In this document: positions 1 through 64,000 of the stretch, piece by piece
Layout: each line of letters begins with the position of its first letter
Numbering within the stretch: position 1 is the stretch's first letter
Source: a virus
Virus record (IMG/VR): IMGVR_UViG_3300034071_001405
Location: 4,250-68,249 of that record
DNA length: 64,000 nucleotides
Direction: 5' to 3' (one strand)
The notes under the pieces: model-generated
Databases searched by the model: none
Seen by the model: the letters and a program-made list of their open reading frames with translations, nothing else
What the model was told of the DNA's origin: nothing
Made by a program: the position numbers and the translations under genes

Positions 1-1
1 C

Positions 2-1567
2 CCAGACAAAGTTCTTAACTGGGAACAAAAGATAGAAGTTAACCAGGGAGGTAAAAAACGTGACGTAGGTTTGAAGTCAGTTATCTTTGGTCTAGCGCTT
101 GAAAAAGATCCTACCAATGGTGTTGGTGGACCTTGTACTTTTTTCTTCCACGAGGAGGCTGGTATTGCTCCTAAGATGAATGAAACCTTAGAATACTTAC
201 TACCAGCAATGAAATCAGGTATGATATACACTGGTATGTTTGTGGTAGCCGGTTCTGTGGGTGATTTGGAACAATGTGAACCATTAAGAGAATTGATAAT
301 GAATCCTGACTCTAAAGATGTTCTTGCTGTAGAAACTAATTTGATTAACGCAGAAGGGCAAATTGGAGAGTGTGGTTTGTTTATTCCTGAGCAATGGAGT
401 ATGCAACCTTGCATAGATGAGTTTGGAAATTCACAAGTAGAAAAAGCACTTGAGATGATTTTAGCAGAAAGAGAAATCTGGAAAAAAACACTTAAACCTG
501 AAGATTATCAGTTAAGGATTTCTCAGAAACCTATTAACATAGAAGAAGCGTTTGCATACAGAAAAGTATCTAAGTTCCCATTACATCTTGTCACAAAACA
601 GTTGAGAAGAATTGAAGACAAAGAATACTTTACAGAATATGTTGAACTGGATAGAGATGACAAAGGTGGCATTGTTACTCGTGAATCAAGAAAGCTTCCT
701 ATCATGGAATTTCCTATATCACCTAAAACTGAAAACAAAGAAGGTGTGGTAGTTATATATGAAAGGCCAGTAAAAGACCCTCAGTTTGGAATGTACTATG
801 GTTCTGTCGATCCAGTGTCTGAGGGTAAGACAACTACCTCAGATTCATTGTGTTCCATATTTATATACAAGACCATGCAAGAAATTACCAAACATAAAAT
901 GGATGGTACAATAGAACAACACATTGAACGTGATAAACTTGTTGCTAGTTGGTGTGGTCGTTTTGATGATTTGAACAAAACACATCAACGTTTAGAAATG
1001 TTGATTGAATACTATAATGCATGGACAATTGTAGAGAATAACATAAGTTTGTTCATACAGTACATGATATCAAGACGCAAGCAAAGATACTTAGTTCCTA
1101 AAAGTCAAATTCTATTCTTAAAGGAATTACAAAGTAATAACAATGTCTTCCAAGAATATGGTTGGAGAAACGTAGGAACTATCTTTAAGACAAACTTAAT
1201 TTCTTATGCAATACAGTTCTTAGAAGAACACTTAGATGTTGAAACAAAACCTAATGGTGAAATTGTTAAAACAACATATGGTATTGAAAGAATCCCAGAT
1301 ATAATGCTACTAAAAGAAATGGCAGCATACAGAGATGGATTAAACGTGGATAGACTGGTGGCATTCTGTGCGCTAGTCGCATTTGCAAAAGTACAAGAGT
1401 CAAACAGAGGTTACTCAAAACGTGTAGAACGTGAAGATAGTAATTTGGATAACTCTAAAAAAATAGGTAAATTAACTATGAGCCCTTTTAAGAATATGGG
1501 AAGAACAAACTCATCCTCTATTACTGGATTGAAAGCTACTAGAAATCCTTTTAAAAATTACAAGTAA
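2..1567 (+). CDS. terL: Terminase large subunit, C-terminal part (5'-truncated by window edge)
   Basis: Frame is open from base 2 (PDKVLNWEQK...), upstream of the tracked TTG at 71. Walker B-like FFFHEEAG, RNase H-like nuclease motif YYGSVDP and distal DRLVAF; lies directly before the portal gene. Confidence 0.92.
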   Translation, partial: PDKVLNWEQKIEVNQGGKKRDVGLKSVIFGLALEKDPTNGVGGPCTFFFHEEAGIAPKMNETLEYLLPAMKSGMIYTGMFVVAGSVGDLEQCEPLRELIMNPDSKDVLAVETNLINAEGQIGECGLFIPEQWSMQPCIDEFGNSQVEKALEMILAEREIWKKTLKPEDYQLRISQKPINIEEAFAYRKVSKFPLHLVTKQLRRIEDKEYFTEYVELDRDDKGGIVTRESRKLPIMEFPISPKTENKEGVVVIYERPVKDPQFGMYYGSVDPVSEGKTTTSDSLCSIFIYKTMQEITKHKMDGTIEQHIERDKLVASWCGRFDDLNKTHQRLEMLIEYYNAWTIVENNISLFIQYMISRRKQRYLVPKSQILFLKELQSNNNVFQEYGWRNVGTIFKTNLISYAIQFLEEHLDVETKPNGEIVKTTYGIERIPDIMLLKEMAAYRDGLNVDRLVAFCALVAFAKVQESNRGYSKRVEREDSNLDNSKKIGKLTMSPFKNMGRTNSSSITGLKATRNPFKNYK

Positions 1568-1586
1568 GGACATAAAATAAAACAAC

Positions 1587-4313
1587 ATGAAGATATATAA
1601 TGCACTACAGCTGAAAAACGGTGCTAAGGCTGAAAATAACAGAATGGGTACACTGACTCAACCTGTCCAATTCCTAAGTAGAAAGGAAAAAGATGATGCG
1701 TGGGGTGCTTGGTGTATGGACTGGTTAGAGATGCAAGGTCTAAAACAAATTAGAAGAAATGCAAAACGTCTTTTAAAGAACTACAAGCTTGCTAATGGTA
1801 TCATTGACAAAACAGATTACATTGTTGAAGAAAACAATGAAGCTGCAGAACTTATTGATATTTTAACAAAAGCTGATGAAAGTGCTTTTGAGCTAAAATT
1901 TTTTCCTATCATACCTAATGTTATAAATGTTCTTACTGGTGAGTTTGCAAAACGCAATGACAAAATTACTTACCGTGCAGTTGATGATATTTCATATAAT
2001 GAAATGTTAGAAGCAAAACGTGCAATGGTAGAAGAAGTTCTTGTAACAGACGCAGAAAGAAAAATGCAACAAACCATAGAAGCTATGGGATTAAATCTTG
2101 AAGATGAAGAACAAGCAGCTCAAGCTCAGCAAATGATGTCACCAGAAAATCTGAAAACATTACCTGAGATAGAAGAGTTCTTCCGCAAAGACTATCGTTC
2201 TCTTGTTGAAGAGTGGGCAACACATCAGCATGAAGTTGACGAAGAAAGGTTTACCATGAAAGAAATGGAAAACATGGCATTCAAAGACATGCTTATTTCA
2301 GACCGTGAGTTCTGGCATTTCAAAATGAATGAGGATGATTATGAGATAGAGTTGTGGAACCCTGTTCTTACTTTTTACCACAAATCTCCAGAAGCAAAAT
2401 ACATTTCACAATCTAACTGGGCCGGACGTGTAGACCTTATGACTATTGCAGACGTAGTAGATAAATATGGTTACATGATGGATGCTGACCAACTTGAATC
2501 TTTAGAAGCTATTTATCCTGTACATTCTGCAGGTTACATTATACCGGGACAACAAAATGATGGTTCTTTCTATGATGCAACACGTTCACATGAGTGGAAT
2601 ACGCAAGGGCCTTCTCTTGGTATGCGTCAATTTTTAACAGCACGTGATACTTTTGTAAATACAGGAGATGATATCATCATGCAGATTGTTAACCAATCTG
2701 AAAGTGTTCAAGACTTTAATGACGTTTCTCTTTTGAGAGTAACAAATTGCTATTGGAAGTCACAACGTATGGTTGGCCACTTGAGTAAGATTGATGAGCA
2801 AGGTCAACTTATTGACATGATTGTTGATGAGAACTATAAAGTTACAACAAAACCTATTTATGATACTACAGTACTTAAAAATAAAAATCGCGAAACACTT
2901 GTCTATGGTGAACACATTGATTGGATATGGATCAATGAAGTTTGGGGAGGTACAAAGATTGGCCCAAATAGACCAGCTTTCTTTGGTAATAATGATATAC
3001 TTGGATTCCAACCACTCTATCTAAATGTAAAACCTGTAAAGTTTCAGTTTAAAGGTGACTTTACACTGTATGGTTGCAAGTTGCCGGTTGAAGGTGCAGT
3101 GTTTACAGAACGTAATACCAAGTCAATGTCTCTTGTTGACAAGATGAAACCATATCAAATTGGTTACAACTTAGTAAACAATCAGATTGCTGACATCCTT
3201 ATTGATGAATTAGGAACTGTAATAATGCTTGACCAAAATGCTTTACCAAGACATTCAATGGGTGAAGACTGGGGTAAGAACAATTACGCAAATGCTTTTG
3301 TGGCAATGAAGAATTTTCAAATGTTGCCATTGGATACTTCCATTACAAATACAGAAAACGCATTAAACTTTCAACACTATCAAGTTTTAAATCTTGAGCA
3401 GACTAATCGTTTGATGTCTAGAATACAACTGTCTAATTATTTCAAAAGTCAATGCTTTGAAACAATTGGTATATCTCCACAACGTATGGGAGCTGTGAAT
3501 GCACAAGAAACAGCACAAGGAATTGAACAAGCAATAAACATGAGTTATTCTCAGACAGAGGTTTACTTTATTCAACACAGTGAGTATCTTATGCCACGCG
3601 TTCATCAAATGAGAACTGACCTTGCTCAATACTATAATTCAACAAAACCTTCTCTTCGTTTACAGTACATGACATCAATGGATGAGAAAGTAAACTTTGA
3701 AATAAATGGTACTGAACTTTTAGCTCGTGACTTGAACATCTTTATTTCTACAAAAGTAAATCAGCGTCAAGTAATAGAACAAATACGTGGGTTAGCTCTT
3801 TCTAATAATACTTCAGGTGCTTCTATATATGACTTAGGTAACATTATCAAAAGTGATTCAATGGCAGAGATTACACATGCAATGAAAGGCATTGAAGAAA
3901 AAACTAACAAAGCTAAACAGCAAGAAATGCAAGCAATGCAAGAAGCTGAAAAAATGCGTCAAGAAGGTGAGTCTGCTCGTTTGGAAGCTAAGTTGAGATA
4001 TGAAGCTGAACAAAAACAGTTAGATCGTGATAGTCAAGTTGAAATAGCTCAAATACGTTCAGCAGGTTATGCAGCAATGAACGACCGTGATGAGAACAAG
4101 CAAAACGACTACATAGACACTCTTGAGTATCTTGACAAAAAGAACATGAAAGAGGCTGACCAAGCTATTGCGCGTGACCGCGAGTTAAATCGTACTATTA
4201 CAGAACAGAAAAAACTTGAGCTTCAACGTCAAGAATTATTGTCAAAAGAGAGAATTGCTGAAAAACAATTGCAGATAGCACGTACAAACAAAAATAAATA
4301 TGACAAGAAGTAA
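1587..4313 (+). CDS. Portal protein (crAss-like), 908 aa
   Basis: Position after terL; size; IIPNVINVLTGEF and SLVDKMKPYQIGYN segments typical of crAss-like portals; C-terminal coiled coil. Confidence 0.88.
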   Translation: MKIYNALQLKNGAKAENNRMGTLTQPVQFLSRKEKDDAWGAWCMDWLEMQGLKQIRRNAKRLLKNYKLANGIIDKTDYIVEENNEAAELIDILTKADESAFELKFFPIIPNVINVLTGEFAKRNDKITYRAVDDISYNEMLEAKRAMVEEVLVTDAERKMQQTIEAMGLNLEDEEQAAQAQQMMSPENLKTLPEIEEFFRKDYRSLVEEWATHQHEVDEERFTMKEMENMAFKDMLISDREFWHFKMNEDDYEIELWNPVLTFYHKSPEAKYISQSNWAGRVDLMTIADVVDKYGYMMDADQLESLEAIYPVHSAGYIIPGQQNDGSFYDATRSHEWNTQGPSLGMRQFLTARDTFVNTGDDIIMQIVNQSESVQDFNDVSLLRVTNCYWKSQRMVGHLSKIDEQGQLIDMIVDENYKVTTKPIYDTTVLKNKNRETLVYGEHIDWIWINEVWGGTKIGPNRPAFFGNNDILGFQPLYLNVKPVKFQFKGDFTLYGCKLPVEGAVFTERNTKSMSLVDKMKPYQIGYNLVNNQIADILIDELGTVIMLDQNALPRHSMGEDWGKNNYANAFVAMKNFQMLPLDTSITNTENALNFQHYQVLNLEQTNRLMSRIQLSNYFKSQCFETIGISPQRMGAVNAQETAQGIEQAINMSYSQTEVYFIQHSEYLMPRVHQMRTDLAQYYNSTKPSLRLQYMTSMDEKVNFEINGTELLARDLNIFISTKVNQRQVIEQIRGLALSNNTSGASIYDLGNIIKSDSMAEITHAMKGIEEKTNKAKQQEMQAMQEAEKMRQEGESARLEAKLRYEAEQKQLDRDSQVEIAQIRSAGYAAMNDRDENKQNDYIDTLEYLDKKNMKEADQAIARDRELNRTITEQKKLELQRQELLSKERIAEKQLQIARTNKNKYDKK

Positions 4314-4353
4314 AGCGTTATAGCAATATAGTGCTAATAAATTTATTATATAC

Positions 4354-4392
4354 ATCTACAGAATGTAAATCTTCAAGGTTTATTCTGTAGAT
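4354..4392. repeat. Intergenic inverted repeat overlapping a putative promoter
   Basis: ATCTACAGAAT (4354-4364) / ATTCTGTAGAT (4382-4392) enclosing near-palindrome AAATCTT-C-AAGGTTT. Confidence 0.75.
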
Positions 4393-4436
4393 TATATATG
4401 AACAAGAACAAAAAAACAAACCAACAACATTAACTT

Positions 4437-5684
4437 ATGAGTACGGAAAACCAACAAACATCTGTGTCTAATGTAACACTTGACAACATAGATGATTTTT
4501 TACCAATGCCAGGAGCAGAAAGCATTGTTACATCAGATGGAGATGACAAACCAGGGTTCTTTGCAAAAGAACATAAAGTAGATCTTTCATTTCTTGATTC
4601 TGAAAATGAAAATTCAGCAGAAAACAAAGGTGAAGCTAAACCAAACTCTGCAACAACAGCAGCTGCATTAGCTGACCTAGATGCTGAGTTAGAAGCTGAA
4701 GACGACCAAACCATTGAAAAACAAAAAGGTGGTCGTAAGAAGATAGACAAAAGTGGTCTAGTAGAAACATTCTCAAAACTATTTGAAGATGGTTTACTTG
4801 CACCATTTGAAGATGAGAAACCGCTTGAAGAGTATTCTGTAAAAGATTGGCAGGATTTAATATCTGCTAACATAGAAGAAAAAGAAAAAGCTTTAAGAGA
4901 GCAAACACCAAAAGAGTTCTTTGAATCATTACCTCAAGAATTACAGTACGCTGCAGAATATGTAGCAAAAGGTGGAACAGACATAAAAGGTTTGTTCAGA
5001 GCACTTTCTCAAGTTGAGGAAGTACGTCAACTAGACCCTGCTGTACCAGAACATCACGAGTATATTGTAAGACAGTACATGCAAGCTACCAATTTTGGTA
5101 ATGGAGATGCTGACTTATTAGAAGACCAAGTGCAAGAATGGATTGAATCAGGCTTACTTGGAAAAAAAGCACAACAGTTTAAACCAAAACTGGACGCTAT
5201 GCAAGAAGAAGTCATTCAAGGTAAGCTAGAACAGCAAGAACAATTTCGTGCAGAACAACAAAAGAAAAAAGAAGAGTACATGGACAACATCTACAACACT
5301 TTGAAACCTGCAGAAATAAATGGTATTAAGATAGATGCAAAACGTCAAAAATTCTTATGGGAAGAATTGACATCTGTAAAATATCAAAGCATGACAGGAC
5401 GTCCAACAAACTTATTGGGCAAATTGTTAGAAGACCATCAGTTCAGCAAAACACCTAGATATGACCTGATTGCTGAAACACTTTGGTTGTTATCTGACCC
5501 AGAAGACTATAAAGAGTCTATCAGAAAACAGGCCAAGAATGAAGTAACTCAAGAAACAGTGAGAAAATTAAAAACAGAAGAGGCAAGAAAAATTGCATCA
5601 ACTGTAAAAGATGAAGAAGAAGAGGAACAAAAAACAACAAGAAAGATACCTCGCCCTGCTGCAAACATTTTCAAACGTAATTAA
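4437..5684 (+). CDS. Acidic, helical protein preceding MCP; putative scaffold/head assembly protein
   Basis: Acidic low-complexity N-terminus, coiled-coil character, position between portal and MCP. Confidence 0.6.
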   Translation: MSTENQQTSVSNVTLDNIDDFLPMPGAESIVTSDGDDKPGFFAKEHKVDLSFLDSENENSAENKGEAKPNSATTAAALADLDAELEAEDDQTIEKQKGGRKKIDKSGLVETFSKLFEDGLLAPFEDEKPLEEYSVKDWQDLISANIEEKEKALREQTPKEFFESLPQELQYAAEYVAKGGTDIKGLFRALSQVEEVRQLDPAVPEHHEYIVRQYMQATNFGNGDADLLEDQVQEWIESGLLGKKAQQFKPKLDAMQEEVIQGKLEQQEQFRAEQQKKKEEYMDNIYNTLKPAEINGIKIDAKRQKFLWEELTSVKYQSMTGRPTNLLGKLLEDHQFSKTPRYDLIAETLWLLSDPEDYKESIRKQAKNEVTQETVRKLKTEEARKIASTVKDEEEEEQKTTRKIPRPAANIFKRN

Positions 5685-5733
5685 CACAACAAACAACAAT
5701 AACACATATAATCACTTAATAACAATTTAACCT

Positions 5734-7383
5734 ATGAGCACACCTGTTTTAAACAATGGTCTCTTCTTACGCGACACTAGCTACAAAGTTAGTTCACACG
5801 TAGACAGCTACCACTTAGTCAACATGATGAAAGGCACTGAACCTATGGATTTAGGTCCGGTTGACCTTTGGGCAATGACCCAAAAAGTAGAAATGCCGCT
5901 TTACCAAATGGCATCCTTTGGTGGTAAAAACACTATTTCTGTAGACAACCCTCGTGGTGAATACAAATGGCAAACTCCAATCGTACAGGATCTTCCTTAC
6001 GTTGTGGAAGATGTTGAACCTGCAATTTTAGTACTTGGACAAGATGGTACAACTTTCAAAATCAAATTGAACAAACGTTCTTTTGGTCATGGAGACATTA
6101 TCACTTATGACAAATACAAAGGAGCAGAGTTATACATCACTGCTGAAGATATTCTTCCTTCTGGAGATGGTTTCGTTTACACTGTTCAGTTAGTGAACAA
6201 TGACAACTTAAAAGCACTTGACAAAAAGTACTTAAAACCTGGAACTAAATTCTTCAGAAAAGGTTCTGCCCGTGGAGAATATGGAGAAAGATTTTCTGAC
6301 ATTGGTGAATTGAGTGCTGGTTTCCGTGAGTACTACAACTTCGTTGGTGGTGCTGAAGCTCACGTACATTACTCAGTTTCTTCTAGAGCAGAGTTAATGA
6401 TGAAAGGTGGAATGAACGCAGATGGTACAGTTCCGGTAACTGAAATCTGGAGATCATTTGACGCTAACATATCTAGTGATCCTTCTTTAACAAACATTGA
6501 TGCAATGGTTGCTAAAATGGGTAAAGACTACATCAAAAAAGCATATGACAATGGTACATTGACTCGTTCATTTGTAACTAAAATGGAATCTGCTCACTTG
6601 ACCAAAATTGCAAACGACATTGAAACCTACTTAATGTGGGGACAAGGTGGACGTATTAAACAAGATGGTCCAGATGATTTACGTTTATCAGTGGGTCTTT
6701 GGTCACAGTTAGATAACTCTTTCAAAAGAATCTACAACAAAAGCTCATTTAGTTTGGAATTATTCCGTTCTGAGATCTTCAACTTCTACAATGGTAAAGT
6801 TGACTTCAAAGGTCCAGATCCTCAACGTCAAATAATTGTTCAAACTGGTATGGCTGGTATGAGAATGGTTAACGAAGGTATTAAAAAAGAAGCGTTTGGT
6901 ACAGCTGGTACTGGTACTTCATTGACTGCTGACATGAGTAAATCAGGTTTAGGAGCAATTAGTGGTTCTAACGCTATGGATTTAAACTTTGGTTTTGCAT
7001 TCACTAGCTACACTATTCCGTTCTTAGCAAACGTTAAGTTTGTATTGAACCCTGCTTTTGACAACGTTCACACAAATGATATTGAAAACCCAATCATTGA
7101 TGGTTTCCCATTATCTTCTTACAACTTCATTGTATTTGACATCACTGACAACACAAATGACAACATCTACTTGTTGAAATTGAAATGGGACAGTGAGTTG
7201 AAATGGTTCTACCAAAACGGAACTATGGACTACATGGGTCGTACACAAGGCTTTGCATCTTCTGGTAACTTCAACGGTTATCGTGTAATGATGACGCAAA
7301 CTATGCCTTCTATCTGGGTTAAAGACCCAACTAAAGTTCTAAAAATTGTGATGCGTAATCCTATCACAGGTGGATCATTCTAA
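5734..7383 (+). CDS. Major capsid protein, 549 aa
   Basis: Synteny (portal-scaffold-MCP), size, strongly biased codons (AAC/TTC/GGT/CGT), YLMWGQGG and GLWSQL segments, downstream hairpin. Confidence 0.88.
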   Translation: MSTPVLNNGLFLRDTSYKVSSHVDSYHLVNMMKGTEPMDLGPVDLWAMTQKVEMPLYQMASFGGKNTISVDNPRGEYKWQTPIVQDLPYVVEDVEPAILVLGQDGTTFKIKLNKRSFGHGDIITYDKYKGAELYITAEDILPSGDGFVYTVQLVNNDNLKALDKKYLKPGTKFFRKGSARGEYGERFSDIGELSAGFREYYNFVGGAEAHVHYSVSSRAELMMKGGMNADGTVPVTEIWRSFDANISSDPSLTNIDAMVAKMGKDYIKKAYDNGTLTRSFVTKMESAHLTKIANDIETYLMWGQGGRIKQDGPDDLRLSVGLWSQLDNSFKRIYNKSSFSLELFRSEIFNFYNGKVDFKGPDPQRQIIVQTGMAGMRMVNEGIKKEAFGTAGTGTSLTADMSKSGLGAISGSNAMDLNFGFAFTSYTIPFLANVKFVLNPAFDNVHTNDIENPIIDGFPLSSYNFIVFDITDNTNDNIYLLKLKWDSELKWFYQNGTMDYMGRTQGFASSGNFNGYRVMMTQTMPSIWVKDPTKVLKIVMRNPITGGSF

Positions 7384-7403
7384 GATCTACTGAAGGCCTT
7401 GCA

Positions 7404-7434
7404 AACTAGGGGGTGTAAAAACCTCCTAGTTATT
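7404..7434 (+). terminator. Hairpin after MCP (terminator or mRNA stabiliser)
   Basis: AACTAGGGGGT-GTAAAA-ACCTCCTAGTT 11-bp stem (one G.U); only a weak U-tract follows. Confidence 0.6.
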
Positions 7435-7506
7435 GCATCAAAGAACTCCACCCCCTCCCCTGTCAAAGTAGTACTTTGGCAATATGCCTGGGATAAAACC
7501 CAGGTA

Positions 7507-7561
7507 CTCCTGAGAAGCAACAACCGTGACGTGGTTCAGGAGCTTTAAACTAAGAGTTGCT
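7507..7561 (+). ncRNA. Candidate HDV-like (theta/minimal delta-like) ribozyme-fold pseudoknot
   Basis: P1 CTCCTGA/TCAGGAG, P2 AGCAAC/GTTGCT, P3 ACC/GGT, 7-nt L3 GTGACGT, CTAA junction. Deviates from consensus at +1 (C) and in L3. Confidence 0.35.
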
Positions 7562-7598
7562 AAAACAGAACAAGAACAAACCAAACCAACAAAATCAA

Positions 7599-8615
7599 AT
7601 GGAAGTATCAATTATTGAGAAGCACCAAGCTTTTAAAAAATCAAGCACTTTAGCAGTGCGACCGTATGTAGACAATGCAACAGCAAACATGGGCCTTGAA
7701 AAATACCAGATGGTAGTTTTTGAAGGAGTAGTTCATGAGGAGCAATTAGCATGTTTAGAGTACAATGGAATCAAACGTTATGTAACTGGTCTAAATGAAT
7801 TTGCACCAGAAGTTAAAATGTTATCTGAAGATGACAGAGAAGCAGTTGTAAAACAGATACGTATTACAGTATCACAACTTGAAAAAGAACTAGCTTCAAA
7901 CGTTGTTGACCCTGATGACAAAGAATTCTGGAACAAGGTTAGATTATTAAGACCAGACAATGATGACTTCTGGGGTAAAATTGTAATGCGTTTTGGCAAT
8001 GAGCCTATTTTCTTAGACCCATCCAAAGACCCTTATGACCTTATAAAACTTAAAGCAATTGAGGCAGGTGGATTTTCTACAGTATGTAAATCATTGGAAG
8101 AAGCGCGTGTACAACCAGTTCCACCAAAGTTTTACTTAGATAAGTTTGAAGAAACTGCTTCAATAAGAACTGAGGTTAAAAAATTACGTAACAAAGCTTT
8201 GGCTGAATTACAGAAGTTTTTTGACAAGAACTCAAACAAACTGTTCTATGTATGTAAAGTTATTGATGCAAACAGCACTCAATATAAAAAATCAACTCCA
8301 CTTGACATCTTGTATGACAACATGGATAAGTACATAAATGGTGAAACAGTTGACAAAGACAAACGCAAAACTGCACAACGTTTCTTAGAAATTGCAGCTT
8401 TGGATATGGAAACTTTAAAATTACGCTCTTTAGTTAAAGATGCTAATTTTTACAAAATAATTGCAACACGTGGTGATGGTTTTATATATCACATGAAGAG
8501 TACCTCAATGATGGGTAAAAATTCATCTGATGTTGTAGAATTCTTAAAGAACCCTTTGAATGAAGAAGTTCTTTCAGACATCACAAAGAATGTAGAAACT
8601 TTTTGGAATCAATAA
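7599..8615 (+). CDS. Conserved crAss-like protein downstream of MCP (gene 75-like)
   Basis: Long ORF; ATG 7599 after an A-rich leader is preferred over the tracked TTG 7557; synteny. Confidence 0.6.
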   Translation: MEVSIIEKHQAFKKSSTLAVRPYVDNATANMGLEKYQMVVFEGVVHEEQLACLEYNGIKRYVTGLNEFAPEVKMLSEDDREAVVKQIRITVSQLEKELASNVVDPDDKEFWNKVRLLRPDNDDFWGKIVMRFGNEPIFLDPSKDPYDLIKLKAIEAGGFSTVCKSLEEARVQPVPPKFYLDKFEETASIRTEVKKLRNKALAELQKFFDKNSNKLFYVCKVIDANSTQYKKSTPLDILYDNMDKYINGETVDKDKRKTAQRFLEIAALDMETLKLRSLVKDANFYKIIATRGDGFIYHMKSTSMMGKNSSDVVEFLKNPLNEEVLSDITKNVETFWNQ

Positions 8616-8627
8616 TTACATCCTAAC

Positions 8628-8663
8628 GCATATAAAATGGTCAATATCAGCCATTTTATATGC
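8628..8663. repeat. Perfect 13-bp inverted repeat
   Basis: GCATATAAAATGG-N10-CCATTTTATATGC in the intergenic gap. Confidence 0.8.
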
Positions 8664-8680
8664 AATAAGATATAAACACT

Positions 8681-9379
8681 ATGAATAATAATCTGCTACA
8701 AATCAAAATTAAAGAGCGTCTAAACAAGCTTGCATCTCTAGATTATGACAATCTTGAGTGTTGGCAGATTGTAGAAGCTTTTAACAAAGCACAATTAGAA
8801 TGGGTGAGACGTCAAGTTCATGGTAACAACTTGCGTAAAGAAGGAGATGAATCAACAAAGATGTTAATTGATGATTTGCAAATATTACTTGTAGAACAAA
8901 ACATAACTGGTACTAATCAACCTAAGTTTTTACAAACAGCTTTATTACCAAATGATTATCTATATTTTAAAAAGTTATCTGCAGAATCAAATACAGAGTG
9001 TTGTCCTAACAGATTTTTAGTTTGTTACCTAGCTGAAGTTGCTGATACAGATAATCTTTTAGTAGATCTTTTCAGAAAACCTAGCGCAGAGTGGGGAGAA
9101 ACTTTCTTTACACTACAAGGTAACCGCATTAGAATTTATCACAATGATGAGTTTGAAATTCAGAATCCTAAGTTGACATACTATCGCAATCCAAGAACAA
9201 TAAGTTTTGCGGGTTGTGTTAACCCTGCAGACGGAACTGCTACAGTGAATGTAGAATCTGAATTCAAAGATGACATTGTTGAGTTAATTGTTGATGAAAC
9301 AGCTGCAATACTTGCAGGTGACATGGAACTATTTAACCAATATCAAAGAGGTAAAACTAACGCTCAAAACAATAACTAA
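8681..9379 (+). CDS. Ring/head-tail connector protein (gene 74-like)
   Basis: 232 aa; FNKAQ, LPNDYL, LTYYRNP and SEF...IVELIVD segments characteristic of ring/adaptor proteins; synteny. Confidence 0.65.
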   Translation: MNNNLLQIKIKERLNKLASLDYDNLECWQIVEAFNKAQLEWVRRQVHGNNLRKEGDESTKMLIDDLQILLVEQNITGTNQPKFLQTALLPNDYLYFKKLSAESNTECCPNRFLVCYLAEVADTDNLLVDLFRKPSAEWGETFFTLQGNRIRIYHNDEFEIQNPKLTYYRNPRTISFAGCVNPADGTATVNVESEFKDDIVELIVDETAAILAGDMELFNQYQRGKTNAQNNN

Positions 9380-9491
9380 AAAAAATTGACAAAAACTAAC
9401 ACATAAATTTTTTATTCTGTAGAAGAATGCTTAAATTATTAATAAACACAAAACACTAAACTTATATTTTTAACCCCTAATCTTTTAAAAA

Positions 9492-11099
9492 ATGGCTTAT
9501 TTTCCACACGCTTTCCAGAAAATGTTAGTTGGAACCACAGGTTTCAATTCAACTCCAGGCAGCACTCTTACTTTGACTGCTGGCCAAATCGGTGTTATTA
9601 GCGCTGCTAACAACACAATTCAAAATTTAGCAACTACTCCAACGTATGCTGCTACTCCTTTAGTTTATGTTGCACAAGGTAGTTTTTACGCTACAGACAA
9701 GATTGGTCCTTTTCACGGTGGATACAAAGAAACTGTAAAAACAAAAGGAATCAATCCAAAGTATGTTAGTGCATTCTACGTAACACAACCTTCTGCACCA
9801 ATTCAAACTGTAGTTCAAGTTTCATCAGGTCTTAACTGTACATCAGTTGCTTGTGACACTACTTACAGATTGCGTTTAGACATTAAAGGTTCTCCTGCGT
9901 TGAGATTCTTAACTCACAACTTGTACAACACTTTGGATGCATACAGCGGATGTTGCGATGCAAACAAAAGCAATGTTGACCCAACATCTGTACTAGCTTT
10001 ATGGTTAGATCAAATCAACAACAGTCCTTACTTAAACGAGTTTGTTTCTGCTAGACTTTGGGCTAAAGTTAACCCTGCTGTAACTGTAACTGCTACTGCA
10101 ACTGCTGCTTCTTCATTGACAGTTTCTGCAAGAGATTTTATTACAGCTGGTAACAGAGTAAGCTTCACTCCAACAACTGCAACTTCTGCAACTGGTTGTA
10201 CAATCACAGGTAACACATTAACTATTGGTACTGCAACTAACACGATTTTCTCTGTTGGTCAAGTAATCTCTGGTACTGGTGTTGCTGCAGGTACTAAAAT
10301 TGTTAGATTGGTTACAGGTGGTGGTGGTACAGGTAGTACATTTTTGGTTGATAAACCACAAGAAGTAGCTTCTACTACAATCAGTTCTACAAGTCCTGTA
10401 ATTGCATTCGTTGCTGCAGCTCACACTCCTGCAACTGGTGCCGGTACTGTAGCTTTAGTAGCTGCTCAAACTTTAGGTGTTCCAACAACTACTGCAATTG
10501 GTGTTGTTACAACAACTTCTGTAACTGTAAAATTCTTTGCTCCACACAGCACTGCATCTTCTTACACAGCATTTACTGGTGCAACTGCTCCTGATACTAC
10601 TGAGCCAATCTTAGAATTAACTGGTGCATACACTGATACTACATTTGGTGATTGTTCATTCTCTCCAATGGACCATGTTGAATACCAACCAATTGAAATC
10701 TATGCGTCTATAGTAGATGATTCTGGTGAAACATGTGTTAGTTCTTGCTTCGGTGCAACTGAAGTTCAAAGCACTTACCAAGGTAAAGGATTTGGTGAAA
10801 CTTTAGTTAGAGAGTTAATCTTATCTAAAAGATATGCTCAAGAGCCTTGGCAACAAGATCCACGCATGCGTGAGGTATTAAAAGATACAACTCTTACTGA
10901 GTTAACTCGTACAAGTTCATACTTTGTATACCACATATTACACAGTGTTCCACGTAAAAGCAATCCGTCTTCAACAATGGATTCAGATCAATACTTGGTA
11001 AAAATTGTTGTTAACAGTAGAAATACCAACTTTGAAACTTATTTGAACACATTGTTGACCAGCTCTGGTAACCACGTTCAATTGACAGTTCAACTTTAA
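9492..11099 (+). CDS. Putative auxiliary capsid protein with Thr/Ala-rich insertion
   Basis: MCP-like codon bias, own upstream leader and downstream terminator; position matches the crAss-like auxiliary capsid gene. Confidence 0.55.
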   Translation: MAYFPHAFQKMLVGTTGFNSTPGSTLTLTAGQIGVISAANNTIQNLATTPTYAATPLVYVAQGSFYATDKIGPFHGGYKETVKTKGINPKYVSAFYVTQPSAPIQTVVQVSSGLNCTSVACDTTYRLRLDIKGSPALRFLTHNLYNTLDAYSGCCDANKSNVDPTSVLALWLDQINNSPYLNEFVSARLWAKVNPAVTVTATATAASSLTVSARDFITAGNRVSFTPTTATSATGCTITGNTLTIGTATNTIFSVGQVISGTGVAAGTKIVRLVTGGGGTGSTFLVDKPQEVASTTISSTSPVIAFVAAAHTPATGAGTVALVAAQTLGVPTTTAIGVVTTTSVTVKFFAPHSTASSYTAFTGATAPDTTEPILELTGAYTDTTFGDCSFSPMDHVEYQPIEIYASIVDDSGETCVSSCFGATEVQSTYQGKGFGETLVRELILSKRYAQEPWQQDPRMREVLKDTTLTELTRTSSYFVYHILHSVPRKSNPSSTMDSDQYLVKIVVNSRNTNFETYLNTLLTSSGNHVQLTVQL

Positions 11100-11121
11100 T
11101 CTAAAATCTCTTATATACATC

Positions 11122-11165
11122 AAAGGAGGATTGAGCAAAAAACTCTTTCCTCCTTTTTTGTTTTT
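11122..11165 (+). terminator. Rho-independent terminator
   Basis: AAAGGAGGA-TTGAG...CTC-TT-TCCTCCTTT followed by a T-run. Confidence 0.8.
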
Positions 11166-11188
11166 GTAGTAAAAATATTGTAAATTAT
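11157..11188 (+). promoter_or_regulatory. Putative late promoter (TTTG-N20-TAAATTAT)
   Basis: Bacteroidota-like -33/-7 spacing with a variant -7 box; the same arrangement occurs at 1444-1475. Confidence 0.45.
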
Positions 11189-11206
11189 ATTGTAAAGGTT
11201 AAAATT

Positions 11207-11788
11207 ATGGGAACAATAAAACATAGACTTGCGCTGGATATTCCTGATACAGCATGTGATACCATTTTGAGAATATGGGATGCATCTTTGTACGGTGAAG
11301 GTCTAGAAATAGACTGTCAACGTTTAGACATTTTTCTACCAGGTTTTACAATACCTGTATACTATACAGATTTGACAGAAGGATTTATTAAAAATATTAC
11401 TGCATCAGATTTACAATTGCAACATCCACAAGCTGAAGTACCTGTAATTTTACCAGATGGTCTTTACACTATACGTTATAGTGTTTCGCCAAACACAGAA
11501 GTATTTGTTGAGTATTACCATTTGAGAACTACAACTTTGATGAATACTTACTATCAAGAAATTTGCAAAGTACAACTTGAAGCTTGTGAACCAGATGCAG
11601 AACAACATCAAAAACTTCATGACTTACGCTATATCAAAATGTATATAGATGCTGCAAAAGCAAAAGCAGAATACTGTCATGCTCCATCTGAAGGAGTTGA
11701 AATGCTTGCTTATGCAGAAAGACTATTAAGAAAATATTTAACAGGTTGTTGCGTTTCATGTCCTAGTGGAACGGTTCATTCACATTAA
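11207..11788 (+). CDS. Putative tail hub protein
   Basis: 193 aa; LPDGLYTIRYSV motif, Cys-containing helical C-terminus; synteny. Confidence 0.5.
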   Translation: MGTIKHRLALDIPDTACDTILRIWDASLYGEGLEIDCQRLDIFLPGFTIPVYYTDLTEGFIKNITASDLQLQHPQAEVPVILPDGLYTIRYSVSPNTEVFVEYYHLRTTTLMNTYYQEICKVQLEACEPDAEQHQKLHDLRYIKMYIDAAKAKAEYCHAPSEGVEMLAYAERLLRKYLTGCCVSCPSGTVHSH

Positions 11789-11808
11789 CATAATAAATCA
11801 AATAAAAT

Positions 11809-11958
11809 ATGTGCCCAAATTGCAATACCCATTTATCATGCGGATGTCAAAAACGTACCGCTTCAGACGGAAAACAAGTTTGTAACAACTGCCTTGTCCA
11901 GTATGAGGCAGAAATAGCTAAAGCAAAAGAAAACTTGAATAATCAAACACAACAGTAA
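11809..11958 (+). CDS. Small Cys-rich protein, 49 aa (absent from ORF track)
   Basis: MCPNCNTHLSCGCQKRTASDGKQVCNNC...; A-rich leader; TAATG stop/start coupling to the next gene. Confidence 0.75.
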   Translation: MCPNCNTHLSCGCQKRTASDGKQVCNNCLVQYEAEIAKAKENLNNQTQQ

Positions 11959-12185
11959 TGTATTACAATCCTACAGTTCGTATTAACAAACTTTTTGCAG
12001 ATGCTGTTTTTTCTAATTACAGAAAAAAAAGATATGGTCTAAAAAAATGTAAAACTACATATGAACCTGAGTACCTTAATGACATGAGAGAACTTTTAAA
12101 ACGTAATACAGAATTGAAACAGTGCAACAAAGTACTTGGTAGTTGTAGCATTTTAAAAATTGAAGAAACCATAAAAACATTATAA
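11958..12185 (+). CDS. Hypothetical protein, 75 aa (possible tail hub subunit)
   Basis: Translationally coupled on both sides by TAATG overlaps. Confidence 0.65.
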   Translation: MYYNPTVRINKLFADAVFSNYRKKRYGLKKCKTTYEPEYLNDMRELLKRNTELKQCNKVLGSCSILKIEETIKTL

Positions 12186-13753
12186 TGATTCCTGTAAGTA
12201 CAAACACAACAACAAACCACAACGACGCATGTACACCTTTGTCATCTTCTTGTGTTATTTGGAATGGTCCAGATATTCCTTGCATAGACTTATGTAGAGG
12301 TGATTCCATTGAAAAGGTTGTTTATAATCTTGCAACTGTTTTATGTGAAATTACAGAAGGAGTTCTTGACGTAACAACATTGGATTTTAAATGTTTAGTA
12401 TTATCAGGTCAAAGCGAACCAACTACACTTCTTGCAACAATACAGAAAATTATTGACAAGGTTTGTGAAACACCTACTAGTGGTGGCACAGGTGGAGTAG
12501 TTGTTCCACCAACTCCTATTCCTTTACCAACCTGTTTATATTATACACAAGGTGGTGACACAATTACACAACTTTTACCAAATGATTATAGCCAATATTT
12601 AGCAACTAAAATCTGTGCAATACTATCAACTATAACCACTGTCAATTTAGCAATTTCTACATTAAACACAAGATTGACAACTTTGGAAAATACTGTAGAC
12701 GCAATTGAAAGTGGAGGAACTAGTGGATTAACAATTCAAACACAATGTGCTAGCGGACCAACTCCAGGTCAAACACTGCCAATACAAACAGCATTTTTTA
12801 ACTTTGAAGAAAAATTTTGTGAATTAAGAACTTTATTGGGAAGTAACACTGCACTATCTACTGCAATCGCAAGAGAATGTGCAGGACTTGATAGTGCTCC
12901 ACAAATAAGTAATCAATTAGCAATAATGTCTGCACTATCAGGATGGGTTAGTACACCAACTAATCTTTCTCAGACAATAGTTAACATGTGGATTACACTT
13001 TGTGATATGCGTTCTGCTCTACAATCAATTGTTGCAGCAGGAGCATTACCATGTGCAATTGTATCTCCTTACAACGTACAAATTACAAATTTGACAACAA
13101 ACGGTTGTAAAGTTACTTGGAATGCTCCTCCTATATCGCTAACACAAAATCCTACAGGATACACTATAAATGTTTTTGAATGGAATGGTACAACAACTGT
13201 TGGTACAGCTATTGCAACTGTAGCAAAAACATTTCCATCAATTGACCATACATTTTCAAGTTTAGGGACTGCAGGTAAAACTTATATTGTTTATGTTACT
13301 GCACAATATAGTTGTGGAGAATCTTTACAAGCTTCTGCAATTGGTAAAACTCGTATTAGTCCTGTGACACATTTGATAACTGTTTCTGATACTACAAAAT
13401 CTAGTCCTGCAATTACTACAGTAACATGTAGTTCTGTTGTTTATCCTGCTGTTGAAAGATTAACCACAATTACACTTGTTGATCCTACAACAGGAACTCC
13501 TGTAACAAATATAGGTGCAACAATAGATGTAGTTTTAAGATATGGATTTATTGGAGATTGTGTTACAGCAGCACAACAAAATATTACAATAAGTATCCTT
13601 ACAGGACAAAGCACAGGAACGTATAATTATCTAGGTCAAAAACCAAAACTTTGTGCATCTCCTCCATGTACTCCAGAATATCAATCATATACTTGTGGTG
13701 TTTCTGTAAGTACTTCATCAGCGGCATTTGCACCATCAGTAACAATCTGTTAA
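12185..13753 (+). CDS. Cys/Thr-rich virion fibre or decoration protein with FN3-like domain
   Basis: Cys-rich N-terminal domain, coiled coil (INTRLTTLE-like), FN3-like segment (PYNVQI...VTWNAP...GYTI...YIVYVTA). Confidence 0.6.
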   Translation: MIPVSTNTTTNHNDACTPLSSSCVIWNGPDIPCIDLCRGDSIEKVVYNLATVLCEITEGVLDVTTLDFKCLVLSGQSEPTTLLATIQKIIDKVCETPTSGGTGGVVVPPTPIPLPTCLYYTQGGDTITQLLPNDYSQYLATKICAILSTITTVNLAISTLNTRLTTLENTVDAIESGGTSGLTIQTQCASGPTPGQTLPIQTAFFNFEEKFCELRTLLGSNTALSTAIARECAGLDSAPQISNQLAIMSALSGWVSTPTNLSQTIVNMWITLCDMRSALQSIVAAGALPCAIVSPYNVQITNLTTNGCKVTWNAPPISLTQNPTGYTINVFEWNGTTTVGTAIATVAKTFPSIDHTFSSLGTAGKTYIVYVTAQYSCGESLQASAIGKTRISPVTHLITVSDTTKSSPAITTVTCSSVVYPAVERLTTITLVDPTTGTPVTNIGATIDVVLRYGFIGDCVTAAQQNITISILTGQSTGTYNYLGQKPKLCASPPCTPEYQSYTCGVSVSTSSAAFAPSVTIC

Positions 13754-13776
13754 ACTTAAAAAAAAAATAAAATATA

Positions 13777-14301
13777 ATGTATCCAAGTCAAAACTGTGAA
13801 CCATGTAACCCTGAATGTCCAGAGGTAGTAGTACCTGCACCACCAGCGTGTATTGGTGAACCATGTGCTGAAATGATGTCAGGCCAGTGTGTAAAATATA
13901 CAGGACCTGCTATTCCATGCTTAGACATAGCTGTTAATGAAAACATAAATTCTGTTTTGCAAAAATTAATTGCAAATGTTTGTGGTTTATGTCCAGTACC
14001 TGTAATTACAACTTCAACTACATGCGGTGTAGGAAATACAACTTTTATCATTAAAGTTTCCTCTGATCACCTTACTGTAGGAACAATTATTGAAGTACAA
14101 TTTAAAACTCCTACTGCAACTGTATGGACATCTGCAACAAACATTGTGACAACAGGTGTTGTATTGAATGACTTTACAAATATTACTATACCTTTAAACG
14201 GTACACAAACTGCTACATATCAAGTAAGAGCAAGACGTAGATGTGTTGATGCTTTCACTGGTTGGGCAACTGCAACAGTAACTACTCCTGCGTGCGTTTG
14301 A
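13777..14301 (+). CDS. Cys-rich decoration protein with a paralogous N-terminal domain
   Basis: CVKYTGPAIPCLD resembles CVIWNGPDIPCID of the previous gene; FN3-like C-terminus (YQVRARRRC). Confidence 0.6.
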   Translation: MYPSQNCEPCNPECPEVVVPAPPACIGEPCAEMMSGQCVKYTGPAIPCLDIAVNENINSVLQKLIANVCGLCPVPVITTSTTCGVGNTTFIIKVSSDHLTVGTIIEVQFKTPTATVWTSATNIVTTGVVLNDFTNITIPLNGTQTATYQVRARRRCVDAFTGWATATVTTPACV

Positions 14302-14361
14302 TAAACTTTAATCAGCACATAAAAAGACTATTAACCTGGTTTATTGGTTTTCCAGGAAGAT

Positions 14362-14399
14362 AAGAGATGCCCCTGGTGAAAGCTGGGGGTGTTCTTTTT
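14362..14399 (+). terminator. Rho-independent terminator
   Basis: AGATGCCCCTGG-TGAAAG-CTGGGGGTGTTC GC-rich stem followed by TTTTT. Confidence 0.75.
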
Positions 14400-14409
14400 A
14401 AACCATTAT

Positions 14410-14441
14410 TTTGTAAAGTAGTATAATAACAACTAACTTTG
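14410..14441 (+). promoter_or_regulatory. Bacteroidota housekeeping-sigma promoter
   Basis: TTTG (14410-14413), 20-nt spacer, TAACTTTG (14434-14441): exact match to TTTG-N19-21-TAnnTTTG. Confidence 0.75.
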
Positions 14442-14481
14442 CAAAGTTCACTTACATGTTTACAAAACACATAATAAACAA

Positions 14482-15816
14482 ATGAATATAATTTCAGCAG
14501 TGTATCAAGGCTTAAAACGCAAAAAGTCAGCTGAGGCAGAAGCCCAAAGACTAGGCATCACAGTTTCTTACTATCATAAAATTAAAACAGAAATTGTAAA
14601 TGTAATTGAACAAGTTGGTGACAAAGTAGACCATGTAATTTTAAAGCTTGTTGAAGCAAACGTTTCAGGAAAGAAAACTTTAGCGTCAGAAGAGGAGGTC
14701 ATGTTCGAATTGGAACAAGAACTAGACAGACTGCACAACAAAGAAGAAGAGTCAAGTGTAGTAGAAATACATGAAAATCTTGAAGCAGGCACATCAAAAA
14801 TTACAGGCATTACATCTAGTGAGCCACGTAGTCCAGAAGAAATTATAAGAGTTTTAAAGATAGACACAACAAAGTGGAAACTATCACAGTTCTGGAATAA
14901 AGAAAAAGGTAGTAGATGGATTGTTTCAGCATTAGTAACTAGAATATCATCTGAAGAAAAAACACAACATAGTTTTTTAGAACTGCTTGAAGAATACAAA
15001 ATACCTAAAATTGAACCATTGGATCCTGCTAAACATTGGTTAAATGCAACAGCAACAGAAAAAGTTTGTGGTGTTATGTCATTACAAGATTTGCATTTTG
15101 GTAAACCAGGTAATGAAGATATGGGTAAAATACTAAATGACTCTATCAGTTACTTGATTGGAAAAGCTCACAAGAATTACTTTATGGAAAAGATAGTTCT
15201 TGTAGTTGGACCAGATACTTTGAACATGGATACTTTTGATGGAACAACAACAAAAGGAACACCGGTAGAAAACTCTGAGGTAGCTACTGTTGCTTATATG
15301 AAAGCTTTTGAAGCATTGCTTGAAGCTATAGGAACCATTAGACAGTTTTGTGAGAAACTAGAAGTTGTGTTTATCCCAGGTAATCATGACAGACTTAGCT
15401 CGTTTCACTTGTTACATGCTCTTTCTCAAGCATTTAGAGAATGGACAAACATAGAGTTTAATGTCAAATACTCAGAACGTAAAGTTTTACTTTATGGTAA
15501 AAACATGTTATGCTTTGAGCATGGAGATGTTAGTACAAAAAACAACCCTGTTGTTTATGCTATTGAGTTTCCAAATGAATGGGGAACAACAAAACACAGA
15601 ATGCTTTATACTGGACATTACCATGGTCGTAAAACCACAAACGTTGTAACTGAAAATGAAGAGCATGGATTTGTAACTAGAATTCTTCCAGCACTTACAA
15701 ATTCAGATTACTATCACTATCATCATAAATATGTAGGCAACAAGCGTTCAGCTATACTTCATATTCATGATAAAGACATGGGTTTAGTGTCAGAATTCAT
15801 CTATAACATCAATTAA
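14482..15816 (+). CDS. Calcineurin-like metallophosphoesterase with possible N-terminal HTH
   Basis: Motifs DLHFG, GPD, GNHD, HGD, GHYH in canonical order; N-terminal AQRLGITVSYY resembles an HTH. Confidence 0.85.
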   Translation: MNIISAVYQGLKRKKSAEAEAQRLGITVSYYHKIKTEIVNVIEQVGDKVDHVILKLVEANVSGKKTLASEEEVMFELEQELDRLHNKEEESSVVEIHENLEAGTSKITGITSSEPRSPEEIIRVLKIDTTKWKLSQFWNKEKGSRWIVSALVTRISSEEKTQHSFLELLEEYKIPKIEPLDPAKHWLNATATEKVCGVMSLQDLHFGKPGNEDMGKILNDSISYLIGKAHKNYFMEKIVLVVGPDTLNMDTFDGTTTKGTPVENSEVATVAYMKAFEALLEAIGTIRQFCEKLEVVFIPGNHDRLSSFHLLHALSQAFREWTNIEFNVKYSERKVLLYGKNMLCFEHGDVSTKNNPVVYAIEFPNEWGTTKHRMLYTGHYHGRKTTNVVTENEEHGFVTRILPALTNSDYYHYHHKYVGNKRSAILHIHDKDMGLVSEFIYNIN

Positions 15817-15874
15817 TACAAGTAGTTCTTTATAATGTCCAAAATTTTTAGTAAATTCTTATAGTAGGCCAACA

Positions 15875-16453
15875 ATGAAAAATGCAAAAAAACTAGATCT
15901 ACACGCACCACGTTTCAGAAGAATTGCTGAAGGAACGCTTAACAATGAATTTGTCAAGTTAATAAAAGAGCAAATACCTTCTACAAAAGAACTCACAGCT
16001 GCTGAAATCAAAACGATAATCAGTACTTTTAATGGAGAACTTTGGCAGAATGCTGTAGACAAACGTGATGGTGTTGAAATACCAGAACAGATAGGGCATA
16101 TTTTTATTGGAACATGTCCACCAAAGAAAAAGAATGTAGATTTTAAAAGCACTCTGCAATACATGAAGGTAATACAGCACCGTAATTGGGAAAGTGACCA
16201 ACATCTTGCAAAGATATTTTACACTACATTTGGGACAAAGTATCGTTTTAAAAACAACGAGCTTTGGGGATTTGTACCTACAAGAGATTTCAAAAGAATG
16301 GTAGGTAAAACTTACCCTAAGAAATGGAAACAATATGTGCAAGTTGACCCTACAATGAAAATGTCTGGATTCTACAGAAGCATGATGAACAAGATGAGAA
16401 CTGAAGAAGCAGCTAAGGAGCTAATTGAGACATATAACGAATTTGAACTTTAA
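15875..16453 (+). CDS. IHF/HU-like DNA-binding protein (crAss-like)
   Basis: Basic 192-aa protein; helix-helix then GVEIPEQIGHIFI strand pattern; position before the tail ring genes. Confidence 0.65.
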   Translation: MKNAKKLDLHAPRFRRIAEGTLNNEFVKLIKEQIPSTKELTAAEIKTIISTFNGELWQNAVDKRDGVEIPEQIGHIFIGTCPPKKKNVDFKSTLQYMKVIQHRNWESDQHLAKIFYTTFGTKYRFKNNELWGFVPTRDFKRMVGKTYPKKWKQYVQVDPTMKMSGFYRSMMNKMRTEEAAKELIETYNEFEL

Positions 16454-16458
16454 CTGAG

Positions 16459-17130
16459 ATGATAACAATATTAGAAGCTACATCAAGAATAAGAAACTTA
16501 ATTAAGTCTGTAAAGCAAGATGCTTTTTTGACAGATAGGTTTTTGTATTCTGTAATAATGAAGCACGCAAAACTATTAATGCGTAGACAGGACAACCTGC
16601 ATCGTATTATGAAATTTAACTCTGTGTTTCAAACACTTGACTTTGTAGAACTTATAGATGTTGACAGAGCTCAAGCAGAGTGTCGTTGTATTTCTACAGG
16701 ATGTACTTTTAAACGCACAAAAGAAAAACTTCCTCAGATGATAGATGGATACTGGGGCCCTTTGATTAGAGCTGTGACTTCATTAGATTTGTCAGAAGAA
16801 TTGACACCTACATTTCCAACTACTTTTGAGCAGATGAGTCGCCAAAAAACTTTTAAGTACAACAAGAAAAAGTATTACTGGTATTTGAATGGTTATCTTT
16901 ACTTTCCAAACTTGGAGTGGGATGCTATTCGTTTAGAAGGAGTTTTTGAAGGTGATATTTCACAATACAACTGTGACCCTGCTGATAACTGTGAATACAT
17001 ACAAGACAAAACAATAAACATACCTGAGTACTTGTTTACAGAAATTGAGCAATTGGTGATGAGAGATTTAGGTGTTTTATTACAAATACCACAAGATATT
17101 CAACATGACAATAAACATGTTGTTAGATAA
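16459..17130 (+). CDS. Tail ring/tubular protein
   Basis: 223 aa; YYWYLNGYLYFPN and IPEYL...IEQLV segments; synteny. Confidence 0.65.
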   Translation: MITILEATSRIRNLIKSVKQDAFLTDRFLYSVIMKHAKLLMRRQDNLHRIMKFNSVFQTLDFVELIDVDRAQAECRCISTGCTFKRTKEKLPQMIDGYWGPLIRAVTSLDLSEELTPTFPTTFEQMSRQKTFKYNKKKYYWYLNGYLYFPNLEWDAIRLEGVFEGDISQYNCDPADNCEYIQDKTINIPEYLFTEIEQLVMRDLGVLLQIPQDIQHDNKHVVR

Positions 17131-17149
17131 AATTAAAACAAGATAAACA

Positions 17150-18238
17150 ATGTTGACTGAAGTACAATATAGAAACTTTGATGAGCTGATAGACAGTATC
17201 AAAATTGATTTGAGGCACTTTGACCTTGAAGGAATGATAGAGCCTCAACAGCTAATTAAAGTGGCAATTAAGGCTAACTATGAACTAGGGTTGAAAGTAA
17301 ATCCATCACGTTCTAAAGCTATTGAGATTCATAAAGGTAAAGGTAGACTACCTATAGATTTTTATGTTCTTAACTTTGCACTTTTATGTGAAGGTCATAA
17401 AGCTCACTACCAAAGACAAGAGGATATGAAAACATATACTCAAGGATTACTTGAAGGAGCTTTATTAGCACAAAAGCTAAATCAATTAGGTACAGGTAGT
17501 TCAGTAAGACAATATAATGTTACGCTTGATATTGTTCCCGGAGTAAATACCATAACTCACAATCTTGGATCTACTGATATCATGGTGCAAGCATTAGCAA
17601 CTGATGGACAAATTCTTTCATACATTTTAGGAATAGTTTCTGAAAATGCTATAACAATAAATTCACCAGCAAATGTCACTATTACAGATGTTAGAGTTGT
17701 TGTTATGGGAGCTATAAGAGCTTACACAGGTGAAAGTGCAGAAATAACTGCAACACCTGCAGGTACGACAATGGTTCATTATAATGTTCATGGCAAACGT
17801 CATGAATATACATCACTTATACCTATGCGTATTGACAAAAGCAAATCAGTTTCTGCAGATTGTTTTAACTTAAACAGTAAAGACTATCATGCTGCAGTAA
17901 TTAAAAATGGTTTTCTTGTTACAAATTTTGATGAAGGGGTTGTTTATATAAACTACCAATCTTTGATGGAAGATGATGAAGGTAACTTATTAGTTATGGA
18001 TCATCCACTTGTCAATGAGTATTATGAGTATGCGCTAAAGCAACGTATTTATGAGAACCTTTTTATGAGTGGTGAAAATGTAGCAAACTACTTACAACTT
18101 GTAGAACAAAGACTTAGATCTGCACGTAACAACGCATTATCATTTGTGAATACTCCAGACTTTAGAGAACTGAAAGAAGTTTGGGAGATGAACCGCAAAG
18201 CACAATATCACAATTACTATTCAATGTTTAAAGGTTAA
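17150..18238 (+). CDS. Tail ring protein with an inserted beta domain
   Basis: LPIDF, GFLVTNFDEGVVYINY and DDEGNLLV segments; insert containing THNLG...VQ. Confidence 0.6.
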   Translation: MLTEVQYRNFDELIDSIKIDLRHFDLEGMIEPQQLIKVAIKANYELGLKVNPSRSKAIEIHKGKGRLPIDFYVLNFALLCEGHKAHYQRQEDMKTYTQGLLEGALLAQKLNQLGTGSSVRQYNVTLDIVPGVNTITHNLGSTDIMVQALATDGQILSYILGIVSENAITINSPANVTITDVRVVVMGAIRAYTGESAEITATPAGTTMVHYNVHGKRHEYTSLIPMRIDKSKSVSADCFNLNSKDYHAAVIKNGFLVTNFDEGVVYINYQSLMEDDEGNLLVMDHPLVNEYYEYALKQRIYENLFMSGENVANYLQLVEQRLRSARNNALSFVNTPDFRELKEVWEMNRKAQYHNYYSMFKG

Positions 18239-18242
18239 ATAG

Positions 18243-18608
18243 ATGGCAGACAAGTTTTATAAATGTAAAATTAATGTTCCTATCTACAACACAAATGCAA
18301 TGCTTTGTGTTGTAAAAGATATGGAAGACATGCAGATTTATCTTGACAAAAAGGTAAAAGGAACTATTGATGTAATTGGAGCAGATGGATGTGTTTTTGA
18401 TATCTATACAACAAAGGGTTTAGAATACTACATTGTTTTAGTTGAAGATAGACTTTCTCACAACTTGATTGCGCATGAAATTTACCATCTTGGTGTAAAA
18501 ATTACCACTGATGTAAACATAGTAGATGAAGAATCTACTGCTTGGTTGATAGGTTTTTTAACAGAGAACATTTACAAAGTTCTTGAGAAAAAAGAATTTA
18601 AAATATAA
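18243..18608 (+). CDS. Small HExxH zincin-like metallopeptidase
   Basis: LIAHEIYH (HEIYH 18474-18488) followed by DEESTAW supplying a candidate third-ligand Glu. Confidence 0.7.
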   Translation: MADKFYKCKINVPIYNTNAMLCVVKDMEDMQIYLDKKVKGTIDVIGADGCVFDIYTTKGLEYYIVLVEDRLSHNLIAHEIYHLGVKITTDVNIVDEESTAWLIGFLTENIYKVLEKKEFKI

Positions 18609-18614
18609 GATACT

Positions 18615-21600
18615 ATGAGTGAGAACTTTACAAATACTAGTTCTGTAAAAACCAATACCTTTAATAAAGGTATGGTTAAAGACAATACTGAAATTTACAT
18701 GTCAGAAGGTCTTTGGACTAATGCTATAAATGCAATTAACAATTCTCATCATGGTGAGTCAGGTTCTATAGGAAATGAACCTTCAAACAGATTATGTGCC
18801 AGTGCTCCTTACACAATCATTGGTTTTGCAAACATCTCACAAACAAGATGGGTTATATTTTCTACAAATGACACTGATTCTGAAATTGGAATTTTTGATG
18901 AAAGTGATTGCACTTATACTTTAACAGTTAATGACCCATGCTTAGGTTTTAAAAGAACACATTTGATTACAGCTGTAGTTAAAGGAAACTATGACTGTAC
19001 AGACTCTGCATATTTTGCAGACAATCTAAATCCTGATCGTGTACTAAACTTGAACAGAGTACCTTACAAAGTAATAGGAGATACTAATCCAGATCCTGAT
19101 TGCTATGAACCAGAATATTCTACTGACCTTGATTGCGATGCTTTAAGACTTCATCCTTTGGTAGACCAACCTTGCGTAAGCGTTATAAAATCACAAGGTG
19201 CTGGCCAATTAAACAATGGTAGTTACATGGCGGTTGTAGCGTACTCTGAAAATGGTGTACGTTTAACAGACTATAGTATTCCTAGCGTGCCACAACCTCT
19301 TTGGGACCATACTGGTATAGGTGGTTCACTTGAAGTAACAGTTGACAGATTAGACCAAAACTTTGAAGAATATGAGTTAGTTATTATTGCAACTGTAAAT
19401 CAGCAAACTATCGCTAAGAAAATTGGCTACTATTCAATTCGTCAAAAAACAGTAACAGTTGATTTATTTCAACAGTCTTTGATCACTGTTGACATAACAC
19501 AAATTCCATTACGCTCTGTTGTTTATGAAAAGAGTGAAAAGTTATTTGATGTTAATGGTTATTTGATAAGAACAGGTGTAACAACTCAACCTTACTTTAA
19601 TTATCAAGAATTAGCAAACAAAATAAAATCACAATGGGTTGCAGTTGAATATCCAGTAGATTATTACTGGGGTAGTGGAAACAAAACAGGTTACATGAGA
19701 GATGAAGTATATTCATTCTTTATAAGATGGGTGTATAAAACAGGAGCACGTTCTGCATCATTCCACATACCCGGTAGAATTGCAAATCCTACAGATCTTC
19801 AAGCAGTAGCAACACCAGATGTATTATATCCAAATGAAACACAAGTGTGGCAGGTTTATGATACAGCAACAAAGTTTAATGCTACAGGTACACTTCCTGA
19901 TGGAGGTGTTATAATTGCAAAAGGTGACATGGCCTTTTGGCAATCAACAGAACGTTACCCTGATGACAGAGAATCAGTTTGGGGAGTACTATGTGGTAAA
20001 CCAATACGTCATCACAAAATGCCATCAAATGAAACAACACACATACACAATCAAGGTGGTGACAAAATAGTATTGTTAGGTGTTGAGTTTTCAAACATTG
20101 AACATCCTATTGATGAAAATGGCCTGCCTATTGTAGATGTTGTTGGATATGAAATACTAAGAGGCTCCCGTGAAGGTAACCGTTCAATTGTAGCAAAAGG
20201 CATGTTTAACAACATGTTGGAATATGACTTGCCAGGCAACACAACAAAAAAAGGTCTTATACAAAACTATCCTTATAATGACTTAAGACCTGACAATTTC
20301 TTAACTGATGATTTTAGTGTTCTTGATTCAGGTTCTGGGAGTCCTGGTAACATAGAAGAAACATCTAAACTTAACAAATACAAGAATAACATTTTTTCAT
20401 TTCACTCTGTTGAAACAAGTTTTGTCAAACCTTATTTAGGAACAAACCACATTAAAATTTACACAGAGGAAAGAGGTGTTGTGAATGGCAAATTTGAATT
20501 TCCACATAAACATCCAAAACACATTATTATAACTAATTTTGCATTTACTGTTGCTGCTTTGGTTGGTGCAGGTATAGCAGCGGTAGCATCAATTGGTAAA
20601 ACTACTGTAACAGGTGGACAATATCCATTGGTTGCTGCTTCAGGTAGCCCTTTTGGTTCTGCAACTAGAGAATCAGGTACAGGTTCAATTACAGCAGATT
20701 TAATAGGTGCAAATGCTTTACAACTTTCATCAGGTTTTGCTGCTGCTGGTACTTTAGGTACTGCAGCAGGTATAGCAGCTTTAGGTGTTTCTTATGCTTA
20801 CTATTGGGGACAAGGTTTAGACCAAGCATTAGAAGTTATAAGAAACTTTTCTAAACCACGTCAGTACATGTTACAGTATAACTCACATGGTTTTTATTCT
20901 AATTATTCAAACGTTTCAAACAGCAATGTGCCATCAGGTCTGTCTCAATCTATAAGAAGAGCAGTATCTGATTCAGGTGCAAAATATATTGGTTCAGGAC
21001 TTCATGACCTTGATGCTACATTCCGTATCAACAATCTTAATCGTAATAAATATGTTGCACTAAAGTTACAAGGAACAGTACCAAACCCTTCAAGTTCTGT
21101 TGACAAAACTAAACACAGAATAAAAGATGGTGGTGTTACTTATGAAGAACCAACAAAAAATGAAGTTAGAAATGATACAGTTGCATATTATGGTGCAGTA
21201 AAAGTAGATTTTCAAAATCAATATGGCCAGCTATCATCAATTGTTCAACTTCCAACTGACTCATGTGTTTACAATACTGTTCCACAGTTGTTAGTTAAAA
21301 ATACAACAGGTGTACTATTTGGAGGAGATGTTTACATTAATCGTTACACAGAAAAGAACCCTTACATGTTTTTTAATACATGGATGTTTGACATGCCAGA
21401 AAATACTGAGTATGACTATCGCAACTATGTTAATGGTCCTGCTCCACGTTATTGGGTAAACTATGAAAGATTTGATGGGCAAGATTTTAACGTATCAATT
21501 TTACCTAATTTTCCTTCAGGTCCACTTGTTGATTTTACAACACCAAGTGACCAACATAGATTAGATAGACCAAGTTCTGTTACTGGAACACTGGTTGTTA

Positions 21601-24599
21601 AAAATAGTTATGTGTATTTATTTCACAATGGTGTAAGAGATTTTTTTACAGAATCTGAACTAAACATGGCATTTCGTGATTATGGTGAAAATGACTATGA
21701 GAAATTCTATGATGTTTATGGAAACTCCTTTAGTGACTTACCAACAATGTTTAGGTCAGACCTAATTACAAAACCAATTTACCACAAATATGATTTATCA
21801 CTTAGCAGCTCAAAACTCTTCAACAACTTTGCATCCTGGGGGTCTATTCTTCCAAGGGACTATGACCCAAGACTATACTCAACTTGTTTTGAATACTTCC
21901 CTGACAGAGCAATATATTCACTTCAGCAACAAGACGGTCTCAAGAGAGATAATTGGAGAAATTTCTTACCGCTTAACTACAAAGACTTCTCAGGAAAAAT
22001 AAACACAATTAAAAATCTAAACGCTACTGGCGCAATGATTTTGTTTGAAAATGCTGAGCCTTTAATGTTTGTTGGCGTTGACCAATTACAAACGCAAGGA
22101 GGTGTAAAAGTATCTATAGGAGATGGTGGATTATTCCAAGGTAACATGCAAGCATTAGTTAATGCAGATGATACTATTGGTTATGCAAGTAGTATATCCT
22201 CAAGAGCAGCAGTAAACACACCTTTTGGTTTATTCTTTGTATCACAGCAATCAGGTAAAATAATGCAGAATGCTGGAGGTATACAGGAAATATCACGTAA
22301 TGGTATGAAGCATTGGTTTAATGAAAACCTACCTTCAAAAATGTTGGAACAATATCCTGATTTTCCATTGTATGACAACCCTGTTGTTGGCATTGGAGTG
22401 CAGGCTATTTATGATCCACAATATGAACTTGTTTACTTTACAAAACGTGACTATGTACCTTTAAGAGATGATTTGTTCTTTGATGCACCTAATGGTATTC
22501 CTTACTATCTTTGTGGTAACACTGGCGGTGAAGTACTTCCCCCTAGTTGTGTAGCACGTGCGACAGGAAGAATAAGTTCTAATGCATATAGTGAAAGTGG
22601 CATTACATTGTCATGGATACCACCGTCATTATTATCAGGTGAAGATCAGCCAACATCATATCAAATTGTTTTTGCTGTGCAGTTAACACCAGGTGTTTTT
22701 ACATCGTTGGGAACACCATCACCTGTTGTAGTAGCAGGTAACGTAACAAGTAGAAGTTATCCAATGTTATTAACTTATTCTGGTGGAACACATTCTCTTA
22801 ATACATCAGATGTATATAGAATAACTGTAACAACAGTATATCCCTGTGGCGAAATTATTGCTTATGTTACAGGTACATTGGCACAAATTACAGCAGGTAC
22901 AGCTACTATGACATATCCTGATGGTATGGTTGGTTCTGTGATGAATTTTACTCCATTGAATGAACCAGAGTATTGTGTAGCTCCTATAGACATAGCTTTT
23001 GTGCTTGATGTTACAGGTACTATGGGTTCCGTTTTAACAAACTTGCAAAGTAGCATGTCTGCTATTGCTGCAGATATTGCTTTAAAGTCTAACAATAACT
23101 ATCAATTGGGATTACTAACAGTTAATGAATTACCTGGTGGTCCTGAAGCTAACTTTCCAAGAGTAATGTTTTCATTAAACAACATTACAGCATTTCAAAG
23201 TACATTAAACACTTTGACAGTTTGTTGTGGTGGAAATGATCCTGAACCTACTGACATTGGTATTTTAAATGTGTTTGATGGAGCACTTGGAGCTTTTAGA
23301 CCAAATGCTGTAAAGATGATCATCATGATAACAGATGCTTTACCTTCTGGTGGTGATGATACATATACAACAGGTGTTGATAACGTTGCAGTTACTGACA
23401 TTGCAAATGAAGCTGCTTCACTAGGTATAAAAATATATCCTATTGCTACAGGTGTTGGTGTTACTGGTCCATCTGCAGCAACTATAGCAACATTACATAA
23501 TATTTACGCATCTATAAGCGGAGGAGTTTCAAATACTTCAACTACAGGTGAAATTGGTTTTATAATACAAGATGAAATAATAAACGTTCCTTGCCCACCA
23601 CCACAGTTAAACTGCTTAATATCTGCATCAATTCTTAGAATTACAGTAGGTCAAAGTACAACACTTTCATGGGATGCAGGTGATTCTATCAACACAACCA
23701 TTACTGGAATTGGAGCAGTGGCTTCAACAGGAACAAGGGTTGTGTCTCCAACAGTAACAACAACTTATACTTTAATATCAAATGGTTCAAACGGTCTTAG
23801 TTTTAGTTGTTCTGTTACTATTGTTGTAGTACCAGTAACAACAGTAAAGTGCCCATGTGAATTCAATGACCCTGCTTGTTTTACACCTTGTAACTGGACT
23901 ATTAGTTATGACCCTAAAAATAAACAATGGATAAGTTTCCATGATTGGAAACCTACACTTGTGATGCCATCATACAAACACTTTTTTACCATAAATGGTA
24001 ATTCACTATGGAGACACAATGACCGTTGGGATGACTTTTGTAACTACTATGGTGTTGATTATCCATGGGAAGTAGAGTTTCCAGTAGTAACTCCAAACAA
24101 CATTACTACATTAAGAAGTATAGAATACACTCTTGATGTTTATAAGTTTTTCAATGATGGTAAGGATTTTCATCATATATTAGATGAGAATTTTGATAGA
24201 GCAGTGTTGTACAACTCAGAACAAATATCAGGTCTTCTCAGACTTAGGTTAAAGGGTAAGAATGCTCCTTTAGACTTAGTAAATTATCCTCAACTTTCTG
24301 CAAATGGTATTGATATCTTATACAGCAAAGAAGAGAACAAGTTTCGCTTCAACCAGTTTTGGGACATTACAAGAGACCGTAGTGAATTCAACACTACACG
24401 TAATCCTATGTTTAATACAATATGTGCAGGATACCAAAAAGACATTAACCCAAATTACATAGACTACTTTAAATCAACACTTGAACGCAAGAAGTTCAGA
24501 CACTATGGTAACAGTATCATATTGCGTAAAAACCTAAGCGAAGATAAGAAGTTCATACTTAAACTTTCTAACACAAAACAATTGAACAGTTCCAGATAA
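18615..24599 (+). CDS. Muzzle/tail stabilisation protein with FN3-vWA-Ig-like insertion, 1994 aa
   Basis: NTFNKGM start; GYMRDEVYSF, IRHHKMP, GGDVYI and WISFHDWKP segments; synteny before the cargo genes. Confidence 0.8.
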   Translation: MSENFTNTSSVKTNTFNKGMVKDNTEIYMSEGLWTNAINAINNSHHGESGSIGNEPSNRLCASAPYTIIGFANISQTRWVIFSTNDTDSEIGIFDESDCTYTLTVNDPCLGFKRTHLITAVVKGNYDCTDSAYFADNLNPDRVLNLNRVPYKVIGDTNPDPDCYEPEYSTDLDCDALRLHPLVDQPCVSVIKSQGAGQLNNGSYMAVVAYSENGVRLTDYSIPSVPQPLWDHTGIGGSLEVTVDRLDQNFEEYELVIIATVNQQTIAKKIGYYSIRQKTVTVDLFQQSLITVDITQIPLRSVVYEKSEKLFDVNGYLIRTGVTTQPYFNYQELANKIKSQWVAVEYPVDYYWGSGNKTGYMRDEVYSFFIRWVYKTGARSASFHIPGRIANPTDLQAVATPDVLYPNETQVWQVYDTATKFNATGTLPDGGVIIAKGDMAFWQSTERYPDDRESVWGVLCGKPIRHHKMPSNETTHIHNQGGDKIVLLGVEFSNIEHPIDENGLPIVDVVGYEILRGSREGNRSIVAKGMFNNMLEYDLPGNTTKKGLIQNYPYNDLRPDNFLTDDFSVLDSGSGSPGNIEETSKLNKYKNNIFSFHSVETSFVKPYLGTNHIKIYTEERGVVNGKFEFPHKHPKHIIITNFAFTVAALVGAGIAAVASIGKTTVTGGQYPLVAASGSPFGSATRESGTGSITADLIGANALQLSSGFAAAGTLGTAAGIAALGVSYAYYWGQGLDQALEVIRNFSKPRQYMLQYNSHGFYSNYSNVSNSNVPSGLSQSIRRAVSDSGAKYIGSGLHDLDATFRINNLNRNKYVALKLQGTVPNPSSSVDKTKHRIKDGGVTYEEPTKNEVRNDTVAYYGAVKVDFQNQYGQLSSIVQLPTDSCVYNTVPQLLVKNTTGVLFGGDVYINRYTEKNPYMFFNTWMFDMPENTEYDYRNYVNGPAPRYWVNYERFDGQDFNVSILPNFPSGPLVDFTTPSDQHRLDRPSSVTGTLVVKNSYVYLFHNGVRDFFTESELNMAFRDYGENDYEKFYDVYGNSFSDLPTMFRSDLITKPIYHKYDLSLSSSKLFNNFASWGSILPRDYDPRLYSTCFEYFPDRAIYSLQQQDGLKRDNWRNFLPLNYKDFSGKINTIKNLNATGAMILFENAEPLMFVGVDQLQTQGGVKVSIGDGGLFQGNMQALVNADDTIGYASSISSRAAVNTPFGLFFVSQQSGKIMQNAGGIQEISRNGMKHWFNENLPSKMLEQYPDFPLYDNPVVGIGVQAIYDPQYELVYFTKRDYVPLRDDLFFDAPNGIPYYLCGNTGGEVLPPSCVARATGRISSNAYSESGITLSWIPPSLLSGEDQPTSYQIVFAVQLTPGVFTSLGTPSPVVVAGNVTSRSYPMLLTYSGGTHSLNTSDVYRITVTTVYPCGEIIAYVTGTLAQITAGTATMTYPDGMVGSVMNFTPLNEPEYCVAPIDIAFVLDVTGTMGSVLTNLQSSMSAIAADIALKSNNNYQLGLLTVNELPGGPEANFPRVMFSLNNITAFQSTLNTLTVCCGGNDPEPTDIGILNVFDGALGAFRPNAVKMIIMITDALPSGGDDTYTTGVDNVAVTDIANEAASLGIKIYPIATGVGVTGPSAATIATLHNIYASISGGVSNTSTTGEIGFIIQDEIINVPCPPPQLNCLISASILRITVGQSTTLSWDAGDSINTTITGIGAVASTGTRVVSPTVTTTYTLISNGSNGLSFSCSVTIVVVPVTTVKCPCEFNDPACFTPCNWTISYDPKNKQWISFHDWKPTLVMPSYKHFFTINGNSLWRHNDRWDDFCNYYGVDYPWEVEFPVVTPNNITTLRSIEYTLDVYKFFNDGKDFHHILDENFDRAVLYNSEQISGLLRLRLKGKNAPLDLVNYPQLSANGIDILYSKEENKFRFNQFWDITRDRSEFNTTRNPMFNTICAGYQKDINPNYIDYFKSTLERKKFRHYGNSIILRKNLSEDKKFILKLSNTKQLNSSR
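22981..23580 (+). other. vWA domain within muzzle protein
   Basis: IDIAFVLDVTGTM (MIDAS-like), GGNDPEP, KMIIMITDALP, GIKIYPI. Confidence 0.85.
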
Positions 24600-27500
24600 T
24601 GAAGACCAATAGAGAAATACTGATGAAATTTATATCCACAGAAGGATACAAGCGTAATAGCCCTGACAAAAACAGGCCCTTTAACGTAATTCCTTCTGGT
24701 AATATAACTATGCAGGATGTAGACTTTCCTGTGAAAGGAGTTGATAACTTAGGTAATGAGATGATAATGATGCCAGGTGAAGAGTACACTTTCCCTGGAG
24801 ACTACGTAGTTGAAACACCAATGGCTCAATTAGGAGGTAATACATTTGATTTTGTAAGAAATCAAAACAATCAAGGTTTATTTGAAGATTATAATTTCAA
24901 TAAGTTTAGAGAAACATTACCAGACAATCTCAAAAACACAAATCCTAGTACTTATAACATGAAAGGTTATTGGGAAGCTTTGGGCAAACCTGCAAATTTT
25001 GATTATTCTCAACCAACTGAAGAAGATGGATATTATCACGCTTTTTCAAGAAACCCTAAAACAGGTGAAATATTAAAATCACCAAATCACCCTACTTTTA
25101 AAACAGCAATAGAAAGAGACATACAGTCAGGTTATACTCCTTATGTTTCTCCAGAAGGAAAAGTTTTTACATTTGGTAAAGAAGATAAAGTACCAGAAGG
25201 ATATAGAAAATATCAAGCAGGAGGAACAAGACGTCCTATTTTTACATCTAACCCTAATGATCCTAGGATACAAAATTATGGTGACAGTTTAAATTTGTAC
25301 AACTACTCTAAAAATTTATCAAGATCCTTTCCCAATTTACCAGAAGTAACTGAACAACAATACAAACAGTTACAAGAAAAAGATAATAACTTGTTAAATT
25401 ATGAATTTGACCAAGTTGCATATAAAAAAGATAAAAATGAAGGAAAAGTTAAAAACTTTGATGATTACATTTATAGTGGTAAAAAATCTGAAATACATAA
25501 CACACCTCAATATTTAAAAAATAATCAAATAGAATTAGACAAGTACTCTAGTGATGAAACAGGTAAATATAACATTGAATTACCTGATGGTACAATAAAA
25601 AGTCCTGGTTATTTATATAATGGAAAACCTCAATGGGATGATTATAGTATTTGGAATCCAAATACAAAAACATCTTCACATTACACAAAAAATTTCAGTA
25701 CTGGCAAATATGAATTGAGTCATGTTTTATCAGATAACATAAAACCTATAAAAACAAAATATTTTGGAGAAGATAAAACATTCAAAGGTGATGTTATTAG
25801 TACATCATCTAAATCAACAGGCTGGTATAAAAAAGGAGAAAAACCAGTTTTTAAAACTGATTCTAAGAAAGAATATGTAGATACACACATACCACTTGAA
25901 ACACTTGATGTTTACAAAAAACCTGTTCAACCTGTAATATATAAAAAACAAAAACTTGCAAATAATGCTACACCAACAGAAACACTCGTAGTCACAAAAG
26001 CAGAACTTACACCTACACCTAAAGTAGAAAGAAAAGTAGTTAGTGTTGCACCAGAAGAAGTTAAAGCAGGAACTAAAACTACATCAGGTAAACAAATAGG
26101 AAGTGGTACAGCAGGAGGTAGAATATACAGAGTAAAATATGATAATGGTGAAACTGAAATTCTCAATGAATTTGAATACAGAAGTAGAGGTTTAAAAATG
26201 CAAGAAGGAGGACAAACAGGATGGTTGGATAACTATCAAGATGGTGGACCCCAAATGTACCCGGGGCCTAGCTTGCAATTTCAACAACAAGTACAGAACT
26301 TTGTTAACAAAACACCTAATACCTTTGTAAGACGCGAACCTATAACTGTAAGTCAATCAGACAACACAAGAACAAATGCTGTAGAGAATGCAAAAAGAGA
26401 TTTAGAATCATACACGCCACAAGAAAGAGCATACTTTGCACAAAACAATATACCTAGAGACCAATGGTTTTCTGCAAAAACTAAAATGCAAAATGATGCT
26501 GTTCTAAAAAGAAGAGAGGAAGTAAGAAAACAAGCTCAAGTAGATGTAGAAAACAATTTTTTCAAAAGCACAAAAGCAACCAACGAACAACTAAGAAATG
26601 AATTTAGGTTGTTTCCAAATGACCCTAACAGTTTCTTTGATGAGTATTTAAATGTCCCTAATCACATAGGTAATTTTGCTGCAAGTTTAGGAGAAAATTT
26701 TACAGGTGAGCAACCTTTTGATCCTTGGAAACTGGCCACAGATATTGTAACACCTGCTTTTGTAGGAATGACAGCAGGAATAGGTGCACAAAATACTGGA
26801 CAGTTTGTTAATAATTTGATAAATCCTTTAGCAGGAATAGGCAACCCTTTAAAACGTTCTGTCAATATAACTTCTTCAGTAGATAATGTTATTCAACCAG
26901 CTACTCCAAAACCATGGCAAATGCAAGAACTTCCAGGATTACATTTAAAATCTACAATGGAAGGAGAAGCTATTTCTAAAATAATAGAACCTAAAACTGG
27001 ACTGATAAATACAGAACAAGCTCTTGCAATTATAGGAAAAGAATCAGGAGGTGCTGATAAAGTTGCTTTGATAAGACAAGGATTAGGGGATAATATTCCA
27101 CAAAAGATGGATTATAATGATTTTAGAAAAACTGTACAAGACCAACTTATTCCTTTAGAAAAACAGTTCTCTACAAGAAAAAGTGATTATGGAATAGACA
27201 GACTTGGGTATAATTATGGTACAGTAGAAGAAAATATTGGAGGTACTTTTAATGTTTATGGTAATCCTACAAAATTCAAAACAAGAAAAGAAGCTGAAGA
27301 ATTTTTAAAACTTAATAGTCCTATTGAAAACCAAACTCTTATATTAGGAAACAAAAATAAATTTGGTAGAGGTTCTGATGCTCATGGTAATCCTGAAGAA
27401 ACACTAGGTCACGCTCATTTTTTAAGAGATGCTGAAACTCCTGATGTATTAACAGTAACACAAATACAATCTGATGCTTTTCAAGGTACACATAGAATAA

Positions 27501-30484
27501 TGCCTAAAGATTCTAAAAACTTAACAGCTTTAGAAAAACAACAAAACTCTTTAGCAAGAATGGAAGAATTACAAGAACGTAATAAATCTATTCTTAATAA
27601 AATGAAAACAGAAGGTGTTGATGAAGCAGGATTACCAGTTCAAGATTATCAAATAAGACAATTTGAAGATATAGTAAAAGCACAAGAAAACGCTAACATA
27701 TTTAAAAAAGCGGATATTGAAAACTTTACTCAAAAACAACTACTTGATAAAAATCATCAAGAAAGATACTTGCAAGAACTTGTAGACTATGCAGGTAAAA
27801 GAGGTGATGTAAATAAAATGAGAGTGCCTACAAGTGAAACTGCTGCTAAAGTTCAAGGGTACAATCCTATTCAAGAATCAACACTAGGCCCTATAACAAA
27901 AAAACAACTTGATGAATCATCTACATTTGAAGAATTTTTTACACTAAAGGACGAAGAAATAAAGAAAGAAATAGGTGATTATGAATTAAACAGTGAAGAA
28001 ATAAATACAATTAAAAAAATATACAATGATTATAAAGCTGGTAAGTTAGGAAAAGTGTATGACCCAGCTCATACTACCATCCTTAAAAAATATGAGGAAC
28101 AACCTAAGACTATAAAAAAACTTTTTGGTAAAGAACCTACAATAGTAACAGATAGTAAAGGCAATACTTGGTATGAGTTTGACATTCCTGAAAAATTTAA
28201 AAAAGGAAAAGGTGAAATTAAAGCATTTAGTATGTTACCTGCGATACCTGCAGCAGGAGCTGTGGCAGGTTCAGTAAATAATGAAAAACGTGATGGAGGT
28301 GAAATTGGATGGTTAGAACAATATCAAGAGGGAGGACCACAAATGTATCCTAGACCAAGTTTAGAATTTCAACAGAAAGTACAAAATTTTATCAAAAATG
28401 AACCAAACAAGTTTTACAGACGTTCTCCTGTACAAGTAAGTCAGAGTGATAATACAAGAACTAATTATGTAAATGAAGCAAAAAAACAAATAGAATCTTA
28501 TTCTGAAGATGAAATCAAATACTTTTTAGATAACAAAATACCAAAAGATAAATGGGGCATAGAAAAAGTTAAATTACAACAACAAAATGAACTGCGTGCT
28601 AGAGAGTCTGCAAAAAAACAATCTATTGAAGATGTAAAAAACAATCCTTTTGCCATTACTAGAGCAACTAATGAAAATCTTAGAAATGAGTTTAGACTAT
28701 TTCCAAATCAAACTGACAGTTTTTTTGATGAGTATCTAAACCCTGCACAGATGATAGGTAATTTGGCAGCTAGCATAGGAGACAACTTTACAGGTGAAGG
28801 ACCAATAGATCCTTGGAAATTAGCTACTGATATTGTAACACCTGCGTTTGTAGGAATGACGGCTGGTATTGGAGCACAAAACACAGGACAATTTGCAAAT
28901 AACTTAATTAACCCTTTAGCAGGAATGAGAAATCCTTTGTCTAGAGTAAGCTCAAAAATTGAACCTATTGATAATGTTTTAGATAAAGGTGTACTAGAAG
29001 AAATTAGATATGCTTTCCATAATAATCAAAGAAGATTGTCAGCTGATGAACGTAAAATTTTATATCAATATGGAACTGGACAACCTTCAGACTATTTTGA
29101 TGAAAATTTACAAAGTTTATCTTCTCAATTTATGCAAGAGCGTGCATCACCAAGGTATAAGCCTCATCTTTTAGCAGATGACTGGCATAAAATGGCAAAT
29201 GGTTTAAGACCTATTAATTACCCTCATTTAACAAGAGAAAGTAATGAGGTTAAACAACATTTGCTAAATAGTAGACGTAACCAATTGCCACCACCACCAT
29301 CAGAAATACAGTTTATGCCTGATGGTACAACACGTGATATATATACTCAACAACCGCAACCTGTAATGCCTACCATGCTTGGAGGTATTGATATAAGAAG
29401 ACCTATTAATGGACATGCTCCAGGTACTGATGAATGGAACAGATTAAATAATCTTCTTCACAGCAGAGCACGTAACAATTATAAACCAAAAAGTGTAAAC
29501 AAGTCTGGGTTAACCAAAGAAGAAACATTGCAGAAAGTTACAGGTAAAGATAAAGATGCCATATCTAAAATGTCAGAAACTGAATTTGAAAATACTGTTC
29601 TTAAACCTGATGGTCAACTTGCAGAATATAGAGCTGATCCATTTGTTGAACAAATGACGTTTGATAGAAGTACAGGAAGGAATGTACTTAAAGACCAAAC
29701 TGTTTTGACAGAACAAGAATATGTTGATGCTTTTAACAGTAATTTAGATTTGCTGAACGATATTATAAAAAGAAGAAATAAATCAGGAGTAGAGTATAGA
29801 GTGAAAGGTTTAAACCCTAATGGCAGCTTAACATTTTATACACCAGAACAAACTATAGCTAACGCAAACAATCCTGTACCAAAACATTATTTAGATGCAC
29901 TTAATAAAATAGATGAACCTGATTTTTTATATAAAAAAACAAGTGATGATAAATTTTATTTTTCTAATATGTCAGGTTCTCCTGGATTTACATCAAAAGA
30001 GGAAGCAAAAAAATGGATTTCTGACTTGATAGATAAAAGAAAAGGAGTAAAAATAAATAGTGGAGAAAGTAATTGGGGTGTAAGACTAAATCCTGGCAAA
30101 TGGAAAGGAAATGTTGAAGACCTTGCTAACACAGAATACTTAAGAAGCATACCTGGTATAGAAATGAGTAATACAACAGCAGGTGTATTTTCAGACCGTG
30201 TGGCAAGAAAAGGAACAGGTGCGTATGAATCAATCAATGAGTATCTTAAAGCTTTAGACTTAGGTAGAGTAAAACCAGGATTTAATTCACAAACAGACTA
30301 TTCAAGAGGAGCTTGGGAAAACTTTATAAAGTCAGGTAGAGGTGTTGGTTTTTATGCTAATCCTAGAACTGTATATGGTTCAATGAAAACTCTAGCTCCT
30401 ATAGGAGTAGGAATAGGTGCAGGTGCTGCATTAAAGACAAAAGAAAAAGGTGGTCAAACTGGATGGTTAGATAAATACAAATAA
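24599..30484 (+). CDS. Modular putative ejected (cargo) polyprotein with internal duplication, 1961 aa
   Basis: Cys-free; modules separated by xxGG motifs; two copies of a ~215-aa unit. Confidence 0.65.
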   Translation: MKTNREILMKFISTEGYKRNSPDKNRPFNVIPSGNITMQDVDFPVKGVDNLGNEMIMMPGEEYTFPGDYVVETPMAQLGGNTFDFVRNQNNQGLFEDYNFNKFRETLPDNLKNTNPSTYNMKGYWEALGKPANFDYSQPTEEDGYYHAFSRNPKTGEILKSPNHPTFKTAIERDIQSGYTPYVSPEGKVFTFGKEDKVPEGYRKYQAGGTRRPIFTSNPNDPRIQNYGDSLNLYNYSKNLSRSFPNLPEVTEQQYKQLQEKDNNLLNYEFDQVAYKKDKNEGKVKNFDDYIYSGKKSEIHNTPQYLKNNQIELDKYSSDETGKYNIELPDGTIKSPGYLYNGKPQWDDYSIWNPNTKTSSHYTKNFSTGKYELSHVLSDNIKPIKTKYFGEDKTFKGDVISTSSKSTGWYKKGEKPVFKTDSKKEYVDTHIPLETLDVYKKPVQPVIYKKQKLANNATPTETLVVTKAELTPTPKVERKVVSVAPEEVKAGTKTTSGKQIGSGTAGGRIYRVKYDNGETEILNEFEYRSRGLKMQEGGQTGWLDNYQDGGPQMYPGPSLQFQQQVQNFVNKTPNTFVRREPITVSQSDNTRTNAVENAKRDLESYTPQERAYFAQNNIPRDQWFSAKTKMQNDAVLKRREEVRKQAQVDVENNFFKSTKATNEQLRNEFRLFPNDPNSFFDEYLNVPNHIGNFAASLGENFTGEQPFDPWKLATDIVTPAFVGMTAGIGAQNTGQFVNNLINPLAGIGNPLKRSVNITSSVDNVIQPATPKPWQMQELPGLHLKSTMEGEAISKIIEPKTGLINTEQALAIIGKESGGADKVALIRQGLGDNIPQKMDYNDFRKTVQDQLIPLEKQFSTRKSDYGIDRLGYNYGTVEENIGGTFNVYGNPTKFKTRKEAEEFLKLNSPIENQTLILGNKNKFGRGSDAHGNPEETLGHAHFLRDAETPDVLTVTQIQSDAFQGTHRIMPKDSKNLTALEKQQNSLARMEELQERNKSILNKMKTEGVDEAGLPVQDYQIRQFEDIVKAQENANIFKKADIENFTQKQLLDKNHQERYLQELVDYAGKRGDVNKMRVPTSETAAKVQGYNPIQESTLGPITKKQLDESSTFEEFFTLKDEEIKKEIGDYELNSEEINTIKKIYNDYKAGKLGKVYDPAHTTILKKYEEQPKTIKKLFGKEPTIVTDSKGNTWYEFDIPEKFKKGKGEIKAFSMLPAIPAAGAVAGSVNNEKRDGGEIGWLEQYQEGGPQMYPRPSLEFQQKVQNFIKNEPNKFYRRSPVQVSQSDNTRTNYVNEAKKQIESYSEDEIKYFLDNKIPKDKWGIEKVKLQQQNELRARESAKKQSIEDVKNNPFAITRATNENLRNEFRLFPNQTDSFFDEYLNPAQMIGNLAASIGDNFTGEGPIDPWKLATDIVTPAFVGMTAGIGAQNTGQFANNLINPLAGMRNPLSRVSSKIEPIDNVLDKGVLEEIRYAFHNNQRRLSADERKILYQYGTGQPSDYFDENLQSLSSQFMQERASPRYKPHLLADDWHKMANGLRPINYPHLTRESNEVKQHLLNSRRNQLPPPPSEIQFMPDGTTRDIYTQQPQPVMPTMLGGIDIRRPINGHAPGTDEWNRLNNLLHSRARNNYKPKSVNKSGLTKEETLQKVTGKDKDAISKMSETEFENTVLKPDGQLAEYRADPFVEQMTFDRSTGRNVLKDQTVLTEQEYVDAFNSNLDLLNDIIKRRNKSGVEYRVKGLNPNGSLTFYTPEQTIANANNPVPKHYLDALNKIDEPDFLYKKTSDDKFYFSNMSGSPGFTSKEEAKKWISDLIDKRKGVKINSGESNWGVRLNPGKWKGNVEDLANTEYLRSIPGIEMSNTTAGVFSDRVARKGTGAYESINEYLKALDLGRVKPGFNSQTDYSRGAWENFIKSGRGVGFYANPRTVYGSMKTLAPIGVGIGAGAALKTKEKGGQTGWLDKYK
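26198..28939 (+). repeat. Diverged intragenic duplication (copies ~26198-26851 and ~28286-28939; partial third at 30440-30484)
   Basis: Shared GGxxGWLxxYQxGGPQMYP, VSQSDNTRTN, LRNEFRLFPN, DPWKLATDIVTPAFVGMTAGIGAQNTGQF, NNLINPLAG. Confidence 0.92.
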
Positions 30485-30495
30485 CAATAAAGAAA

Positions 30496-32736
30496 ATGAA
30501 AAGTCAATTTTTAAAAATAGCTGGTGTGAATTCTGAGAAAGAGTTTTACCAAAAATATCCTTCAGAAGATGTATTTTTTGCAGAACATCCTGAAGCAATG
30601 AACTTCATGCGCAAAGGTGGAGAAATGATAAAACGTGCTGATGGTTCTTACTCTAAGCGTGGCTTATGGGACAACATTAGAGCAAACGCTGGTTCAGGTA
30701 AAAAACCAACAAAGGAAATGCTTGAGCAAGAAAGAAAGATTAGAAAGCAAGAAGGTGGTGAAAGTTTCGAAATGATGCAACAACCTCAAACACAACAAGC
30801 TCAACCGGACATAAGTGCAGCAATTGCAGAAATAAGCAAACTTATAATGCAAGGTGAAGACCCTGCTTCAATCTATGGTGTGATGTTAGAAAGTGGCATA
30901 CCTGAAGATTATGCAAAAGACATTTTAGATGAAGCAATGAGCATGTTGCAAGAGTCTGATATAGAAGAAGAAGATGTTCCATTTGACAATGATGAAATGT
31001 CTGAGTATGAAGAAGAGGATAATTATGAAGAAGAGGAAGAAGAATTTGATTTTGCTGAACCTGATGAAATGAAAAGAGGTGGTTCTATTAAAATAAACCC
31101 AGCCAAAAAAGGAACATTCAAAGCACAAGCTACTAAAATGGGAATGAGTGTAAGAGAGGCTGCTGATTACATATTACGTCATAAAGATGAATACTCACCT
31201 GTAATGGTTAAGAAAGCAAATTTTGCAAACAACTTTGCTAAAGAACTTGGTGGAGAAATATATGACCTTGAGCAATACAAAGATGGTGGAGGAATTCCTG
31301 ATCGCTACCGCAACATGGGTTTCTCAAAAGTAGGAGCAAAAAAGCAATCTACACGCGAAGGTAAGAAATGGATGGTACTTGCTAAAAAAGGTGACCAGTA
31401 CAAAGTTGTCCATGGTGGATGGGAAGGCATGAAAGATTTTAAACAACATGGTTCTGAGAAAAGACGTGAGAGATTTTGGGATAGAATGGGTGGTAAAGAC
31501 TCAGCTAAAGCTAAAGATCCATTCTCACCATTGTATTGGCATAAAAGATTTGGCACATGGCAACAAGGTGGAGAAACACCAGACATGTTTGATTATGAAA
31601 ACTTCAAAGAAGGAGATTTTAGAACTGACATAACTACATCAAACACTCTTGCTAATCTTAAAAATACAAACTTAAATAAAGGCCTTATTGCAGCTAACAC
31701 TTTAGGTGACCCACGTAACATGATGTGGGCACTTCCTGATAGAGGATTTTTAGGAGCATTGAAAGGAGTAGCTGGTGCAGCTGCAGGTCTTTCAGGAACA
31801 GCTTTAGGATATCAAAAGATGTTTTCTGGTAAAAATGAAAATACAGATTCTTATATATCAAACTATGATACAAATGAGTATGGTACTATGGAAGATGTGT
31901 TAAAGAAAAGACAACCTCAAACACCAATGCCTAAACCTACACCAGTTGCTTCTGGACCTTTGACAGGTGGTTCTGGTATGGGTAGTTTATATCTTAATCA
32001 GCAAAAAGAAGATGCTATGCTTGAAGAACTTGGCTTAGATACTTATGAGTGGGCAGGTGTTGTCTTACCGTACATGGTAGCAGGTGGTGTACCAAGAGTT
32101 AATAGTCAACCTGAGTATCCTACTTTTGAAGAATGGCTTGCTCAAAACGCAACACGTTTTGATGTTATGCAAAACTCAGCTAACCAGCAAATGTTGATGG
32201 ACATATGGAAGCGTGAAACAGGACAGAACTTGTTTCCTGCAGCATTTACACCTCAAGCAAATCAGACAGCTACAGTCCCGGCATCAACAGCATCAACAAC
32301 TGGTACTAATGCAGGTACAACTACAACAGAACCTCAAAGAGAATTCAAATCATGGACAAGCACAACTCGTGGTGATGCTGCAGGTCAAATAGCAGCAAAC
32401 AATGCTCTTGCAGGTTTTGGTATGCTCAACACTGTTCGTTCAACTATGAACAATGAAAGAGAATATGAAGACATGTTACGTAGAGTTGGCAACACTGACG
32501 AAAGATACAATGCTTACAATCCTGCAAATCCATTTGGAAATTACACTCCTAATGCTGGACCAGCTTCTAACTTTGCTTTAGTAACAAACACACCTATACA
32601 AGATTTTGGTACTAGAATGGCTGGAGCAAAATATGGTGGAACAGCACAATACACAGAAGGAGGAGAATACTACGTTTCAGATGAAGAAGTGAAAATGATT
32701 CTGGCAATGGGAGGTCAGATAGAATACCTAGACTAA
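30496..32736 (+). CDS. Modular putative cargo protein, 746 aa
   Basis: Ten xxGG motifs separating short basic or acidic modules; Cys-free. Confidence 0.6.
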   Translation: MKSQFLKIAGVNSEKEFYQKYPSEDVFFAEHPEAMNFMRKGGEMIKRADGSYSKRGLWDNIRANAGSGKKPTKEMLEQERKIRKQEGGESFEMMQQPQTQQAQPDISAAIAEISKLIMQGEDPASIYGVMLESGIPEDYAKDILDEAMSMLQESDIEEEDVPFDNDEMSEYEEEDNYEEEEEEFDFAEPDEMKRGGSIKINPAKKGTFKAQATKMGMSVREAADYILRHKDEYSPVMVKKANFANNFAKELGGEIYDLEQYKDGGGIPDRYRNMGFSKVGAKKQSTREGKKWMVLAKKGDQYKVVHGGWEGMKDFKQHGSEKRRERFWDRMGGKDSAKAKDPFSPLYWHKRFGTWQQGGETPDMFDYENFKEGDFRTDITTSNTLANLKNTNLNKGLIAANTLGDPRNMMWALPDRGFLGALKGVAGAAAGLSGTALGYQKMFSGKNENTDSYISNYDTNEYGTMEDVLKKRQPQTPMPKPTPVASGPLTGGSGMGSLYLNQQKEDAMLEELGLDTYEWAGVVLPYMVAGGVPRVNSQPEYPTFEEWLAQNATRFDVMQNSANQQMLMDIWKRETGQNLFPAAFTPQANQTATVPASTASTTGTNAGTTTTEPQREFKSWTSTTRGDAAGQIAANNALAGFGMLNTVRSTMNNEREYEDMLRRVGNTDERYNAYNPANPFGNYTPNAGPASNFALVTNTPIQDFGTRMAGAKYGGTAQYTEGGEYYVSDEEVKMILAMGGQIEYLD

Positions 32737-32843
32737 AAGTTCTACAATTTACTTCTACAAAAATAGGAAAAATCAAATTAAATTTGTAACTTCTAAATGT
32801 AGGAGATTTAACATTTTAAAAGTTTAAACTCTATAAGTTTATC

Positions 32844-35837
32844 ATGCAAAAAATACGCATAACCAAAACACCAAAAACAGGAGACCAACGTGATTTTTCA
32901 CTGGTTCACAAACAAGCACATTATATCAATGATGGCGAAACAGTAAATCCTGTAAAAAACACCATGGGTGCAGTTCCCATAGAACAAGCTAACATAGAAG
33001 TAGAAGGAGGAGAAACAGTTGTAGGTGATGTTAACCGCGATGGTTTCTTAGAACACATGACTTTTGTTGGCAAGCGTCACTCACAAGGTGGAATGCCTGT
33101 AAACATACCTGAAGGTTCTTTTATCTTCTCAGATACTAAAAAGCTTAAAATCAAGGATAAAGAAATACTTGGTAAAGTGTTTGGCTTGTCTGCAAAAAAA
33201 GGAGGTTATACACCTGCTGAAATTGCAAAGAAGTATCAAATAAACAACTACATTCATGATTTGAAAAGTGAAAGCACTGACCCTATTACTAAACGTTCTG
33301 CAACACAGATGTTAGCGAACAACATGGAAAAGTTAGGAATGCTTGCTTTAGTACAAGAATCAATGAAAGGATTTCCTGATGGCATACCTGCTATTGCTGA
33401 ATCTGTCATGGCCGGTTTACAAGGAGGTGGTGCTGAAGAAATGCCACAAGGTAAATTTGGTGGACTTATGAAGGCTCAAGCTGGTGGGACTTTACTTCCA
33501 GGTACATCTTTAAATATTAACGGTAAGACCGTTAAAGTCAAATCTGTTTACAGTGGTATAACAGGTAAAGACTGGGTTAAATTTGAAAAACCAATAATTT
33601 TAAAAAACTCAAGAGGAGAAAATGTTAAAATTGAAGAGTTAACTTTAGAAGACATTCAAAAAGCGCAATCACAAGATGTTCAACTTGGGGCTGACAAAGG
33701 TTGGTTTAACAGCGGTTACAGAAACATTCAATCATTGAGTGGAAGTGACGTAAGTGCTGCTCCTTTATCAGGCATAGAAAAACTTGGTGATAAAATTTTT
33801 AATTATGGATATCCAACTGTAGCTTTAAGAATTGGAACATTGCCAAAGCAATCAACATATAAAGTAGGAGACATTCTTTATAAAAATAACGTAAAGTACA
33901 AAGTTGTAGATCCTGCTGTACATAATTATTCAGGAAAACCATTGTTAGAATTGGAAGAATTGGATGATCCAAATACATTTATTCAAAGTTGGGGAAATGC
34001 TACAGGAAAAAGAAAAACAGTTTCTTATGATCAGATTGGAACTTTCACGTCATTAACCAAATCAGGTGTATCAAATACAAGTCAAAAAGAAGAGAAAGTT
34101 CCCAATGATTTAAATCAACAGTCAATATACACAAATAAACAAAAGGCACAAACAAGAGATGGTGAACCATTAACTGTTGGACAATATAAAGATAACAAAT
34201 GGTACAACGTGTACACAGGTCTACCTGTTGACTGGAAGCCACAAGGTTTTGAAACTGATACAAATAAAGCTAAACCTGCTGTAAAACAAACAGCTACAAA
34301 ACCTGCAACTCCAAAACCAGCAGTAAAACCTAAAACGTATTCTGAGGTTTTATCTTTATTTGCAATGGGTGGTCAATTACCAGAATATCAACAAGGTGCA
34401 GAAGCTAAAACTACCCAGCCTGAAACAGAAACTCTTGCTGGCACATACACACTACCAGATGGTAAAGTAGCTTATGTTTATTACACAGCAACAGAAAAGA
34501 TTGTAAAAGATGTAAACGGTAACGTTCAAGATCGTGCACCAAGAACTGATAAAGCAGCATATGCTCCACACAAAGGTGATGTAAACCCTTCAACAAATCC
34601 TATCACTGGTCAAAAAGAAACAGGATGGAACAAGTCTAAATATACTGCTGACCAAATAGATGCACTTGCTAGAGAAAGAGGATATACTGGTCCTAAAAAT
34701 AACAAAGCTCTTCAACAATGGATTTTGTCCAAACCAGAATTTTCAAAAGTTGTAGAGGAATTGCATGCCAAATACAAAATTCCAGCAGCAGGTATAAAAG
34801 ATGATGGTTTCTGGGGTGTTAGATGGGATGATATTTTAGAAAAGATTCCTTCAGTACCTAGCACAACTACAACACCTGCACCTGTGACGGGAGCTCAACA
34901 ACCTGTAACTCCTAAAGAAGATTTTGTAGTTCCTGAACCTGCAATGCCACAAGCTCCTAAAACTGGGCCATGGTGGTTACAAGACATTACCAACTTTGTG
35001 GGAACTCTGACAGATGATATAAATCGTTATGAGCCAACACAAGGAAGAGTAGCATTACAAACTCCAGGTTATGTAACTCTTGACCCTACCAGACGTTTAG
35101 CTGCAAATCAAGAGCAGTTTGCTAGAATGCAACAAATGACAGAAAATACTGTTGACGGTAATGTTGGATTAGCATCAATGACTGGTACACAAGGACAATC
35201 ATTTGCAAATGCTGCCAATGTTCTTGGAGATGTTGAAAATGCAAATGTTGGAATTGTTAACCAAGCATACAATACAAATGCACAGATAATGAATCAAGAA
35301 GCTGCTGCAAATGAAGTAGGTAGACAAAAATATGTTGAGGACATGGCTACATTAAATCAACAGTTGGACAACTCTGAACAGCAAAATAAATGGCGTCAAA
35401 TTGCTGCTTTCAACAATGGTACTACAAACTGGTTTAGAAAAAAACAAATGGAACAAATATTGTTTCCAGATGTGTATGTTGACCCAATCTTAGGAGATGT
35501 ATCTATTGACCCTAGTGGAAGAAGTTTATTTGGACCTGACACATATTCACCAAGTTATATGGATAACAGAGGTGGTAATAACATGATGTCAGGTAATGCA
35601 GGAATTGAAGAATGGAATGCAATAGTTCAAGAAGCAACACCTATAATGGGGCCAGAAGAAGCTAAAAAATATGCTACAATGTATATGGGTAATCAAATGA
35701 GAGCACAAAATAGAGCAGTTACAGGCTTGACTCCACGTCAACAATATAATCAAATGGCAATTCAAGGATTAACATTACCTTTGCCTCCTAGAGAATTTGG
35801 TGGTGTGGTATATTTTCCTTGGTCAGATATAGAATAA
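32844..35837 (+). CDS. Putative cargo protein (cargo protein 1-like), 997 aa
   Basis: N-terminal ANIEVEGGETV...GKRHSQGG...FIFSD block; Gln/Asn-rich helical C-terminus; possible peptidoglycan-binding-like LQQW...DGFWG. Confidence 0.6.
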   Translation: MQKIRITKTPKTGDQRDFSLVHKQAHYINDGETVNPVKNTMGAVPIEQANIEVEGGETVVGDVNRDGFLEHMTFVGKRHSQGGMPVNIPEGSFIFSDTKKLKIKDKEILGKVFGLSAKKGGYTPAEIAKKYQINNYIHDLKSESTDPITKRSATQMLANNMEKLGMLALVQESMKGFPDGIPAIAESVMAGLQGGGAEEMPQGKFGGLMKAQAGGTLLPGTSLNINGKTVKVKSVYSGITGKDWVKFEKPIILKNSRGENVKIEELTLEDIQKAQSQDVQLGADKGWFNSGYRNIQSLSGSDVSAAPLSGIEKLGDKIFNYGYPTVALRIGTLPKQSTYKVGDILYKNNVKYKVVDPAVHNYSGKPLLELEELDDPNTFIQSWGNATGKRKTVSYDQIGTFTSLTKSGVSNTSQKEEKVPNDLNQQSIYTNKQKAQTRDGEPLTVGQYKDNKWYNVYTGLPVDWKPQGFETDTNKAKPAVKQTATKPATPKPAVKPKTYSEVLSLFAMGGQLPEYQQGAEAKTTQPETETLAGTYTLPDGKVAYVYYTATEKIVKDVNGNVQDRAPRTDKAAYAPHKGDVNPSTNPITGQKETGWNKSKYTADQIDALARERGYTGPKNNKALQQWILSKPEFSKVVEELHAKYKIPAAGIKDDGFWGVRWDDILEKIPSVPSTTTTPAPVTGAQQPVTPKEDFVVPEPAMPQAPKTGPWWLQDITNFVGTLTDDINRYEPTQGRVALQTPGYVTLDPTRRLAANQEQFARMQQMTENTVDGNVGLASMTGTQGQSFANAANVLGDVENANVGIVNQAYNTNAQIMNQEAAANEVGRQKYVEDMATLNQQLDNSEQQNKWRQIAAFNNGTTNWFRKKQMEQILFPDVYVDPILGDVSIDPSGRSLFGPDTYSPSYMDNRGGNNMMSGNAGIEEWNAIVQEATPIMGPEEAKKYATMYMGNQMRAQNRAVTGLTPRQQYNQMAIQGLTLPLPPREFGGVVYFPWSDIE

Positions 35838-35859
35838 TAAAATAAAGTAAGAAACTTAC

Positions 35860-38520
35860 ATGGCAACATTTATAAAAGGTGTCAGCGACCAACTTGGTCC
35901 AATGCAATTGTACAGACCTGATTATCAGTTTCTGACTCAGGTGTATGGAACAAAACAAGCTCAATATGACCGTGGGTTTAACATGGTCAAATCACTGTAC
36001 AACTCAGTGTTAAATACTAACTTGACAAATGCTAACAATCAGTCTTATAGACAAGAGGCATTTAAAAGATTACAAGGTTCCTTACAAAGCATGTCTAATG
36101 TGGATTTATCTAATCCAACAAACATAACACGTGCACAAGGTATGATTGACCCTATTAGTAGAGATCCAGAATTAGCTTATGACATGGCAGTAACTAGCTT
36201 TCATTCAAAGCAAAAACAACTGATGGAATCTTATCGTAACAGTCAAGACCCTAAAATGCGTGGGATGTACAATGAATATTCACGTATGGATATTAACTTT
36301 GCTGAAGAAGACTTGCGTAATGCTAAACGTGGAGATGGTAGTATTACTTCTGTACAACCAAGAGAGTTTACACCTTTTGAAGATGTAAACGAGTTTCTCA
36401 GAAAAGCAGCTAAAGACCAAGGGCTAGAAATTAAACAGTCTAGTCCAGATGGACGTGGTTATATTCTAACTCGTACCAATGGTCCAGGTGCTGTACCAAT
36501 TTATAACAGTTGGGCAACAGCAACAATGGGCAATCAGTTTGACCGTCAGTTCAGTGTGATAGGCAGAGTAAATGCTGAGTCTGCTATTAGAAGTGAAATG
36601 GCTAATAAAAATGTTGGAAGAGAAGAAGCTACTAGAATGGTAGCAGAAAAACTTCTACCACAATTAAATGTGAAGCAGTCTGTTGCAGGTATTGCTGCTC
36701 AAGAAGAATATAGAAAGCTAGATGAAAAAGTTACCTTTTATGAAAAACAATTTCCAAATGGATTTCCTACAGCTAAACCAGAAATAGCTCAAGAATATCA
36801 ACGTTTAGTTAAAGAAAGAGATGAGCAAAAAACAGAATTTGAAAATGCTCGTAGTGAAGTAGGAAGACTTCAATCAGAAGGAAGTGCTTACATTGCTAGT
36901 AATTTATACAACATATATTCACAAGCTGCAAAAGACCAAACTGCACTAGCTTTTGCATCAACATTTGCAACAGCAAAACAATCTGTTGAAGTACGTCCTG
37001 ATACAACATGGGCTACTAAAGTAAGTATTGCGTCAAGAGAAAGAATAGCCGGTGCACAAATGGCAATGGCACAAAAGAAAATGGAGTTTGAGCAGTACAA
37101 GCTTGATGTAAATACAAAACTTAAAATACAGGAAATGCAAGGTAAAGGACTTATTCCAAGTACTGAATTTACAGGAGTTGGTTTTTCTGATACTCCATCT
37201 TATGCTTCTGATATGAATAGTGCGTCATTACAATTAAATAGAGATGAAGCATATTCAAGTGCATTTAATGCTGAGAATGGTTTAATAAAACTTGTAGTAG
37301 ATGATGATTCTGAATATGGTAAAGTATTTTCTTCCATAGCTAAAATAAAACAAATGGCCAATGGACAACAAGTTACATTGTCAAATGAAGAATTGAACAA
37401 CTTAAAATCTTATGGAAATAAGGTAGGTATGAACATTGATGTACCTACAAATAGTTCTGATGCAAATAATTTTCTTGATAGAATGGCTGGATACACTTTT
37501 AATAAAGCAACAGAACGTTTACAACTTTATAGCGACACACACAAGACTGGTGATACTAACCCTTATTTTAAGTCGTTTAGAAGTGGAGCAGGAGCTTTTC
37601 AAAACATGGTATCTCAACGTGAAGCTATAAACAAAGATATGAAACGTGTGTCACAAGAAGTTTTAGACGCAAATGGTAATATAAAACCCCTTTATGAAGG
37701 TGCTGTAATAAAATCTAAAATAAGTGATGGTGTTTATGACTTTGATTTTAGTAAAGTTTCTGAAGCTGCAAAAACTAGAGTAAGCAGTTTGATTACAGGT
37801 TTCAAAGACAGACAAGTTCCTGTAAGTAACCAATATACTATTTCAAAACTTACTGGTGCAGAAATAGACTTACTTGTTAAAAATCCTTATGGTGTATCTT
37901 CTGTTACAACTTCTGAGGGTGCAACTCTTGATATAAACGTTTTAAGAAATATGAATCCTGTTGACATTTCTGCATTATTTGCTGACAAAAGTAAAGTGTT
38001 TTATGACCCTGTTAGAAAGCAGGTTAAAGTTGAAATGAATGTTAGTGAAAAAGATGGTATTGCAAAGAAGTTTAATCTTAAAGGTGGACAAGCTCTTTAT
38101 CTTACAATCCCTTATGAAACTATTCAATCATCAAGAGGAGCATTAGGAAGATTAGAAGAGTATATTCCTTTTAACACATTGAACGTTTCTTCTTTAGGTG
38201 TACTTACTCCATTGCTTACAAATGCAAATGCTAGAGTTGTTGGCGAATCTTACATGAATGGAATTGGTTTTGATTATGCAGTTACAGGTGTTCCTGGTCA
38301 AAATGGTTCTAATTTACTTCAGTTTGACTATAAATATTTAGACCCACAAACAGGAAAAACAGGAACAGGAAGTCAAATGATTCCTTTTAGTCCAGGTGAC
38401 CCAGCGTCACTTGAAAAAGCTTCTGAGATTATTCAACAAGTTTTTTATAACTACAAAATAACTAGATCAAAGTACCAAGACTATATAAACAGTAACGATA
38501 CACAAACCAACAATGATTGA
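35860..38520 (+). CDS. Putative cargo/ejection protein, 886 aa
   Basis: Helical, Cys-free; position between cargo 1-like gene and the giant genes. Confidence 0.55.
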   Translation: MATFIKGVSDQLGPMQLYRPDYQFLTQVYGTKQAQYDRGFNMVKSLYNSVLNTNLTNANNQSYRQEAFKRLQGSLQSMSNVDLSNPTNITRAQGMIDPISRDPELAYDMAVTSFHSKQKQLMESYRNSQDPKMRGMYNEYSRMDINFAEEDLRNAKRGDGSITSVQPREFTPFEDVNEFLRKAAKDQGLEIKQSSPDGRGYILTRTNGPGAVPIYNSWATATMGNQFDRQFSVIGRVNAESAIRSEMANKNVGREEATRMVAEKLLPQLNVKQSVAGIAAQEEYRKLDEKVTFYEKQFPNGFPTAKPEIAQEYQRLVKERDEQKTEFENARSEVGRLQSEGSAYIASNLYNIYSQAAKDQTALAFASTFATAKQSVEVRPDTTWATKVSIASRERIAGAQMAMAQKKMEFEQYKLDVNTKLKIQEMQGKGLIPSTEFTGVGFSDTPSYASDMNSASLQLNRDEAYSSAFNAENGLIKLVVDDDSEYGKVFSSIAKIKQMANGQQVTLSNEELNNLKSYGNKVGMNIDVPTNSSDANNFLDRMAGYTFNKATERLQLYSDTHKTGDTNPYFKSFRSGAGAFQNMVSQREAINKDMKRVSQEVLDANGNIKPLYEGAVIKSKISDGVYDFDFSKVSEAAKTRVSSLITGFKDRQVPVSNQYTISKLTGAEIDLLVKNPYGVSSVTTSEGATLDINVLRNMNPVDISALFADKSKVFYDPVRKQVKVEMNVSEKDGIAKKFNLKGGQALYLTIPYETIQSSRGALGRLEEYIPFNTLNVSSLGVLTPLLTNANARVVGESYMNGIGFDYAVTGVPGQNGSNLLQFDYKYLDPQTGKTGTGSQMIPFSPGDPASLEKASEIIQQVFYNYKITRSKYQDYINSNDTQTNND

Positions 38521-41500
38521 TAATACTTTTGACTTTGGAATGGAGAATGCTGCAGGATTAGGGAATAAACCTGTTCCAATGAACGACTTTAGTGCAGCAT
38601 TTAACCAAATGAATTCTGAGACATCAGATAGGATGCTTAGTGACAACTCACGTCCTATGTCATTAATGGAAAGTTTAAATGCACCGGTAGGACCTAAGAC
38701 AATGACTTATGTGCCTAATAGTGCGGTTGACATGTTCAGATATCAGGAAGGTTTTAAAAGTCAGTATTTTAACCCACTTGATACAAGCAATTATGAAAAA
38801 TGGGCAGACAAAGAAACATTTGGTTCTGCCTTAAATAAAGGTTTTGATAGTTTTGGTCACAAGTTTGGTAACACATTCATAGACTACTGGAAAGGTTATG
38901 GTCGTATGGCTGATGCTTTAGTGCACATGGACTGGGATAGAATGCGTCCAGATGAAGCAACATTGGCAGATCAGTATTACAAAGACCAGATAGACATGAA
39001 CAAGAACTTTGTATTTGAGAAACCAGAAAACGAAGACAGCATATTATCTAAACGTACAATGAGTGAGTTTATAGGAAACGCTGGTTTTGCTCTTGGAACA
39101 TTTGCAGGTATTGGTCTTGAGATTGCAGCAGACGTTGCCATTACATTTTTATCTGGTGGTGCAGGTGTTGTTAGTTTTGGAGGAACAGCTGCAAAGCTTG
39201 CTGCTACCCAGACAGCAAAACAAGCTGCAAAAAGTGGTTTTAGATTTGCTGATGCTTTAACAGATATTGGAAAAGGATTTAGTTATGGTAACAAATCTGC
39301 AGAAGAAATTTCTGCTGCAAGTAAAGTAATTGCAAACATGGATGAAGCTTCTGCTATAGCAAATGGCAGTAGAAGTGCTTTGCGTGATTCTATGGGAGAA
39401 ACGTTTTCTGTTTTTACAAATCACTTATTTAACATTACAAAATCTAAAAACTTTTCAGAAGTTTCTGCAAACTTGTTAAAAAGTACACCTTTACTAGGAA
39501 CAGGAATACGTTCTGCTGAAAAACTTGCTGCTGCTTCTAGAGCCGGAGCAACTACTGGTGAACTGATTGGTGTTGGACTACAAGGTGCTAGACGTGTGGC
39601 TCAAGAGTTAAACATGTCTGCAACAGAAGCTAGTTTTGAAGCTGTTACATCTTATGGTGATACACTAGATAAGATGGCCCAACAGTACAAGATAGACAAT
39701 AATGGTGCTGTACCATCTCCAGAAGAATTTGAAGAAATGCGTAAACTTGCAATCAGTGCAAGTTCTGCCAACTATAATACAAACATGGCCTTGTTATTGG
39801 CCACAAACAAAATACAGTTTGGAAACTTGTTTAATCGCTTTGTGCCTGCAAACAAATACATGAACGAAGTTGCTGAAAATTTACTTGTAGTAGAAGGTAA
39901 AGCTGGTACAGGAATTTTTAGAAAAGATGGTTTCCTTGGTGCGTATGGACTAATTGGTAAAGTAGGAAAAGAGTTTGGAAAGAAAGAAGCAGCATATCAA
40001 TTTAGCAAAGCATTTGCAAAAGACTTTTTGAAGTTTCAAGTTTCTGAAGGTATTCAAGAAAACATGCAAGAAACATCTGCTGCAGCTTGGAAAGATTATT
40101 ATGCTGGTCAGTTTAACAGTACAGAAATGTCTTTGTCTGAAGCATTTGGAGAAGGAGCTTCACAACAATTTACTAAACAAGGTTTAAAGACTTTCTTAAT
40201 GGGAGCTTTAACAGGTTCTTTAATCAGTATTCCAACATCAATAACAAGTAAGTCATTAGAAGCAGCTAACAGAGCTGTAATAAATAGACAGTACGCAAAC
40301 AATCCTGGTTCTAATCCTTTAATTGCAGCAGAAGCTCAATTGGATAAAAACTTAGATATATTAAACACAAGTCTAAAACAGTTAAAAGAAGGTAAATTTA
40401 AAGACAAAGTATTTAATTTTAGTGCACAGATTGATGCTGCACAAGAACAAGCTGAATCTGCATCAAAAGGTTTACGTTATGAATTTGAAAATGGTAAAGA
40501 TAACGCACTACTTGCTGCGGTAGCGTCTGCACAAAAAACTAACTCTATTGATGTGTTGTATCGTGCTGTTAAAAGCATGGGACAAGACATGACAAATGAG
40601 GATTTTGAAAAAAGCTTTGGTGTAAAACTTGAAGATACTAAGTACAGAACACCATCTGAATTCTCAGAAGCTGTAGCAAAGGATATTAAAAAGTATTCTG
40701 ACACTATGGAAGGAATCAGAACAAAGGTAAAATCACAACTAGCTGACCCTTTTGAATTTGCTGAAGGTAGTAGAAATAGATATGTTGCTACATTATTGCG
40801 TAGCGCTCAGGAAGATGCCATACAGGTGCTTTCAATGAACGCTATAAAAGGTGACATGTCAGCAAAACGTGCAAAGCAAGTAGCAGATGATTTACTTTCT
40901 ATACCAGGCATGTCAAGGTCTTCTGACTTTGCTTTAAGAGTATTGACTAATCCTGGTTCTATTGAAGGTGAAATAGGAAATCTACTAGGTGAAATAAAAA
41001 TTCTACGTGAGAACATTGAAGCAGAAGGAATTGAAGCTCAAACAAAAAAAGAATTAAAAGAACAATTGAGCTTGAAATTAGAAGAATATGAGCTAATTGA
41101 AAAATGGAAAGGATATTGGGAAAACCGTCAAGTTGTTGTTGGAACAAATGAAGATGATGAAGAAGTAACTAAAGAAAGTATATTAGACATCTTTAAAGGA
41201 AAGACAATAGAAAAAACTCAAACAGTTAAAGATGAGAATGGAAATGATGTAGAAACAGTAGATAGAACTTATGACCCCACAGACCCTGAAGTCATAGAAA
41301 CATTTAGACAACTGATGAACATCAAAAATAGACAGTCAGGTTCTAATGAGGTAATATCTGAGGCTTCTATGAGAGATGGTTTTCAAAAGATATATGACTA
41401 TATCAGACTTGACCGTGACACCAAAGACTATATGCGTTCTGTTGATGTTTTGTCAAATCCTGAAAACTTAAGAATAACATTGGGTAGAATGGCAGATGGC

Positions 41501-43441
41501 AAGTTTAAACATAACCTTATCAATCATGTGGACCCTTTGTTAAAACAAGCTGAACTTGCAGCTGAATTGATAATTATAAAACTAGGAATTGTTAATGAAA
41601 ATGATAGAAGAGAACTGTTTAATGAGATGCTAAACACTGTGTATGAAAGTGAAAATTGGAAAAATCTAACAACTCTCATAAGTAATCCTGATTTAGGTGT
41701 AGCAAACGAAGATTACGCTCAAAAGACATACTCTGCATTGATTAAAGAAATCTTAAAAAAAGAGCAAGAGTTAACACTAAAGTATAGTCCTAAAGAATAC
41801 AACAATGATATTTCTCAAGAAGACTATGACAAAATCATTGTTGAAGGAAAGATTGACACAACAACAAAATATCTAATTGCAGCCAAGTTATCAAATGGAA
41901 CTAAGTTGTCAGAACTTGAACAAAAGGTATATGATATACATAAGTTGGAAATTGACAAAGAAGTAGATTTACCATCAGATGCTAATACACCTATTGCAGC
42001 AGACACAACAACCATAGAAAGTGGAGTTACCGCTGAAACAATAATAGAAGATGAAATTCCTGAAGCTATTATACCTATTCCTTATATAGATGAGAATGGT
42101 GAGATTTCAGAAGACCCTGCTGAAACTGCAAATGCACTAAAAGCTGATATAGAAAGAAGAAGAAAAGAAGAATACGCTAAAATTGATGCAAAATATTCAG
42201 AACAAATAGAAGCATGGGAAAAGAAAAGAAAAGAAAATATTGAAAGAACTGGATTAGCAGGTGATACTAGAGCCTTGGATGCTCTAAAAGGACTAGTCTA
42301 TAATGCTAAACAAAAAGTAGATGAAATCTTAAATAAAGAATTAGATGAATTAGATACTATTGAAGATAAAAAAGAAGATATAAAAAACGCATTAGATTAT
42401 ATTTTAACTGGTAGATATAACGGTAAAGCTGGAAGAAAGAGACAATCCACTGAAGTAGGAGAAAAGATAGCACAAAAAATAGCAACAGGCTTAAGTAATC
42501 AAGGATTAATAAAACAAGACGGAAAGTTGTTTTCAACTTTAGAGGGGGACAATCTAGGGGTAGCTTGGTCGGTAGGTAAGTATTTTGCTGAAGAATTTAA
42601 AAATGGATTTGAAGCAGAATTAGCAGCTTTAAACACACCTGGACTAAGTGTCCAAGCTTCTACAGAAACAATACCATCAACAACTACAACAAACATGGTG
42701 GATGTCATAAGTGAAAATGAAAATTTACCTGGGGAATTTGTTGATGAATCATTTTTTGGTATTACACCTACTGAACCTGTTATAGAAGAAGAACCTGTAG
42801 TTACTCAACAAGAAACACCATTTGCACCTCAAGGAAATTTAGAAGAAGGATACGATGTAGTTGACATAAATAACAATAGTGTTAACCCTGAAAAGTTTAA
42901 ATCTGAAGAAGAAGCTGCTGTACTTGCAGAAAGTTTAAATTCTACACGTGTTGATTTGGATTTTGTAAAATCATTCTTAGGAGCATTACCTGTAGGAACA
43001 GAAACTGAGATGACTAATAAAATGCTAGAGATTGGACTAAAGTCAATGAACGCTTACAACAAACGTAAAGGTACTAGTCATGCTACATTAGAAGAATACT
43101 ACAACACAGGAGATGGCAGATTTTTACTAGAAGCAAACAGAGAGGCTTTACTCACTGGTAAACCTGTAAACTACAATAGAAAAAAAGCTAAAGTTTCTGG
43201 ATTAGTCATATCAGAAACACAAGTACCGTTGTTTGAAACACCATCAACAGGTAGAGCTACAAGTTTAACTCTGCAAAGTTTAGAAACACTGTATGCTAAA
43301 GTTTTAGAATTTAGAAAAGAAGCAGCAGAAAATTCAAATAATTTTAGTAAATTTGTAGAGACGGAAAAGGTGGCTCAAACTCCAGTGACAGAATCCTCTA
43401 TAATAAACAAGCTTCAAGAGATTTCTAACTGTTTCTCTTAA
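38513..43441 (+). CDS. Giant ejection protein with putative membrane-inserting segment, 1642 aa
   Basis: Hydrophobic Gly/Ala-rich AGFALGTFAGIGLEIAADVAITFLSGGAGVV; EGIQENMQ motif; single Cys near the C-terminus. Confidence 0.65.
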   Translation: MIDNTFDFGMENAAGLGNKPVPMNDFSAAFNQMNSETSDRMLSDNSRPMSLMESLNAPVGPKTMTYVPNSAVDMFRYQEGFKSQYFNPLDTSNYEKWADKETFGSALNKGFDSFGHKFGNTFIDYWKGYGRMADALVHMDWDRMRPDEATLADQYYKDQIDMNKNFVFEKPENEDSILSKRTMSEFIGNAGFALGTFAGIGLEIAADVAITFLSGGAGVVSFGGTAAKLAATQTAKQAAKSGFRFADALTDIGKGFSYGNKSAEEISAASKVIANMDEASAIANGSRSALRDSMGETFSVFTNHLFNITKSKNFSEVSANLLKSTPLLGTGIRSAEKLAAASRAGATTGELIGVGLQGARRVAQELNMSATEASFEAVTSYGDTLDKMAQQYKIDNNGAVPSPEEFEEMRKLAISASSANYNTNMALLLATNKIQFGNLFNRFVPANKYMNEVAENLLVVEGKAGTGIFRKDGFLGAYGLIGKVGKEFGKKEAAYQFSKAFAKDFLKFQVSEGIQENMQETSAAAWKDYYAGQFNSTEMSLSEAFGEGASQQFTKQGLKTFLMGALTGSLISIPTSITSKSLEAANRAVINRQYANNPGSNPLIAAEAQLDKNLDILNTSLKQLKEGKFKDKVFNFSAQIDAAQEQAESASKGLRYEFENGKDNALLAAVASAQKTNSIDVLYRAVKSMGQDMTNEDFEKSFGVKLEDTKYRTPSEFSEAVAKDIKKYSDTMEGIRTKVKSQLADPFEFAEGSRNRYVATLLRSAQEDAIQVLSMNAIKGDMSAKRAKQVADDLLSIPGMSRSSDFALRVLTNPGSIEGEIGNLLGEIKILRENIEAEGIEAQTKKELKEQLSLKLEEYELIEKWKGYWENRQVVVGTNEDDEEVTKESILDIFKGKTIEKTQTVKDENGNDVETVDRTYDPTDPEVIETFRQLMNIKNRQSGSNEVISEASMRDGFQKIYDYIRLDRDTKDYMRSVDVLSNPENLRITLGRMADGKFKHNLINHVDPLLKQAELAAELIIIKLGIVNENDRRELFNEMLNTVYESENWKNLTTLISNPDLGVANEDYAQKTYSALIKEILKKEQELTLKYSPKEYNNDISQEDYDKIIVEGKIDTTTKYLIAAKLSNGTKLSELEQKVYDIHKLEIDKEVDLPSDANTPIAADTTTIESGVTAETIIEDEIPEAIIPIPYIDENGEISEDPAETANALKADIERRRKEEYAKIDAKYSEQIEAWEKKRKENIERTGLAGDTRALDALKGLVYNAKQKVDEILNKELDELDTIEDKKEDIKNALDYILTGRYNGKAGRKRQSTEVGEKIAQKIATGLSNQGLIKQDGKLFSTLEGDNLGVAWSVGKYFAEEFKNGFEAELAALNTPGLSVQASTETIPSTTTTNMVDVISENENLPGEFVDESFFGITPTEPVIEEEPVVTQQETPFAPQGNLEEGYDVVDINNNSVNPEKFKSEEEAAVLAESLNSTRVDLDFVKSFLGALPVGTETEMTNKMLEIGLKSMNAYNKRKGTSHATLEEYYNTGDGRFLLEANREALLTGKPVNYNRKKAKVSGLVISETQVPLFETPSTGRATSLTLQSLETLYAKVLEFRKEAAENSNNFSKFVETEKVAQTPVTESSIINKLQEISNCFS

Positions 43442-43473
43442 CTGCTTTTTCCTCAACAAATATACATAATATA

Positions 43474-46400
43474 ATGGCATGTCAAATTCAAACTGACAAG
43501 TACACTGATGTTGTACTAGATCTAATTAAGTTAGACTCTTCACTATACACTAACTTTGATAACGCAGCAGCGTTCATCTTGAAGAGCGGATTATCACCTG
43601 AACAAAAAATGATGGCAGTGCATAACATTGCACATATCTACAATGGTTTAGCAGACTTGGACCCTGAATACTTTAAAAAGGGTAAGGTAGCAGATGTAAT
43701 TAACATTGTAACCATGATGGAAAATCCACAAGAGTATGTGCAAACAGCATCTGAATTTTTCAATGTGAAAAAAACTGCACCTCTTAAAGTATCTTCAATC
43801 ATTGACAAAATTGATGCACTTGGTGGTATGACTTCTGTAAATCGTATGGACTTGAATGGGCCAGACGGTGTGTTAAACACTATAAAGAATTATTTTGCTG
43901 TTACTACTTTTGAGAATCTTGATGAAAGAACTAAGTTACTAGAATCTCTATCTGCATCATTGCGTGGTCAAATAATTGACAGAGCTGATGAACAAGACCA
44001 TAAAGATTTCTTATTGGGACTTATTGATGATACAATGGCAGGACTTGATAAGAAGTCATTCTTTATTCCTATTTCTGAAATAGCAGATGTTGCTGGTCTT
44101 GACAATGTACTTGTTATTTTAAAGTCAGAACAAATGGTAGAAGCTTTAAGAGAAAACGATAAACTCTACAAGTTAAATCCTGACAACTCTCTTGAAGAGA
44201 TTCCTGCAGACCAAATTGTTTCTGTAAAGGACGCACGTTTGTCAGATCGTTCTACAAGTAATGCCGGTGAGCATGTGTTCTATGAAGACACAATGCTTTC
44301 TAATTTTAAAGTTGTTGCTGTTAACCCTGAAGAGTCTGGTATTGTATTAAACAAACTAGATGAAATGCGTTCACCTTCATCAGCTATAAGAATTAAAGCT
44401 GTACGTATTAGTGATGTTGCTGACAAACGTATTGAGCGTATTCAAAACGTAGATGCCTCTAACAAAGAAATGAGAATGTTGGCAAACCGTCAGCATGAGA
44501 CTTTTGAGAATTCAACACAGGTTGCATACTTACAGTCAACATCAAATGGTAAAGTGTTAACACTATCACGTCCAAAAGCATCAGAACAAACATTTGTCAT
44601 TGTTGGAGAGATTATAGGTTCAGGTGAATTGTTTTATTTGTATTCAACTGAAAACATGACATTTGTAAATTCAGATAATTCTACAGAACTAGTTGATTTT
44701 ACAAACCCTGTACATTTAAAAGAAGTACAACGTTTGAGCGTCAAAGACAACTTAGGTGTAAAATCACAACTAAGCGAACTTGACTTAGAACACATGTCTA
44801 ATGCTGCGTCAATATATAAAGGATTTAAAGACTCTTTATTACCTCAGTTACAAGCTCAGTTTGATGCAGGTGCAACTTCTGTTGATATAACTACTGATTT
44901 CAAAAATGTCTATGACATAAATCAAACACGTGGTAAAAAATCAAAAACTGTTTTAAGTTCAGAAATGGTTACTGACCCTACACTTTCTAAAACTTTAACT
45001 ATTTTCAATAGAGACACAAAGCAAAGAGAAGAACGTAAGATACCTTTTATATACAGTGCAGTAGAAGAAAAAGAATTTTCTTTAATAAATATGTTGCGCT
45101 CAAATGAATTAATTGAGTACACAAACACTGAAGGTAAAGTAAGACAAGTTTCTCAACTTACTTATGCTGAATTGCTAGGCTTAAAAGACAATGCTGTAAA
45201 AGAAATACTAAAAACCACAGACCCTAATCAAAAAAACTTAATGATTAAGTTTCGTCCTGATGGTACTATGACGTATCGCATTCTTGAGAATGTGCGTCAG
45301 TTAGACCAGATGGAAGAGTTTGCAAATTTTATAACATCGTTGAATGATGTATTGTTATCAGGCAAACAACGTAACCAAGAAGTTGAGTCATTTGAAAAAA
45401 CTCAATTTACATTTAGACCACAAACTTCTGGTAAGTTTGGAGACCGTCCACTTTATGTTTCTTTTTCAACAAGTGCCCAAGGACGTCTTCAAGTAGAAAT
45501 TAGACCAACATCTCCAACCAACAGATATGGGTTCATAAAAGAAAAAGATCCTATTACAAACAAGTATAAAAATCAAGGTCAGTTTAATTTTGTGCTTGAT
45601 GAAACTCTTATTGTCAATACTGCGCGTGCATTAAAAGGTGAGGGTAAACTTATAGGTAAAATTAAAAGTGAATTTCCTGCACTAGCAAACTTTGACTTAA
45701 ACAAACCTGAAGAACTTTTTGAGTTTTACAGAACTGTAAATAACATGACCAGGTTTACTTCTCCTCATCCTTTATTGCAAGAGCTTGCAAACAAAGTAAC
45801 AGAAGTACAGGCAGGTTTTGCTCAAAGTTTAATTGACAATGTTATAAACAAGTTAGAAGAAAAAACAGCAATGTTTCCTCAGTTTATGAAAAATTTACGT
45901 GAGGATTTAACATATGATGGTGAATTTAGACCATACTATTTAGTTGCACGAAAATCAGATGATGGAACATTTAGAACTAATATTACATACTCACGTGGTT
46001 ATACAAAACCTAAAGATGGTGTTGACTCATTGCAACGTTTTAAAACAAACTATGACAACTATCTACTTGTTAATGCTGGTTTTTTAAGAATGAACATTAC
46101 ACCAAAAGAGGTTATTAGCATGAGTACTCCTGCTCCGGCTGTTGTAACTGCGGTGCAAATGGAACCTGTTGAAAAGGTGCATGTAAACAATCCTGCACAA
46201 AACATAACATCTACTGAAATTATAACTGATGAATCAGATATACCTGAAATTGAGTTGTTTAGTATTGCTGATGGAGAAATAGAATTAGAAACAGAACAAG
46301 AAAGATTACAAGCTGCAGAATGGTTGTCACAAACCTATTCACAACTTGGTGTATCAAAAGAAGAACTTTCTGATGCTATAGATTTATCTAAAGTAGAAGG

Positions 46401-49400
46401 TACTGTTCTTGGTGCAATAAAAGATCGTGTTATTTACTTGAACGACAAGATAAAAAGTAAAGGTGTTATTTATCATGAAGCGTTTCACGGTGTGTTCAGA
46501 TATTTAATGTCAGCTCCACAAAGAGAAGAACTGATAAACTTTGTCAGAAACAATAAGACATATTCAAGTAAATTTACAGATACTGCTTTGCAAGAATTTG
46601 CAAAACAACGTAACTATGTTTATGACAAAGAACGTATGGCCAATTTGCAAGCAGAAGAAATCCTTGCTGATGGTTTTCAAAACTACATGAATGAAGGAGG
46701 TAAACCAAGAGGTATTATTGCCAAGTTCATGCAGATGTTAAAACGTATAATAGAATTCTTTACAAAACATAGTAACTATATTGACAATGTTTATGGACGT
46801 GTTAAACGTGGTTACTATTCAACAGATGTAATTAATTCAGGTATTTATGAAAATGAAACTGCATTTGTACTTATACCTGGACTTAAAGAGATTATACCTA
46901 ATACTGAAGGTACAGGTGTAGCACAAAATGTATCTTTTCTTAGCACAGAAGATGCTAATCAGTTAGTGTACATGATGGCTCACTATTTTGTAAAAGACAA
47001 TGCTGGCTTTCAAGGTGAAACATTTGAACAAAAATTTGACCGTATAGCAAAGACTGTTCTTGACTATGAATTTAACATGGACAAACTTATTGCTAAAAAA
47101 CCAGAAATGCGTGATGAAATCATAAAGCGTTTTGGTAATACGTACAAGCAATATAGATTTGCATTAGGTGCTAGAATGCTTGGCGAAACTATTCATGACA
47201 TTAACCTTTCTGGTTTAGACCAGTATGATAAAAGAGAACTAGTCAACACAGTTGATAAAACTATTGAAAATGGTAAAGGAGAAGAGTCTAAAAAAATATT
47301 GATGAAGCTTGTTAAAAAAGAATACCAGTCTATAATGGCAATTCTTGATGGTAAAGAAGTAGATGAAGATGAAATGTCTCCTGAACTAGTTGAAGAAATG
47401 TTTGATGAAGATGGTGCACCTGTTGTTAGAGATAATGATGAAACAGGAACTGTTGAAGAAGAAACAGAATCTGAAGATTATGACAGTGGTCTTGGAGAAC
47501 ACAATCGTTTAGAGTCACAGTCAAGACAAATAAGACAGTTTTTCTCATCTATAAGATACGAACAATATATTCCTGAGTTGGGTATTACAATACCAAGAAT
47601 GATATCTGGCAACAAGATGTATTCATTACTGTTAAAACTTAATTCTGATATAGATACTGACAAAAGCATTCAGCATATAAAAACAACAGCTGAAACTCAG
47701 CGTATGGATGGATTCTTAAGTACAGCAGATGATTTAGATGCTATATATAAACAAATTGTCAATGACACTAAAATGGTGAATGGTGTTCCACAATCAAATC
47801 TACAGTTATACAATATGCTAGTAGATGTGTTTGATGGTACTGAAATTGACTATATGATGACTGACGTCAAAACTAGAGAAAATACAAGTGATGGTATAAC
47901 TACAGTTGAAACATATGATTACACTATAAAAGACAAAGTATTGTTTTCTGACGTTAACAAACGTAAAAAAGATATTGTAGCTTCTATAATTACTAAACAT
48001 GCTGAAATGGGTGGTACTAAAGAATATAAAGCTGCTGTACAAAAACTTATTACTGGCATAAATAAAATTACAACAGATACCAAGTTTATTTTAAGTGATG
48101 ACATTAGTCAAGGAGACCGTTTAAACAAACTTACTGAAGAATTACATGCAAGTATGGCAGCAGTAGGTGTTAATGTTCCTAAGTCACTTGTGAGATTATC
48201 TATTTTAGCAATAGATAAAACAGAAAACATGGTTACACATAATCCTGATGAGTTTCAACCAAGTGTGTTAGAACATTATGAAAATCATTCTAAGTTTGTT
48301 AGTGAAAAAAAATACCTTGAAAAAGAGTTTTTTACTGACATGGCAGTAATATTTACTAAAGCTGCAAAAGATTCTCATACTAAATTTGCACAAACGTTAG
48401 ATGATAAAAATATTTCTGACACAAACGTTAATCGTTTCAACTCCATATTAGGTAAAGCATCAGTTTACATTATAAAGTATGACCCAACTGAATTACAATC
48501 AACTGTGTTAAATGCTGAAGGCAAACCTATATATCGTTATATAAAGCATACGCCTGCTACAACAGTTGCTCAACTTTTAAGAAGTAAAGGTTTAGAAAAA
48601 ACTTTAGCAGAAGATCCATACTTTAAATCACAGTTAGAAGACTTCTTTAAGGCTAATCCAATGATGGGTGGCATTTTAGAAAAGGATGATTCTGAATTAA
48701 CTAAAAAAGTAGAAGTAATGCTAAACAACTTCAAGTTTGGTTTATATGGAGGTGTTGCACAAACGTTTAACAGCAAATTCAAACAAGGTAAAAGTTTTAA
48801 AAACATTGATGATAAAACAATGTACATTGTGCATCTTTTATCTTTCTTAAATAGAACTACTTACAGACAAGTTGTAACTGACAAAGACGGTGTTGAAAAA
48901 GAAGTTGAAGTAGAAACTTTCATGCGTTCTTTTACTCAGCTTGAGGCATCACAAACAAACTTTTTAATGACAGCAATGTATGAAAATTATTCTGACACAA
49001 AAGGTTTAGTTAAAGATGCTGCAGGTCGTATTAAAATCACAGGTCTTCTAGAAGGAGTTGTTAAACAGGAGTATAAACGTATTGCACGTGAATGGGCAAA
49101 CAGAGAACAAAACAAAAAAGATTTTGACAGTCGTGCAAGTAACAAGTTGCTGTTGAAATACAATGGTGTACTTTCTAAAGAAGATGTTACTAAGTCTGAT
49201 GTAGAAGACAAAGACTTAAGAGCTTATAAATTCAACAAGCTAGCAGATTTCTTCAAAGCAAATCCTGAATTATATGCTAACACAGATCAAAATGGATTGT
49301 TTGATTTTGCCAAAGAAAATACACCTTATGAAGACATACCTGTTGAAGTTAAAAATGCTTTATTAGATGGTTTAAACCAATATGCTTTAAAATCTTTAGA

Positions 49401-52400
49401 AACACACATAGATAAGTTAACTGACCTTCAAGTAATAAACAAAAGAACAACTCCAAAATTTGTTAAAAAAACAGTACTTGACCCTGCAACAGGACTACCT
49501 GCAAAAGTAAATGGTAAAATAGAATACTATTATGGTCCAAAAACAGATGCTGAAGGAAATGTTGAAAGTCCTTTTGAATATTACGATTCTTCATTGATTG
49601 CCCCATTGTTAAAAAAAGACAGCAGACCTTCTGTTAACATTATTGACAGTTATCAGAAAGTAGGTGTTGGTAGTTTTAATCAAGTTGGCGGTGTACAATC
49701 TGGATTTTCTAATCTTGAAGGTTTAGTACAAGACGCGTTCTTTAACTTCTGGGCTAACTCGCTTGTGTTTAATGATTTGCTTGATGGTGACTCAGCAATG
49801 AACGTAAAGGATTCTGTTGATTATTTCAAACGTCAAAAGAAGAATTTAGCAACTGGTAGTAATATGAAACAAGGCACACACCGTGTTGCTGTAATGAATA
49901 CTATTACAGGTTACATAAACAACAGATATCCTGAGTATGGGCCTTTCTATTCAGTTGATGAAATAAAAGAGTTTTTTGCAGATAGAACTGATATTTCTGA
50001 TGAGGTAAAAGAAGAAGTCATAAATGCTTATGGTACTAAAGGAATGATGCATTACATTTTTGATGGACAAAGTACATCTTCTATAATGCACCAAATGGAC
50101 ATGTATGAAACTCTTGGTAGATTAACTCCTGAAATTAAAGAATTGCTTATTGAAAAACATTATCGCAAACTAAATGAAGAAGAAGTAAAGTTGATGCAAA
50201 GCTATAAAATAGTAAACAACCCTAAGAAAACTGTGACTGCATCACGTAACTCATATCACAAACAATCTGAAAACTACATTGATCGTAATGATGTGAGCTA
50301 TATGGAAATACCAAAAGACATTCTTAGTCAGGGTAGTGAAGCTATAAAAGATTACAGAAATCAACTTCATGATGTTTTTAAAGGACTGTACAATGAAATA
50401 TATACTCTGAGAAAAAAGATACAAGATGCTAAGTCTATTGGTGAAGACCCATCAGAATATGTTGATGCTATTCAGAAAAAAACAATTACTATTCACTCGT
50501 TCTATAAGCCAATGGCTCATCGTGAAATATTGCACAACTTGTTAAATGCAATGGAGTATCATCAAATAGATCAGCTAATGGACACTGAAGCGTCTAAAAA
50601 TGCTACAATGCTACCTATAGATTATTTTGCAGAAAGCAAAGAACTTGGAGCTACTAAACCATATATTGACTTAGCGTTTTCTTCTTTTGAAGTAGAAAAC
50701 AGATACAAATACTTGCAAGTAGAAACTTCAGGTGTCAAAGACATTGTCAAATTTTCTGTTCAAAGTAAAGCTTTGATAGCTGCGGATTTGATAAATTTAT
50801 TGGATATTGCTAACGCTTCAAATAAAGAAGTAACAGAAAGTGACATAAAAGCAATAGAAAAAGTAGCAGAAGCTTTAGTTGAATATCAAGAAACACTGAA
50901 AGAATTAGGTGTATCTAACTTAGCCAACTTGAAAACTATATTAAGAAAAGATGGTGACTTTGATATTGGAAAAGTGTTTAACCTTATAAGAGAATCTTTA
51001 GAAAGTCAAGGGGCCCCTTCTTCTACATTAAAGTTGTTTGATGTTACTCCAGAAGGAACACCGGTGCATTCACCTAACCTTCCTGGTATTCGTAATATGT
51101 TAGAATACTACTTCTTCTCACAATACTCAAAACATATTACTGATGAAAAAGGTTCAGGATTCAAACACATCCACATGTCATCACTAGGTTACAATGTATT
51201 AACTGATGAAAATGGAAAAACCTTATTAGATAAAGAAGGTAACATAGTTACAACAGATATATACAGACGTAATCCTGCAAAGTATCCAAATGCAAAATTT
51301 AGACCGCTAGGTGTTACAACAGAAGTAAAAGATGGAATAACTACATACTATGTAGAAGCTATAGTTCCTCTACCGTTTTTCAAAAGTGATGAGCATAGAG
51401 CTTTTTACATGAAGAACTTATCAAAAATGTTTGGTGTACGTATTCCAACTGAGGATAAACGTTCAATGATTGCAATGAAAGTTGTAGACTTTATTGACAG
51501 TTCAAACCTTACTGGTGTCATTGTACCTCACATTGCACACTTACTTGCAGGTTCTGACTTTGACGTTGATGCGCTCTATGGTCAAACATACGCTCACTAT
51601 TTTAATGCAGATAATAAACCTGTTCTTTATGGTGATTACAGTGCATATAAATCTGAGTCAATTGGTAAATTTGTAGAGTTTGTTCAATACATGGCCAGTG
51701 ACAAAGACATGAAAAAAGCAGTTGATGCTGAAAGAGAAAAGATTAGTGAAATAAAAGTTGATGACTATGTTGGTTCTACAAATGCAAGACTTCTTGCTGG
51801 TTATGTTTCTGAGAGACTAGTTGATGATGAAGACACGTTAAGAGAATTTGATGCAATACTAGATGCATTTGAAAAATATGGTTTACCTGTAAACTTAGAA
51901 AACTTTGTAGCTAAACCTGAGTATGCTAAGTCAGTACGTCCTGTATATCAAAACGCAAACCTTGCTGCCAAACTGAAAATCCTAACAAATGAAGCTGTGT
52001 ACAAATTCTTGTACATAAGTGAACGTTCATCAGTTGACCGTTTTATCAGCATTGCTCAAGCATTTGGAAATGAAGTAGAAGAGTATTCAGGTCAACATAA
52101 TCAGTACACTATTGATGGCGTTGTTACTACAAAGAAAACAACCAGCATGAATAAAGATGGTATTGGAATTACAGCAAGAATAAACAAGTTTCTTGCATTA
52201 GCATCACAATATGGTCTAGAGTTAAAAAGTGAACAAGTTATATGGGCTTTTCAAAATGTTACATCTACTGAAGGTGACAACATAGATTTTCAAATGAAAA
52301 AGTACAATACCTTTGGTACACTTAATGACAATGATGAACGTGTTATTGAACTAATAGGTAATATACTTGGGATGTTTGCTGATGGTGCTAAGAAACCTAT

Positions 52401-55400
52401 TCCTGCAGCTTTATACATGAATCAAGTAAACGCAGGTGTAACTCTTGCAATGGTAGGTGTAGGTTTACAACCTGAGTTTGCATTTGGTTTTAACTTCATA
52501 CCTGAAATAAGAAACGCTGTAGATTCAGTATTGGCAGTACGTTCTGCTGTTAGTGAAAGCAATGGTAATAACTTTACATTCTTAAACAATGAAGTTAAGA
52601 ATGAACTTAATGATTTAATTAGAAAAAATCCTAAAGAATTTGAAGCATTAAAACAACTAGGTGTTATCACAAACCAGTCACAAGCATATCGTGTAGTAGT
52701 TCAACGTGAAAATATCTCAATGGAGTTTGAAGCAAACAAACTTGATAAAGAAAAACTAAACAACAACACACTTACTAGTGGTGACATTGGATACAAAATT
52801 AAAGCTGTTGTAAAAACAGGAAGCATGGATCCTGCAACAAATAAAAAAGCAGATAAAAACAGCACTATTGATTTAACTGAAGTACAACAGCGTATGGTAT
52901 TGTTGCAGATGTATGCAGACCAAGCACAACAAACATTTGCTATTGGACGTGCCGGTTCATTGTTAGACATGTTCAAAAAGTTAAATCCTAAATTCACAAC
53001 TTTTGACAAGTTGTTAAACAACATTAAAGAGTTAAAAGATTCTACAGACAAAAGCATATTTACTGAAGAAAGCACTAAAAGAATTTTTGAAGAAAATCAA
53101 GTATGGCCACAGTTGCTTGCAGCGATGGAAGACTTGTATGAACAAGCTGGCAAATTATTTTTAGAACGTACAGAGTTTTTTGCACCAATCAAAAATCTTT
53201 TTGAGTCTGTATTTACAGATCATTCGCAAATTGCAAAAATTATCACTAGCTTTGTAGCAATACGTAAATATCAGATGTCAATGCCTGGAAGCAGAACATC
53301 TTCAAATGAAGCAATGAACAATCTGATAGCACAAGATGATAACAATCTCATTGAAACATTCACAGCTGAATATCCTTTTACTAACACTCTTGGTAAAGAG
53401 TTAGAAGAAATGCAGAAGAAATATCCTACAAACAAGTTCTTACAAGTACTTCGTGTTGATAAAACAGAGAATACTGCAGTAACACCTTCTGGTAGAAATG
53501 TTAATGAGTCAATGATAAAGATGATTTCTAAAAGCAAAGCTAAAGGTAAATATGCAGATGAAATATCTGATGATGCTTATATGCTGATGTTAAAAGAAAA
53601 CATGTTTATGAAAAAGTTGTTTTATCATGAAATGTTAAGAACAGGCCTTCAGTACACACCGGGTTCATTCTTGCAATTACTGAGTCCAGATTTACAACTT
53701 CCATTTTCTAAATACATCACTGAGTTTATCAGTAACTTAGAAGAAACAAAAGGTAACAGGTACAAACTTGTTGGTGCTATAAAAAATTCAATGGGCCCTG
53801 AGTTTACAGACCAAGATGTTTACAGCATGTTTGATGAATTGTTTTTACAAATGGCACATGCAGCTACAAAAGAAATAGGTAATAACAGAATAAAAATTGT
53901 TGACAGATTTAGTTTCAAAGATAGCACTTTATTGATGCAGTCTTTCAAATTTCAAAAAGAAAATCCTAAAGAAAAATTTGATGTTGTTGCTGAAACTTTA
54001 AGACGTTTCATGGGACAAGCACCAGTATCTAAAGCTGAAGCATATACTGCAACAAGTACAGACCCTAAAACAAAAAAGGCATATGAAGAAATTTTGATTG
54101 ATATGTCAGTGCCGGGTCCTACATTACCACAAGTTACTGAAACAACAATGGCCGAGTTAGGTAAAAAACTTGGTGTTAGACCTGCGTTTGACGACCCAGG
54201 AAACTACATGTTCCCATTAATGTTTACCTTGGGTAAAAACACATATATGTTGCAAGGTGTTGGTGACCAAATGAATAACAAAAGCTTTGGTGAGTCAATG
54301 ATTAAGTCTATTGTAGGTACTGGTAAATACATCAATGTTGGTCAAAAAGCTAAGTACACACTTGTACCAGATAAACTAACTACAGGTACAATAAGTTCAA
54401 TAGGTCTTAATAAAGATGTTTCTGAGAAGTACATTGCATATTCTAACAAAAAAGCACGTCTTCCTTTTGAACCAGCCATTGAAGAAGTTGAAGTAGTTGA
54501 AAGAGAAGTAACAAGTTTTGGTGAAAGAATTATTGATGGTGTATATTTAAGAAAAGATAGTTTAACAAAAGAAGAACAGTTAGAAATGTTCCAATTGTTA
54601 AAACCTTATCTTGAACAACAAGCTACTAAATCAAACAAAGGAACTTTTGCAAATAAAATGATAGGTCTAGGTTTGAGATGGGATTACTTAAGTAACAATC
54701 CTGGAAGAACTGCAGTTAATATACCAAACATAATTGATCCAAAAAGTAAAACTAAATATGGATATTTTACAGTTGCTGCTAACGGTGAACCTTTAGGAGC
54801 AATTCCTGCAAGGTTGAAACAACTCATGTCAAAAGCAACTGGTATAGATGCTACAAACTATGATGGTGCAATTATTAACATATATGATGACAAGACTTTT
54901 ATATCTTCTCACAACGATGTTGATGAAAGTATAGATGCTGTAAAGTATCCTGTAATTGTTGCAAACATTGGTGGGCCTGGAAACTTTGCAATAGAAAGAG
55001 TAGGAATACAAAAACCTTTAGAGCTTAATGCAGGAGATTCTTACGTGTTTGGCTTAGATGGAAGTAATAGATCAGTATATCATAGAACATTTGCAAATGC
55101 ACAAAAAGGATTTTTACCAGAAATTATTACCTCAAGTGATGGTAAAACTTACAATGCTGGTTCTTATAGAATATCAATAACCTTAAGAAGAGTCATGCCA
55201 TTAAGTGAAGGAATGCCTAAAACTCCTGCTAAAACAATTGTACCTTCTCAAGTTGAAACAACACCTGCTACTCAACCATCTACAACTGCTGAAATAGTTG
55301 AAGATGCACCAATAGAAGTAGAACAAACTGATACAGCAAATGAAATGGTAGGTACTGAAGATGCTACATCAATGCTTGGAGCAATGTTTGCTCAAATGCA

Positions 55401-56166
55401 AGAACAAGCTCAGACTACAACTTCTCAAGTAAATGATGCCACAATAAAACTGTCAACACCTGAAAAACCTATTTTTGTATACTCAGATGGTTCTGATATT
55501 AAAGGTACAGGTAGATTAGGATTTGGGGCAGTGTTTGAAAATGGTGGTGTAATTTATGATTTATCAGGTACTGAAGAATCTGCTGAAGTTAAACGTTTAG
55601 CACAAATGCATCCAGATGCTAAGTTCTCAAATCCTACAATGGAAATGCTGGCTTTAGTGTCAGTGTTAAACACTTTCAAAAACAAAGCTGAACACATTGT
55701 TATCAATCAAGACTATACAGGTGCTGTAAACTATGATGGTTTATGGCAAAAAGCAGAAGGTTCTGCACAACGTCAACCTAAACCATGGAAGGCAAAAGAG
55801 GCCTATATTAAAACATTAGTTGATGCTGGTGTAAGAATCATAGACCAAATTGAAAAGAACGGTGGCAGTGTTAGAATTAACTGGGTCAAAGGACACTCTG
55901 GAAACAGAATGAACGACTTAGCTGATAGAGCTGCAAAAAGTAGAGAAATATTTAACAATATTCCTAAAGCTTATGACAATGCAAACAAAACAATACTTGA
56001 CATGCAAAATCTAAACATGACAGCTGCAGTACTTGATACATTGTATGAACAAAGTAGTAAGCGTATGACAAAAGATGCTTTTAGTAAAGCAGCTACAGAA
56101 ATGGTAATCAACATGAGAGCAACAACAACCCCAGAAAATATCCTAGAAAAAATTAAGTGTCTATAA
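43474..56166 (+). CDS. Virion RNA polymerase (two-barrel, crAss-like) with zincin, AlkB-like and RNase H domains, 4230 aa
   Basis: RIPT (~51439) and GSDFDVD catalytic loop (DFDVD 51556-51570); DYFKR, DGQ and DGAK segments; size and position. Confidence 0.9.
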   Translation: MACQIQTDKYTDVVLDLIKLDSSLYTNFDNAAAFILKSGLSPEQKMMAVHNIAHIYNGLADLDPEYFKKGKVADVINIVTMMENPQEYVQTASEFFNVKKTAPLKVSSIIDKIDALGGMTSVNRMDLNGPDGVLNTIKNYFAVTTFENLDERTKLLESLSASLRGQIIDRADEQDHKDFLLGLIDDTMAGLDKKSFFIPISEIADVAGLDNVLVILKSEQMVEALRENDKLYKLNPDNSLEEIPADQIVSVKDARLSDRSTSNAGEHVFYEDTMLSNFKVVAVNPEESGIVLNKLDEMRSPSSAIRIKAVRISDVADKRIERIQNVDASNKEMRMLANRQHETFENSTQVAYLQSTSNGKVLTLSRPKASEQTFVIVGEIIGSGELFYLYSTENMTFVNSDNSTELVDFTNPVHLKEVQRLSVKDNLGVKSQLSELDLEHMSNAASIYKGFKDSLLPQLQAQFDAGATSVDITTDFKNVYDINQTRGKKSKTVLSSEMVTDPTLSKTLTIFNRDTKQREERKIPFIYSAVEEKEFSLINMLRSNELIEYTNTEGKVRQVSQLTYAELLGLKDNAVKEILKTTDPNQKNLMIKFRPDGTMTYRILENVRQLDQMEEFANFITSLNDVLLSGKQRNQEVESFEKTQFTFRPQTSGKFGDRPLYVSFSTSAQGRLQVEIRPTSPTNRYGFIKEKDPITNKYKNQGQFNFVLDETLIVNTARALKGEGKLIGKIKSEFPALANFDLNKPEELFEFYRTVNNMTRFTSPHPLLQELANKVTEVQAGFAQSLIDNVINKLEEKTAMFPQFMKNLREDLTYDGEFRPYYLVARKSDDGTFRTNITYSRGYTKPKDGVDSLQRFKTNYDNYLLVNAGFLRMNITPKEVISMSTPAPAVVTAVQMEPVEKVHVNNPAQNITSTEIITDESDIPEIELFSIADGEIELETEQERLQAAEWLSQTYSQLGVSKEELSDAIDLSKVEGTVLGAIKDRVIYLNDKIKSKGVIYHEAFHGVFRYLMSAPQREELINFVRNNKTYSSKFTDTALQEFAKQRNYVYDKERMANLQAEEILADGFQNYMNEGGKPRGIIAKFMQMLKRIIEFFTKHSNYIDNVYGRVKRGYYSTDVINSGIYENETAFVLIPGLKEIIPNTEGTGVAQNVSFLSTEDANQLVYMMAHYFVKDNAGFQGETFEQKFDRIAKTVLDYEFNMDKLIAKKPEMRDEIIKRFGNTYKQYRFALGARMLGETIHDINLSGLDQYDKRELVNTVDKTIENGKGEESKKILMKLVKKEYQSIMAILDGKEVDEDEMSPELVEEMFDEDGAPVVRDNDETGTVEEETESEDYDSGLGEHNRLESQSRQIRQFFSSIRYEQYIPELGITIPRMISGNKMYSLLLKLNSDIDTDKSIQHIKTTAETQRMDGFLSTADDLDAIYKQIVNDTKMVNGVPQSNLQLYNMLVDVFDGTEIDYMMTDVKTRENTSDGITTVETYDYTIKDKVLFSDVNKRKKDIVASIITKHAEMGGTKEYKAAVQKLITGINKITTDTKFILSDDISQGDRLNKLTEELHASMAAVGVNVPKSLVRLSILAIDKTENMVTHNPDEFQPSVLEHYENHSKFVSEKKYLEKEFFTDMAVIFTKAAKDSHTKFAQTLDDKNISDTNVNRFNSILGKASVYIIKYDPTELQSTVLNAEGKPIYRYIKHTPATTVAQLLRSKGLEKTLAEDPYFKSQLEDFFKANPMMGGILEKDDSELTKKVEVMLNNFKFGLYGGVAQTFNSKFKQGKSFKNIDDKTMYIVHLLSFLNRTTYRQVVTDKDGVEKEVEVETFMRSFTQLEASQTNFLMTAMYENYSDTKGLVKDAAGRIKITGLLEGVVKQEYKRIAREWANREQNKKDFDSRASNKLLLKYNGVLSKEDVTKSDVEDKDLRAYKFNKLADFFKANPELYANTDQNGLFDFAKENTPYEDIPVEVKNALLDGLNQYALKSLETHIDKLTDLQVINKRTTPKFVKKTVLDPATGLPAKVNGKIEYYYGPKTDAEGNVESPFEYYDSSLIAPLLKKDSRPSVNIIDSYQKVGVGSFNQVGGVQSGFSNLEGLVQDAFFNFWANSLVFNDLLDGDSAMNVKDSVDYFKRQKKNLATGSNMKQGTHRVAVMNTITGYINNRYPEYGPFYSVDEIKEFFADRTDISDEVKEEVINAYGTKGMMHYIFDGQSTSSIMHQMDMYETLGRLTPEIKELLIEKHYRKLNEEEVKLMQSYKIVNNPKKTVTASRNSYHKQSENYIDRNDVSYMEIPKDILSQGSEAIKDYRNQLHDVFKGLYNEIYTLRKKIQDAKSIGEDPSEYVDAIQKKTITIHSFYKPMAHREILHNLLNAMEYHQIDQLMDTEASKNATMLPIDYFAESKELGATKPYIDLAFSSFEVENRYKYLQVETSGVKDIVKFSVQSKALIAADLINLLDIANASNKEVTESDIKAIEKVAEALVEYQETLKELGVSNLANLKTILRKDGDFDIGKVFNLIRESLESQGAPSSTLKLFDVTPEGTPVHSPNLPGIRNMLEYYFFSQYSKHITDEKGSGFKHIHMSSLGYNVLTDENGKTLLDKEGNIVTTDIYRRNPAKYPNAKFRPLGVTTEVKDGITTYYVEAIVPLPFFKSDEHRAFYMKNLSKMFGVRIPTEDKRSMIAMKVVDFIDSSNLTGVIVPHIAHLLAGSDFDVDALYGQTYAHYFNADNKPVLYGDYSAYKSESIGKFVEFVQYMASDKDMKKAVDAEREKISEIKVDDYVGSTNARLLAGYVSERLVDDEDTLREFDAILDAFEKYGLPVNLENFVAKPEYAKSVRPVYQNANLAAKLKILTNEAVYKFLYISERSSVDRFISIAQAFGNEVEEYSGQHNQYTIDGVVTTKKTTSMNKDGIGITARINKFLALASQYGLELKSEQVIWAFQNVTSTEGDNIDFQMKKYNTFGTLNDNDERVIELIGNILGMFADGAKKPIPAALYMNQVNAGVTLAMVGVGLQPEFAFGFNFIPEIRNAVDSVLAVRSAVSESNGNNFTFLNNEVKNELNDLIRKNPKEFEALKQLGVITNQSQAYRVVVQRENISMEFEANKLDKEKLNNNTLTSGDIGYKIKAVVKTGSMDPATNKKADKNSTIDLTEVQQRMVLLQMYADQAQQTFAIGRAGSLLDMFKKLNPKFTTFDKLLNNIKELKDSTDKSIFTEESTKRIFEENQVWPQLLAAMEDLYEQAGKLFLERTEFFAPIKNLFESVFTDHSQIAKIITSFVAIRKYQMSMPGSRTSSNEAMNNLIAQDDNNLIETFTAEYPFTNTLGKELEEMQKKYPTNKFLQVLRVDKTENTAVTPSGRNVNESMIKMISKSKAKGKYADEISDDAYMLMLKENMFMKKLFYHEMLRTGLQYTPGSFLQLLSPDLQLPFSKYITEFISNLEETKGNRYKLVGAIKNSMGPEFTDQDVYSMFDELFLQMAHAATKEIGNNRIKIVDRFSFKDSTLLMQSFKFQKENPKEKFDVVAETLRRFMGQAPVSKAEAYTATSTDPKTKKAYEEILIDMSVPGPTLPQVTETTMAELGKKLGVRPAFDDPGNYMFPLMFTLGKNTYMLQGVGDQMNNKSFGESMIKSIVGTGKYINVGQKAKYTLVPDKLTTGTISSIGLNKDVSEKYIAYSNKKARLPFEPAIEEVEVVEREVTSFGERIIDGVYLRKDSLTKEEQLEMFQLLKPYLEQQATKSNKGTFANKMIGLGLRWDYLSNNPGRTAVNIPNIIDPKSKTKYGYFTVAANGEPLGAIPARLKQLMSKATGIDATNYDGAIINIYDDKTFISSHNDVDESIDAVKYPVIVANIGGPGNFAIERVGIQKPLELNAGDSYVFGLDGSNRSVYHRTFANAQKGFLPEIITSSDGKTYNAGSYRISITLRRVMPLSEGMPKTPAKTIVPSQVETTPATQPSTTAEIVEDAPIEVEQTDTANEMVGTEDATSMLGAMFAQMQEQAQTTTSQVNDATIKLSTPEKPIFVYSDGSDIKGTGRLGFGAVFENGGVIYDLSGTEESAEVKRLAQMHPDAKFSNPTMEMLALVSVLNTFKNKAEHIVINQDYTGAVNYDGLWQKAEGSAQRQPKPWKAKEAYIKTLVDAGVRIIDQIEKNGGSVRINWVKGHSGNRMNDLADRAAKSREIFNNIPKAYDNANKTILDMQNLNMTAAVLDTLYEQSSKRMTKDAFSKAATEMVINMRATTTPENILEKIKCL
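46474..46670 (+). other. Zincin metallopeptidase motif in RNAP polyprotein
   Basis: HEAFH ... EEILAD. Confidence 0.8.
54538..55194 (+). other. 2OG-Fe(II) dioxygenase (AlkB-like) domain in RNAP polyprotein
   Basis: IINIY...HND (54910), ANIG, LNAGDSYVF, YH (55081), RISITLR. Confidence 0.85.
55471..55940 (+). other. RNase HI domain in RNAP polyprotein
   Basis: VYSDGS, NPTMEMLA, INQDY, WVKGHSG, NDLADRAA: complete D-E-D-H-D set. Confidence 0.88.
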
Positions 56167-56169
56167 CCT

Positions 56170-59100
56170 ATGAATGAAACATGTCCTAATATAAATACAC
56201 CAGAGTGGAAAGCTCTAGTAAGTGCTGTTGGTGATGGTAATGCTAATACAGCATATGGCCTAAACAGTAATAAAATACCAACAGTTGAAAAAGCACGTGA
56301 AATTTTAAGCAAGTTGAAAACTGAAGAAAAAGATGAACAATTTACAAAGAGTTCAGATGCTTTTAAGTTAGAACGTGCAAGAGCTCAAATGACTGTTCTT
56401 GAACGTGCAAGTTTTTCTGCAAACGGATTGCAAAAAGAAACACTCAAAAAGCTGATTGTAATGAACAAAAACCAACAAGAGTTTTTAAAAAACAACCTAG
56501 AGTTGGCTAGAAAAGGTATGCCCACAATAAAAACACTTTCTACATCATCATACATTGGTTCTTCAGATTTTACAGGAGATGCAAAAGCTTATGAAGCATT
56601 TAAGTATTTTGGTACATTTGAGCATGAGGTCTTAGAGCTTGGTCAAATGGAAAGTTTAAAAACAGGTGTTAATATCATGCAAATTCTTACAAGAGAATAT
56701 TTTGATAGTACACTTGAGAACTACAAAAAGAAAAATCCTTTCTTTATTGAAAACCTTAGTGAAGATGAAATGTATGATATGACCATAGGTCTTGCTAAGC
56801 ACATTGATGTTTTAAATGACAAAGGGTATCTAATACTACCAGAGATTACAGTAACAGGAACAACACGTACAGGTACAACAGTTGTAGGACGTATAGACTT
56901 GTTGTTAATAGACAGTCAAGGAAGAGTTAGTATTTTTGACTTTAAAACAAAAAAGGTAAAAAACTTAGTTTACACTGATCAACTGACAGGTAAAAAAACA
57001 ATCAATAAAGAATATGCCTTTAATCATCTAGCAATACAAACATTTGGTATAGATAACAAAACTCAAACTGTAATGACACTTAAAGGTCAAAATCGTACAG
57101 CTTATGACACATGGACATTACAAACTAAGGTTTATGAAAACATGCTAATACAAAATGGTCTTAATGTAAAGGACCAAAACATCTTAGCTTTAATGTATCA
57201 AACAACAGATGAAGGTGTGTTTGAAGGTTCTGCAATTCACATGTTTGAAGAATCAAATTATTATGATTATGCAAATACAGCAGCAATTCCTGACAATAAT
57301 GGAAATTGGAAAAATGAACCAAATGCAAATTTTCAAAAAATAAAAAACTTGCGTGACACCGTAGATTATGAAATGCCAATAGCTGATGAATCTGTTGAAG
57401 AATCTAAAAAACGTTTTGATACGCGTAACTTAAAACTCAACTCAAAACAAGATGTGATGTTGAAAAACAGACTTCAGGAATCAGTTAACTCAGAATTGCA
57501 ACAAGTATTAGATAAGTTAAGTAGTGTCAAAAAAGAAGTTGACCCATTACAATATGAAATACTATCAACTAGACGTGAAACATTGAGAAGATTTCAGGAC
57601 GTTCTTAAACGTACTGAAAATGACAGCGATTTATCTTTAGCTATTAACTTTTCTCTTGCATTAGATGCTGTAGAGGATGACTTAATACAATTGTCAAATC
57701 TGGTAGACAAAGCAATGGAAAGTTTCAAATTAAACAAAGATTCTTATTCATCAAAAGAAGGTGTTAAGATACGTGAAATTTATGAGAAAAGTCGTGGGAT
57801 AGCTCAAGTATTCAGAACACTTCAAGAAATAGTAACAAGTGCAAAAGAAGATCCAACTAATAAAACAATCATTGATGAAACACTTGAAAATCGTTTAACA
57901 AAAATTTATAGTGCACTTAGTGTAATAGAAGGTTCGTTTGTCCAAGTAGCTTTACCCACTGTTATACAAGTTCTTAAATCTCCTGGTGAAACAGTATTTG
58001 TTCAAGTAAATGCTGAAATGAAAGAAGGTCTTCAAACACGTTTACAAAAATTAGAAAAAGAATTGACAAATCTTCAAGCTGGCAAACCTGCAAGTTTATT
58101 AAAAGGCTTAACACATAGAGCATTGCTTTTTGTTGATAAGGACTACAAAATAAACATGGCTGAAAAAATGGCTGAAAAGTATGGTGAAGCTTCTGCAGAT
58201 TTGATAGTTCAAATTCAAAGTAAGCAAAAAGAAATACTGAAAGTAAAATCTTTAATAGATGGTGGATTGCAATTTTCTGATGAAACATTAGAAAAATACA
58301 TAAATGGTGTTACAGACCCAGCTTCTGATTTTTATGCTGGTAGTAGAGAAACATTTACAGGAAGTTCATTATTGTCAGGTTTAGCACTTGACAAAGGTAT
58401 TGCAGGTGCGTCAAATTCTGACTTAGCTATTTCTGCATTTACAATGATGCTTAAAAACGCTGAAGGTCAAGCACGTAACGCAATACAAAATTCTATTGCA
58501 GCAATGCAGTTTGACCAAAAACGTGATAAACTTTTACAGCGTTATTCAGTGAATGAGTTGAATGCTATGGTGAGTGAATCTAGAAAGTTTACGTTTATAG
58601 ATAAAAAGACTGGAGAAAGAAGAACTATAAATCGTCTTTACATGAACAAACCCTACAGTGAAGAATATGAGTCTACTTACAGAGAGTACAACATAAAACT
58701 AGGTGAGTTTAGAAAAGAAATTGCAGCTTTAAAAGTACAAAATCACACAAAGAAAAATACACCAGAAGGTGTAGCTGCAGAAAAAGCATACCTTGATAAA
58801 GTTTCTGAGAAAGAAAAATATCAAGATGAGTACATTCAGTGGATGTTAGACAACGCAAGACTTCCTTATGTAGACAAGTTTTACTCTTTGCAAAAGTCTA
58901 TGCCTAATGAAATACGTGACAAGTTACAAAAACGTTATTTAGAAATAGAAACTATCACTTTCCAAGTGGGTAAAGGTAATGAGGTCTTGCTTGAAGAACA
59001 TGACTTTGAACGTCTTGAAGAACTTGAACAAGAAATAAGAACATTAAGAAAAAATGCTAAAGACATTAATCCTGAGTATGCTGAATACATGGATGATTTT

Positions 59101-62100
59101 AATGAGCTGTTTGAGTGGGATACTAACTTTTCTTACTATGAACGTATGCGTAACAATGCTTTATCTAAATACAAGGACACGCATCCTGAAGAATGGGCAA
59201 AGTGGCAAAAGTCTAATGAGATAGTAAGACCAACTAAACGTCCAGAACTTCCAGAAAATCTTGTGCAAGGTAACAATGTTATGTATCAAGACCAAATAAT
59301 GACTGTTAGATTTCAAAGACCTGAAGGTTCTGTAGAACTAGTAGATTCTGATGGTGTATTGTTAGTTGCACAACGTAAAGATTTAGAGTCTCTTTCATGG
59401 TATGAACGTTTGAGTATTCTATATGAACAACGTGCTCAACTTTTATTAGGTGATCCTGAAGTTGAAGAGCTTGCAAAAGAACGTGGTAAAATACTTTCTC
59501 AATATAAAGTTGGAGGACGTCTTAGGCCTAAGTTTATGAGTGAAGATGATGTTACACGTCTTGATGAAATTGAAGGAATGCTTGAGATGATTTATGAAAG
59601 AAAGAAAAACTCAAGTAATGAATTTACAAAAGAACAACGTAAAGAGCTAGCATTAATATCTACACAAATTAACAACTTAGTAGATAAAAAAGTATCTCAA
59701 GGATACATTGATGTATTTGAAAGTAATTTAAAAGTTCTTTACGGAGCACAAAAAGAATTATTAAAAGCTGAGAATGACTTGGCCATTGCAAAAACAAATG
59801 GTGACCGTGCAGCTATAGCTGAAGCACAGATTGTGTTAAATAAAGCAGAAGCAAACTTTGGTAAGGAAGAAAAAGACTTTAGGAAATGGTATGATTTACA
59901 TCACCATAACAAATATGTTTCTATATTAACAGGTGCTGATGTGCGTCAAAACATACCAAAAGCTTACAATCTAGAAAGACTTCCACCTGCAACTTTGCAT
60001 AGTCAGTATATGGAAGTTGTTCCACATCCTAAATACAAAGTAAAAAAAATAAAAGAGTCAGCAAAAAACCCAGACTTTTTACAAAGCGCTGAGGGAATAC
60101 CTTTGCCAAAAGCAATATCAAAATCTCCTACTGGTGAATTTGTAATTACTCCTGGTTATGAGAACTCTGCTAACGTAAGTACAAAATACAAACAGATGAT
60201 GAGTAATCCTGAAGTATTTTCTTTCTATAACGACATGATGAACATGTTTTTTGACTTACAACAAAAAGTTGAAGGAAGAAAAGTAGGATACATGATCCCT
60301 GGATTTTTAGCATCAAAAATTGAAAACATTACCACAAAAGGTGTAACAGGTTCAATAGGTGCTGAGTATGAAAAGTTTAAAGAAAATACTTGGAGACGTC
60401 AAAGTGCTGTTGACAGAGTAGATGGTTACTTTGGTGAACTAAATGGTAAGTTGCGTCATGGTTATACAGAACAACTTCCTGAAAACTTACAAACTAAAGA
60501 TGCAATAGGTGCTATCATGAAGTATTCTATAGAAGCTCATTATAACATTGCAATGCAAGAAGTGGCTCCTATGGCAGATACATTCATTGCATATTTTGAA
60601 TTAATGTCTTCCAATCTTAAAGAAAAAATTAAAAGTGGTACTAAGTTTTCATACACAGATGATGCTGGAAACGTTATACCTGTTGACATGACCAAACGTT
60701 TAGATGGTCTTGAAAACATGTTGTCTATTACACGATATGAGCGTAACAAACATCTGTATGGTCAGTATGAATCAGGTACTGCCTTTAATAAGCTTTATAC
60801 CAAAAGGCTTAACATGATTTTTTCTTACACTTCTTTTATACGTATAGGATTTGACGTTGCCAACCAAACAAAAAACTATATTTCAGGTAACGTGCAAGCA
60901 TTCATTGCTGCAGGTGGTTTAGATTCTGACAAGTACACACGTAAAGATTACAAGTGGGCAAAAGGTAAAGTATATGGATATGATGGATTTTTACACAACT
61001 ACTTCCGTGATTATGGTAGAATAGGTGATGTGAGTGAATCCACCATGCTCTACAGGTTTTTCAATCCTGCACAAAAAGATTTTATGGGTTACATGAATGA
61101 GGTGTCAGGAACAAAAAAACGTAAAGCCTTAGATACACTAACAAATATTCAAGAACTGGGATACTTGTTACAAGATAAAGGTGATACAGAAATTGCAGTA
61201 ACTGTAATGTACTCTGTGTTAAATCACAATCGTTATCGTGTCATTGAAAAACTTGACAAAGATGGCAAGCCTGTGTTTAAAAAAGATGTAAATGGTGAAG
61301 ACATAACCATACCGGCTCATGAAATCTACTACAAAGATGAAAAAGGTTTAATGCAACGCAGAAAAGATGTAGAGTATGATCAAGCAGATGAAAACCGTTT
61401 GCGTAACATTATCTATTCTGAGATGCGTAGAACTCAAGGTAACTATGCCAAAGCTGACCAAACTAAGTTTGAAGACAACGTTGTTGGTAAACTAGTGTTT
61501 TATTTTAGAAAATATCTTGTACCACAAATGTTAAACCGTTTTGGATACTTGCGTCCTAACTGGGAAGGTTCTGAAGCTGCTATTGGATACTGGAGAGCAG
61601 TTGCCATTGCATTGCGTTACTATGGACCAAACCAAGTTCTGAAACACTGGATATACGGAAGTAAGCACATGAGCAACACTAATCAGAACAAGCTAGGCAG
61701 TTTGTTTACTAGAAAAGTAGCTCAAGCAAAAAGAGATGCAATATTTATGGCGGTTTTAAGTACTATGAGCATAATGGCCTTAATGTATGTCAGAAAAAAA
61801 GATGATGAAGATGAAGAACTAAGTATGATGGAAGGTAACTTGATTCGTATCTTATGGGGTGTTCAAGGTGAGGCTACTTCAATGTTTCCTATTGGAGGAG
61901 GTTCTGAGGAATATATCAGAAACTTTACCACACTAACAACTTACACAAGAGAGTTTAAAGCAATTAAAAAAGCAGCAAGTCATCTTATATATTATGGTGT
62001 AGCAATGAGTATGAATGGAGGAGAAGAACCAGATCCAGATACTGATGGTGAATTATACCAAGACGTTTGGAAAGAAGCTTTCTACTCACGTAAGTCAGGT

Positions 62101-62220
62101 GCTTATGAAAAAGGTGATGCAAAAATCAGAAAAGACTTGATGGATTTGTCAGGTATAAAGAACTTCAGAGACCTTATTGACCCTAACTACAGAATTGACC
62201 AAATGAAGCGTAATCAGTAA
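56170..62220 (+). CDS. Giant cargo protein with N-terminal PD-(D/E)xK nuclease domain, 2016 aa
   Basis: GTFEH, E, GRIDLL...IFDFKT (56887-56946), LQTKVY; C-terminal QGNY...FRKY block. Confidence 0.78.
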   Translation: MNETCPNINTPEWKALVSAVGDGNANTAYGLNSNKIPTVEKAREILSKLKTEEKDEQFTKSSDAFKLERARAQMTVLERASFSANGLQKETLKKLIVMNKNQQEFLKNNLELARKGMPTIKTLSTSSYIGSSDFTGDAKAYEAFKYFGTFEHEVLELGQMESLKTGVNIMQILTREYFDSTLENYKKKNPFFIENLSEDEMYDMTIGLAKHIDVLNDKGYLILPEITVTGTTRTGTTVVGRIDLLLIDSQGRVSIFDFKTKKVKNLVYTDQLTGKKTINKEYAFNHLAIQTFGIDNKTQTVMTLKGQNRTAYDTWTLQTKVYENMLIQNGLNVKDQNILALMYQTTDEGVFEGSAIHMFEESNYYDYANTAAIPDNNGNWKNEPNANFQKIKNLRDTVDYEMPIADESVEESKKRFDTRNLKLNSKQDVMLKNRLQESVNSELQQVLDKLSSVKKEVDPLQYEILSTRRETLRRFQDVLKRTENDSDLSLAINFSLALDAVEDDLIQLSNLVDKAMESFKLNKDSYSSKEGVKIREIYEKSRGIAQVFRTLQEIVTSAKEDPTNKTIIDETLENRLTKIYSALSVIEGSFVQVALPTVIQVLKSPGETVFVQVNAEMKEGLQTRLQKLEKELTNLQAGKPASLLKGLTHRALLFVDKDYKINMAEKMAEKYGEASADLIVQIQSKQKEILKVKSLIDGGLQFSDETLEKYINGVTDPASDFYAGSRETFTGSSLLSGLALDKGIAGASNSDLAISAFTMMLKNAEGQARNAIQNSIAAMQFDQKRDKLLQRYSVNELNAMVSESRKFTFIDKKTGERRTINRLYMNKPYSEEYESTYREYNIKLGEFRKEIAALKVQNHTKKNTPEGVAAEKAYLDKVSEKEKYQDEYIQWMLDNARLPYVDKFYSLQKSMPNEIRDKLQKRYLEIETITFQVGKGNEVLLEEHDFERLEELEQEIRTLRKNAKDINPEYAEYMDDFNELFEWDTNFSYYERMRNNALSKYKDTHPEEWAKWQKSNEIVRPTKRPELPENLVQGNNVMYQDQIMTVRFQRPEGSVELVDSDGVLLVAQRKDLESLSWYERLSILYEQRAQLLLGDPEVEELAKERGKILSQYKVGGRLRPKFMSEDDVTRLDEIEGMLEMIYERKKNSSNEFTKEQRKELALISTQINNLVDKKVSQGYIDVFESNLKVLYGAQKELLKAENDLAIAKTNGDRAAIAEAQIVLNKAEANFGKEEKDFRKWYDLHHHNKYVSILTGADVRQNIPKAYNLERLPPATLHSQYMEVVPHPKYKVKKIKESAKNPDFLQSAEGIPLPKAISKSPTGEFVITPGYENSANVSTKYKQMMSNPEVFSFYNDMMNMFFDLQQKVEGRKVGYMIPGFLASKIENITTKGVTGSIGAEYEKFKENTWRRQSAVDRVDGYFGELNGKLRHGYTEQLPENLQTKDAIGAIMKYSIEAHYNIAMQEVAPMADTFIAYFELMSSNLKEKIKSGTKFSYTDDAGNVIPVDMTKRLDGLENMLSITRYERNKHLYGQYESGTAFNKLYTKRLNMIFSYTSFIRIGFDVANQTKNYISGNVQAFIAAGGLDSDKYTRKDYKWAKGKVYGYDGFLHNYFRDYGRIGDVSESTMLYRFFNPAQKDFMGYMNEVSGTKKRKALDTLTNIQELGYLLQDKGDTEIAVTVMYSVLNHNRYRVIEKLDKDGKPVFKKDVNGEDITIPAHEIYYKDEKGLMQRRKDVEYDQADENRLRNIIYSEMRRTQGNYAKADQTKFEDNVVGKLVFYFRKYLVPQMLNRFGYLRPNWEGSEAAIGYWRAVAIALRYYGPNQVLKHWIYGSKHMSNTNQNKLGSLFTRKVAQAKRDAIFMAVLSTMSIMALMYVRKKDDEDEELSMMEGNLIRILWGVQGEATSMFPIGGGSEEYIRNFTTLTTYTREFKAIKKAASHLIYYGVAMSMNGGEEPDPDTDGELYQDVWKEAFYSRKSGAYEKGDAKIRKDLMDLSGIKNFRDLIDPNYRIDQMKRNQ

Positions 62221-62313
62221 TTTTTGACAAAATGATTGTGCAACTTTCATAAATAATGTTTATATTATATAGAGGAGAACTTTCATTTACACTTTACAAA
62301 ACAACAACTTTTG

Positions 62314-62772
62314 ATGTCTACAATATTCAACTTACCAGATTTAAAAATTACACCTAAAAAAAATACTGAAATAGGTTTTTTAAAAGTCTATGTAAAAAAC
62401 AAACATTTCAAATATTTAGACTCTGAAGGATTTGAAAAGGATATAGTTCTTGAACGTCCCTTAGATGGTTTTGCTTTACAGACTACTGTTTCTCAGATAA
62501 CTTCTTCTGATACAATAATATCTGCATTAGGTAAATTGCAAGCAGGTATAAGTTTGTTTTCAGTTTCTGTTCTTTTTCAAACAGTTACACCTTTTACTTA
62601 CATTGCACCAGAACCAATGACTATTCTTAGTGTGTCAAACCCAAATGCTTTAACTTTTACAATTACAAGAAACAGTTTAGAATACACATTAGGTACTCCG
62701 ATTGCTCAGTATGATACAATTGTTGTTACAGTAAACTCAACAGGATTTATAAAACTTAATTGCACATTATGA
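62314..62772 (+). CDS. Putative tail fibre-associated protein
   Basis: ITSSDTIISALGKLQ motif typical of fibre proteins; preceded by a late-promoter-like TATATTAT. Confidence 0.5.
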   Translation: MSTIFNLPDLKITPKKNTEIGFLKVYVKNKHFKYLDSEGFEKDIVLERPLDGFALQTTVSQITSSDTIISALGKLQAGISLFSVSVLFQTVTPFTYIAPEPMTILSVSNPNALTFTITRNSLEYTLGTPIAQYDTIVVTVNSTGFIKLNCTL

Positions 62773-63947
62773 CAAATCAGTATTTTGTAGTAAACTCAAG
62801 TCCTTTTGATCCTTTTGAAAATGAAACATGGAATCAACTTGGGAAATTTTCAGATTGGAATCAGCCAACTTACACACCTCTAGAAATAGAAAATCATAGA
62901 CTAGCGTCTAAAGCAACAGACACACCTGTTACTTTACTCAGTACTATTGTACCTAGTAATAATGGAATTGGTGGAATTGGTAAATCGTCAGGTGGTATAT
63001 TAGCTCCTAATGGAAAAATTTATTTAGGTGCTCAAAATCCTGAAAAAATAATAGAATTTGACACAGTAACAAATACCATGCAATTTGTAGGGCCATCATT
63101 TGGATTTTCAACTGCAAAATATTACATAGGTTGTTTGAGTCCCAATGGTAAAATTTATTTTGCAGGAGGTAGATTTAACAACTATGTGCAGTTTGACCCA
63201 GATACGTACACAGCTGTTGTAACAAATGTGCCTGACGTAACAGCATCCCCTTTTAACTCTTTTTGGGCTGGTATAGTTACAGCACCTAATGGTTTTGTTT
63301 ACATGATTCCTAGACGTTGTAACCAAATAGTAAAAATAAATCCTGTTGATAATACTTACATTATTGTAGGAACTGTTTTAGGAGATAGTAAATATAGAGG
63401 TGCTGTTGTTGGTGCAGATGGTAAAATATACTGTGTACCAAGAGCAGCAACACAAATTTTAGTAATTGATCCTACAAACGATTCTTTATCCTTTTTAGGA
63501 GACTTTTCTTCTTTAGGTGGTGACAAATGGGAAGGCGCTTCACTTGCACCAAATGGAAAAATATACTGCATGCCTTCAGGTGGTATGCCTGCTGTTGGTG
63601 GTTTATACACAGTTTTAGTAATAAACACAAACAACCAAACCACATATTTTATATACTCACAACGTACTATAGCTCAATGTACTACAGGACCAGATGGTAA
63701 CATTTATGGTTCTTCTTTATGGAATACTCCAGGATTTTATTTTCAGTTGAATACTACATCAGACACTTTTACATGGTCATCTCCACAATCAGGATTATCT
63801 GCTGTAAGTCATATAGGCGCTGTTGTAGGAGCCGATGGTGCAATTTATTTAGTACCATATGATAGTAGTTTATTTTATAGAATATCTGAACCACAAACTA
63901 TAGATCCTGACAGAGCATTATCAAGATTTTACAATAAAGGATTATGA
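62769..63947 (+). CDS. Seven-bladed beta-propeller protein
   Basis: Seven [AG][PA][ND]GxIY-type repeats; ATGA overlap with the upstream stop favours start 62769. Confidence 0.75.
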   Translation: MTNQYFVVNSSPFDPFENETWNQLGKFSDWNQPTYTPLEIENHRLASKATDTPVTLLSTIVPSNNGIGGIGKSSGGILAPNGKIYLGAQNPEKIIEFDTVTNTMQFVGPSFGFSTAKYYIGCLSPNGKIYFAGGRFNNYVQFDPDTYTAVVTNVPDVTASPFNSFWAGIVTAPNGFVYMIPRRCNQIVKINPVDNTYIIVGTVLGDSKYRGAVVGADGKIYCVPRAATQILVIDPTNDSLSFLGDFSSLGGDKWEGASLAPNGKIYCMPSGGMPAVGGLYTVLVINTNNQTTYFIYSQRTIAQCTTGPDGNIYGSSLWNTPGFYFQLNTTSDTFTWSSPQSGLSAVSHIGAVVGADGAIYLVPYDSSLFYRISEPQTIDPDRALSRFYNKGL

Positions 63948-64000
63948 TTACAAAAATGCCAACATGCTCACAAACTAAAGTAGAACATAAAACTTAACAG

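Follow-up and report, generated by a model that had tools for sequence, protein, structure and literature searches.

A Conserved Nested Double Pseudoknot with HDV-like Ribozyme Architecture between the Capsid Gene and the Following Gene of a crAss-like Phage

The plus strand of a 64,000-nucleotide stretch of viral DNA (hereafter, the window), taken from a record of 68,249 bases that is ~56% complete, carries at positions 7485-7561 a hairpin and, directly after it, a nested double pseudoknot of minimal type, lacking P4 and built like the HDV-like ribozymes. Covariation observed in two separate alignments (A2 and A4) and over 40 distinct versions of the element established this nested double pseudoknot as a conserved RNA structure, and the element is almost certainly a real, conserved and functional structured RNA with the delta fold. 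Judged from its sequence and fold, it is, somewhat more probably than not, a variant HDV-like ribozyme that self-cleaves 5′ of C7507, parting the capsid message from orf338 and the later genes. Since the G.U pair at +1 is absent and an invariant C:G stands there, the element was filed as an HDV-like variant and not as a canonical member of that family.

Genomic Setting of the Element

All long ORFs of the window lie on the plus strand. Downstream of the element, every ORF of at least 150 aa is found on this strand, some of the genes being very long, and the element occupies the start of this single-strand gene stretch of more than 55 kb. The genes around it are the following:

1587-4313, plus strand: portal gene (PHROG 6547)
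Between the portal and capsid genes, by gene order: gene of 415 aa with no function assigned
5734-7383, plus strand: crAss-type major capsid protein, MCP (Pfam Crass_capsid PF23898, E = 2.3e-32; PHROG 11589, major head protein)
7599-8615, plus strand: orf338 (338 aa, ATG at 7599), the next gene after MCP, with homologues 62-86% identical

The capsid protein shares 22-27% identity with the nearest deposited phages, which include a Leptolyngbya phage, Cellulophaga phages and gut crAss-like phages, and no similarity match to the DNA of positions 6900-8100 was found among deposited phage genomes. Judged by the identity of its homologues, orf338 is a strongly conserved phage protein; it had no match in PHROGs, Pfam, PDB sequences or INPHARED, nor by tblastn against deposited phages, and in the protein atlas it is found in viral clusters named solely "hypothetical protein". 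Its AlphaFold2 model, built with 20 aligned homologues, reached a mean pLDDT of 51.6.

The capsid gene and orf338 are separated by a spacer of 215 nt (7384-7598), in which the element is contained. Another long spacer of the window, located at 11789-12184, presented no significant structure (z = -1.72).

Structure of the Capsid-orf338 Spacer

The nested part of the spacer was folded with ViennaRNA into four hairpins with an MFE of -61.7 kcal/mol (z = -4.05), and none of 200 shuffles was as stable. The fourth of these hairpins corresponds to P1 with P3 inside, while the P2 pseudoknot, a perfect 6-bp complement between 7516-7521 and 7556-7561, is not representable in a nested fold. The parts of the spacer are listed below:

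7400-7437, plus strand: hairpin 1, long and bipartite (inner stem 7405-7414/7421-7430, outer stem 7400-7403/7434-7437), from the fold
7446-7460, plus strand: C-rich box CTCCACCCCCTCCCC, unpaired in the centroid fold; relatives have CTCCACCTCC there
7461-7481, plus strand: hairpin 2, 9 bp (7461-7469/7473-7481), from the fold; sequence variable among relatives
7485-7506, plus strand: hairpin 3, 8 bp (7485-7492/7499-7506), from the fold, adjoining P1; A7506 is the proposed -1 nucleotide
7507-7513, plus strand: P1 5′ strand CTCCTGA, pairing with 7536-7542 (7 bp); C7507 is the proposed +1 nucleotide
7516-7521, plus strand: P2 5′ strand AGCAAC, forming the pseudoknot of 6 bp with 7556-7561
7523-7535, plus strand: P3 ACC/GGT (7523-7525/7533-7535) with the 7-nt L3 GTGACGT (7526-7532); G7528 is the proposed P1.1 partner of C7543
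7536-7542, plus strand: P1 3′ strand TCAGGAG, from the covariation alignments
7543-7555, plus strand: junction CTTTAAACTAAGA, standing in place of P4 in the minimal form; C7543-U7544 is the P1.1 side
7556-7561, plus strand: P2 3′ strand GTTGCT, from alignment A2
7562-7598, plus strand: A-rich leader with a conserved AACCAAC (7584-7590), by eye, and no Shine-Dalgarno sequence

A previous sequence-only reading of this DNA had described three hairpins, P1, P2 and P3, the loop L3 and the junction of this spacer, and every one of the pairings was present. The region had also been called GC-rich, which holds only relative to its surroundings, considering that the G+C content is 45-49% there and 32-43% in the flanks. 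Within the junction, C7550-U-A-A constitutes a J4/2-like motif, in which C7550 would be the candidate general acid.

Hairpin 1 begins soon after the MCP stop (7383) and has the look of a terminator, without a U tract in this phage. An equivalent G+C-rich hairpin was observed at the same place in relatives, followed in some of them (L015-L017, L030) by a T run, and no terminator-like site was found on the plus strand between 5500 and 9600. The C-rich box was conserved, by eye, in the intergenic regions of relatives, including those carrying the second RNA described below (motif 2). It was considered as an alternative pairing partner of P1′ and rejected, as no covariation with P1′ was seen by eye. 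Hairpins 1 and 2 and the C-rich box (CTCCACCTCC in most relatives) are restricted to the crAss-like group. From the earlier view of the three hairpins as parts of one element, hairpin 3 was retained as integral, since 36 of the 40 versions have a hairpin that ends 0-2 nt upstream of P1, and hairpins 1 and 2 were not.

The bare topology is not, in one sequence, beyond chance. A sequence-free descriptor (P1 of 7 bp, P2 of 6 bp, P3 of 3 bp, L3 of 7 nt and CNRA before P2′), applied to both strands, identified 4 sites in the window, against 13 in ten first-order Markov windows (1.3 per window), and the remaining three sites of the window fell inside long ORFs. The site stands above chance because it is conserved and covarying in relatives.

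Relatives of the Element

Relatives were gathered by two routes. First, a search with the capsid protein pointed to at least 599 related viral loci, from which the best 80 were taken; among these, 76 loci had at least 150 nt past the capsid stop, and L025, L032, L071 and L076 were left out as too short. The same core was found within 260 nt in 26 of those 76 loci, which together with the window gave 27 capsid-anchored instances. Second, a 20-nt IUPAC pattern spanning P3-L3-P3′-P1′ retrieved 71 viral, 70 bacterial or archaeal genome and at least 119 metagenome loci. A strict test, demanding 7/7 pairs in P1, 6/6 pairs in P2 and CYRR before P2′, was applied to the parsed pattern matches:

Viral contigs: 70 parsed, 50 passing
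Metagenome contigs: 95 parsed among the matches listed, 31 passing
Genome contigs: 52 parsed, 1 passing

The genome matches are mostly high-G+C coding sequence, in which they arise by chance, and were therefore used as a control. The sole genome match that passed (L172) lies on a low-G+C contig of a Lachnospiraceae genome and is a true member.

The wider scan yielded 41 distinct cores, of which L215, chance-like and without the junction motifs, was set aside, so that the matches listed comprised 40 distinct versions. A MAFFT alignment of 36 versions (A1) misaligned P4 and the P2′ half, and for this reason the minimal (A2) and the P4-bearing (A4) groups were aligned apart. A covariance-model alignment (A3) pushed the 3′ half of the model onto P4 and served only to find more copies, not for pair counts. 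With the covariance model R1, a single copy (83.4 bits) was detected in the window, and a search of the entire record likewise gave a single copy.

Covariation and Invariant Positions

In A2, comprising 18 minimal sequences aligned without gaps, 99.0% of the cells pair, against 29-49% in slid controls. Changes on both sides were observed in all six P2 pairs and in two P1 pairs, and the covariation score of 0.347 (0.134 in shuffles) was reached by none of 500 shuffles. In A4, comprising 29 P4-type sequences, 96.4% of the cells pair and four P1 pairs are compensatory; four rows (L112, L245, L015 and L017), which are off by one column in P1 and were kept in, account for most of the unpaired P1 cells. 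The first P3 pair of A4 is A:U in 19 sequences and G:C in 10, with 100% of the cells pairing. Over the 40 versions, 10 pair sets were counted for P1, 18 for P2 and 2 for P3, and G.U pairs made up 13 of 640, which fits an RNA read from the plus strand only. Covariation of P1, P2 and P3 in homologous intergenic regions, whose absence the sequence-only reading had named as speaking against its proposal, was thus found, and the HDV-like strand order that it had recognized is kept by compensatory changes in all three helices, P4 being optional.

The dimensions of the fold are also constant, since P1 always has 7 bp, P3 always 3 bp and L3 7 nt in the 40 versions. The P4 junction hairpin is absent in 16 of these and has 3-8 bp in the other 24, often with a GNRA-type loop. 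The constancy of P3, L3 and P1′ must be read with care, because P3, L3 and part of P1′ were fixed in the search pattern, so that their apparent invariance reflects in part the pattern itself; unbiased in this respect are the 27 capsid-anchored instances alone, and in these, positions 1, 3, 4 and 5 of L3 vary and positions 2, 6 and 7 do not. Among the 40 versions, and with the same partial fixing of the positions by the pattern, L3 position 6 is G in every one, and at position 1 a U is found in 31 versions and a G in the other 9, to which the window belongs.

The invariant positions surround the proposed cut and the junction. The first P1 pair is C:G in 40/40 versions. A further scan that left the final two P1′ positions open gave AG in 63 of 64 loci; in the exception, L341, which has GG, the second pair is C:G instead of U:A and the first is still C:G. 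The non-canonical C at +1, which had been pointed out for the window, is therefore an invariant C. The -1 nucleotide is A in 29 versions, U in 6, C in 5 and G in none. The P1.1 pair that had been read as swapped in the window (G7528:C7543) is a candidate pair, G:C in 27 of the 29 A4 sequences and U:A in 2, the replacement representing one evolutionary event, and the next position is U.U. Accordingly, P1′ is followed by CU in 38/40 versions and by AU in the two whose L3 partner is U. Moreover, the C of the CUAA-type junction, which had been suggested as catalytic, is C7550 within a C-Y-R-R motif present 4-6 nt before P2′ in 40/40 versions, with its C invariant. In the P4-bearing versions, 2-4 nt separate P4 from this conserved C.

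Attachment to the Downstream Leader and to an Upstream Hairpin

Of the 70 viral pattern loci, 65 have the crAss-like genes around the element. In relatives, the element starts 88-129 nt before the match to the orf338 homologue, and the capsid gene ends 76-539 nt upstream; in some phages, extra small genes are inserted between the capsid gene and the element. As the distance to orf338 is steady and that to the capsid end is variable, the element belongs to the leader of orf338, and the earlier description of it as a 3′ appendage of the capsid gene was abandoned.

The hairpin preceding P1, which in most cases leaves one unpaired nucleotide before it, keeps its place in unrelated lineages too. 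By a looser criterion (a hairpin of at most -6 kcal/mol located at most 7 nt away), it was observed in 38 of 40 versions, against 81 of 400 random positions of the same loci. A hairpin 0-2 nt before P1 fits the making of a defined and protected 3′ end, and hairpin 3 may act as the 3′-terminal hairpin of the upstream cleavage product and as an insulator for ribozyme folding.

Other Lineages, Neighbouring Ribozyme Matches and a Second RNA

The element was also found without crAss-like genes. Such carriers include one lineage, represented by L095, L172, L266, L289 and L333, in which small phage ORFs and a DNA invertase or integrase are nearby, and further L111, L248 and L269, L141 and L227, and L252. 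In these other lineages the element lies between short ORFs, and L293 bears two copies ~700 nt apart.

An Rfam scan at relaxed thresholds of 11 non-crAss loci revealed, in 5 of them, matches to twister-P1 and/or RAGATH-1-hammerhead on the same strand as the element, all of which are below the Rfam gathering score:

L111, same strand: 61.8 bits, E = 1.3e-11; second match, E = 4.4e-5
L266, same strand: twister, E = 9.3e-7; two hammerhead-type matches
L095, same strand: twister, E = 4.5e-6 and E = 3e-3; one hammerhead-type match
L333 and L269, same strand: twister-P1 and/or RAGATH-1-hammerhead matches

Proximity is no proof of catalysis; for several RNA motifs located beside twister and hammerhead ribozymes, self-cleavage is not known to occur. 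In the other 6 of the 11 non-crAss loci, in 9 crAss-like loci and in the window, Rfam identified no known ribozymes. Bacterial self-cleaving ribozymes are described as tending to cluster, a tendency that led to new classes and was the basis for the discovery of twister-sister, pistol and hatchet (PMC6765202; PMC5737381).

In more distant capsid relatives, a different conserved RNA, motif 2, was observed between the C-rich box and the orf338 homologue; its carriers include L045, L047, L049, L052, L056, L058, L060, L065, L067-L069, L075 and L079. Motif 2, an example of which lies at 4202-4264 of L047, is enclosed by an outer stem of 7 bp; within it are a hairpin that may be absent, with the loop TGATCA, and another whose loop of 7 nt forms pairs with a segment on the 5′ side. 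An alignment of 10 sequences has 99.5% of its cells paired and 8 compensatory pairs, with a score reached by none of 500 shuffles; no Rfam match was found for motif 2. Twister and hammerhead ribozymes are described as swapping folds at one position (PMC6765202), and since the element and motif 2 replace each other in the same manner, motif 2 is also a ribozyme candidate.

Proposed Mechanism and Alternative Explanations

If the element is a ribozyme, the following course of events may be proposed. The late polycistronic transcript would run on past the capsid gene, as suggested by the lack of a terminator-like site on the plus strand, and the element would fold co-transcriptionally, with hairpin 3 shielding it from upstream sequence. 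Self-cleavage would then take place between A7506 and C7507, a position predicted from the fold, with C7550 of C-U-A-A as the putative general acid and a divalent metal ion near L3. The capsid mRNA would thereby end in a hairpin and one further nucleotide bearing a 2′,3′-cyclic phosphate, and the mRNA of orf338 and the following genes would start with a 5′-OH on the compact ribozyme fold, so that the stabilities of both messages, and hence their protein yields, might be uncoupled. That the element sets the stoichiometry between MCP and the downstream gene, as the sequence-only reading had proposed, would likewise be conjectural.

The reading that competes best with cleavage, though itself rather unlikely, takes the element as a non-catalytic structured leader, in which the double pseudoknot and hairpin 3 would either form a barrier for stability or processing or be bound by a phage or host protein in the control of orf338 translation. 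A conserved structure at a fixed distance from the start codon would be expected of such a leader; moreover, the G.U wobble of the HDV cut site is missing, no Rfam ribozyme model matched, and the other structured RNA found at the same place in relatives, motif 2, could equally be an operator. However, the same fold occurs before unrelated genes in other lineages, including that of the Lachnospiraceae genome, which is a poor fit with an operator for one protein. In addition, twister or hammerhead matches lie beside the element in 5 of 11 such loci, and its invariant nucleotides coincide with positions of the HDV active site.

It is very improbable that the element instead modifies RNA polymerase, heading the late operon of more than 55 kb as a signal for processive antitermination. 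Its position at the start of a stretch whose ORFs of at least 150 aa are all on the plus strand, with very long genes and no nearby plus-strand terminator-like site, would suit this role, but it has no similarity to any Rfam family and no tie to terminators, and elsewhere it lies between short ORFs and in multiple copies, as with the two of L293. A riboswitch-type ligand sensor controlling the downstream gene is, by a little, more improbable still. In its favour, the pseudoknot is compact, has conserved nucleotides in its loop and junction, and is situated in a 5′ leader; however, no expression platform was found, neither a terminator nor pairing with the start site, the A-rich linker of 35-50 nt being unpaired, the phage genes that follow the element are unrelated to each other and share no metabolic theme, and there was no Rfam match. 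Finally, a functionless chance arrangement of complementary words in a spacer, which the descriptor rate of ~1.3 matches per random 64 kb on both strands might suggest, was ruled out by the genome-contig control, in which pattern matches in bacterial genomes came without the structure (the 1 of 52 that passed being the true member L172), and by the covariation of A2 and A4, all helices being kept by compensatory changes over the 40 versions.

Extending the ribozyme reading beyond the window, it may be suggested, more tentatively, that the element represents a distinct delta-fold ribozyme subclass, with an invariant C(+1):G, a reversed P1.1 and no G.U. In several unrelated phage lineages (crAss-like, Lachnospiraceae-associated and others), it might be exchangeable for twister, hammerhead and at least one further fold, motif 2, as a means of cutting polycistronic messages where one gene gives way to the next, with a hairpin at the end of the upstream part.

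What self-cleaving ribozymes do in bacteria and phages is described as largely unknown to date (PMC6765202). If the element cleaves, it would provide a concrete job for small ribozymes in dsDNA phages, namely the cutting of long late transcripts at the border between a capsid gene of very high expression and the genes next to it. The G.U wobble would then not be universal for the delta fold, which bears on the debated role of this pair in holding the catalytic metal ion, and an entire branch of the family would have escaped the structure searches in which G is demanded at +1. Without cleavage, it would nevertheless be a widespread phage RNA with strong covariation, in which a ribozyme fold is imitated to some other end.

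Comparison with Known Ribozymes

The element shares with HDV-like ribozymes the strand order P1-P2-P3-L3-P3′-P1′-(P1.1)-(P4)-J4/2-P2′, with P1 and P2 crossing each other and P3 enclosed by P1. A P1 of 7 bp and a P3 of 3 bp are common to both, and the entire fold lies downstream of the proposed cut. The correspondence extends to individual nucleotides of the antigenomic HDV ribozyme as described in PMC3386971. U23 and G28, whose genomic counterparts are U20 and G25, are matched by U at position 1 (31/40) and G at position 6 (40/40) of L3, and C76-U77 is matched by the C and the following U of the J4/2-like motif. According to the same source, the antigenomic mutant G23/G28 cleaves 470-fold slower; the window has G at L3 position 1, as in this slow mutant, although in a different context. 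The HDV preference at -1 is reported as A > C > U, with G poor (PMC8495972), in line with which the -1 nucleotide of the element is never G.

The differences from the HDV-like ribozymes concern the cut site and P1.1. In the account given in PMC8495972, HDV ribozymes depend on G at +1 and on its G.U wobble, which are called required or essential, whereas the +1 of the element is a C paired to G in all versions and never forms G.U. The P1.1 pair is reversed, with G in L3 and C after P1′, and is followed by U.U. A search with Rfam 15 at E <= 10, covering window positions 7300-7700 and the loci of 14 relatives, matched no HDV-family or other ribozyme model, so that the model search proposed earlier for the HDV-like family gave no match; at the gathering threshold, nothing was found in the whole window, and at E <= 1 only one snoRNA-like noise match. 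A published description of such a variant was not found in the open-access main texts searched.

The models of twister, hammerhead, pistol, hatchet and twister-sister did not match the element itself. Pistol, twister, hatchet and a tRNA-like RNase P substrate were ruled out by topology as well as by the lack of model matches. The hatchet ribozyme, like the cut proposed here, is cleaved at its extreme 5′ end beside a Watson-Crick P1 pair (U1-A19) with no wobble; it differs in having four stems joined by internal loops without a double pseudoknot, and it has no Rfam match to the element. With twister and hammerhead arrays, the element shares same-strand intergenic company in L095, L111, L266, L269 and L333, and its fold differs from theirs.

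The minimal HDV-like and theta ribozymes, in which P4 is reduced or absent, offer a closer comparison (PMC10879173). As described there, these ribozymes of gut Caudoviricetes are, like the element, carried by Bacteroidota and Bacillota phages, intergenic and on the sense strand. In theta ribozymes the stable helix directly upstream of the cut is a tRNA, while that of the element is a simple hairpin, and the nucleotide at the cleavage site is stated in PMC10879173 to be G1 for theta ribozymes, while the one proposed for the element is C. The theta arrangement, a cut at most ~5 nt from the 3′ end of a phage tRNA, was not seen here; no tRNA was found in the window, in agreement with the earlier remark that none lies upstream, and elsewhere tRNAs are kilobases off. 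Besides, the 2-4 nt gap of the P4-bearing versions means that the conserved C is not strictly the first J4/2 position, unlike in theta ribozymes.

An active and fast-cleaving HDV ribozyme of Ackermannviridae is reported to have a P1.1 of U:A stacked on U:U (PMC13635239). Unlike the element, this ribozyme was found as a canonical family member, and its P1.1 resembles the U:A plus U.U of L015 and L017 and the G:C plus U.U of the window.

A second RNA between the capsid gene and orf338

Motif 2, a structured RNA unrelated to the HDV-like element (the nested double pseudoknot candidate at 7485-7561 of the window, + strand), was found in more distant capsid relatives, where it occupies the same site, with a C-rich box on one side and a homologue of orf338, the gene downstream of the element, on the other. 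Alignment A6 of this motif comprised the three loci listed here and seven more:

L047, 4202-4264, motif 2
L049, 4192-4257, motif 2
L056, 4198-4263, motif 2

Its architecture consists of an outer stem of 7 bp and two hairpins, of which one is optional and has TGATCA as its loop, and the other uses its loop to pair to a 5′ segment. Short forms are present in L045, L052, L075 and L041. In alignment A6, pairing was observed in 99.5% of cells, with 8 compensatory pairs, and Rfam returned no match for motif 2, which is a possible candidate for a new ribozyme or an analogue of one.

Sequences flanking the site

The C-rich box is a conserved unpaired segment (window 7446-7460) lying ~45-60 nt 5′ of P1, and the equivalent position is occupied in relatives L001-L033 and in the motif-2 loci; it reads CTCCACCTCC in most relatives and is CCTCCC-like in the motif-2 loci. 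It resembles the 16S rRNA 3′ end. No covariation of the box with P1′ was seen by eye in the relatives' intergenic regions.

On the other side, the A-rich leader of orf338 carries a conserved word, AACCAAC or AAACCAA, before the start codon (window 7584-7590), which is common to the HDV-like and motif-2 groups, and no Shine-Dalgarno sequence was found in this leader in either group. The gene itself (window 7599-8615) is conserved at the level of the capsid protein, with 62-86% identity among 20 homologues; it had no match in PHROG, Pfam, PDB sequences or deposited phages, and its AlphaFold2 model was poor.

The first hairpin 3′ of the capsid stop (window 7400-7437) is not followed by a T run in the window, and in some relatives the equivalent hairpin (L015-L017, L030, L035-L037, L057, L061, L070, L080) is followed by one, as in a classical terminator; therefore, transcript read-through beyond the capsid gene may differ from phage to phage.

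Further matches to the fold and copies of the element

The sequence-free delta-fold descriptor had three further matches in the window, all within long ORFs and taken as chance:

13521-13588, + strand
35461-35546, + strand
50574-50624, - strand

Five loci from lineages without crAss genes (L111, L269, L141, L227, L293) share the word (A/G)GGTTG(A/T/C)AATTCCT, located 20-60 nt upstream of the element and followed by a hairpin and then by AAAAT immediately 5′ of P1; this stretch may represent the 3′ portion of an RNA conserved upstream of the element. L293 holds the element twice (3750-3804 and 4446-4507), with ~700 nt between copies, in a region (3267-4637) with no ORF of at least 60 aa on either strand; cleavage by both copies, if it occurs, would yield a discrete non-coding RNA.

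Twister and hammerhead matches in other phages

Sub-threshold matches to twister-P1 and RAGATH-1-hammerhead form arrays in the gaps separating short phage ORFs, and every match is on the element's strand:

L095, 582-661, 1696-1775, 3193-3247
L111, 4680-4749, 6730-6785
L266, 3636-3716, 4223-4323, 4951-5042, 7115-7169
L333, 2001-2067, 4587-4675, 5780-5858
L269, 2373-2434

The arrays suggest that operons in these phages are punctuated by ribozymes.

Follow-up and report, generated by a model that had tools for sequence, protein, structure and literature searches.

Three consecutive large ORFs in the viral record IMGVR_UViG_3300034071_001405 carry Gly-Gly signals that recur along their products. 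Are these signals cleavage sites, joints between modules, or tags that load the proteins into the virion? A first-pass annotation of the window (the whole 64,000-nt stretch of DNA analysed here) had listed 21 xxxGG pentapeptides in the 1961-, 746-, and 997-aa products (P0001, P0002, and P0003) and interpreted the proteins as cargo polyproteins. We found all 21 at their given nucleotide coordinates, in three plus-strand ORFs.

Genomic Setting and Modular Architecture

In line with the cargo identity first proposed, the products of the three ORFs are most likely internal cargo (ejection) proteins of a divergent crAss-like phage, as judged from where the genes lie and from partial homology to crAss001 gp44, gp45, gp47, gp49, and gp50. 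They sit between a muzzle gene and the virion RNA-polymerase genes, with tail ring genes upstream (Table 1), which is the position of cargo proteins in Crassvirales; crAss001 gp45 (cargo protein 1) occupies the same place. One 54-aa module of gp45 aligns with P0002 (BLAST, 40.7% identity, E = 0.007), and this shared module (...IKI..K.KGKFT...) was detected by tblastn in seven phage records. A phmmer search of the three cargo proteins against PDB chains gave no match, and a profile of the P0003 N-domain reached gp45 with a non-significant E of 0.11 among six sequences.

Comparison with homologues confirmed that the three proteins are mosaics of swappable modules. P0001 consists of an 80-aa N-terminal module, two 231-aa repeats, a conserved core at approximately residues 765-1215, and a variable C-terminal part closed by a GG tail, resembling three units in series. 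Many of its 147 homologues contain lysin, SET, DUF5872, or DUF5754 domains, and residues of about 781-1200 are common to 103 of the 119 that were fetched. The 80-aa module also heads some homologues of the 746-aa protein (P0009, P0012, P0020, and others in alignment A1). P0002, with 1660 homologues, is divided into modules at residues 1-40, 41-86, 87-194 (acidic), 195-251, 252-263, 264-358 (DUF5754), and 359-746. P0003, with 1695 relatives, has a conserved N-domain (1 to ~200), a variable middle, and a conserved C-domain (~670-997). Searches of P0001 and P0003 against Pfam, PHROG, and PDB sequences returned no match, and the DUF5754 of P0002 (Pfam, E = 8.1e-08) is the sole recognisable domain among the window's three cargo proteins.

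Table 1. Features of the cargo region and its surroundings, in window coordinates; endpoints are those of homologue BLAST alignments.
Feature	Position	Strand	Remarks
Uncharacterised 415-aa ORF	4437-5684		
CrAss_Ring_2	16459-17130		Pfam; just upstream of muzzle/cargo genes
CrAss_Ring_1	17150-18238		Pfam; just upstream of muzzle/cargo genes
P0243, 121 aa, weak protease candidate	18243..18608	+	Invariant HExxH and DEES; adjoins muzzle gene
Muzzle (crAss001 gp44)-like protein	18615..24599	+	phrog_37948, E 8.1e-64; gp44 BLAST, E 1.5e-04
Cargo-type mosaic protein P0001, 1961 aa	24599..30484	+	ORF
80-aa N-terminal module, ends AQLGG	24599..24838	+	Endpoint peak at residue 83, n = 55
Doubled joint MQEGGQTGWLDNYQDGG	26198..26248	+	Opens internal repeat copy 1
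Internal repeat copy 1, residues 535-765	26201..26893	+	148/231 identical to copy 2, E 1e-101
Doubled joint KRDGGEIGWLEQYQEGG	28286..28336	+	After conserved core; endpoint peak at residue 1243, n = 28
Internal repeat copy 2, residues 1231-1461	28289..28981	+	Repeat comparison with copy 1
C-terminal tail KEKGGQTGWLDKYK	30440..30481	+	Copies first half of internal doubled joint
Putative cargo protein P0002, 746 aa, partly gp45 (C1)-like	30496..32736	+	ORF
Joint MRKGG	30607..30621	+	45 endpoints within ±6
Joint KQEGG	30745..30759	+	GG invariant in A1; 35 endpoints
Joint MKRGG	31069..31083	+	Precedes module SIKINPAKKGTF..., common to crAss001 gp45 and other Crassvirales
Doubled joint KELGGEIYDLEQYKDGG	31240..31290	+	Precedes DUF5754; both GGs invariant in A1; 40 and 33 endpoints
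Joint WQQGG	31558..31572	+	Follows DUF5754; invariant in A1 and A3
C-terminal block AKYGG..YTEGG..ILAMGGQIEYLD	32626..32733	+	Kept as block, without breakpoints
Cargo-type protein P0003, 997 aa	32844..35837	+	ORF
Doubled joint GKFGGLMKAQAGG	33450..33488	+	Closes N-domain; endpoint peak at residue 216, n = 43
FAMGG, listed motif off breakpoints	34359..34373	+	1 endpoint
C-terminal tail REFGGVVYFPWSDIE	35790..35834	+	Tail family FGGxxYxPWxDxE in homologues
gp47/gp50-like ORF	43474-56166		BLAST to crAss001
HEAFH, candidate embedded zincin-like site	46474..46488	+	In 4230-aa virion RNA-polymerase-type protein
gp49-like ORF	56170-62220		BLAST to crAss001

A Glycine-Pair Element Extending beyond GG

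The 21 listed motifs are a selection from 35 GG dipeptides in the three proteins; those omitted lie at residues 506, 817, 881, and 1595 of P0001, 265, 307, 332, and 491 of P0002, and 55, 82, 120, 194, 195, and 910 of P0003. The enrichment of bare GG is weak, with observed and composition-expected counts of 11 and 10.7 (P0001), 14 and 7.1 (P0002), and 10 and 8.1 (P0003); when pooled, 35 compares with a shuffle mean of 25.8, and 9 of 300 shuffles reach 35. The homologue logo, built from 1418 contexts, showed M/W/Y/F at P5 and R/Q/E/A/K at P4, with side-chain preferences extending from P5 to P2'. We accordingly refined the element to [M/Y/W/F]-[K/R/Q/E/A]-x-G-G-[E/Q]-hydrophobic. Defined post hoc, once the logo had been seen, [MYWF][KRQEA]xGG occurs 9 times in the three cargo ORFs versus 0.9 expected, a count reached in none of 300 shuffles. 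The corresponding values are 2 versus 1.5 in the five other giant ORFs and 0 versus 0.6 in the remaining 17 (300 shuffles each), and the muzzle-like ORF directly upstream of P0001 contains no copy. Enrichment is strong and specific to the three ORFs for the refined motif, but weak for bare GG.

The close pairing noted earlier was also borne out: GG-x(6-12)-GG occurs 7 times versus 1.1 expected (0/300 shuffles), with one 231-aa internal duplication supplying two of the seven pairs. GG followed by Q or E is found 11 times versus 3.2 (0/300 shuffles). The doubled form is frequently GG-(0-6 aa)-W-L-x-K-Y-Q-x-GG, and the median distance between motifs is 94 aa. As first reported, one motif lies near each C-terminus, and the element makes up the last 6-10 residues of all three proteins, which end in GGQTGWLDKYK (P0001), GGQIEYLD (P0002), and GGVVYFPWSDIE (P0003). 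Among the products of the other 22 ORFs, a GG within the last 12 residues is confined to the major capsid protein. The P0001 tail is identical to residues 531-547 at 12 of 18 positions.

The residues within 15 of 1795 motifs are no more polar than random windows (0.60/0.59 versus 0.60); composition therefore gives no sign of a "linker" setting. Glycine codons at the 21 sites (GGT 23, GGA 18, GGG 1) resemble overall glycine codon use, indicating that selection acts on the protein, without a DNA-level recombination signal. Our literature search found no printed description of this element.

Position Relative to Module Boundaries

The proposal that the motifs mark module boundaries holds for about half of them. 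At 11 of the 21 listed motifs, at least 16 homologue BLAST alignment endpoints fall within ±6 residues (random-position median, 0-2), while the remaining 10 have at most 6 and do not coincide with breakpoints. The unlisted GGs at residues 194 and 910 of P0003 are also at breakpoints. Module insertions in homologues abut GGs; some major breakpoints are also GG-free (about residues 34, 755-771, and 1213 of P0001 and about 650-706 of P0003). The correspondence was examined statistically in P0002, where the ±6-residue surroundings of listed GGs take in 65% of the 312 alignment endpoints, compared with 18% when permuted (0/2000). In 15 module-swapping sequences (A1), the GG columns 87/88, 195/196, 252/253, 264/265, 358/359, and 739/740 are invariant, and 7 of 14 relatives' rows carry module insertions right after WQQGG (residue 360). 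Relatives of P0003 have M[KR]YGG-x-LPKAQ-x-G(G) at the end of the N-domain and diverge beyond it. The place orthologous to the P0001 joint that follows the conserved core naturally ends the protein in 15 relatives and lies within it in 11. A recurrent GG signature thus marks many module joints and all three C-termini.

Occurrence among Relatives

The refined motif exceeds shuffled expectation 6- to 15-fold across 388 homologues: 469 versus 41.8 in 119 homologues of P0001, 874 versus 58.2 in 119 of P0002, and 277 versus 42.6 in 150 relatives of P0003. In 391 fetched proteins, there are 43 C-terminal and 79 internal instances of the pattern GG.{0,6}W[LF]..Y, with up to four per protein. A GG lies in the last 15 residues of 225 of these 391, and the tails are conserved per family, as represented by GG(xx)WL[ND]KY[KN] in many P0001 homologues and ILAMGGEIE[FY]LD, common among those of P0002. 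Exact GGWLDKY is present in at least 120 IMG/VR stretches; among the matches listed, it ends an ORF in 63 of 147, and 78 of 120 loci have a muzzle homologue. Of 120 matches in cellular genomes, only 11 have such a context, nearly all in tiny ORFs.

Possible Roles of the Element

Cleavage after GG, one of the readings offered by the first-pass annotation, did not gain support, and we consider it less likely than not. On this view, a protease from the phage or the host would cut the elements, either within the procapsid or once the proteins had been ejected, and the giant proteins would yield units ending like the natural GG...WLxKY C-termini, freeing many smaller effectors. The invariant GGs, the preferences from P5 to P2', and the 94-aa spacing agree with this, as does the existence of modules such as DUF5754 and DUF5872 as Pfam families on their own; at the joint that ends the protein in 15 relatives and lies inside it in 11, cutting would regenerate the separate products. 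The hydrophobic residue at P5, however, differs from adenain and double-glycine leader specificities, and the conserved tails past the last GG would be thrown-away 6-10-mers. A Pfam scan of the 31 ORFs of the 68,249-nt contig revealed no clan CE/CA, C39, or other recognisable peptidase, and PHROGs and Pfam found no protease match in or near the ORFs between the portal and major capsid protein genes; since the contig is without the replication half, a protease may lie outside it. The small protein P0243, beside the muzzle gene, has an invariant HExxH and a weak Peptidase_M78 lead in Atlas (score 0.87), yet its AlphaFold2 model (pLDDT 90.4) matched no zincin fold (best Z 5.2), and it is missing from all six related loci holding both ring-1 and muzzle genes. 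The three cargo proteins have no embedded zincin-like site, and a candidate one lies in the 4230-aa virion RNA-polymerase-type protein, where YHEAFH is conserved and aligns with crAss001 gp47 residue 2157; this protein has no Pfam peptidase match. Embedded zincin-like peptidases are predicted to process packaged polyvalent proteins, according to the available text of Iyer et al. (2017, PMC5512222). As far as the available texts describe, however, the N4 virion RNA polymerase, also HExxH-bearing, is packaged unprocessed (PMC5512222; PMC13434306), and crAss001 virion gel bands of 150, 270, and >300 kDa, from motif-free proteins, fit full-length RNA-polymerase cargo (PMC6235969). A further comparison is provided by gp45 itself (PDB 7QOG, 7QOI, 7QOJ, 7QOL, and 8CKB; Bayfield et al. 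2023, PMC10172136). Its stretch A425-F-G-G-W-L-N-T-Q-G-G435 appears to be a related but sequence-divergent element, its likely kinship to the window's proteins resting on the 54-aa module (E = 0.007). In the accessible part of that paper, segment 425-552 is reported as ordered on the portal in mature virions; the doubled element it contains is thus uncut in crAss001 virions. A second ordered segment, 214-245, begins four residues past a YGG. The motif is unmentioned in this part, and "cleav", "proteoly", and "protease" each occur 0 times in the paper's text.

Could the pairs be passive seams, or even a product of composition? Gly-Gly might act simply as a permissive linker that tolerates in-frame exchange of modules and the fusion or fission of genes, with no binding or cleavage role; the internal copies would be fossil C-termini from the fusion of tandem cargo genes. 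The terminal/internal duality at one orthologous place, the serial units of P0001, and the insertions abutting GGs suit this history, as do tandem cargo ORFs that are each tail-ended in related loci (in L002, ORF 2320-4668 ends in GGWLDKYK and the next begins immediately). An invariant GG with conserved W, L, K, Y and P5/P4/P1'/P2' positions in hundreds of diverged proteins would be unexpected of a passive linker, though, and together with the family-wise conservation of the tails and the codon use, it leads us to regard this explanation as improbable. In favour of chance, through glycine-rich composition and one internal duplication, are the bare GG counts near expectation in two of three proteins, the earlier pick of 21 among 35 GGs, and the 231-aa duplication that doubles one pair. 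Chance is contradicted by the invariant columns, by the refined-motif count that no shuffle reached, by the excess in 388 homologues, and by the sharp contrast between viral and cellular GGWLDKY scans, and is very improbable indeed.

We tentatively favour an uncleaved glycine hinge combined with a docking or loading peptide, although we place this at somewhat below an even chance. The element (hydrophobic, K/R/Q, any residue, Gly-Gly, E/Q, hydrophobic) joins modules and ends each protein, and its frequent doubled form encloses a small amphipathic peptide, GG-W-L-x-K-Y-Q-x-GG. The uncut hinge might display this short peptide, by which the cargo could be tethered to, or loaded onto, the portal or tail barrel of the inner virion. 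During ejection, the hinges may allow strings of small modules to pass through the portal and tail in a partly unfolded state. Conservation of the peptide between or after the GGs suits recognition of a displayed peptide, and the joint found terminally in 15 relatives and internally in 11 suggests that the element works in both settings. We infer the docking and hinge role from these patterns, and the capsid-loading tags proposed earlier are compatible with that role. The preferences from P5 to P2' would also be expected of a protease site, which counts against docking. The 10 listed motifs off breakpoints also weigh against the hinge and docking role.

Comparison with Known Systems

Adenovirus protease, ASFV pS273R, deubiquitinases, and C39 bacteriocin leader peptidases act at Gly-Gly sites with a hydrophobic residue upstream. 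The present element likewise has a hydrophobic residue shortly before its GG. In the adenain consensus, (M/L/I)-x-G-G|x, that residue occupies P4, as in double-glycine leaders, whereas here it is at P5, and the motif is internally repeated and followed by a conserved peptide. The 1418-context logo does not fit this adenain-like (clan CE) consensus. C39 substrates carry one N-terminal leader, ~15-30 aa long with GG at its end, and are accompanied by a C39-ABC transporter; the present motifs differ from such leaders in being internal, repeated, and C-terminal, and no C39 domain was found in the ORFs scanned. Short recurrent motifs occur in many head-internal or ejected proteins of T4 and phiKZ, some of which are cut at several places. 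Their sites have Glu as the final residue (L/I-x-E; S/A/G-x-E), and these phages carry a recognisable prohead protease gene. Recurrent motifs and multiple cuts also characterise SPN3US, in the portion of the account available. These systems (T4 gp21, phiKZ gp175, and SPN3US gp245) are the nearest analogue of cleavage, but here GG would be the site, and the ORFs scanned revealed no prohead protease gene.

The T4 internal-protein targeting sequence and the C-terminal coat-binding helices of scaffolding proteins are short terminal peptides that direct or anchor proteins in the procapsid. Such T4-type targeting peptides are the nearest analogue of docking; unlike them, the element is C-terminal and also repeated between modules, flanked by Gly-Gly, and common to three protein families. 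The polyvalent proteins of Iyer, Burroughs, Anand, de Souza, and Aravind (2017, PMC5512222) are, in the text available, large packaged multidomain mosaics codelivered with DNA, and the relatives here similarly mix DUF5754, DUF5872, SET, CHAP, SLT, lysozyme, amidase, glucosaminidase, and LysM domains in various combinations. That text describes no motif for junctions or cleavage sites ("glycine" and "linker" occur 0 times), whereas here the joint itself is conserved. In its own style, crAss001 gp45 is GG-rich (21 versus 13.3 expected), with aromatic-GG contexts and the doubled FGGWLNTQGG, but the window has three cargo proteins with the element, one (1961 aa) with serial units, and the WLxKY tail is not the C-terminus of gp45. 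Gene49 of the cultured Crassvirales "Rudgehvirus jaberico" has the same style, with 16 GGs versus 4.1 expected and the ending YRCGGSVKRKMKR.

Gly-Gly Elements in Three Cargo-Type Proteins

The Gly-Gly punctuation of the three consecutive cargo-type ORFs (1961, 746, and 997 aa) is real, specific, and widespread, and it is not simply 'xxxGG'. All 21 xxxGG pentapeptides of the first-pass annotation were found where it had placed them, but the proteins hold 35 GG dipeptides, and the list was therefore selective. The enrichment of bare GG was weak, with observed/composition-expected counts of 11/10.7, 14/7.1, and 10/8.1 in the 1961-, 746-, and 997-aa proteins, respectively, and a pooled count of 35 versus 25.8 (at least 35 in 9 of 300 shuffles). 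The 'xxxGG' definition was consequently dropped for a longer motif. A logo of 1418 distinct GG contexts from homologues of the 746-aa protein showed M/W/Y/F at P5, R/Q/E/A/K at P4, and E/I/Q at P1', positions being counted around the GG. When the three families were pooled (1421 contexts), P1' was E in 20% and Q in 10%, and P2' was I/L/V/Y in 53%. The pattern [MYWF][KRQEA]xGG, which was defined post hoc, occurred 9 times in the three ORFs versus 0.9 expected (0/300 shuffles), compared with 2 versus 1.5 in five other giant ORFs and 0 versus 0.6 in the remaining 17. In the comparison with other ORFs, which had been proposed as a check, the refined form was strongly and specifically enriched in these three ORFs. 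The family-wide counts were 469 versus 41.8 (119 homologues of the 1961-aa protein), 874 versus 58.2 (119 homologues of the 746-aa protein), and 277 versus 42.6 (150 homologues of the 997-aa protein), although these are not independent events, because the homologues are related by descent.

The codons at the GG sites were ordinary GGT/GGA, indicating that selection acts on the peptide; a DNA-level recombination signal at the joints, i.e., the internal copies of the element, was ruled out on the same ground. The sequences flanking the motifs showed no linker-like composition and matched random windows.

Internal Joints and C-Terminal Tails

The motifs had been described as often paired and as lying near each C-terminus, and both descriptions held. 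The spacing GG-x(6-12)-GG was observed 7 times versus 1.1 expected (0/300 shuffles). Among the C-termini of 25 ORFs, a GG followed by a 6-10-residue tail ends these three consecutive ORFs and no others; the major capsid protein ends in TGGSF. The tail peptides of the three proteins are GGQTGWLDKYK, ILAMGGQIEYLD, and FGGVVYFPWSDIE. A GG lay within the last 15 residues of 225 of 391 fetched proteins, with tails conserved inside each family. In the same 391 proteins, GG.{0,6}W[LF]..Y had 43 C-terminal and 79 internal matches, typically as [M/K]-K-x-GG-W-L-D-K-Y-Q-x-GG and in at most four copies per protein.

The terminal and internal forms of the element are the same thing. The 1961-aa protein contains a 231-aa repeat in two copies that share 148 of 231 residues (E 1e-101); each copy opens with a doubled joint, and the first half of this joint also constitutes the last 14 residues of the protein. 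The conserved core shared by the 1961-aa family runs up to ...GEIKAF, after which 15 homologues terminate as ...IKAFKDGGWLNKYK and 11 run on through ...GGWLDKY-Q/N-x-GG into 96-981 more residues, as counted with a strict pattern that left 93 of the 119 homologues unmatched.

Module Exchange at the Joints

Database searches returned 1660 relatives of the 746-aa protein, 147 of the 1961-aa protein (in its own length class), and 1695 of the 997-aa protein, with some relatives lying on contigs of 100-125 kb. These relatives are mosaic, combining DUF5754, DUF5872, SET, CHAP, SLT, lysozyme, amidase, glucosaminidase, and LysM modules in variable order. In a 15-sequence alignment of the 746-aa family, GGs at residues 87/88, 195/196, 252/253, 264/265, 358/359, and 739/740 were invariant, and entire modules were exchanged or inserted beside them. 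We compared the endpoints of BLAST alignments with homologues of <90% identity, counted within ±6 residues of the listed motifs, with permuted positions. The fraction at motifs was 65% of 312 endpoints versus 18% permuted for the 746-aa protein (0/2000; 5 of 7 peaks), 23% of 485 versus 5% for the 1961-aa protein (12/2000; 2 of 9 peaks), and 16% of 420 versus 6% for the 997-aa protein (65/2000; 1 of 10 peaks), the last having one further peak at the unlisted GGG194. The claim that the motifs mark module boundaries therefore holds for no more than roughly half of them: 11 of the 21 listed sites coincide with breakpoints and 10 do not, and strong breakpoints without GG are also present. The N-terminal, GG-ended 80-aa module of the 1961-aa protein is also found at the N-terminus of several 746-aa protein homologues, which indicates that modules move between cargo genes.

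Genomic Context and Distribution

The window, 64 kb long, is part of a contig of 68,249 nt and holds one long operon on the + strand. Its portal shares only 22-33% identity with those of named phages, implying a divergent crAss-like phage. The three ORFs, which follow the muzzle-like gene and precede 886-aa and 1642-aa ORFs, stand in the position of the crAss001 'cargo proteins', as described in the parts of the structural report used here (PMC10172136).

Features of the contig (window coordinates unless marked otherwise)
Feature	Position	Strand	Basis
ATE_C-domain ORF, 237 aa	contig 1984-2694, upstream of window	+	Pfam
Large terminase	71-1567	+	PHROGs
Portal	1587-4313	+	PHROGs
Major capsid protein	5734-7383	+	PHROGs
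SbcD/Mre11-like exonuclease	14482-15816	+	phrog_704
Tail ring protein CrAss_Ring_2	16459-17130	+	Pfam
Tail ring protein CrAss_Ring_1	17150-18238	+	Pfam
HExxH protein P0243, 121 aa	18243-18608	+	phrog_1365
Muzzle-like protein, 1994 aa	18615-24599	+	match to crAss001 gp44 and phrog_37948
Cargo-type protein, 1961 aa	24599-30484	+	
Cargo-type protein, 746 aa	30496-32736	+	
Cargo-type protein, 997 aa	32844-35837	+	
Gly/Ala-rich hydrophobic stretches	~26750-26830, ~28840-28920, 30400-30440, ~31740-31810	+	
4230-aa protein	43474-56166	+	crAss001 gp47 and gp50 matches; 2OG-Fe(II) oxygenase, RNase H
gp49-like protein, 2016 aa	56170-62220	+	match to crAss001 gp49

The exact DNA pattern for GGWLDKY was present in at least 120 IMG/VR stretches. 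Among the 147 IMG/VR matches listed, 63 lie at the end of an ORF; in many ORFs, one copy of the peptide stands ~50-65 residues from the N-terminus and another at the C-terminus. Among the 120 IMG/VR loci listed, a muzzle homologue was present in 78 and a relative of the 746-aa protein in 74; in two related loci, L002 and L050, the motif ORFs lie downstream of muzzle-like genes. In a control of 596 Gb of cellular genomes, the DNA pattern gave single matches, of which 11 among the 120 listed were in a phage-type context, nearly all in tiny ORFs. About a third of the listed cellular matches (L123-L202) fall on MAG contigs assigned to Chitinophagaceae or Chitinophaga, almost none of them in a phage-type context; they could represent a conserved bacterial protein or hint at the host.

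Cultured relatives show the same style of punctuation. The crAss001 cargo protein 1, gp45, has 21 GG versus 13.3 expected, including YGG, FGG, and a doubled FGGWLNTQGG, and gene49 of 'Rudgehvirus jaberico', a cultured member of Crassvirales, has 16 versus 4.1 expected and ends with YRCGGSVKRKMKR. The deposited crAss001 maps (7QOG, 7QOI, 7QOJ, 7QOL, 8CKB) also include a 14-residue helix at the muzzle that carries no assignment. The 1961-aa core had no tblastn match in 50,697 phage records and led only to unnamed viral clusters in the Protein Atlas (0.81). The three proteins had no phmmer hits among PDB sequences, a 143-sequence profile built on the N-domain of the 997-aa protein had no significant match among crAss001 proteins, and a related-loci search of viral contigs with the 746-aa protein alone confirmed none.

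Candidate Processing Enzymes

Pfam or PHROG searches of 31 ORFs of the contig, which lacks the replication half of the genome, returned no peptidase of the kind expected from a cleavage system. Only two contig proteins contain HExxH, P0243 and the 4230-aa protein. P0243, encoded between the ring-1 and muzzle genes and belonging to a PHROG of unassigned function, has invariant H78, E79, H82, and D95-E96-E97 (HExxH and DEES). Only 7 close clusters were found. Its predicted model is confident (pLDDT 90.4). Foldseek against the PDB returned nothing at E <= 0.001, and the top match of a wide VIA-align search reached Z 5.2, no zincin being listed. The gene was missing from all six related loci holding ring-1 and muzzle genes, and a Protein Atlas lead (0.87) pointed to a cluster with 19% Peptidase_M78. 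Lacking a zincin fold match and absent from these six loci, P0243 was set aside as the protease and kept as a weak lead only.

The YHEAFH site of the 4230-aa protein aligns with crAss001 gp47, and Pfam at E <= 10 found no peptidase in this region. It recalls the zincin-like domains of polyvalent proteins, which Iyer et al. predicted to process those proteins; in the portion of their article used here, the N4 virion RNA polymerase, which has such a domain, is packaged unprocessed (PMC5512222). A 2026 paper on the structure of N4 mentions the HExxH and, in the sections used here, gives it no function (PMC13434306).

Upstream of the window, a 237-aa ORF matches Pfam ATE_C (E 4.8e-08, 34.1 bits, cutoff 25), the C-terminal domain of arginine-tRNA-protein transferase. 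Enzymes of this type extend proteins that begin with Asp or Glu by one amino acid. Since the residue after the GG joint is often E or Q, a putative link to processed cargo is conceivable.

Possible Roles of the Element

We tentatively favor a reading in which the element would act, uncut, as a glycine-hinged docking or loading peptide. Polyprotein cleavage at the elements is possible, though doubtful: the residue preferences extend from P5 to P2', and cutting would regenerate unfused forms known in relatives. However, the peptide between paired GGs is conserved as strongly as the GGs themselves, residues 425-552 of crAss001 gp45, which start with AFGGWLNTQGG, form one ordered domain on the portal in the part of the structural report used here (PMC10172136), and the crAss001 virion gel bands given in the available part of another report are 150, 270, and >300 kDa (PMC6235969).

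Rather unlikely is the fuller proposal that crAss-like phage cargo consists of true polyproteins cut at [M/Y/W/F]-[K/R/Q]-x-G-G joints by an unrecognised Gly-Gly-directed activity. The candidate enzyme would be the conserved YHEAFH domain of the virion RNA-polymerase-associated protein or a small HExxH protein, and cutting inside the particle or on entry would free small effectors and channel-forming pieces by the dozen; if true, this would account for gp45 being in both capsid and tail. A passive fusion seam seems unlikely, and chance is scarcely credible given the shuffled controls.

Crassvirales are among the most abundant phages of the gut and the environment. How megadaltons of protein are loaded into their capsid and tail, and then passed through a narrow channel, is treated as unresolved in the structural report, so far as used here (PMC10172136). 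The element, which is short, invariant in thousands of otherwise mosaic cargo proteins, and also placed at their ends, offers a concrete handle on loading and ejection, usable as a mutation target, a bait peptide, a query for cryo-EM maps, or a candidate neo-terminus in proteomics. As a loading tag, it could serve to package foreign proteins into crAss-like particles; as a cleavage site, it would reveal a phage protease of new specificity and the use of polyproteins by a DNA phage. The element also provides a simple sequence rule for dividing giant ORFs that resist annotation into modules suited to structure prediction. In the article texts searched, we found no prior description of the element, no printed mention of GGWLDKY, GGWLNKY, WLDKYQ, GGWLDQY, or GGWLSKY, and, for Crassvirales, crAss001, and ejection proteins, no account of cargo processing or of this motif.

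Other Features of the Operon

Gly/Ala-rich hydrophobic stretches occur in both repeat copies of the 1961-aa protein (VTPAFVGMTAGIGAQNTG), before its tail (LAPIGVGIGAGAAL), and in the 746-aa protein (GALKGVAGAAAGLSGTALGY). From their sequences, they look like glycine-zipper membrane segments and are reminiscent of the transmembrane helix predicted in crAss001 gp45. The 4230-aa ORF fuses gp47-like and gp50-like regions, which are separate genes in crAss001, and carries the oxygenase (residues 3689-3905) and RNase H (residues 3999-4156) domains at its C-terminal end. Towards its N-terminus, the gp49-like protein has a stretch resembling PD-(D/E)XK nucleases (residues 146-264; E 5.9e-04, slightly short of the Pfam cutoff). 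Residues 1459-1630 of the muzzle-like protein form a von Willebrand factor A domain (E 3.6e-09); the crAss001 annotation places a VWA-like domain on gp52, a protein separate from the muzzle gp44. The DNA-repair exonuclease gene (E 2.3e-48) is embedded within the structural operon, flanked by tail-fibre-like genes on one side and the ring proteins on the other.

Follow-up and report, generated by a model that had tools for sequence, protein, structure and literature searches.

No viruses are more abundant in the human gut than crAss-like phages. How they store and inject protein amounting to several megadaltons, an RNA polymerase of several parts among it, is an open question according to both the crAss001 atlas (PMC10172136) and a 2026 N4 paper. 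A locus in a 64,000-nt stretch of viral DNA (the window; positions 4,250 to 68,249 of IMG/VR record IMGVR_UViG_3300034071_001405) raises this question through its cysteines: why do seven consecutive proteins, 12,478 aa in all, contain only four, and why does each of the four lie at a terminus that faces another?

Our scripted recount of the window ORFs put the cysteine content of this seven-protein block at 0.03%, compared with a background of 1.14% in 133 other ORFs, and agreed with the sequence-only reading on both the number of cysteines and every coordinate. Four putative cargo proteins encoded on the plus strand at 24,599-38,520, outside the proposed Cys-linked chain, have none (1961 aa, 24,599-30,484; 746 aa, 30,496-32,736; 997 aa, 32,844-35,837; and 886 aa, 35,860-38,520). 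The cysteines belong to three proteins on the same strand. Protein A (1642 aa; 38,513-43,441), the proposed first link, has a sole cysteine, C1640 (codon 43,430-43,432), 3 residues from its C-terminus (...ISNCFS). Protein B (4230 aa; 43,474-56,166), the virion RNA-polymerase protein and proposed middle link, has two, C3 (43,480-43,482; MAC) and C4229 (56,158-56,160; ...KIKCL), and protein C (2016 aa; 56,170-62,220), the proposed last link, has only C5 (56,182-56,184; MNETC). These cysteines sit 2-5 residues from the chain ends, make up 0.05-0.06% of each protein, and were confirmed by direct inspection of the A/B and B/C junction DNA. External virion proteins had been described as Cys-rich, and four virion ORFs bear this out: 11,207-11,788 (8 Cys, 4.2%), 12,185-13,753 (22 Cys, 4.2%), 13,777-14,301 (12 Cys, 6.9%) and 18,615-24,599 (25 Cys). 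As a chance control, we used 133 non-module ORFs shorter than 800 aa from the window and seven named phage regions, where a cysteine occurred in the first 8 residues of 4/133 and in the last 5 residues of 7/133. A 153-aa ORF of the window also carries a terminal cysteine, with no visible partner.

The module closes the structural block, following the portal, capsid, muzzle-like and cargo genes. Portal and major head proteins were recognized by PHROG matches, a 1994-aa muzzle-like ORF resembles crAss001 gp44, and the 746-aa protein matches both crAss001 cargo protein gp45 (weakly) and the PHROG 'minor head protein and DNA pilot'. Homologs of the Cys-free cargo proteins in loci L003-L007 have either no cysteine or one close pair. 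B carries the DFDVD catalytic motif of a crAss-type virion RNA polymerase (residues 2695-2699; 51,556-51,570, plus strand); G, D, D and D are invariant in an 8-sequence alignment (A1). Residues 2473-3017 of B align with residues 1149-1659 of phi14:2 gp077 (PDB 6VR4, 'DNA-dependent RNA polymerase') at 21% identity in one pairwise BLAST (E 7e-8), but searches of the PDB with B 2001-3400 (phmmer, E<=0.001) and with the profile of alignment A2 (E<=0.01) gave no match. An HExxH (zincin-type) motif occupies residues 1001-1005 of B (46,474-46,488, plus strand), and Y1000, H1001, E1002, F1004 and H1005 are invariant in A2. This part of B (877-1021) matches crAss001 gp47 (2023-2177; BLAST E 1.8e-5). 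The zincin-matching region is therefore in B here and in protein A (gp47) of crAss001, which places the A/B break differently in the window clade; in crAssphage, gp45 is annotated as 'fused to zincin protease'. Towards its C-terminus, B has an accessory module (54,538-55,941, plus strand) composed of a 2OG-Fe(II) oxygenase (AlkB-like) domain (residues 3689-3905; PF13532, E 1e-12) and an RNase H domain (residues 3999-4156; PF00075, E 5.6e-11; also PHROG RNase H), and C has a weak Pfam match to PD-(D/E)XK. In phi14:2 (gp66, PDB 6VR4) and crAss001 (gp47/gp49/gp50), a DFDxD polymerase is likewise flanked by two giant virion proteins, and in some phages the polymerase and both flanking proteins form one polyprotein; unlike in phi14:2 and crAss001, the A/B break of the window clade precedes the zincin motif, and its B has AlkB-like and RNase H domains in addition. 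A, B and C are split pieces of this giant crAss-like virion RNA-polymerase/ejection module, and they are probably packed into the particle of this crAss-like phage.

The terminal cysteines are conserved across relatives, as would be expected if they pair. We found a cysteine in the last 8 residues of 118/120 A homologs, none of which (0/120) has one at the N-terminus and 117 of which have no internal cysteine. B homologs have an N-terminal cysteine in 61/67 cases and a C-terminal one in 67/67, and 112 of 119 C homologs have a cysteine in the first 13 residues, while none has one at the C-terminus (0/119). Of the homologs without the expected cysteine, one is a fusion (P0066) and the others are truncated entries, whose sequence begins or stops within the protein. 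The terminal cysteines persist down to ~23-30% identity; C3 and C4229 of B are invariant in A2, and C5 of C is invariant in a third alignment (A3). Internal cysteines make up 0.0016-0.034% of the three homolog sets, although 22/67 B homologs have 1-4 of them. At the four terminal Cys codons, relatives differ by synonymous TGT/TGC changes, which indicates that the constraint is on the protein and not on the DNA. The crAss-like phages phi14:2, crAss001, DAC15, crAssphage, crAss002 and Fpv1 all follow the same rule, the first three of them being cultured phages. The proteins concerned are listed as MS-verified structural proteins in the phi14:2 record (gp078/gp077/gp076), and those of crAss001 (gp47/gp50/gp49) were detected in virions by MS (PMC10172136). 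Terminal cysteines without a visible partner also occur in crAssphage gp47 (at -2) and crAss002 gp30 (at -8). Judged by these sequence comparisons, the terminal-Cys pattern is not due to chance.

If the cysteines join neighboring proteins, they should track the breaks between them. We surveyed 80 diverse IMG/VR viral contigs or loci around the DFDxD motif, which provided 89 junctions beside the polymerase protein. Both cysteines were present at 76, neither at 7 and only one at 6. Five of these one-sided cases could be accounted for: in L020, a GTG start gives M-A-S-C, and in L049 and L080 (four junctions), A is encoded on the other strand with a Cys at -4 and B has its C-terminal Cys at -9. 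The remaining one, L075, lacks a C-terminal Cys beside a downstream MAC protein. Fused junctions have no Cys pair. In A+B fusions (Fpv1 gp33, P0066 and many IMG/VR loci), the A/B pair is absent and the B/C pair is kept; for example, the only Cys in the 4401 aa of Fpv1 gp33 is at -2, and Fpv1 gp34 starts MAC. In B+C fusions (crAssphage gp44 and crAss002 gp33), the A/B pair is kept (gp45/gp44 and gp32/gp33, respectively) and the C-terminal Cys is absent. Some relatives make the whole module as one chain exceeding 5,000 aa, and such all-in-one proteins have 0 Cys in L051 (5242 aa) and L092 (at least 6693 aa) and no N-terminal Cys in cr10_1. The cysteines are therefore lost where genes are fused, a loss that the sequence-only reading had named as a check, and because fusion removes exactly the corresponding pair, the pairing proposed from the window alone (i.e., A C-terminus with B N-terminus and B C-terminus with C N-terminus) is favored by this comparison.

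The converse also occurs. Extra split-off pieces carry a Cys at both ends (665 aa in L018, 859 aa in L044, 345 aa in L027 and a ~150-aa ORF in L064); the L018 piece replaces the C-terminal AlkB-like/RNase H module of B as a separate protein, and the L018 and L044 breaks fall in stretches that are Cys-free in fused relatives. Clades break the module at ~608, 1420-1880 or 2510-2695 aa before the motif and at ~386, 880-1320 or 1535 aa after it, and this variation shows that splits arose repeatedly, with a Cys pair each time. Junction spacing ranges from -12 to 586 nt and partners encoded on opposite strands still keep their Cys. The gene order noted in the sequence-only reading is not needed, since the A gene is on the other strand in crAss001 and DAC15.

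These comparisons, together with an analogy from another phage, lead us to favor as probable a model in which A, B and C are joined by head-to-tail inter-protein disulfides as a 'virtual polyprotein'. At each break, a Cys 1-9 residues from the upstream C-terminus would dock with a Cys 2-8 residues from the downstream N-terminus, and once the particle is outside the reducing cytoplasm, the pair would oxidize to an inter-protein disulfide. The pieces would then form one head-to-tail, N-to-C chain, 7,888 aa long in this phage. With other cysteines so scarce, the chain would be free of loops and branches and could pass the tail and envelope partly unfolded, after which the reducing host cytoplasm would free the parts. 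For crAss-like virions, the bond itself, its reduction and any part it plays in ejection are inferred; in favor of the bond, disulfides do form in crAss001 virions, in the tail and in gp57 (PMC10172136). That the chain is ejected in order as a single thread and freed by reduction was put forward earlier and may be so, and a 'membrane-inserting leader' would correspond to the one borderline hydrophobic segment of A (near residue 192), although C also has one. Virions assemble in the reducing cytoplasm, which would delay the bond until after release and excludes it as a driver of packaging. The habitat of gut crAss phages is anoxic; that their cysteines are nevertheless kept is not obviously expected for a disulfide and counts against the chain, as do L075, the orphan terminal cysteines and the internal cysteines of some B homologs. 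Furthermore, in the phi14:2 preprint (10.1101/2020.03.07.982082), fused polyproteins are proposed to be cut into their parts, and, if so, a permanent link would be unnecessary.

The closest known system is cyanopodophage A4 (Anabaena phage A-4L). According to the accessible text of its structural description (PMC12002296), the C-terminal helix of gp27 is inserted into gp26, cryo-EM reveals a disulfide between gp27 Cys1715 and gp26 Cys5 that stabilizes this helix-in-cleft contact in a layered pre-ejectosome, and ejection is suggested by the authors to involve a 'chain reaction'. The sequences in the A-4L record show a single Cys in each of the two proteins, at -3 in gp27 (1717 aa) and at 5 in gp26 (1114 aa). 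A4 and the window thus share consecutive giant internal proteins with cysteines at facing extreme termini. However, A4 is a 42-kb podophage without a virion RNA polymerase and has one link between two proteins, whereas the window has a three-link chain that includes the polymerase, and relatives have four or more links. The accessible A4 text presents the bond as a structural detail and draws from it no rule that ties Cys pairs to the splitting or fusion of genes. Eight window proteins (A, B and C, the four cargo ORFs without Cys, and the muzzle-like 1994-aa ORF) had no BLASTP match at E<=0.01 to ten A-4L proteins, so A4 is a precedent by analogy, and the resemblance is functional rather than one of family membership.

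The A4 bond, being described as stabilizing a contact in the pre-ejectosome, also fits the strongest alternative, namely that the Cys pair (as a disulfide or a close contact) only locks a stored capsid complex of the pre-ejectosome type, and that the proteins separate before or during ejection and do not leave as a single thread. The crAss001 tail has constrictions of <50 Å and its authors propose only partial unfolding (PMC10172136), which is in keeping with such a lock. We nonetheless consider it unlikely. The links are strictly head-to-tail with outer ends that are always Cys-free, and peptide bonds stand in for Cys pairs in fused relatives, so the equivalent of a linear polyprotein fits better than a generic packing contact; the 'chain reaction' suggested for A4 also points away from mere storage.

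It is less probable still that the terminal cysteines bind another partner, whether the same protein in a homodimer, a capsid or portal protein, or a shared metal ion. Orphan terminal cysteines (crAssphage gp47, crAss002 gp30 and the window 153-aa ORF) would suit such a partner, and gp57 of crAss001 forms disulfide-linked homodimers (PMC10172136). But fusion removes both Cys of the junction concerned while the other junction's pair stays, and both Cys are gained together at new breaks. For a metal ion, two Cys are too few for a usual site, and no His/Cys neighbors are conserved across clades.

A lack of function, with cysteines purged inside ejected proteins and tolerated at their ends or with a DNA-level signal at the junction, was already disfavored and is highly improbable. 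Cys suppression in ejected proteins is indeed known from Schitoviridae, where, in the accessible text of PMC11445570, the ejection proteins (N4 gp50 and DEV gp71/gp72/gp73) have 0.00075% Cys compared with 0.865% for the proteome, a suppression that the authors ascribe to envelope passage. It would not, however, account for near-total conservation across hundreds of homologs against background terminal-Cys rates of 3-5%, or for outer ends that never carry a Cys; a DNA signal is at odds with the synonymous codons, the variable spacing and the opposite-strand partners. Equally improbable is that the pairs are remnants or agents of ligation or splicing that rebuilds a peptide-bonded polyprotein, for although, as with split inteins, separately encoded pieces would give a covalent chain with Cys at the junction, and Cys flank breaks that are fused in relatives, split inteins have folded halves of ~100 + 35 residues and leave a peptide bond, cysteines 1-9 residues from the ends leave no room for such halves, and Pfam found no Hint/intein domain in A, B or C.

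The depletion of Cys in ejected proteins has a known precedent in N4-like phages, whose giant virion RNA polymerase and ejection proteins are nearly Cys-free, as are A, B and C. The N4-type vRNAP, however, belongs to a different polymerase family, is made as one polypeptide and has no terminal-Cys rule, whereas the crAss-like module is often split, with a Cys pair per break. Our literature search found no paper stating this rule for Crassvirales: the crAss001 atlas, in which the cargo was not resolved, uses the word 'cysteine' 0 times and gives disulfides for the tail and gp57 only (PMC10172136), and the text of the phi14:2 preprint mentions neither cysteines nor disulfides in the module proteins (10.1101/2020.03.07.982082).

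More broadly, we tentatively propose, at somewhat less than even confidence, that a general 'terminal-cysteine code' operates in Crassvirales and, of independent origin, in at least one cyanopodophage: wherever the gene for a giant ejection polyprotein is broken, a head-to-tail disulfide would mend the break after translation. The result would be a linear, loop-free chain of up to ~1 MDa whose link order is the order of cell entry and which the host's reducing cytoplasm dismantles. If true, such a code would explain how the gene is repeatedly split, sometimes beside homing-endonuclease-like genes, without loss of function. For annotators, the pattern is a simple sequence signature by which cargo chains and correct start codons can be recognized (e.g., crAss002 gp33). 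The A-B-C chain itself, if true, would give a reason for the strict avoidance of Cys in the cargo and for the many architectures, split or fused, of the module's genes. In functional terms, the three 'RNAP-associated proteins' would then correspond to the single N4 vRNAP polypeptide, and the chain would provide a concrete, cheaply testable model of how crAss-like phages store and inject this cargo.

Three giant proteins encoded in tandem on the + strand of the window, A (1642 aa, 38513-43441), B (a 4230-aa RNA-polymerase protein, 43474-56166) and C (2016 aa, 56170-62220), carry Cys only near the termini that face one another. A has a single Cys (C1640), B has two (C3 and C4229) and C has one (C5). 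The 1961-, 746-, 997- and 886-aa proteins have none, which leaves 4 Cys in the 12,478 residues of these seven proteins (7,888 aa in A, B and C together). The sequence-only reading had counted these residues by hand, and a script recount reproduced every one of its numbers and coordinates. Among 133 control ORFs (i.e., other ORFs from the window and seven named phages), Cys made up 1.14% of residues and occurred within the first 8 residues in 4/133 and the last 5 residues in 7/133. The Cys observation is confirmed and is strongly non-random. External proteins had been described as rich in Cys by comparison, and this held for tail-region ORFs, which reach 6.9% Cys. Three neighbouring + strand ORFs in that region (11207-11788, 12185-13753 and 13777-14301) contain 8, 22 and 12 Cys in 193, 522 and 174 aa, respectively, and two of them have Cys-containing tails (...TIC and ...PACV); these are probably external components of the tail or fibres, rich in disulfides.

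Nearly all of the 68,249-bp single-contig assembly lies within the window, which is ~34% G+C and has all of its large ORFs on the + strand. PHROG matches identified a portal (1587-4313, +) and a major head protein (5734-7383, +), while a 1994-aa ORF is similar to the crAss001 muzzle protein gp44 and the 746-aa ORF to the crAss001 cargo protein gp45. These matches indicate a distant crAss-like phage, whose structural and cargo genes the window contains. The closest named relatives of the capsid protein are found in Leptolyngbya phage Lbo-JY46 (27%), Cellulophaga phages and crAss-like phages. Gene A overlaps the preceding gene for the 886-aa protein (35860-38520) by 8 nt (38513-38520), and the spacing is 32 nt between A and B and 3 nt between B and C.

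B contains a DFDVD motif and an invariant HExxH at residues 1001-1005, and Pfam places AlkB-like 2OG-Fe(II) oxygenase and RNase H domains near its C-terminus (54538-55941, +). This block is shared with the B homolog P0066 (46% identity); in other relatives, precomputed Pfam assignments show it to be absent or list other domains there (e.g., PF08719 and PF18760). B matches crAss001 gp50, and also gp47 via the zincin region, and C matches crAss001 gp49 as well as a PD-(D/E)XK stretch of gp47. Pairwise BLAST aligned B residues 2473-3017 with residues 1149-1659 of phi14:2 gp077 (E 7e-8), whose structure is PDB 6VR4 ('DNA-dependent RNA polymerase'). Because PDB-wide searches with B as a single sequence and as a profile returned no match and pairwise BLAST alone supports it, the link to 6VR4 is weak but consistent.

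Terminal Cys residues are conserved throughout the window's clade, as counted in every protein returned by homology searches with A, B and C. In the 67 B homologs (29-100% identity), Cys is present within the last 8 residues in 67/67 and within the first 8 in 61/67; five of the six lacking the N-terminal residue begin inside the protein, and the sixth is P0066. Internal Cys is absent from 45/67. C homologs (n = 119, 23-99% identity) have Cys within the first 13 residues in 112 cases and a C-terminal Cys in none, and the seven without the N-terminal Cys are 1302-1814 aa long vs ~2000 aa for the others. Among the 120 A homologs listed of 146, 118 carry Cys within 8 residues of the C-terminus, an N-terminal Cys occurs in none and internal Cys is missing from 117; the two without the C-terminal residue are 1045 and 1162 aa, one being labelled partial. 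Cys is kept even as the C-terminal tails vary between clades (CFS, CFK, CF, CS, CI, CNS, CL and C; KCL, NNC, NCGG and ECVGEL).

The same arrangement was found in named Crassvirales, so that the conservation on which the sequence-only reading depended is borne out there and in the homologs of all three proteins. In phi14:2 (minus signs count from the C-terminus), the only Cys is at -1 in gp078 (1797 aa) and at 3 in gp076 (1421 aa), and gp077 (2180 aa) has just two, at 3 and -2; all three are MS-verified structural proteins according to the sequence record. In crAss001, the only Cys of gp47, which is encoded on the opposite strand, is at -3 and that of gp49 is at 5, and gp50 has three (5, -1079 and -9); all three proteins were detected in virions (PMC10172136). 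The same source, which covers LC-MS/MS of reduced and non-reduced virions, gives masses of 262.5 kDa for gp47, 276.9 kDa for gp50 and 154.5 kDa for gp49, so that a linked crAss001 chain would be ~694 kDa. DAC15 follows the same Cys pattern. crAssphage gp45 has Cys at -2, near its end, and gp44, which its annotation describes as a fusion of a catalytic subunit with another RNAP subunit, begins MSC and lacks a C-terminal Cys. crAss002 follows the crAssphage pattern if gp33 is taken to start at an internal Met-Ser-Cys, 32 codons downstream of the annotated start (region 17088-17186 of its locus). This Met-Ser-Cys matches the crAssphage gp44 N-terminus, and the annotated start is probably too early. 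Several IMG/VR loci have the same start offset, their first Cys falling at residue 15-35.

An IMG/VR scan with a pattern from an eight-phage alignment of the catalytic region returned 411 relatives, and we examined junctions in the best 80 of the 411. We counted non-nested ORFs of at least 300 aa with ATG starts beside the DFDxD protein, using complete junctions only; junctions in which an ORF extended past the end of the locus and small links below 300 aa (in loci L064 and L075) were left out. A junction was scored as having both Cys when one lay in the last 8 residues upstream and another no more than 8 residues from a Met downstream. By this definition, 76 of 89 junctions in these best 80 had both, 7 had neither and 6 were one-sided. 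The seven with neither involve a Cys-free cargo neighbour beside an A+B fusion, or a protein that is all-in-one or interrupted. A GTG start that gives M-A-S-C explains one of the one-sided cases (locus L020), and four others (loci L049 and L080) are crAss001-like, with A on the other strand bearing Cys at -4 and the C-terminal Cys of B at -9. The sixth, in L075, is the only exception left without an explanation. There (12150-12900 of that locus), the end of B lacks Cys. A continuation with Cys is present in an overlapping frame, together with a small ORF that ends ...CKI, before an MAC protein; a frameshift, an assembly error or genuine variation could account for this.

Fusions and extra breaks reveal which Cys residues belong together. 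Fpv1 (a Flavobacterium phage) gp33, a 4401-aa A+B fusion, has a single Cys at -2, followed by gp34, which begins MAC. The 4460-aa all-in-one protein of cr10_1 lacks an N-terminal Cys, and the all-in-one proteins of loci L051 (5242 aa) and L092 (at least 6693 aa) have 0 Cys. P0066 (5108 aa) combines an N-terminal region resembling A (22% identity over 393 residues, E 1e-9) with RNAP-like and AlkB/RNase H regions (46% identity); its first 2295 residues lack Cys and the C-terminal Cys is kept. Two BLASTP comparisons support reading it as an A+B-type fusion. Conversely, extra pieces have Cys at both ends: 665 aa with Cys at 5 and -2 in locus L018, before a C-type protein beginning MSPC; 859 aa with Cys at 3 and -1 in L044, before a protein beginning MKC; 345 aa with Cys at 4 and -2 in L027; and ~150 aa with Cys at 3 and -3 in L064. 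The L018 and L044 breaks map to Cys-free stretches of fused relatives (the window's B and that of locus L040). The ORF directly after the 345-aa link (~12400-12500 of L027) starts like a possible GIY-YIG homing endonuclease, which hints at mobile endonuclease genes at some breaks of the giant genes.

Break positions differ between clades. N-side breaks lie ~608, 1420-1880 or 2510-2695 aa before the catalytic motif, or are missing, and C-side breaks lie ~386, 880-1320 or 1535 aa after it, or are missing; the A-B break is upstream of the zincin motif in the window's clade and downstream of it in crAss001 and crAssphage. Because of these differences, the sequences indicate that splitting occurred several times over, with a separate Cys pair at each split. 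Since Cys residues are lost together at fusions and gained together at new breaks, pairing of the A C-terminus with the B N-terminus, and of the B C-terminus with the C N-terminus, is well supported, in agreement with the pairing and the loss at gene fusions proposed beforehand.

Other accounts of the pattern fare less well. A circularized B or an A-C pair does not fit the joint losses and gains. A signal at the nucleotide level is rejected in view of synonymous codons (relatives alternate between TGT and TGC), variable spacing and partners on opposite strands. Inteins are rejected for want of room and of an intein domain among the Pfam matches of A, B and C, and chance origin of the terminal-Cys pattern is rejected as well.

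The most economical chemistry for the Cys pairs would be a disulfide. Because the putative links are head-to-tail, they would yield a chain with a single N-to-C polarity, like the single polypeptides of relatives. Experimental precedent for such a pairing comes from Anabaena phage A-4L, in which a disulfide between gp27 Cys1715 and gp26 Cys5 was seen by cryo-EM (PMC12002296). gp27 (1717 aa) has its sole Cys at -3, gp26 (1114 aa) has its sole Cys at 5 and gp29 has 0 Cys. This terminal-Cys signature is the same as that of A, B and C, although gp27 and gp26 have no detectable similarity to the window's proteins. Complex prediction with B 4150-4230 and C 1-300 (alignments of the window with 24 of 67 B homologs and with 50 of 119 C homologs) scored 0.11 and 0.09 vs a mark of 0.32, which gives no answer either way. 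The putative bonds could only form after lysis, and gut crAss phages keep the Cys residues despite their anoxic habitat.

Orphan terminal Cys residues limit the disulfide-chain reading. A 153-aa ORF just 3' of C (62311-62772, +) contains one Cys, at residue 151 (...LNCTL), for which no partner is seen because the C-terminus of C lacks Cys; residues 7-85 of this ORF are similar (38% identity) to the beginning of a 392-aa ORF after C in loci L001 and L002. Smaller cargo proteins upstream of the module likewise have an orphan Cys near the C-terminus (crAssphage gp47 at -2 and crAss002 gp30 at -8), with no N-terminal Cys partner in view. Internal Cys of cargo proteins, where present, tend to lie in close pairs: C92/C95 in 748-769-aa homologs and C326/C331 in 1961-aa homologs (loci L003-L007), crAss001 gp45 C390/C398, DAC15 gp080 C211/C219 and C273/C281, and A-4L gp28 -23/-20. 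Long loops would not arise from pairs at such short range.

In N4-like phages, depletion of Cys from ejected proteins is established, and the explanation given is that these proteins cross the periplasm (PMC11445570). The three crAss RNAP-module proteins are described as virion-borne and fused in some phages (PMC10172136; 10.1101/2020.03.07.982082), and cleavage of a polyprotein was suggested for phi14:2 (10.1101/2020.03.07.982082). The crAss001 atlas (PMC10172136), the phi14:2 preprint and a 2026 N4 paper do not mention Cys or disulfides in RNAP-module proteins. We found neither a Crassvirales terminal-Cys rule nor inter-protein disulfides of the RNAP module in the literature outside subscription journals and supplements, and word searches of PMC10172136, 10.1101/2020.03.07.982082, PMC11445570 and PMC13434306 returned no statement of either.

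The membrane-inserting leader of the sequence-only reading would depend on a single hydrophobic window of borderline strength in A (Kyte-Doolittle 1.63 at residue 192); a window of this sort also occurs in C (1.77 at residue 1856). Threading in order and reductive release are what a chain of this kind may allow. A disulfide-chain mechanism is plausible, and it would plausibly place these proteins within a known kind, that of disulfide-linked, Cys-depleted ejection proteins, of which the crAss-like form is a putative member.

Follow-up and report, generated by a model that had tools for sequence, protein, structure and literature searches.

An AlkB-type dioxygenase domain in an exchangeable cassette of a crAss-like virion RNA polymerase

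The crAss-like phages rank with the most abundant phages that are known, and to our knowledge their virion RNA polymerase (vRNAP) has hitherto been treated solely as a transcription enzyme. The window, i.e. the whole stretch of 64,000 nucleotides from the viral record IMGVR_UViG_3300034071_001405 that was analysed here, raises the question of what an AlkB-type dioxygenase might do inside such a polymerase. Our analysis leaves next to no doubt about the arrangement itself, namely an AlkB-type domain that is fused to a crAss vRNAP and that lies in an exchangeable cassette. In the searched literature we found AlkB described neither on crAss nor on virion RNAPs, though figures and supplements beyond the text may hold annotations. 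The texts of PMC7886860 and PMC12386605 contain no description of an AlkB-vRNAP protein, and Fig. 3 of PMC7886860, which maps the domains of the transcription gene block, may bear on novelty.

The AlkB-type domain

The domain and its motifs are located as follows.

54538..55188, plus strand: AlkB-type Fe(II)/2-oxoglutarate dioxygenase domain, aa 3689-3905 (Pfam, model, Foldseek, VIA)
54910..54918, plus strand: H3813-N-D3815, the HxD of the iron-binding triad (motif and alignments)
55081..55083, plus strand: H3870 in YHRTF, the distal iron-binding histidine (motif and alignments)
55168..55188, plus strand: R3899-ISITL-R3905, the RxxxxxR 2-oxoglutarate-binding arginine motif (motif and alignment)

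The first-pass annotation, made from sequence alone, had assigned positions 54538-55194 to an AlkB-like dioxygenase with an intact HxD...H triad and an RxxxxxR motif, and had named a domain search as the way to check it. This search gave a match to Pfam PF13532 (2OG-FeII_Oxy_2) with an E value of 1e-12 and 49.1 bits against a gathering cut-off of 31.2 bits. The profile is covered end to end (1-194 of 194), with an identical start and an end that falls 6 nt short, and Pfam reported no other 2OG-oxygenase family at E values up to 0.01. The motif residues were found where they had been placed. H-x-D and the distal H line up with E. coli AlkB and OsALKBH1, and in an alignment of 14 modules the H, the D, the distal H and the last R (R227) are invariant while the first R (R221) is at least 90% conserved. 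The N-x-Y and the G-L-R-W / Y-x-Y set are likewise invariant in all 14 modules, and over 114 AlkB modules the catalytic residues are at least 95% conserved. R3899 and R3905 we take to bind 2-oxoglutarate as in E. coli AlkB.

An AlphaFold2 model of the module (mean pLDDT 93.2, pTM 0.92) predicts a double-stranded beta-helix with an AlkB-type N-terminal extension, which is the fold on which the earlier claim had been made to depend. Foldseek with this model returned E. coli AlkB on ranks 1-23 (E 1.6e-12). VIA-align gave Z scores of 21.4-22.7 against E. coli AlkB (at Z 22.7 with an rmsd of 2.1 A over 188 of 201 residues, chain residues 13-213) and of 20.1-21.6 against OsALKBH1, with ABH2, ALKBH3 and ALKBH5 well below at about 15. 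In view of the Pfam match, the model confidence and the Z scores we rejected a chance occurrence of AlkB motifs in a long open reading frame. The segment is a genuine AlkB-superfamily domain with intact catalytic residues, and the conserved active site suggests that it is catalytically competent.

The relationship to cellular enzymes appears to be a distant one. E. coli AlkB and ALKBH1 (PF13532) share with the phage module the beta-helix fold with N-terminal lid, the HxD...H, the arginines and the N-x-Y, but the module is only about 19-23% identical to them, and E. coli AlkB is a free-standing cellular enzyme whereas the phage AlkB is a module inside proteins of 2,400-5,900 aa. The NCBIfam equivalogs TIGR00568 and NF011930 were not reached (27.3 versus 231 bits and 24.1 versus 267 bits, respectively). 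By its sequence the module is homologous to bacterial AlkB, yet no orthologue of it, and with scores so far under the equivalog cut-offs the substrate range is not transferable from E. coli AlkB.

The AlkB modules form a compact, phage-restricted clade. Matches to it amounted to 205 representatives among 1.84 billion (1.84e9) proteins, and none was found in 185,579 prokaryote species genomes, where 18 pattern matches were obtained and none confirmed. Likewise, none of nine pattern matches in viral contigs was confirmed when a single AlkB sequence was the query; an alignment-based scan of the viral contigs yielded loci where the single-sequence scan had not. The 50,697 deposited phage records held no AlkB module, gut crAss records matching the polymerase core included. 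DNA of the window was matched by lake and freshwater metagenome runs (runs with small shares of the stretch, some of them soil-labelled, were left out of the habitat evidence), and no RNA runs were listed among the matching datasets. The aerobic host that the first-pass annotation had deduced from the oxygen dependence of the enzyme is consistent with the lake and freshwater runs and with the lack of AlkB in gut crAss records, but lakes have anoxic zones too.

The polymerase that carries the domain

The domain is part of one long gene, for which we distinguish the following features.

43474..56166, plus strand: open reading frame of a crAss-like vRNAP polyprotein, 4230 aa (ORF list and translation)
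46474..46488, plus strand: HEAFH (HExxH), candidate Zincin-like metalloprotease site, aa 1001 (motif)
50668..52275, plus strand: vRNAP catalytic core region, aa 2399-2934 (HMM, tblastn)
51556..51570, plus strand: DFDVD catalytic metal-binding motif, aa 2695-2699 (motif and alignment)
55942..56163, plus strand: conserved C-terminal tail, aa 4157-4230 (relatives' alignment)

The polyprotein consists of a gp65-like N-terminal part, a gp66-like RNAP and a set of C-terminal enzyme modules. Upstream of it the window encodes a terminase, a portal, Crass_capsid, CrAss_Ring_1 and CrAss_Ring_2 (tail ring proteins 1 and 2), so that the genomic context is a Crassvirales structural module. The fusion to a virion RNA polymerase, which the earlier annotation had asserted, is upheld by the single open frame and by three comparisons of the core. 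A leave-one-out HMM built from 17 other loci matches it with an E value of 2e-24; the same HMM reported none of the seven other giant ORFs of the window and three of the five subfamily relatives, P0004 and P0005 being the two missed. A core profile including the window protein matched 6VR4 (phi14:2 gp66) in the PDB with an E value of 6.3e-64. In tblastn the core hit the 'putative RNAP catalytic subunit' of crAssphage and relatives at E values down to 2e-12. G329, D331, F332, D333 and D335 of the core alignment are invariant in 18 of 18 sequences. No PDB matches were obtained in single-sequence searches with the 4230-aa protein and two giant neighbours or with a whole-length profile of the six-member subfamily.

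From these homologies the carrier is a crAss-like virion RNA polymerase of the two-barrel gp66 type, belonging to a freshwater phage, and an N4-type single-subunit vRNAP was rejected on the 6VR4 profile match. The DFDxD catalytic loop and the flanking core of phi14:2 gp66 are homologous to the window protein and the crAss structural context is shared; unlike in the window protein, no AlkB is detectable in gp66 or in the 28 deposited crAss records with a match to the core. The HEAFH motif is invariant in six of six full-length subfamily members, and a Pfam scan of the 4230-aa protein gave no match in its region. It is a candidate Zincin-like site by analogy with phi14:2 gp65, and a similar N-terminal HExxH fusion is described for gp65-gp66-gp67 polyproteins of some crAss-like phages (bioRxiv 10.1101/2020.03.07.982082).

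The association is found beyond the window. A survey of relatives for C-terminal fusions, as proposed in the first-pass annotation, showed that among the 163 AlkB-bearing proteins with a length of at least 2000 aa, 146 match the vRNAP-core HMM; AlkB follows the core on the C-terminal side in 144 proteins and precedes it in 8. Crass_capsid was present in all seven near-complete carrier records (20 of 42 overall). The module itself is under strong constraint, judging from a median identity of 62% for the AlkB module versus 25% for the RNAP core.

Exchange of the C-terminal modules

Two further features are needed to describe the C-terminal part.

54511..55296, plus strand: exchangeable cassette of AlkB module and Thr/Pro/Gln-rich linker (relatives and lake contigs)
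55468..55941, plus strand: RNase H domain, aa 3999-4156 (Pfam, PHROG, alignments)

The window protein (P0001) and its relative P0004 are near-identical on both flanks of the cassette (about 98%) and unrelated in between. The match of lake metagenome contigs to the window breaks off at 54446/54448 and 55277/55313, beyond which the contigs continue with the alternative module, so that the AlkB and alternative variants occur side by side. Behind the cassette, four subfamily relatives (P0004, P0005, P0006 and P0008) have a C-terminal tail with 57-99% identity. The replacement module of P0004 gave only noise in Pfam and that of P0005 a sub-threshold hint of NADAR (E 0.084, 13.6 versus 35.1 bits), and AlphaFold2 reached a pLDDT of 38 on the P0004/P0005 module from a two-sequence alignment. 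P0008 carries NADAR in the same slot (Pfam E 9.4e-14). Between P0047 and P0264, which share 99.2% identity along 3475 aa, AlkB is replaced or joined by NADAR, and by hand count the two occur together in 12 of 120 giant proteins among the matches listed. Relatives variably combine AlkB, RNase H, NADAR, a PIF1/AAA_30 helicase, ART-PolyVal, DUF7831 and HATPase.

The AlkB module is therefore an accessory, swappable cassette and no part of the polymerase proper. It is also dispensable, since only one of 80 independently fetched crAss vRNAP loci carries it and the relative with about 98% identical flanks has another module in its place. Among 46 other vRNAP C-terminal regions scanned, Pfam found a domain in only one, namely NADAR. 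AlkB, NADAR, RNase H, PIF1/RecD-type helicase, ART-PolyVal and DUF7831 are cassettes that have been moved by recombination among Crassvirales vRNAP genes, and diverse environmental Crassvirales thus use the polymerase polyprotein to carry exchangeable enzymes. GC content is 0.30-0.35 across the cassette versus 0.32-0.37 in the flanks, so that composition gives no sign of a recent foreign origin. A direct repeat of 31 nt, imperfect and placed at the two ends of the cassette, was considered as a recombination site and rejected, its 71% identity being too weak.

About 80 aa downstream of the AlkB domain lies an intact RNase H, which was overlooked in the first-pass annotation. It matches Pfam PF00075 (E 5.6e-11, 43.2 bits versus a cut-off of 25.8 bits) and PHROG 531 'Rnase H' (E 3.2e-16). 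D4005, E4057, D4080, H4141 and D4151, which correspond to the D-E-D-(H)-D catalytic set of RNase H, are invariant in six of six subfamily members. In an alignment with E. coli RNase HI the E, D, H and D match, at a single-sequence E value of only 0.0024. Against the PDB the single sequence gave no matches at E 1e-3 and weak RNase HI matches when relaxed to E 5.

Giant multidomain proteins with variable enzyme arrays have been described before as 'polyvalent' proteins, which according to PMC5512222 are delivered with the DNA. ART-PolyVal, helicase and metallopeptidase-type motifs in the vRNAP relatives are features of this type, but the scaffold differs and is here the two-barrel vRNAP itself. 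The text of PMC5512222 does not mention 2OG, dioxygenase, oxoglutarate, RNase H or YbiA. By analogy with what is known of vRNAP biology, the window protein may be delivered with the DNA in a similar way, and the shuffling of its cassettes would resemble that of the injected polyvalent proteins of other phages.

Possible roles at the start of infection

In our view the domain most likely acts as infection begins, removing alkyl groups by oxidation from DNA or RNA of the phage that is single-stranded. The capsid would contain the polyprotein, whole or as its processed products, and these would pass into the host by ejection when infection starts. The AlkB module would then strip N-alkyl groups (lesions of the 1-methyladenine / 3-methylcytosine type) from single-stranded nucleic acid, most probably from the unwound phage DNA that serves as template for the vRNAP and possibly from nascent early RNA. 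Early transcription and replication would otherwise be blocked by such N-alkyl lesions. RNA:DNA hybrids arising on the single-stranded template might in turn be cleared by the RNase H module. For the AlkB part we infer packaging and ejection, enzymatic activity, substrate and timing alike, and the whole reading, an AlkB delivered on the vRNAP that dealkylates single-stranded phage nucleic acid early, has in our judgement about an even chance of being correct. Co-injection of the module and action on the entering genome or early transcripts, as put forward in the first-pass annotation, is a reasonable assumption. If the modules are ejected with the polymerase, base-damage reversal would reach the genome before any phage gene is expressed.

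Packaging in the virion and ejection of the vRNAP are known for phi14:2 and PhicrAss001 from the accounts in bioRxiv 10.1101/2020.03.07.982082 and PMC10172136, and the former describes that phi14:2 gp66 transcribes ssDNA and denatured DNA and hardly any dsDNA. In PhicrAss001, RNAP-associated proteins are virion/capsid cargo as stated in PMC10172136, which makes delivery of an AlkB module plausible. The same source reports that these cargo proteins partly unfold for passage through the tail and estimates only few polymerase copies per virion; an AlkB domain would accordingly need to fold anew and take up its iron inside the host, and its repair capacity would be limited. The dispensability of the module likewise counts against the reading. 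Cleavage has been proposed for fused crAss RNAP polyproteins in the text of bioRxiv 10.1101/2020.03.07.982082, so that tethering of AlkB to the polymerase is not assured, and an internal start may give a separate, non-packaged AlkB-RNase H protein.

Such considerations lead to the possibility that no enzyme is delivered at all, the AlkB-RNase H part being cleaved off or separately translated for late repair, or being a non-catalytic structural or packaging appendage. This would agree with the proposed cleavage (bioRxiv 10.1101/2020.03.07.982082) and with the C-terminal domain of another phage's vRNAP, which in the text of PMC13492108 is discussed as regulatory or structural. However, even strongly diverged carriers keep the catalytic residues unchanged, an argument against a role that is only structural, and the fusion to the virion polymerase is kept in 146 of 163 long carriers, which argues that co-localisation with the vRNAP matters; we regard an undelivered or non-catalytic module as improbable. 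Action on RNA, i.e. demethylation of host tRNA/rRNA or of phage early transcripts that would reprogram or protect translation, seems very unlikely to us. AlkBs of plant viruses favour RNA over DNA according to PMC2553587, the module is fused to an RNA-producing enzyme, and RNA complexes of ALKBH5 and ALKBH3 are among the structural matches, though at the lower Z of about 15. But the best matches are the DNA-repair AlkB and ALKBH1 (Z 20-23), and the neighbouring RNase H, NADAR and PIF1/RecD-type helicases act on DNA or DNA:RNA hybrids. A similarly slim chance is left for an epigenetic eraser acting on host or phage DNA, from which it would take N6-methyladenine or other methyl marks with a regulatory or protective function, with the aim of disarming the self-protection of host restriction-modification or of evading methyl-directed restriction. 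E. coli AlkB with m6A-containing DNA (4nid) is among the best structural matches, and the same role has been proposed for sporadic AlkB-like genes of jumbo phages in the text of PMC7824862; on the other hand, the few enzyme molecules injected would hardly suffice to demethylate a genome, and the closest structural relatives are lesion-repair AlkBs. Moreover, E. coli AlkB has matching acidic residues behind the HxD in the alignment (H-N-D-V-D-E in the phage module). These residues presumably suit positively charged substrates of the 1-meA/3-meC type.

The AlkB and RNase H modules on the virion polymerase suggest that the phage delivers enzymes for repair or for counter-defence with its genome, and an injected AlkB could also reverse an enzymatic alkylation of phage ssDNA or RNA that is imposed by the host. 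We hold this to be unlikely on balance. NADAR takes the AlkB slot in P0008, swaps or pairs with AlkB in P0047/P0264, and is found beside AlkB in 12 of 120 giants among the matches listed. According to PMC11825919, phage NADARs have been shown to counter DarTG1 through their action on phage DNA, co-resident ART-PolyVal and helicases are typical of injected conflict proteins in the account of PMC5512222, and the rapid presence/absence turnover within populations is as in arms-race genes. Against this, no host defence that alkylates phage nucleic acid was found, an undescribed type of defence by base methylation or alkylation is implied, and the cassette turnover fits a niche-dependent repair equally well. 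PADLOC models gave no matches to the module, the library being one of defence and not of counter-defence proteins. That AlkB, like the NADAR cassette with which it alternates, is an injected enzyme undoing host modification of phage ssDNA or early RNA is a rather doubtful proposition in our opinion. The phage NADAR anti-DarT factor AdfN, as described in PMC11825919, also directly reverses a base modification on phage DNA, but it is a free-standing ADP-ribosyl glycohydrolase of T4-like phages, whereas the chemistry of the AlkB module would be oxidative dealkylation; neither crAss nor AlkB is mentioned in that text. NADAR being a proven class of anti-DarT enzymes, its pairing with AlkB leads to the testable prediction of an alkylation-based host defence. 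Should counter-defence be the true function, an undescribed family of anti-phage systems that methylate or alkylate invading nucleic acid on its Watson-Crick face would be expected in freshwater and marine Bacteroidota, and the C-terminal tails of Crassvirales vRNAPs would be a catalogue of 'first-minute' anti-defence enzymes.

A parallel to dealkylation by an enzyme carried on a polymerase is found in plant RNA viruses. The earlier comparison with their replicase AlkBs was apt, as the structural matches include such proteins (replicases of Grapevine virus T, GLRaV-3 and Little cherry virus 2, 13-16% identity) and PMC2553587 documents them. In replicases of Flexiviridae and closteroviruses AlkB is likewise embedded in a viral polymerase polyprotein, and the plant-virus domains are, according to the same source, active demethylases that repair methylated nucleic acid and have been spread by recombination. 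An identity of only 13-16% points to a separate acquisition. The plant virus replicases are made in the cell, whereas here the carrier is the DNA-dependent RNAP of a DNA phage, which is presumably packaged in the virion; if ejected, the fusion would be the DNA-phage counterpart of the AlkB-replicase fusions. Finally, the cassette polymorphism within populations provides natural isogenic pairs.

A giant virion polymerase protein with AlkB and RNase H domains

The source virus record comprises 68 kb at a completeness of about 56%, and the window, a part of it, encodes a crAss-like structural module with large terminase, portal, Crass_capsid major capsid protein and tail ring proteins 1 and 2. 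Giant ORFs follow the tail ring proteins in a run, and the largest of them (4230 stop-free codons) encodes the carrier, a protein with exactly two Pfam domains. The features considered here are as follows.

14482-15816: DNA repair exonuclease-type gene inside the structural gene module (PHROG 704, E 2.3e-48)
18615-24599: 1994-aa virion structural protein (PHROG 37948, E 8e-64) bearing a von Willebrand factor A domain (Pfam E 3.6e-9)
43474-56166 (+): carrier ORF, 4230 aa
46474-46488: HEAFH (HExxH) motif at carrier aa 1001
54480-54510 and 55290-55320: imperfect 31-nt direct repeat, 71% identity, copies 810 nt apart
54511-55296: slot of the exchangeable cassette
54538-55188: PF13532 2OG-FeII_Oxy_2 (AlkB family), aa 3689-3905
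55468-55941: PF00075 RNase H, aa 3999-4156, E 5.6e-11
55942-56163: 74 C-terminal residues after RNase H
56170-62220: 2016-aa ORF just downstream of the carrier, with a weak PD-(D/E)XK nuclease match at aa 146-264 (E 5.9e-4, 20.3 bits, under the 22-bit cut-off)

The first-pass annotation had proposed an AlkB-like dioxygenase at 54538-55194. Domain search agreed with a match to the entire PF13532 profile (E 1e-12, 49.1 bits against a cut-off of 31.2 bits), and the described motifs were located in the translation as H3813-N-D3815, H3870 and R3899-ISITL-R3905. The RNase H domain, absent from that annotation, is intact, starts 93 aa beyond the AlkB domain's C-terminal end in this ORF and is also supported by PHROGs; no other part of the protein is as well conserved within the subfamily (72-100% identity). 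The 74-residue tail is 57-99% identical across four subfamily relatives with no known-domain match and may act as a signal for packaging or ejection.

That the carrier is a virion RNA polymerase (vRNAP), likewise proposed at first pass, was borne out by sequence evidence. A DFDVD motif is found at aa 2695, and with aa 2001-3642 as tblastn query 28 of 50,697 deposited phage records were matched (best E 2e-12), all matches centring around this motif and several being annotated as 'putative RNAP catalytic subunit' (crAssphage and relatives). A motif-region profile of the window plus 17 related loci matched PDB entry 6VR4, the phi14:2 gp66 DNA-dependent RNA polymerase, at E 6.3e-64 over gp66 residues 1074-1632 with the GSDFDIDK loop included; a profile over the full length of the six subfamily members alone gave zero PDB matches. 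Finally, a leave-one-out HMM that excluded the window sequence matched the carrier at aa 2399-2934 (E 2e-24) and none of the 7 other giant window ORFs; it picked up 3 of the 5 close relatives also offered to it and missed the other 2. The HEAFH region, without a Pfam match and invariant in 6/6 full-length subfamily members, is presumably a gp65-like, Zincin-like protease part fused N-terminally to the polymerase. According to Drobysheva et al. (bioRxiv 10.1101/2020.03.07.982082), gp65 and gp66 are joined in one polyprotein in some crAss-like phages.

Fold and distribution of the AlkB module

The AlphaFold2 model of aa 3679-3915, calculated from a 14-sequence alignment, was confident (mean pLDDT 93.2, pTM 0.92). 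In a Foldseek search against PDB, ranks 1-23 were all E. coli AlkB (E 1.6e-12), followed by OsALKBH1, ABH2, ALKBH5, ALKBH3 and ALKBH6. VIA-align superposed 188/201 residues on E. coli AlkB chain residues 13-213 (Z 22.7, rmsd 2.1 A), with Z of 20-23 for E. coli AlkB and OsALKBH1, well above other AlkB homologues (about 15). In PDB the module sequence profile reached OsALKBH1 at E 9.7e-6 and E. coli AlkB at E 6.7e-4, and lined up the H-x-D-x-D-E stretch as well as the distal His. Iron triad, last arginine, N-x-Y and the G-L-R-W / Y-x-Y set are invariant in 14 diverse modules, and triad and arginines are conserved to at least 95% across 114. Because of the model, the structural matches, the profile alignment and the conserved residues, lack of a double-stranded beta-helix fold, the refuting condition named at first pass, does not apply. 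The module scored 27 and 24 bits against the bacterial AlkB equivalogs of NCBIfam, whose cut-offs are 231 and 267 bits, and is thus a homologue but no orthologue of bacterial AlkB.

Just 205 relatives were detected at E<=1e-3 with HMMER among 1.84 billion representative proteins (158 at 1e-10, 73 at 1e-30). A word-indexed search limited to proteins of 2326-7403 aa gave 187 at E<=1e-3 among 1416 scored; the best 120 of these giants are 2,426-5,872 aa long, and 114 gave a BLAST match to the module (identity 31-65% overall, 52-65% with two exceptions). In the pooled retrieval 258/265 proteins bear the module, and 146/163 AlkB-bearing proteins of at least 2000 aa also match the vRNAP-core HMM. The AlkB domain follows the core C-terminally in 144 proteins and precedes it in 8. 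Another 78 module proteins below 1000 aa, without a vRNAP core, may be fragments or free-standing forms. The module is encoded at 42 IMG/VR loci (49-66% identity), and at 30 of them its open frame, as far as covered by the fetched DNA, also contains DFDxD; Crass_capsid occurs in 20/42 of these records, including 7/7 of those at least 90% complete. No relatives were found in one genome each of 185,579 prokaryote species, and no module in the 50,697 deposited phage records, where weak matches, in 6 records, were confined to the query's RNase H part.

By hand count of precomputed Pfam annotation, the best 120 of 187 giants contained AAA_30/PIF1-type helicase in 17 cases, NADAR in 13 (12 of these also with AlkB), DUF7831 in 12, RNase H in 9 and ART-PolyVal in 2. 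Among the giants listed, co-occurrence of AlkB and RNase H was restricted to the window's own cluster and P0007, plus P0006 with its divergent AlkB. This divergent type forms a second clade in giant phage proteins (P0006, P0264, P0190-P0263; 31-41% identity to the module), sometimes placed directly C-terminal of a NADAR domain. At BFVD rank 15, the Pithovirus 'NADAR domain protein' A0A481YQG8 (1058 aa) matches the AlkB fold; NADAR-AlkB fusions may also occur in giant eukaryotic viruses.

The AlkB slot and its contents

Among 80 crAss-type vRNAP loci fetched by polymerase profile, i.e. independently of AlkB, only one carried the module. Only 1 of 46 vRNAP C-terminal regions scanned (of 69 non-redundant) had any Pfam domain, namely NADAR. 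Of the full-length relatives P0004 is closest, with 89-96% identity in five body segments and 98% in the best local alignment. It tracks the AlkB-bearing P0001 as far as ...PFEPAIEEVEVV and rejoins it from ...IEVEQTDTANEM, with an unrelated module of ~165 aa (aa ~3680-3845) in AlkB's place; a homologue of this module lies at aa ~3850-4000 of P0005. Pfam returned only noise for the P0004 module and a sub-threshold NADAR hint for its P0005 homologue, and AlphaFold2 gave no usable model (pLDDT 38). The same slot holds a Pfam NADAR domain in P0008 and a divergent AlkB-type module (31% identity) in P0006. In a second, independent pair, P0047 and P0264 share 99.2% identity along 3475 residues and then differ, P0047 ending in AlkB and P0264 in NADAR plus an AlkB-type module of 35% identity. 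Median identity is 62% for the AlkB module versus 25% for the core (Spearman rho 0.11; 435 non-independent pairs of 30 carriers), and module divergence is nearly uncoupled from carrier divergence. These slot contents, the P0047/P0264 pair and the module-carrier divergence show that AlkB is an exchanged cassette.

Cassette polymorphism is present in nature, in lake and freshwater metagenome contigs. In run X3 contigs end at 54446/54448 and 55277/55313 with differing depth on the AlkB piece, a joint with a side of only 30 letters bypasses 54475-55246, and the loose ends translate in frame into a P0004-type module. One contig of run X4 has 427 additional letters after AlkB (side 72), and another has 338 other letters in place of 55409-56006, the RNase H region (side 80). 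The 31-nt repeat copies sit exactly at both cassette edges and encode acidic E-V-E linkers; the repeat could be a recombination substrate or due to chance.

Potential function, novelty and habitat

RNAP-associated proteins of PhicrAss001 are described as capsid cargo that is ejected partly unfolded and then refolds (PMC10172136). Phi14:2 gp66 is reported to transcribe single-stranded or denatured DNA efficiently and dsDNA hardly at all (bioRxiv 10.1101/2020.03.07.982082), and AlkB domains of plant-virus replicases are described as active, recombination-spread demethylases (PMC2553587). From these reports we infer, as the best reading, delivery with the vRNAP: the AlkB module would enter the cell aboard the polymerase and strip blocking N-alkyl lesions off the single-stranded template or nascent RNA, and the RNase H module would remove RNA:DNA hybrids. 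Counter-defence against host-imposed alkylation is a serious rival, since NADAR alternates with AlkB in the same slot and NADAR enzymes of phages have been proven to counter the DarT defence, in which phage DNA is ADP-ribosylated (PMC11825919). All functional readings have to contend with the dispensability of the cassette, the few polymerase copies estimated per virion in PhicrAss001 and possible cleavage of the polyprotein.

Several of the giants of ~4000 aa already bear the automatic label 'alkylated DNA repair dioxygenase AlkB'. In the texts searched, which included those on polyvalent proteins (PMC5512222), crAss comparative genomics (PMC7886860), zeta-crAss (PMC12386605) and AdfN (PMC11825919), crAss virion polymerases were nowhere described with a module of AlkB, RNase H or NADAR type. 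Within this searchable literature the combination of AlkB domain, crAss vRNAP and polyvalent-protein architecture is new, each part being known already.

Of the 28 deposited records matching the polymerase core, some are stated to come from faeces or from Bacteroides hosts; 0/28 have the module. Window DNA was found at shares of 0.28-0.80 in runs from three studies that carry lake water, freshwater or unspecified metagenome labels, the possible source run excluded. These findings fit, rather than prove, retention of an oxygen-requiring enzyme by phages of oxic waters. Near-identical DNA was confirmed by aligned contigs in metagenome runs X2-X5.
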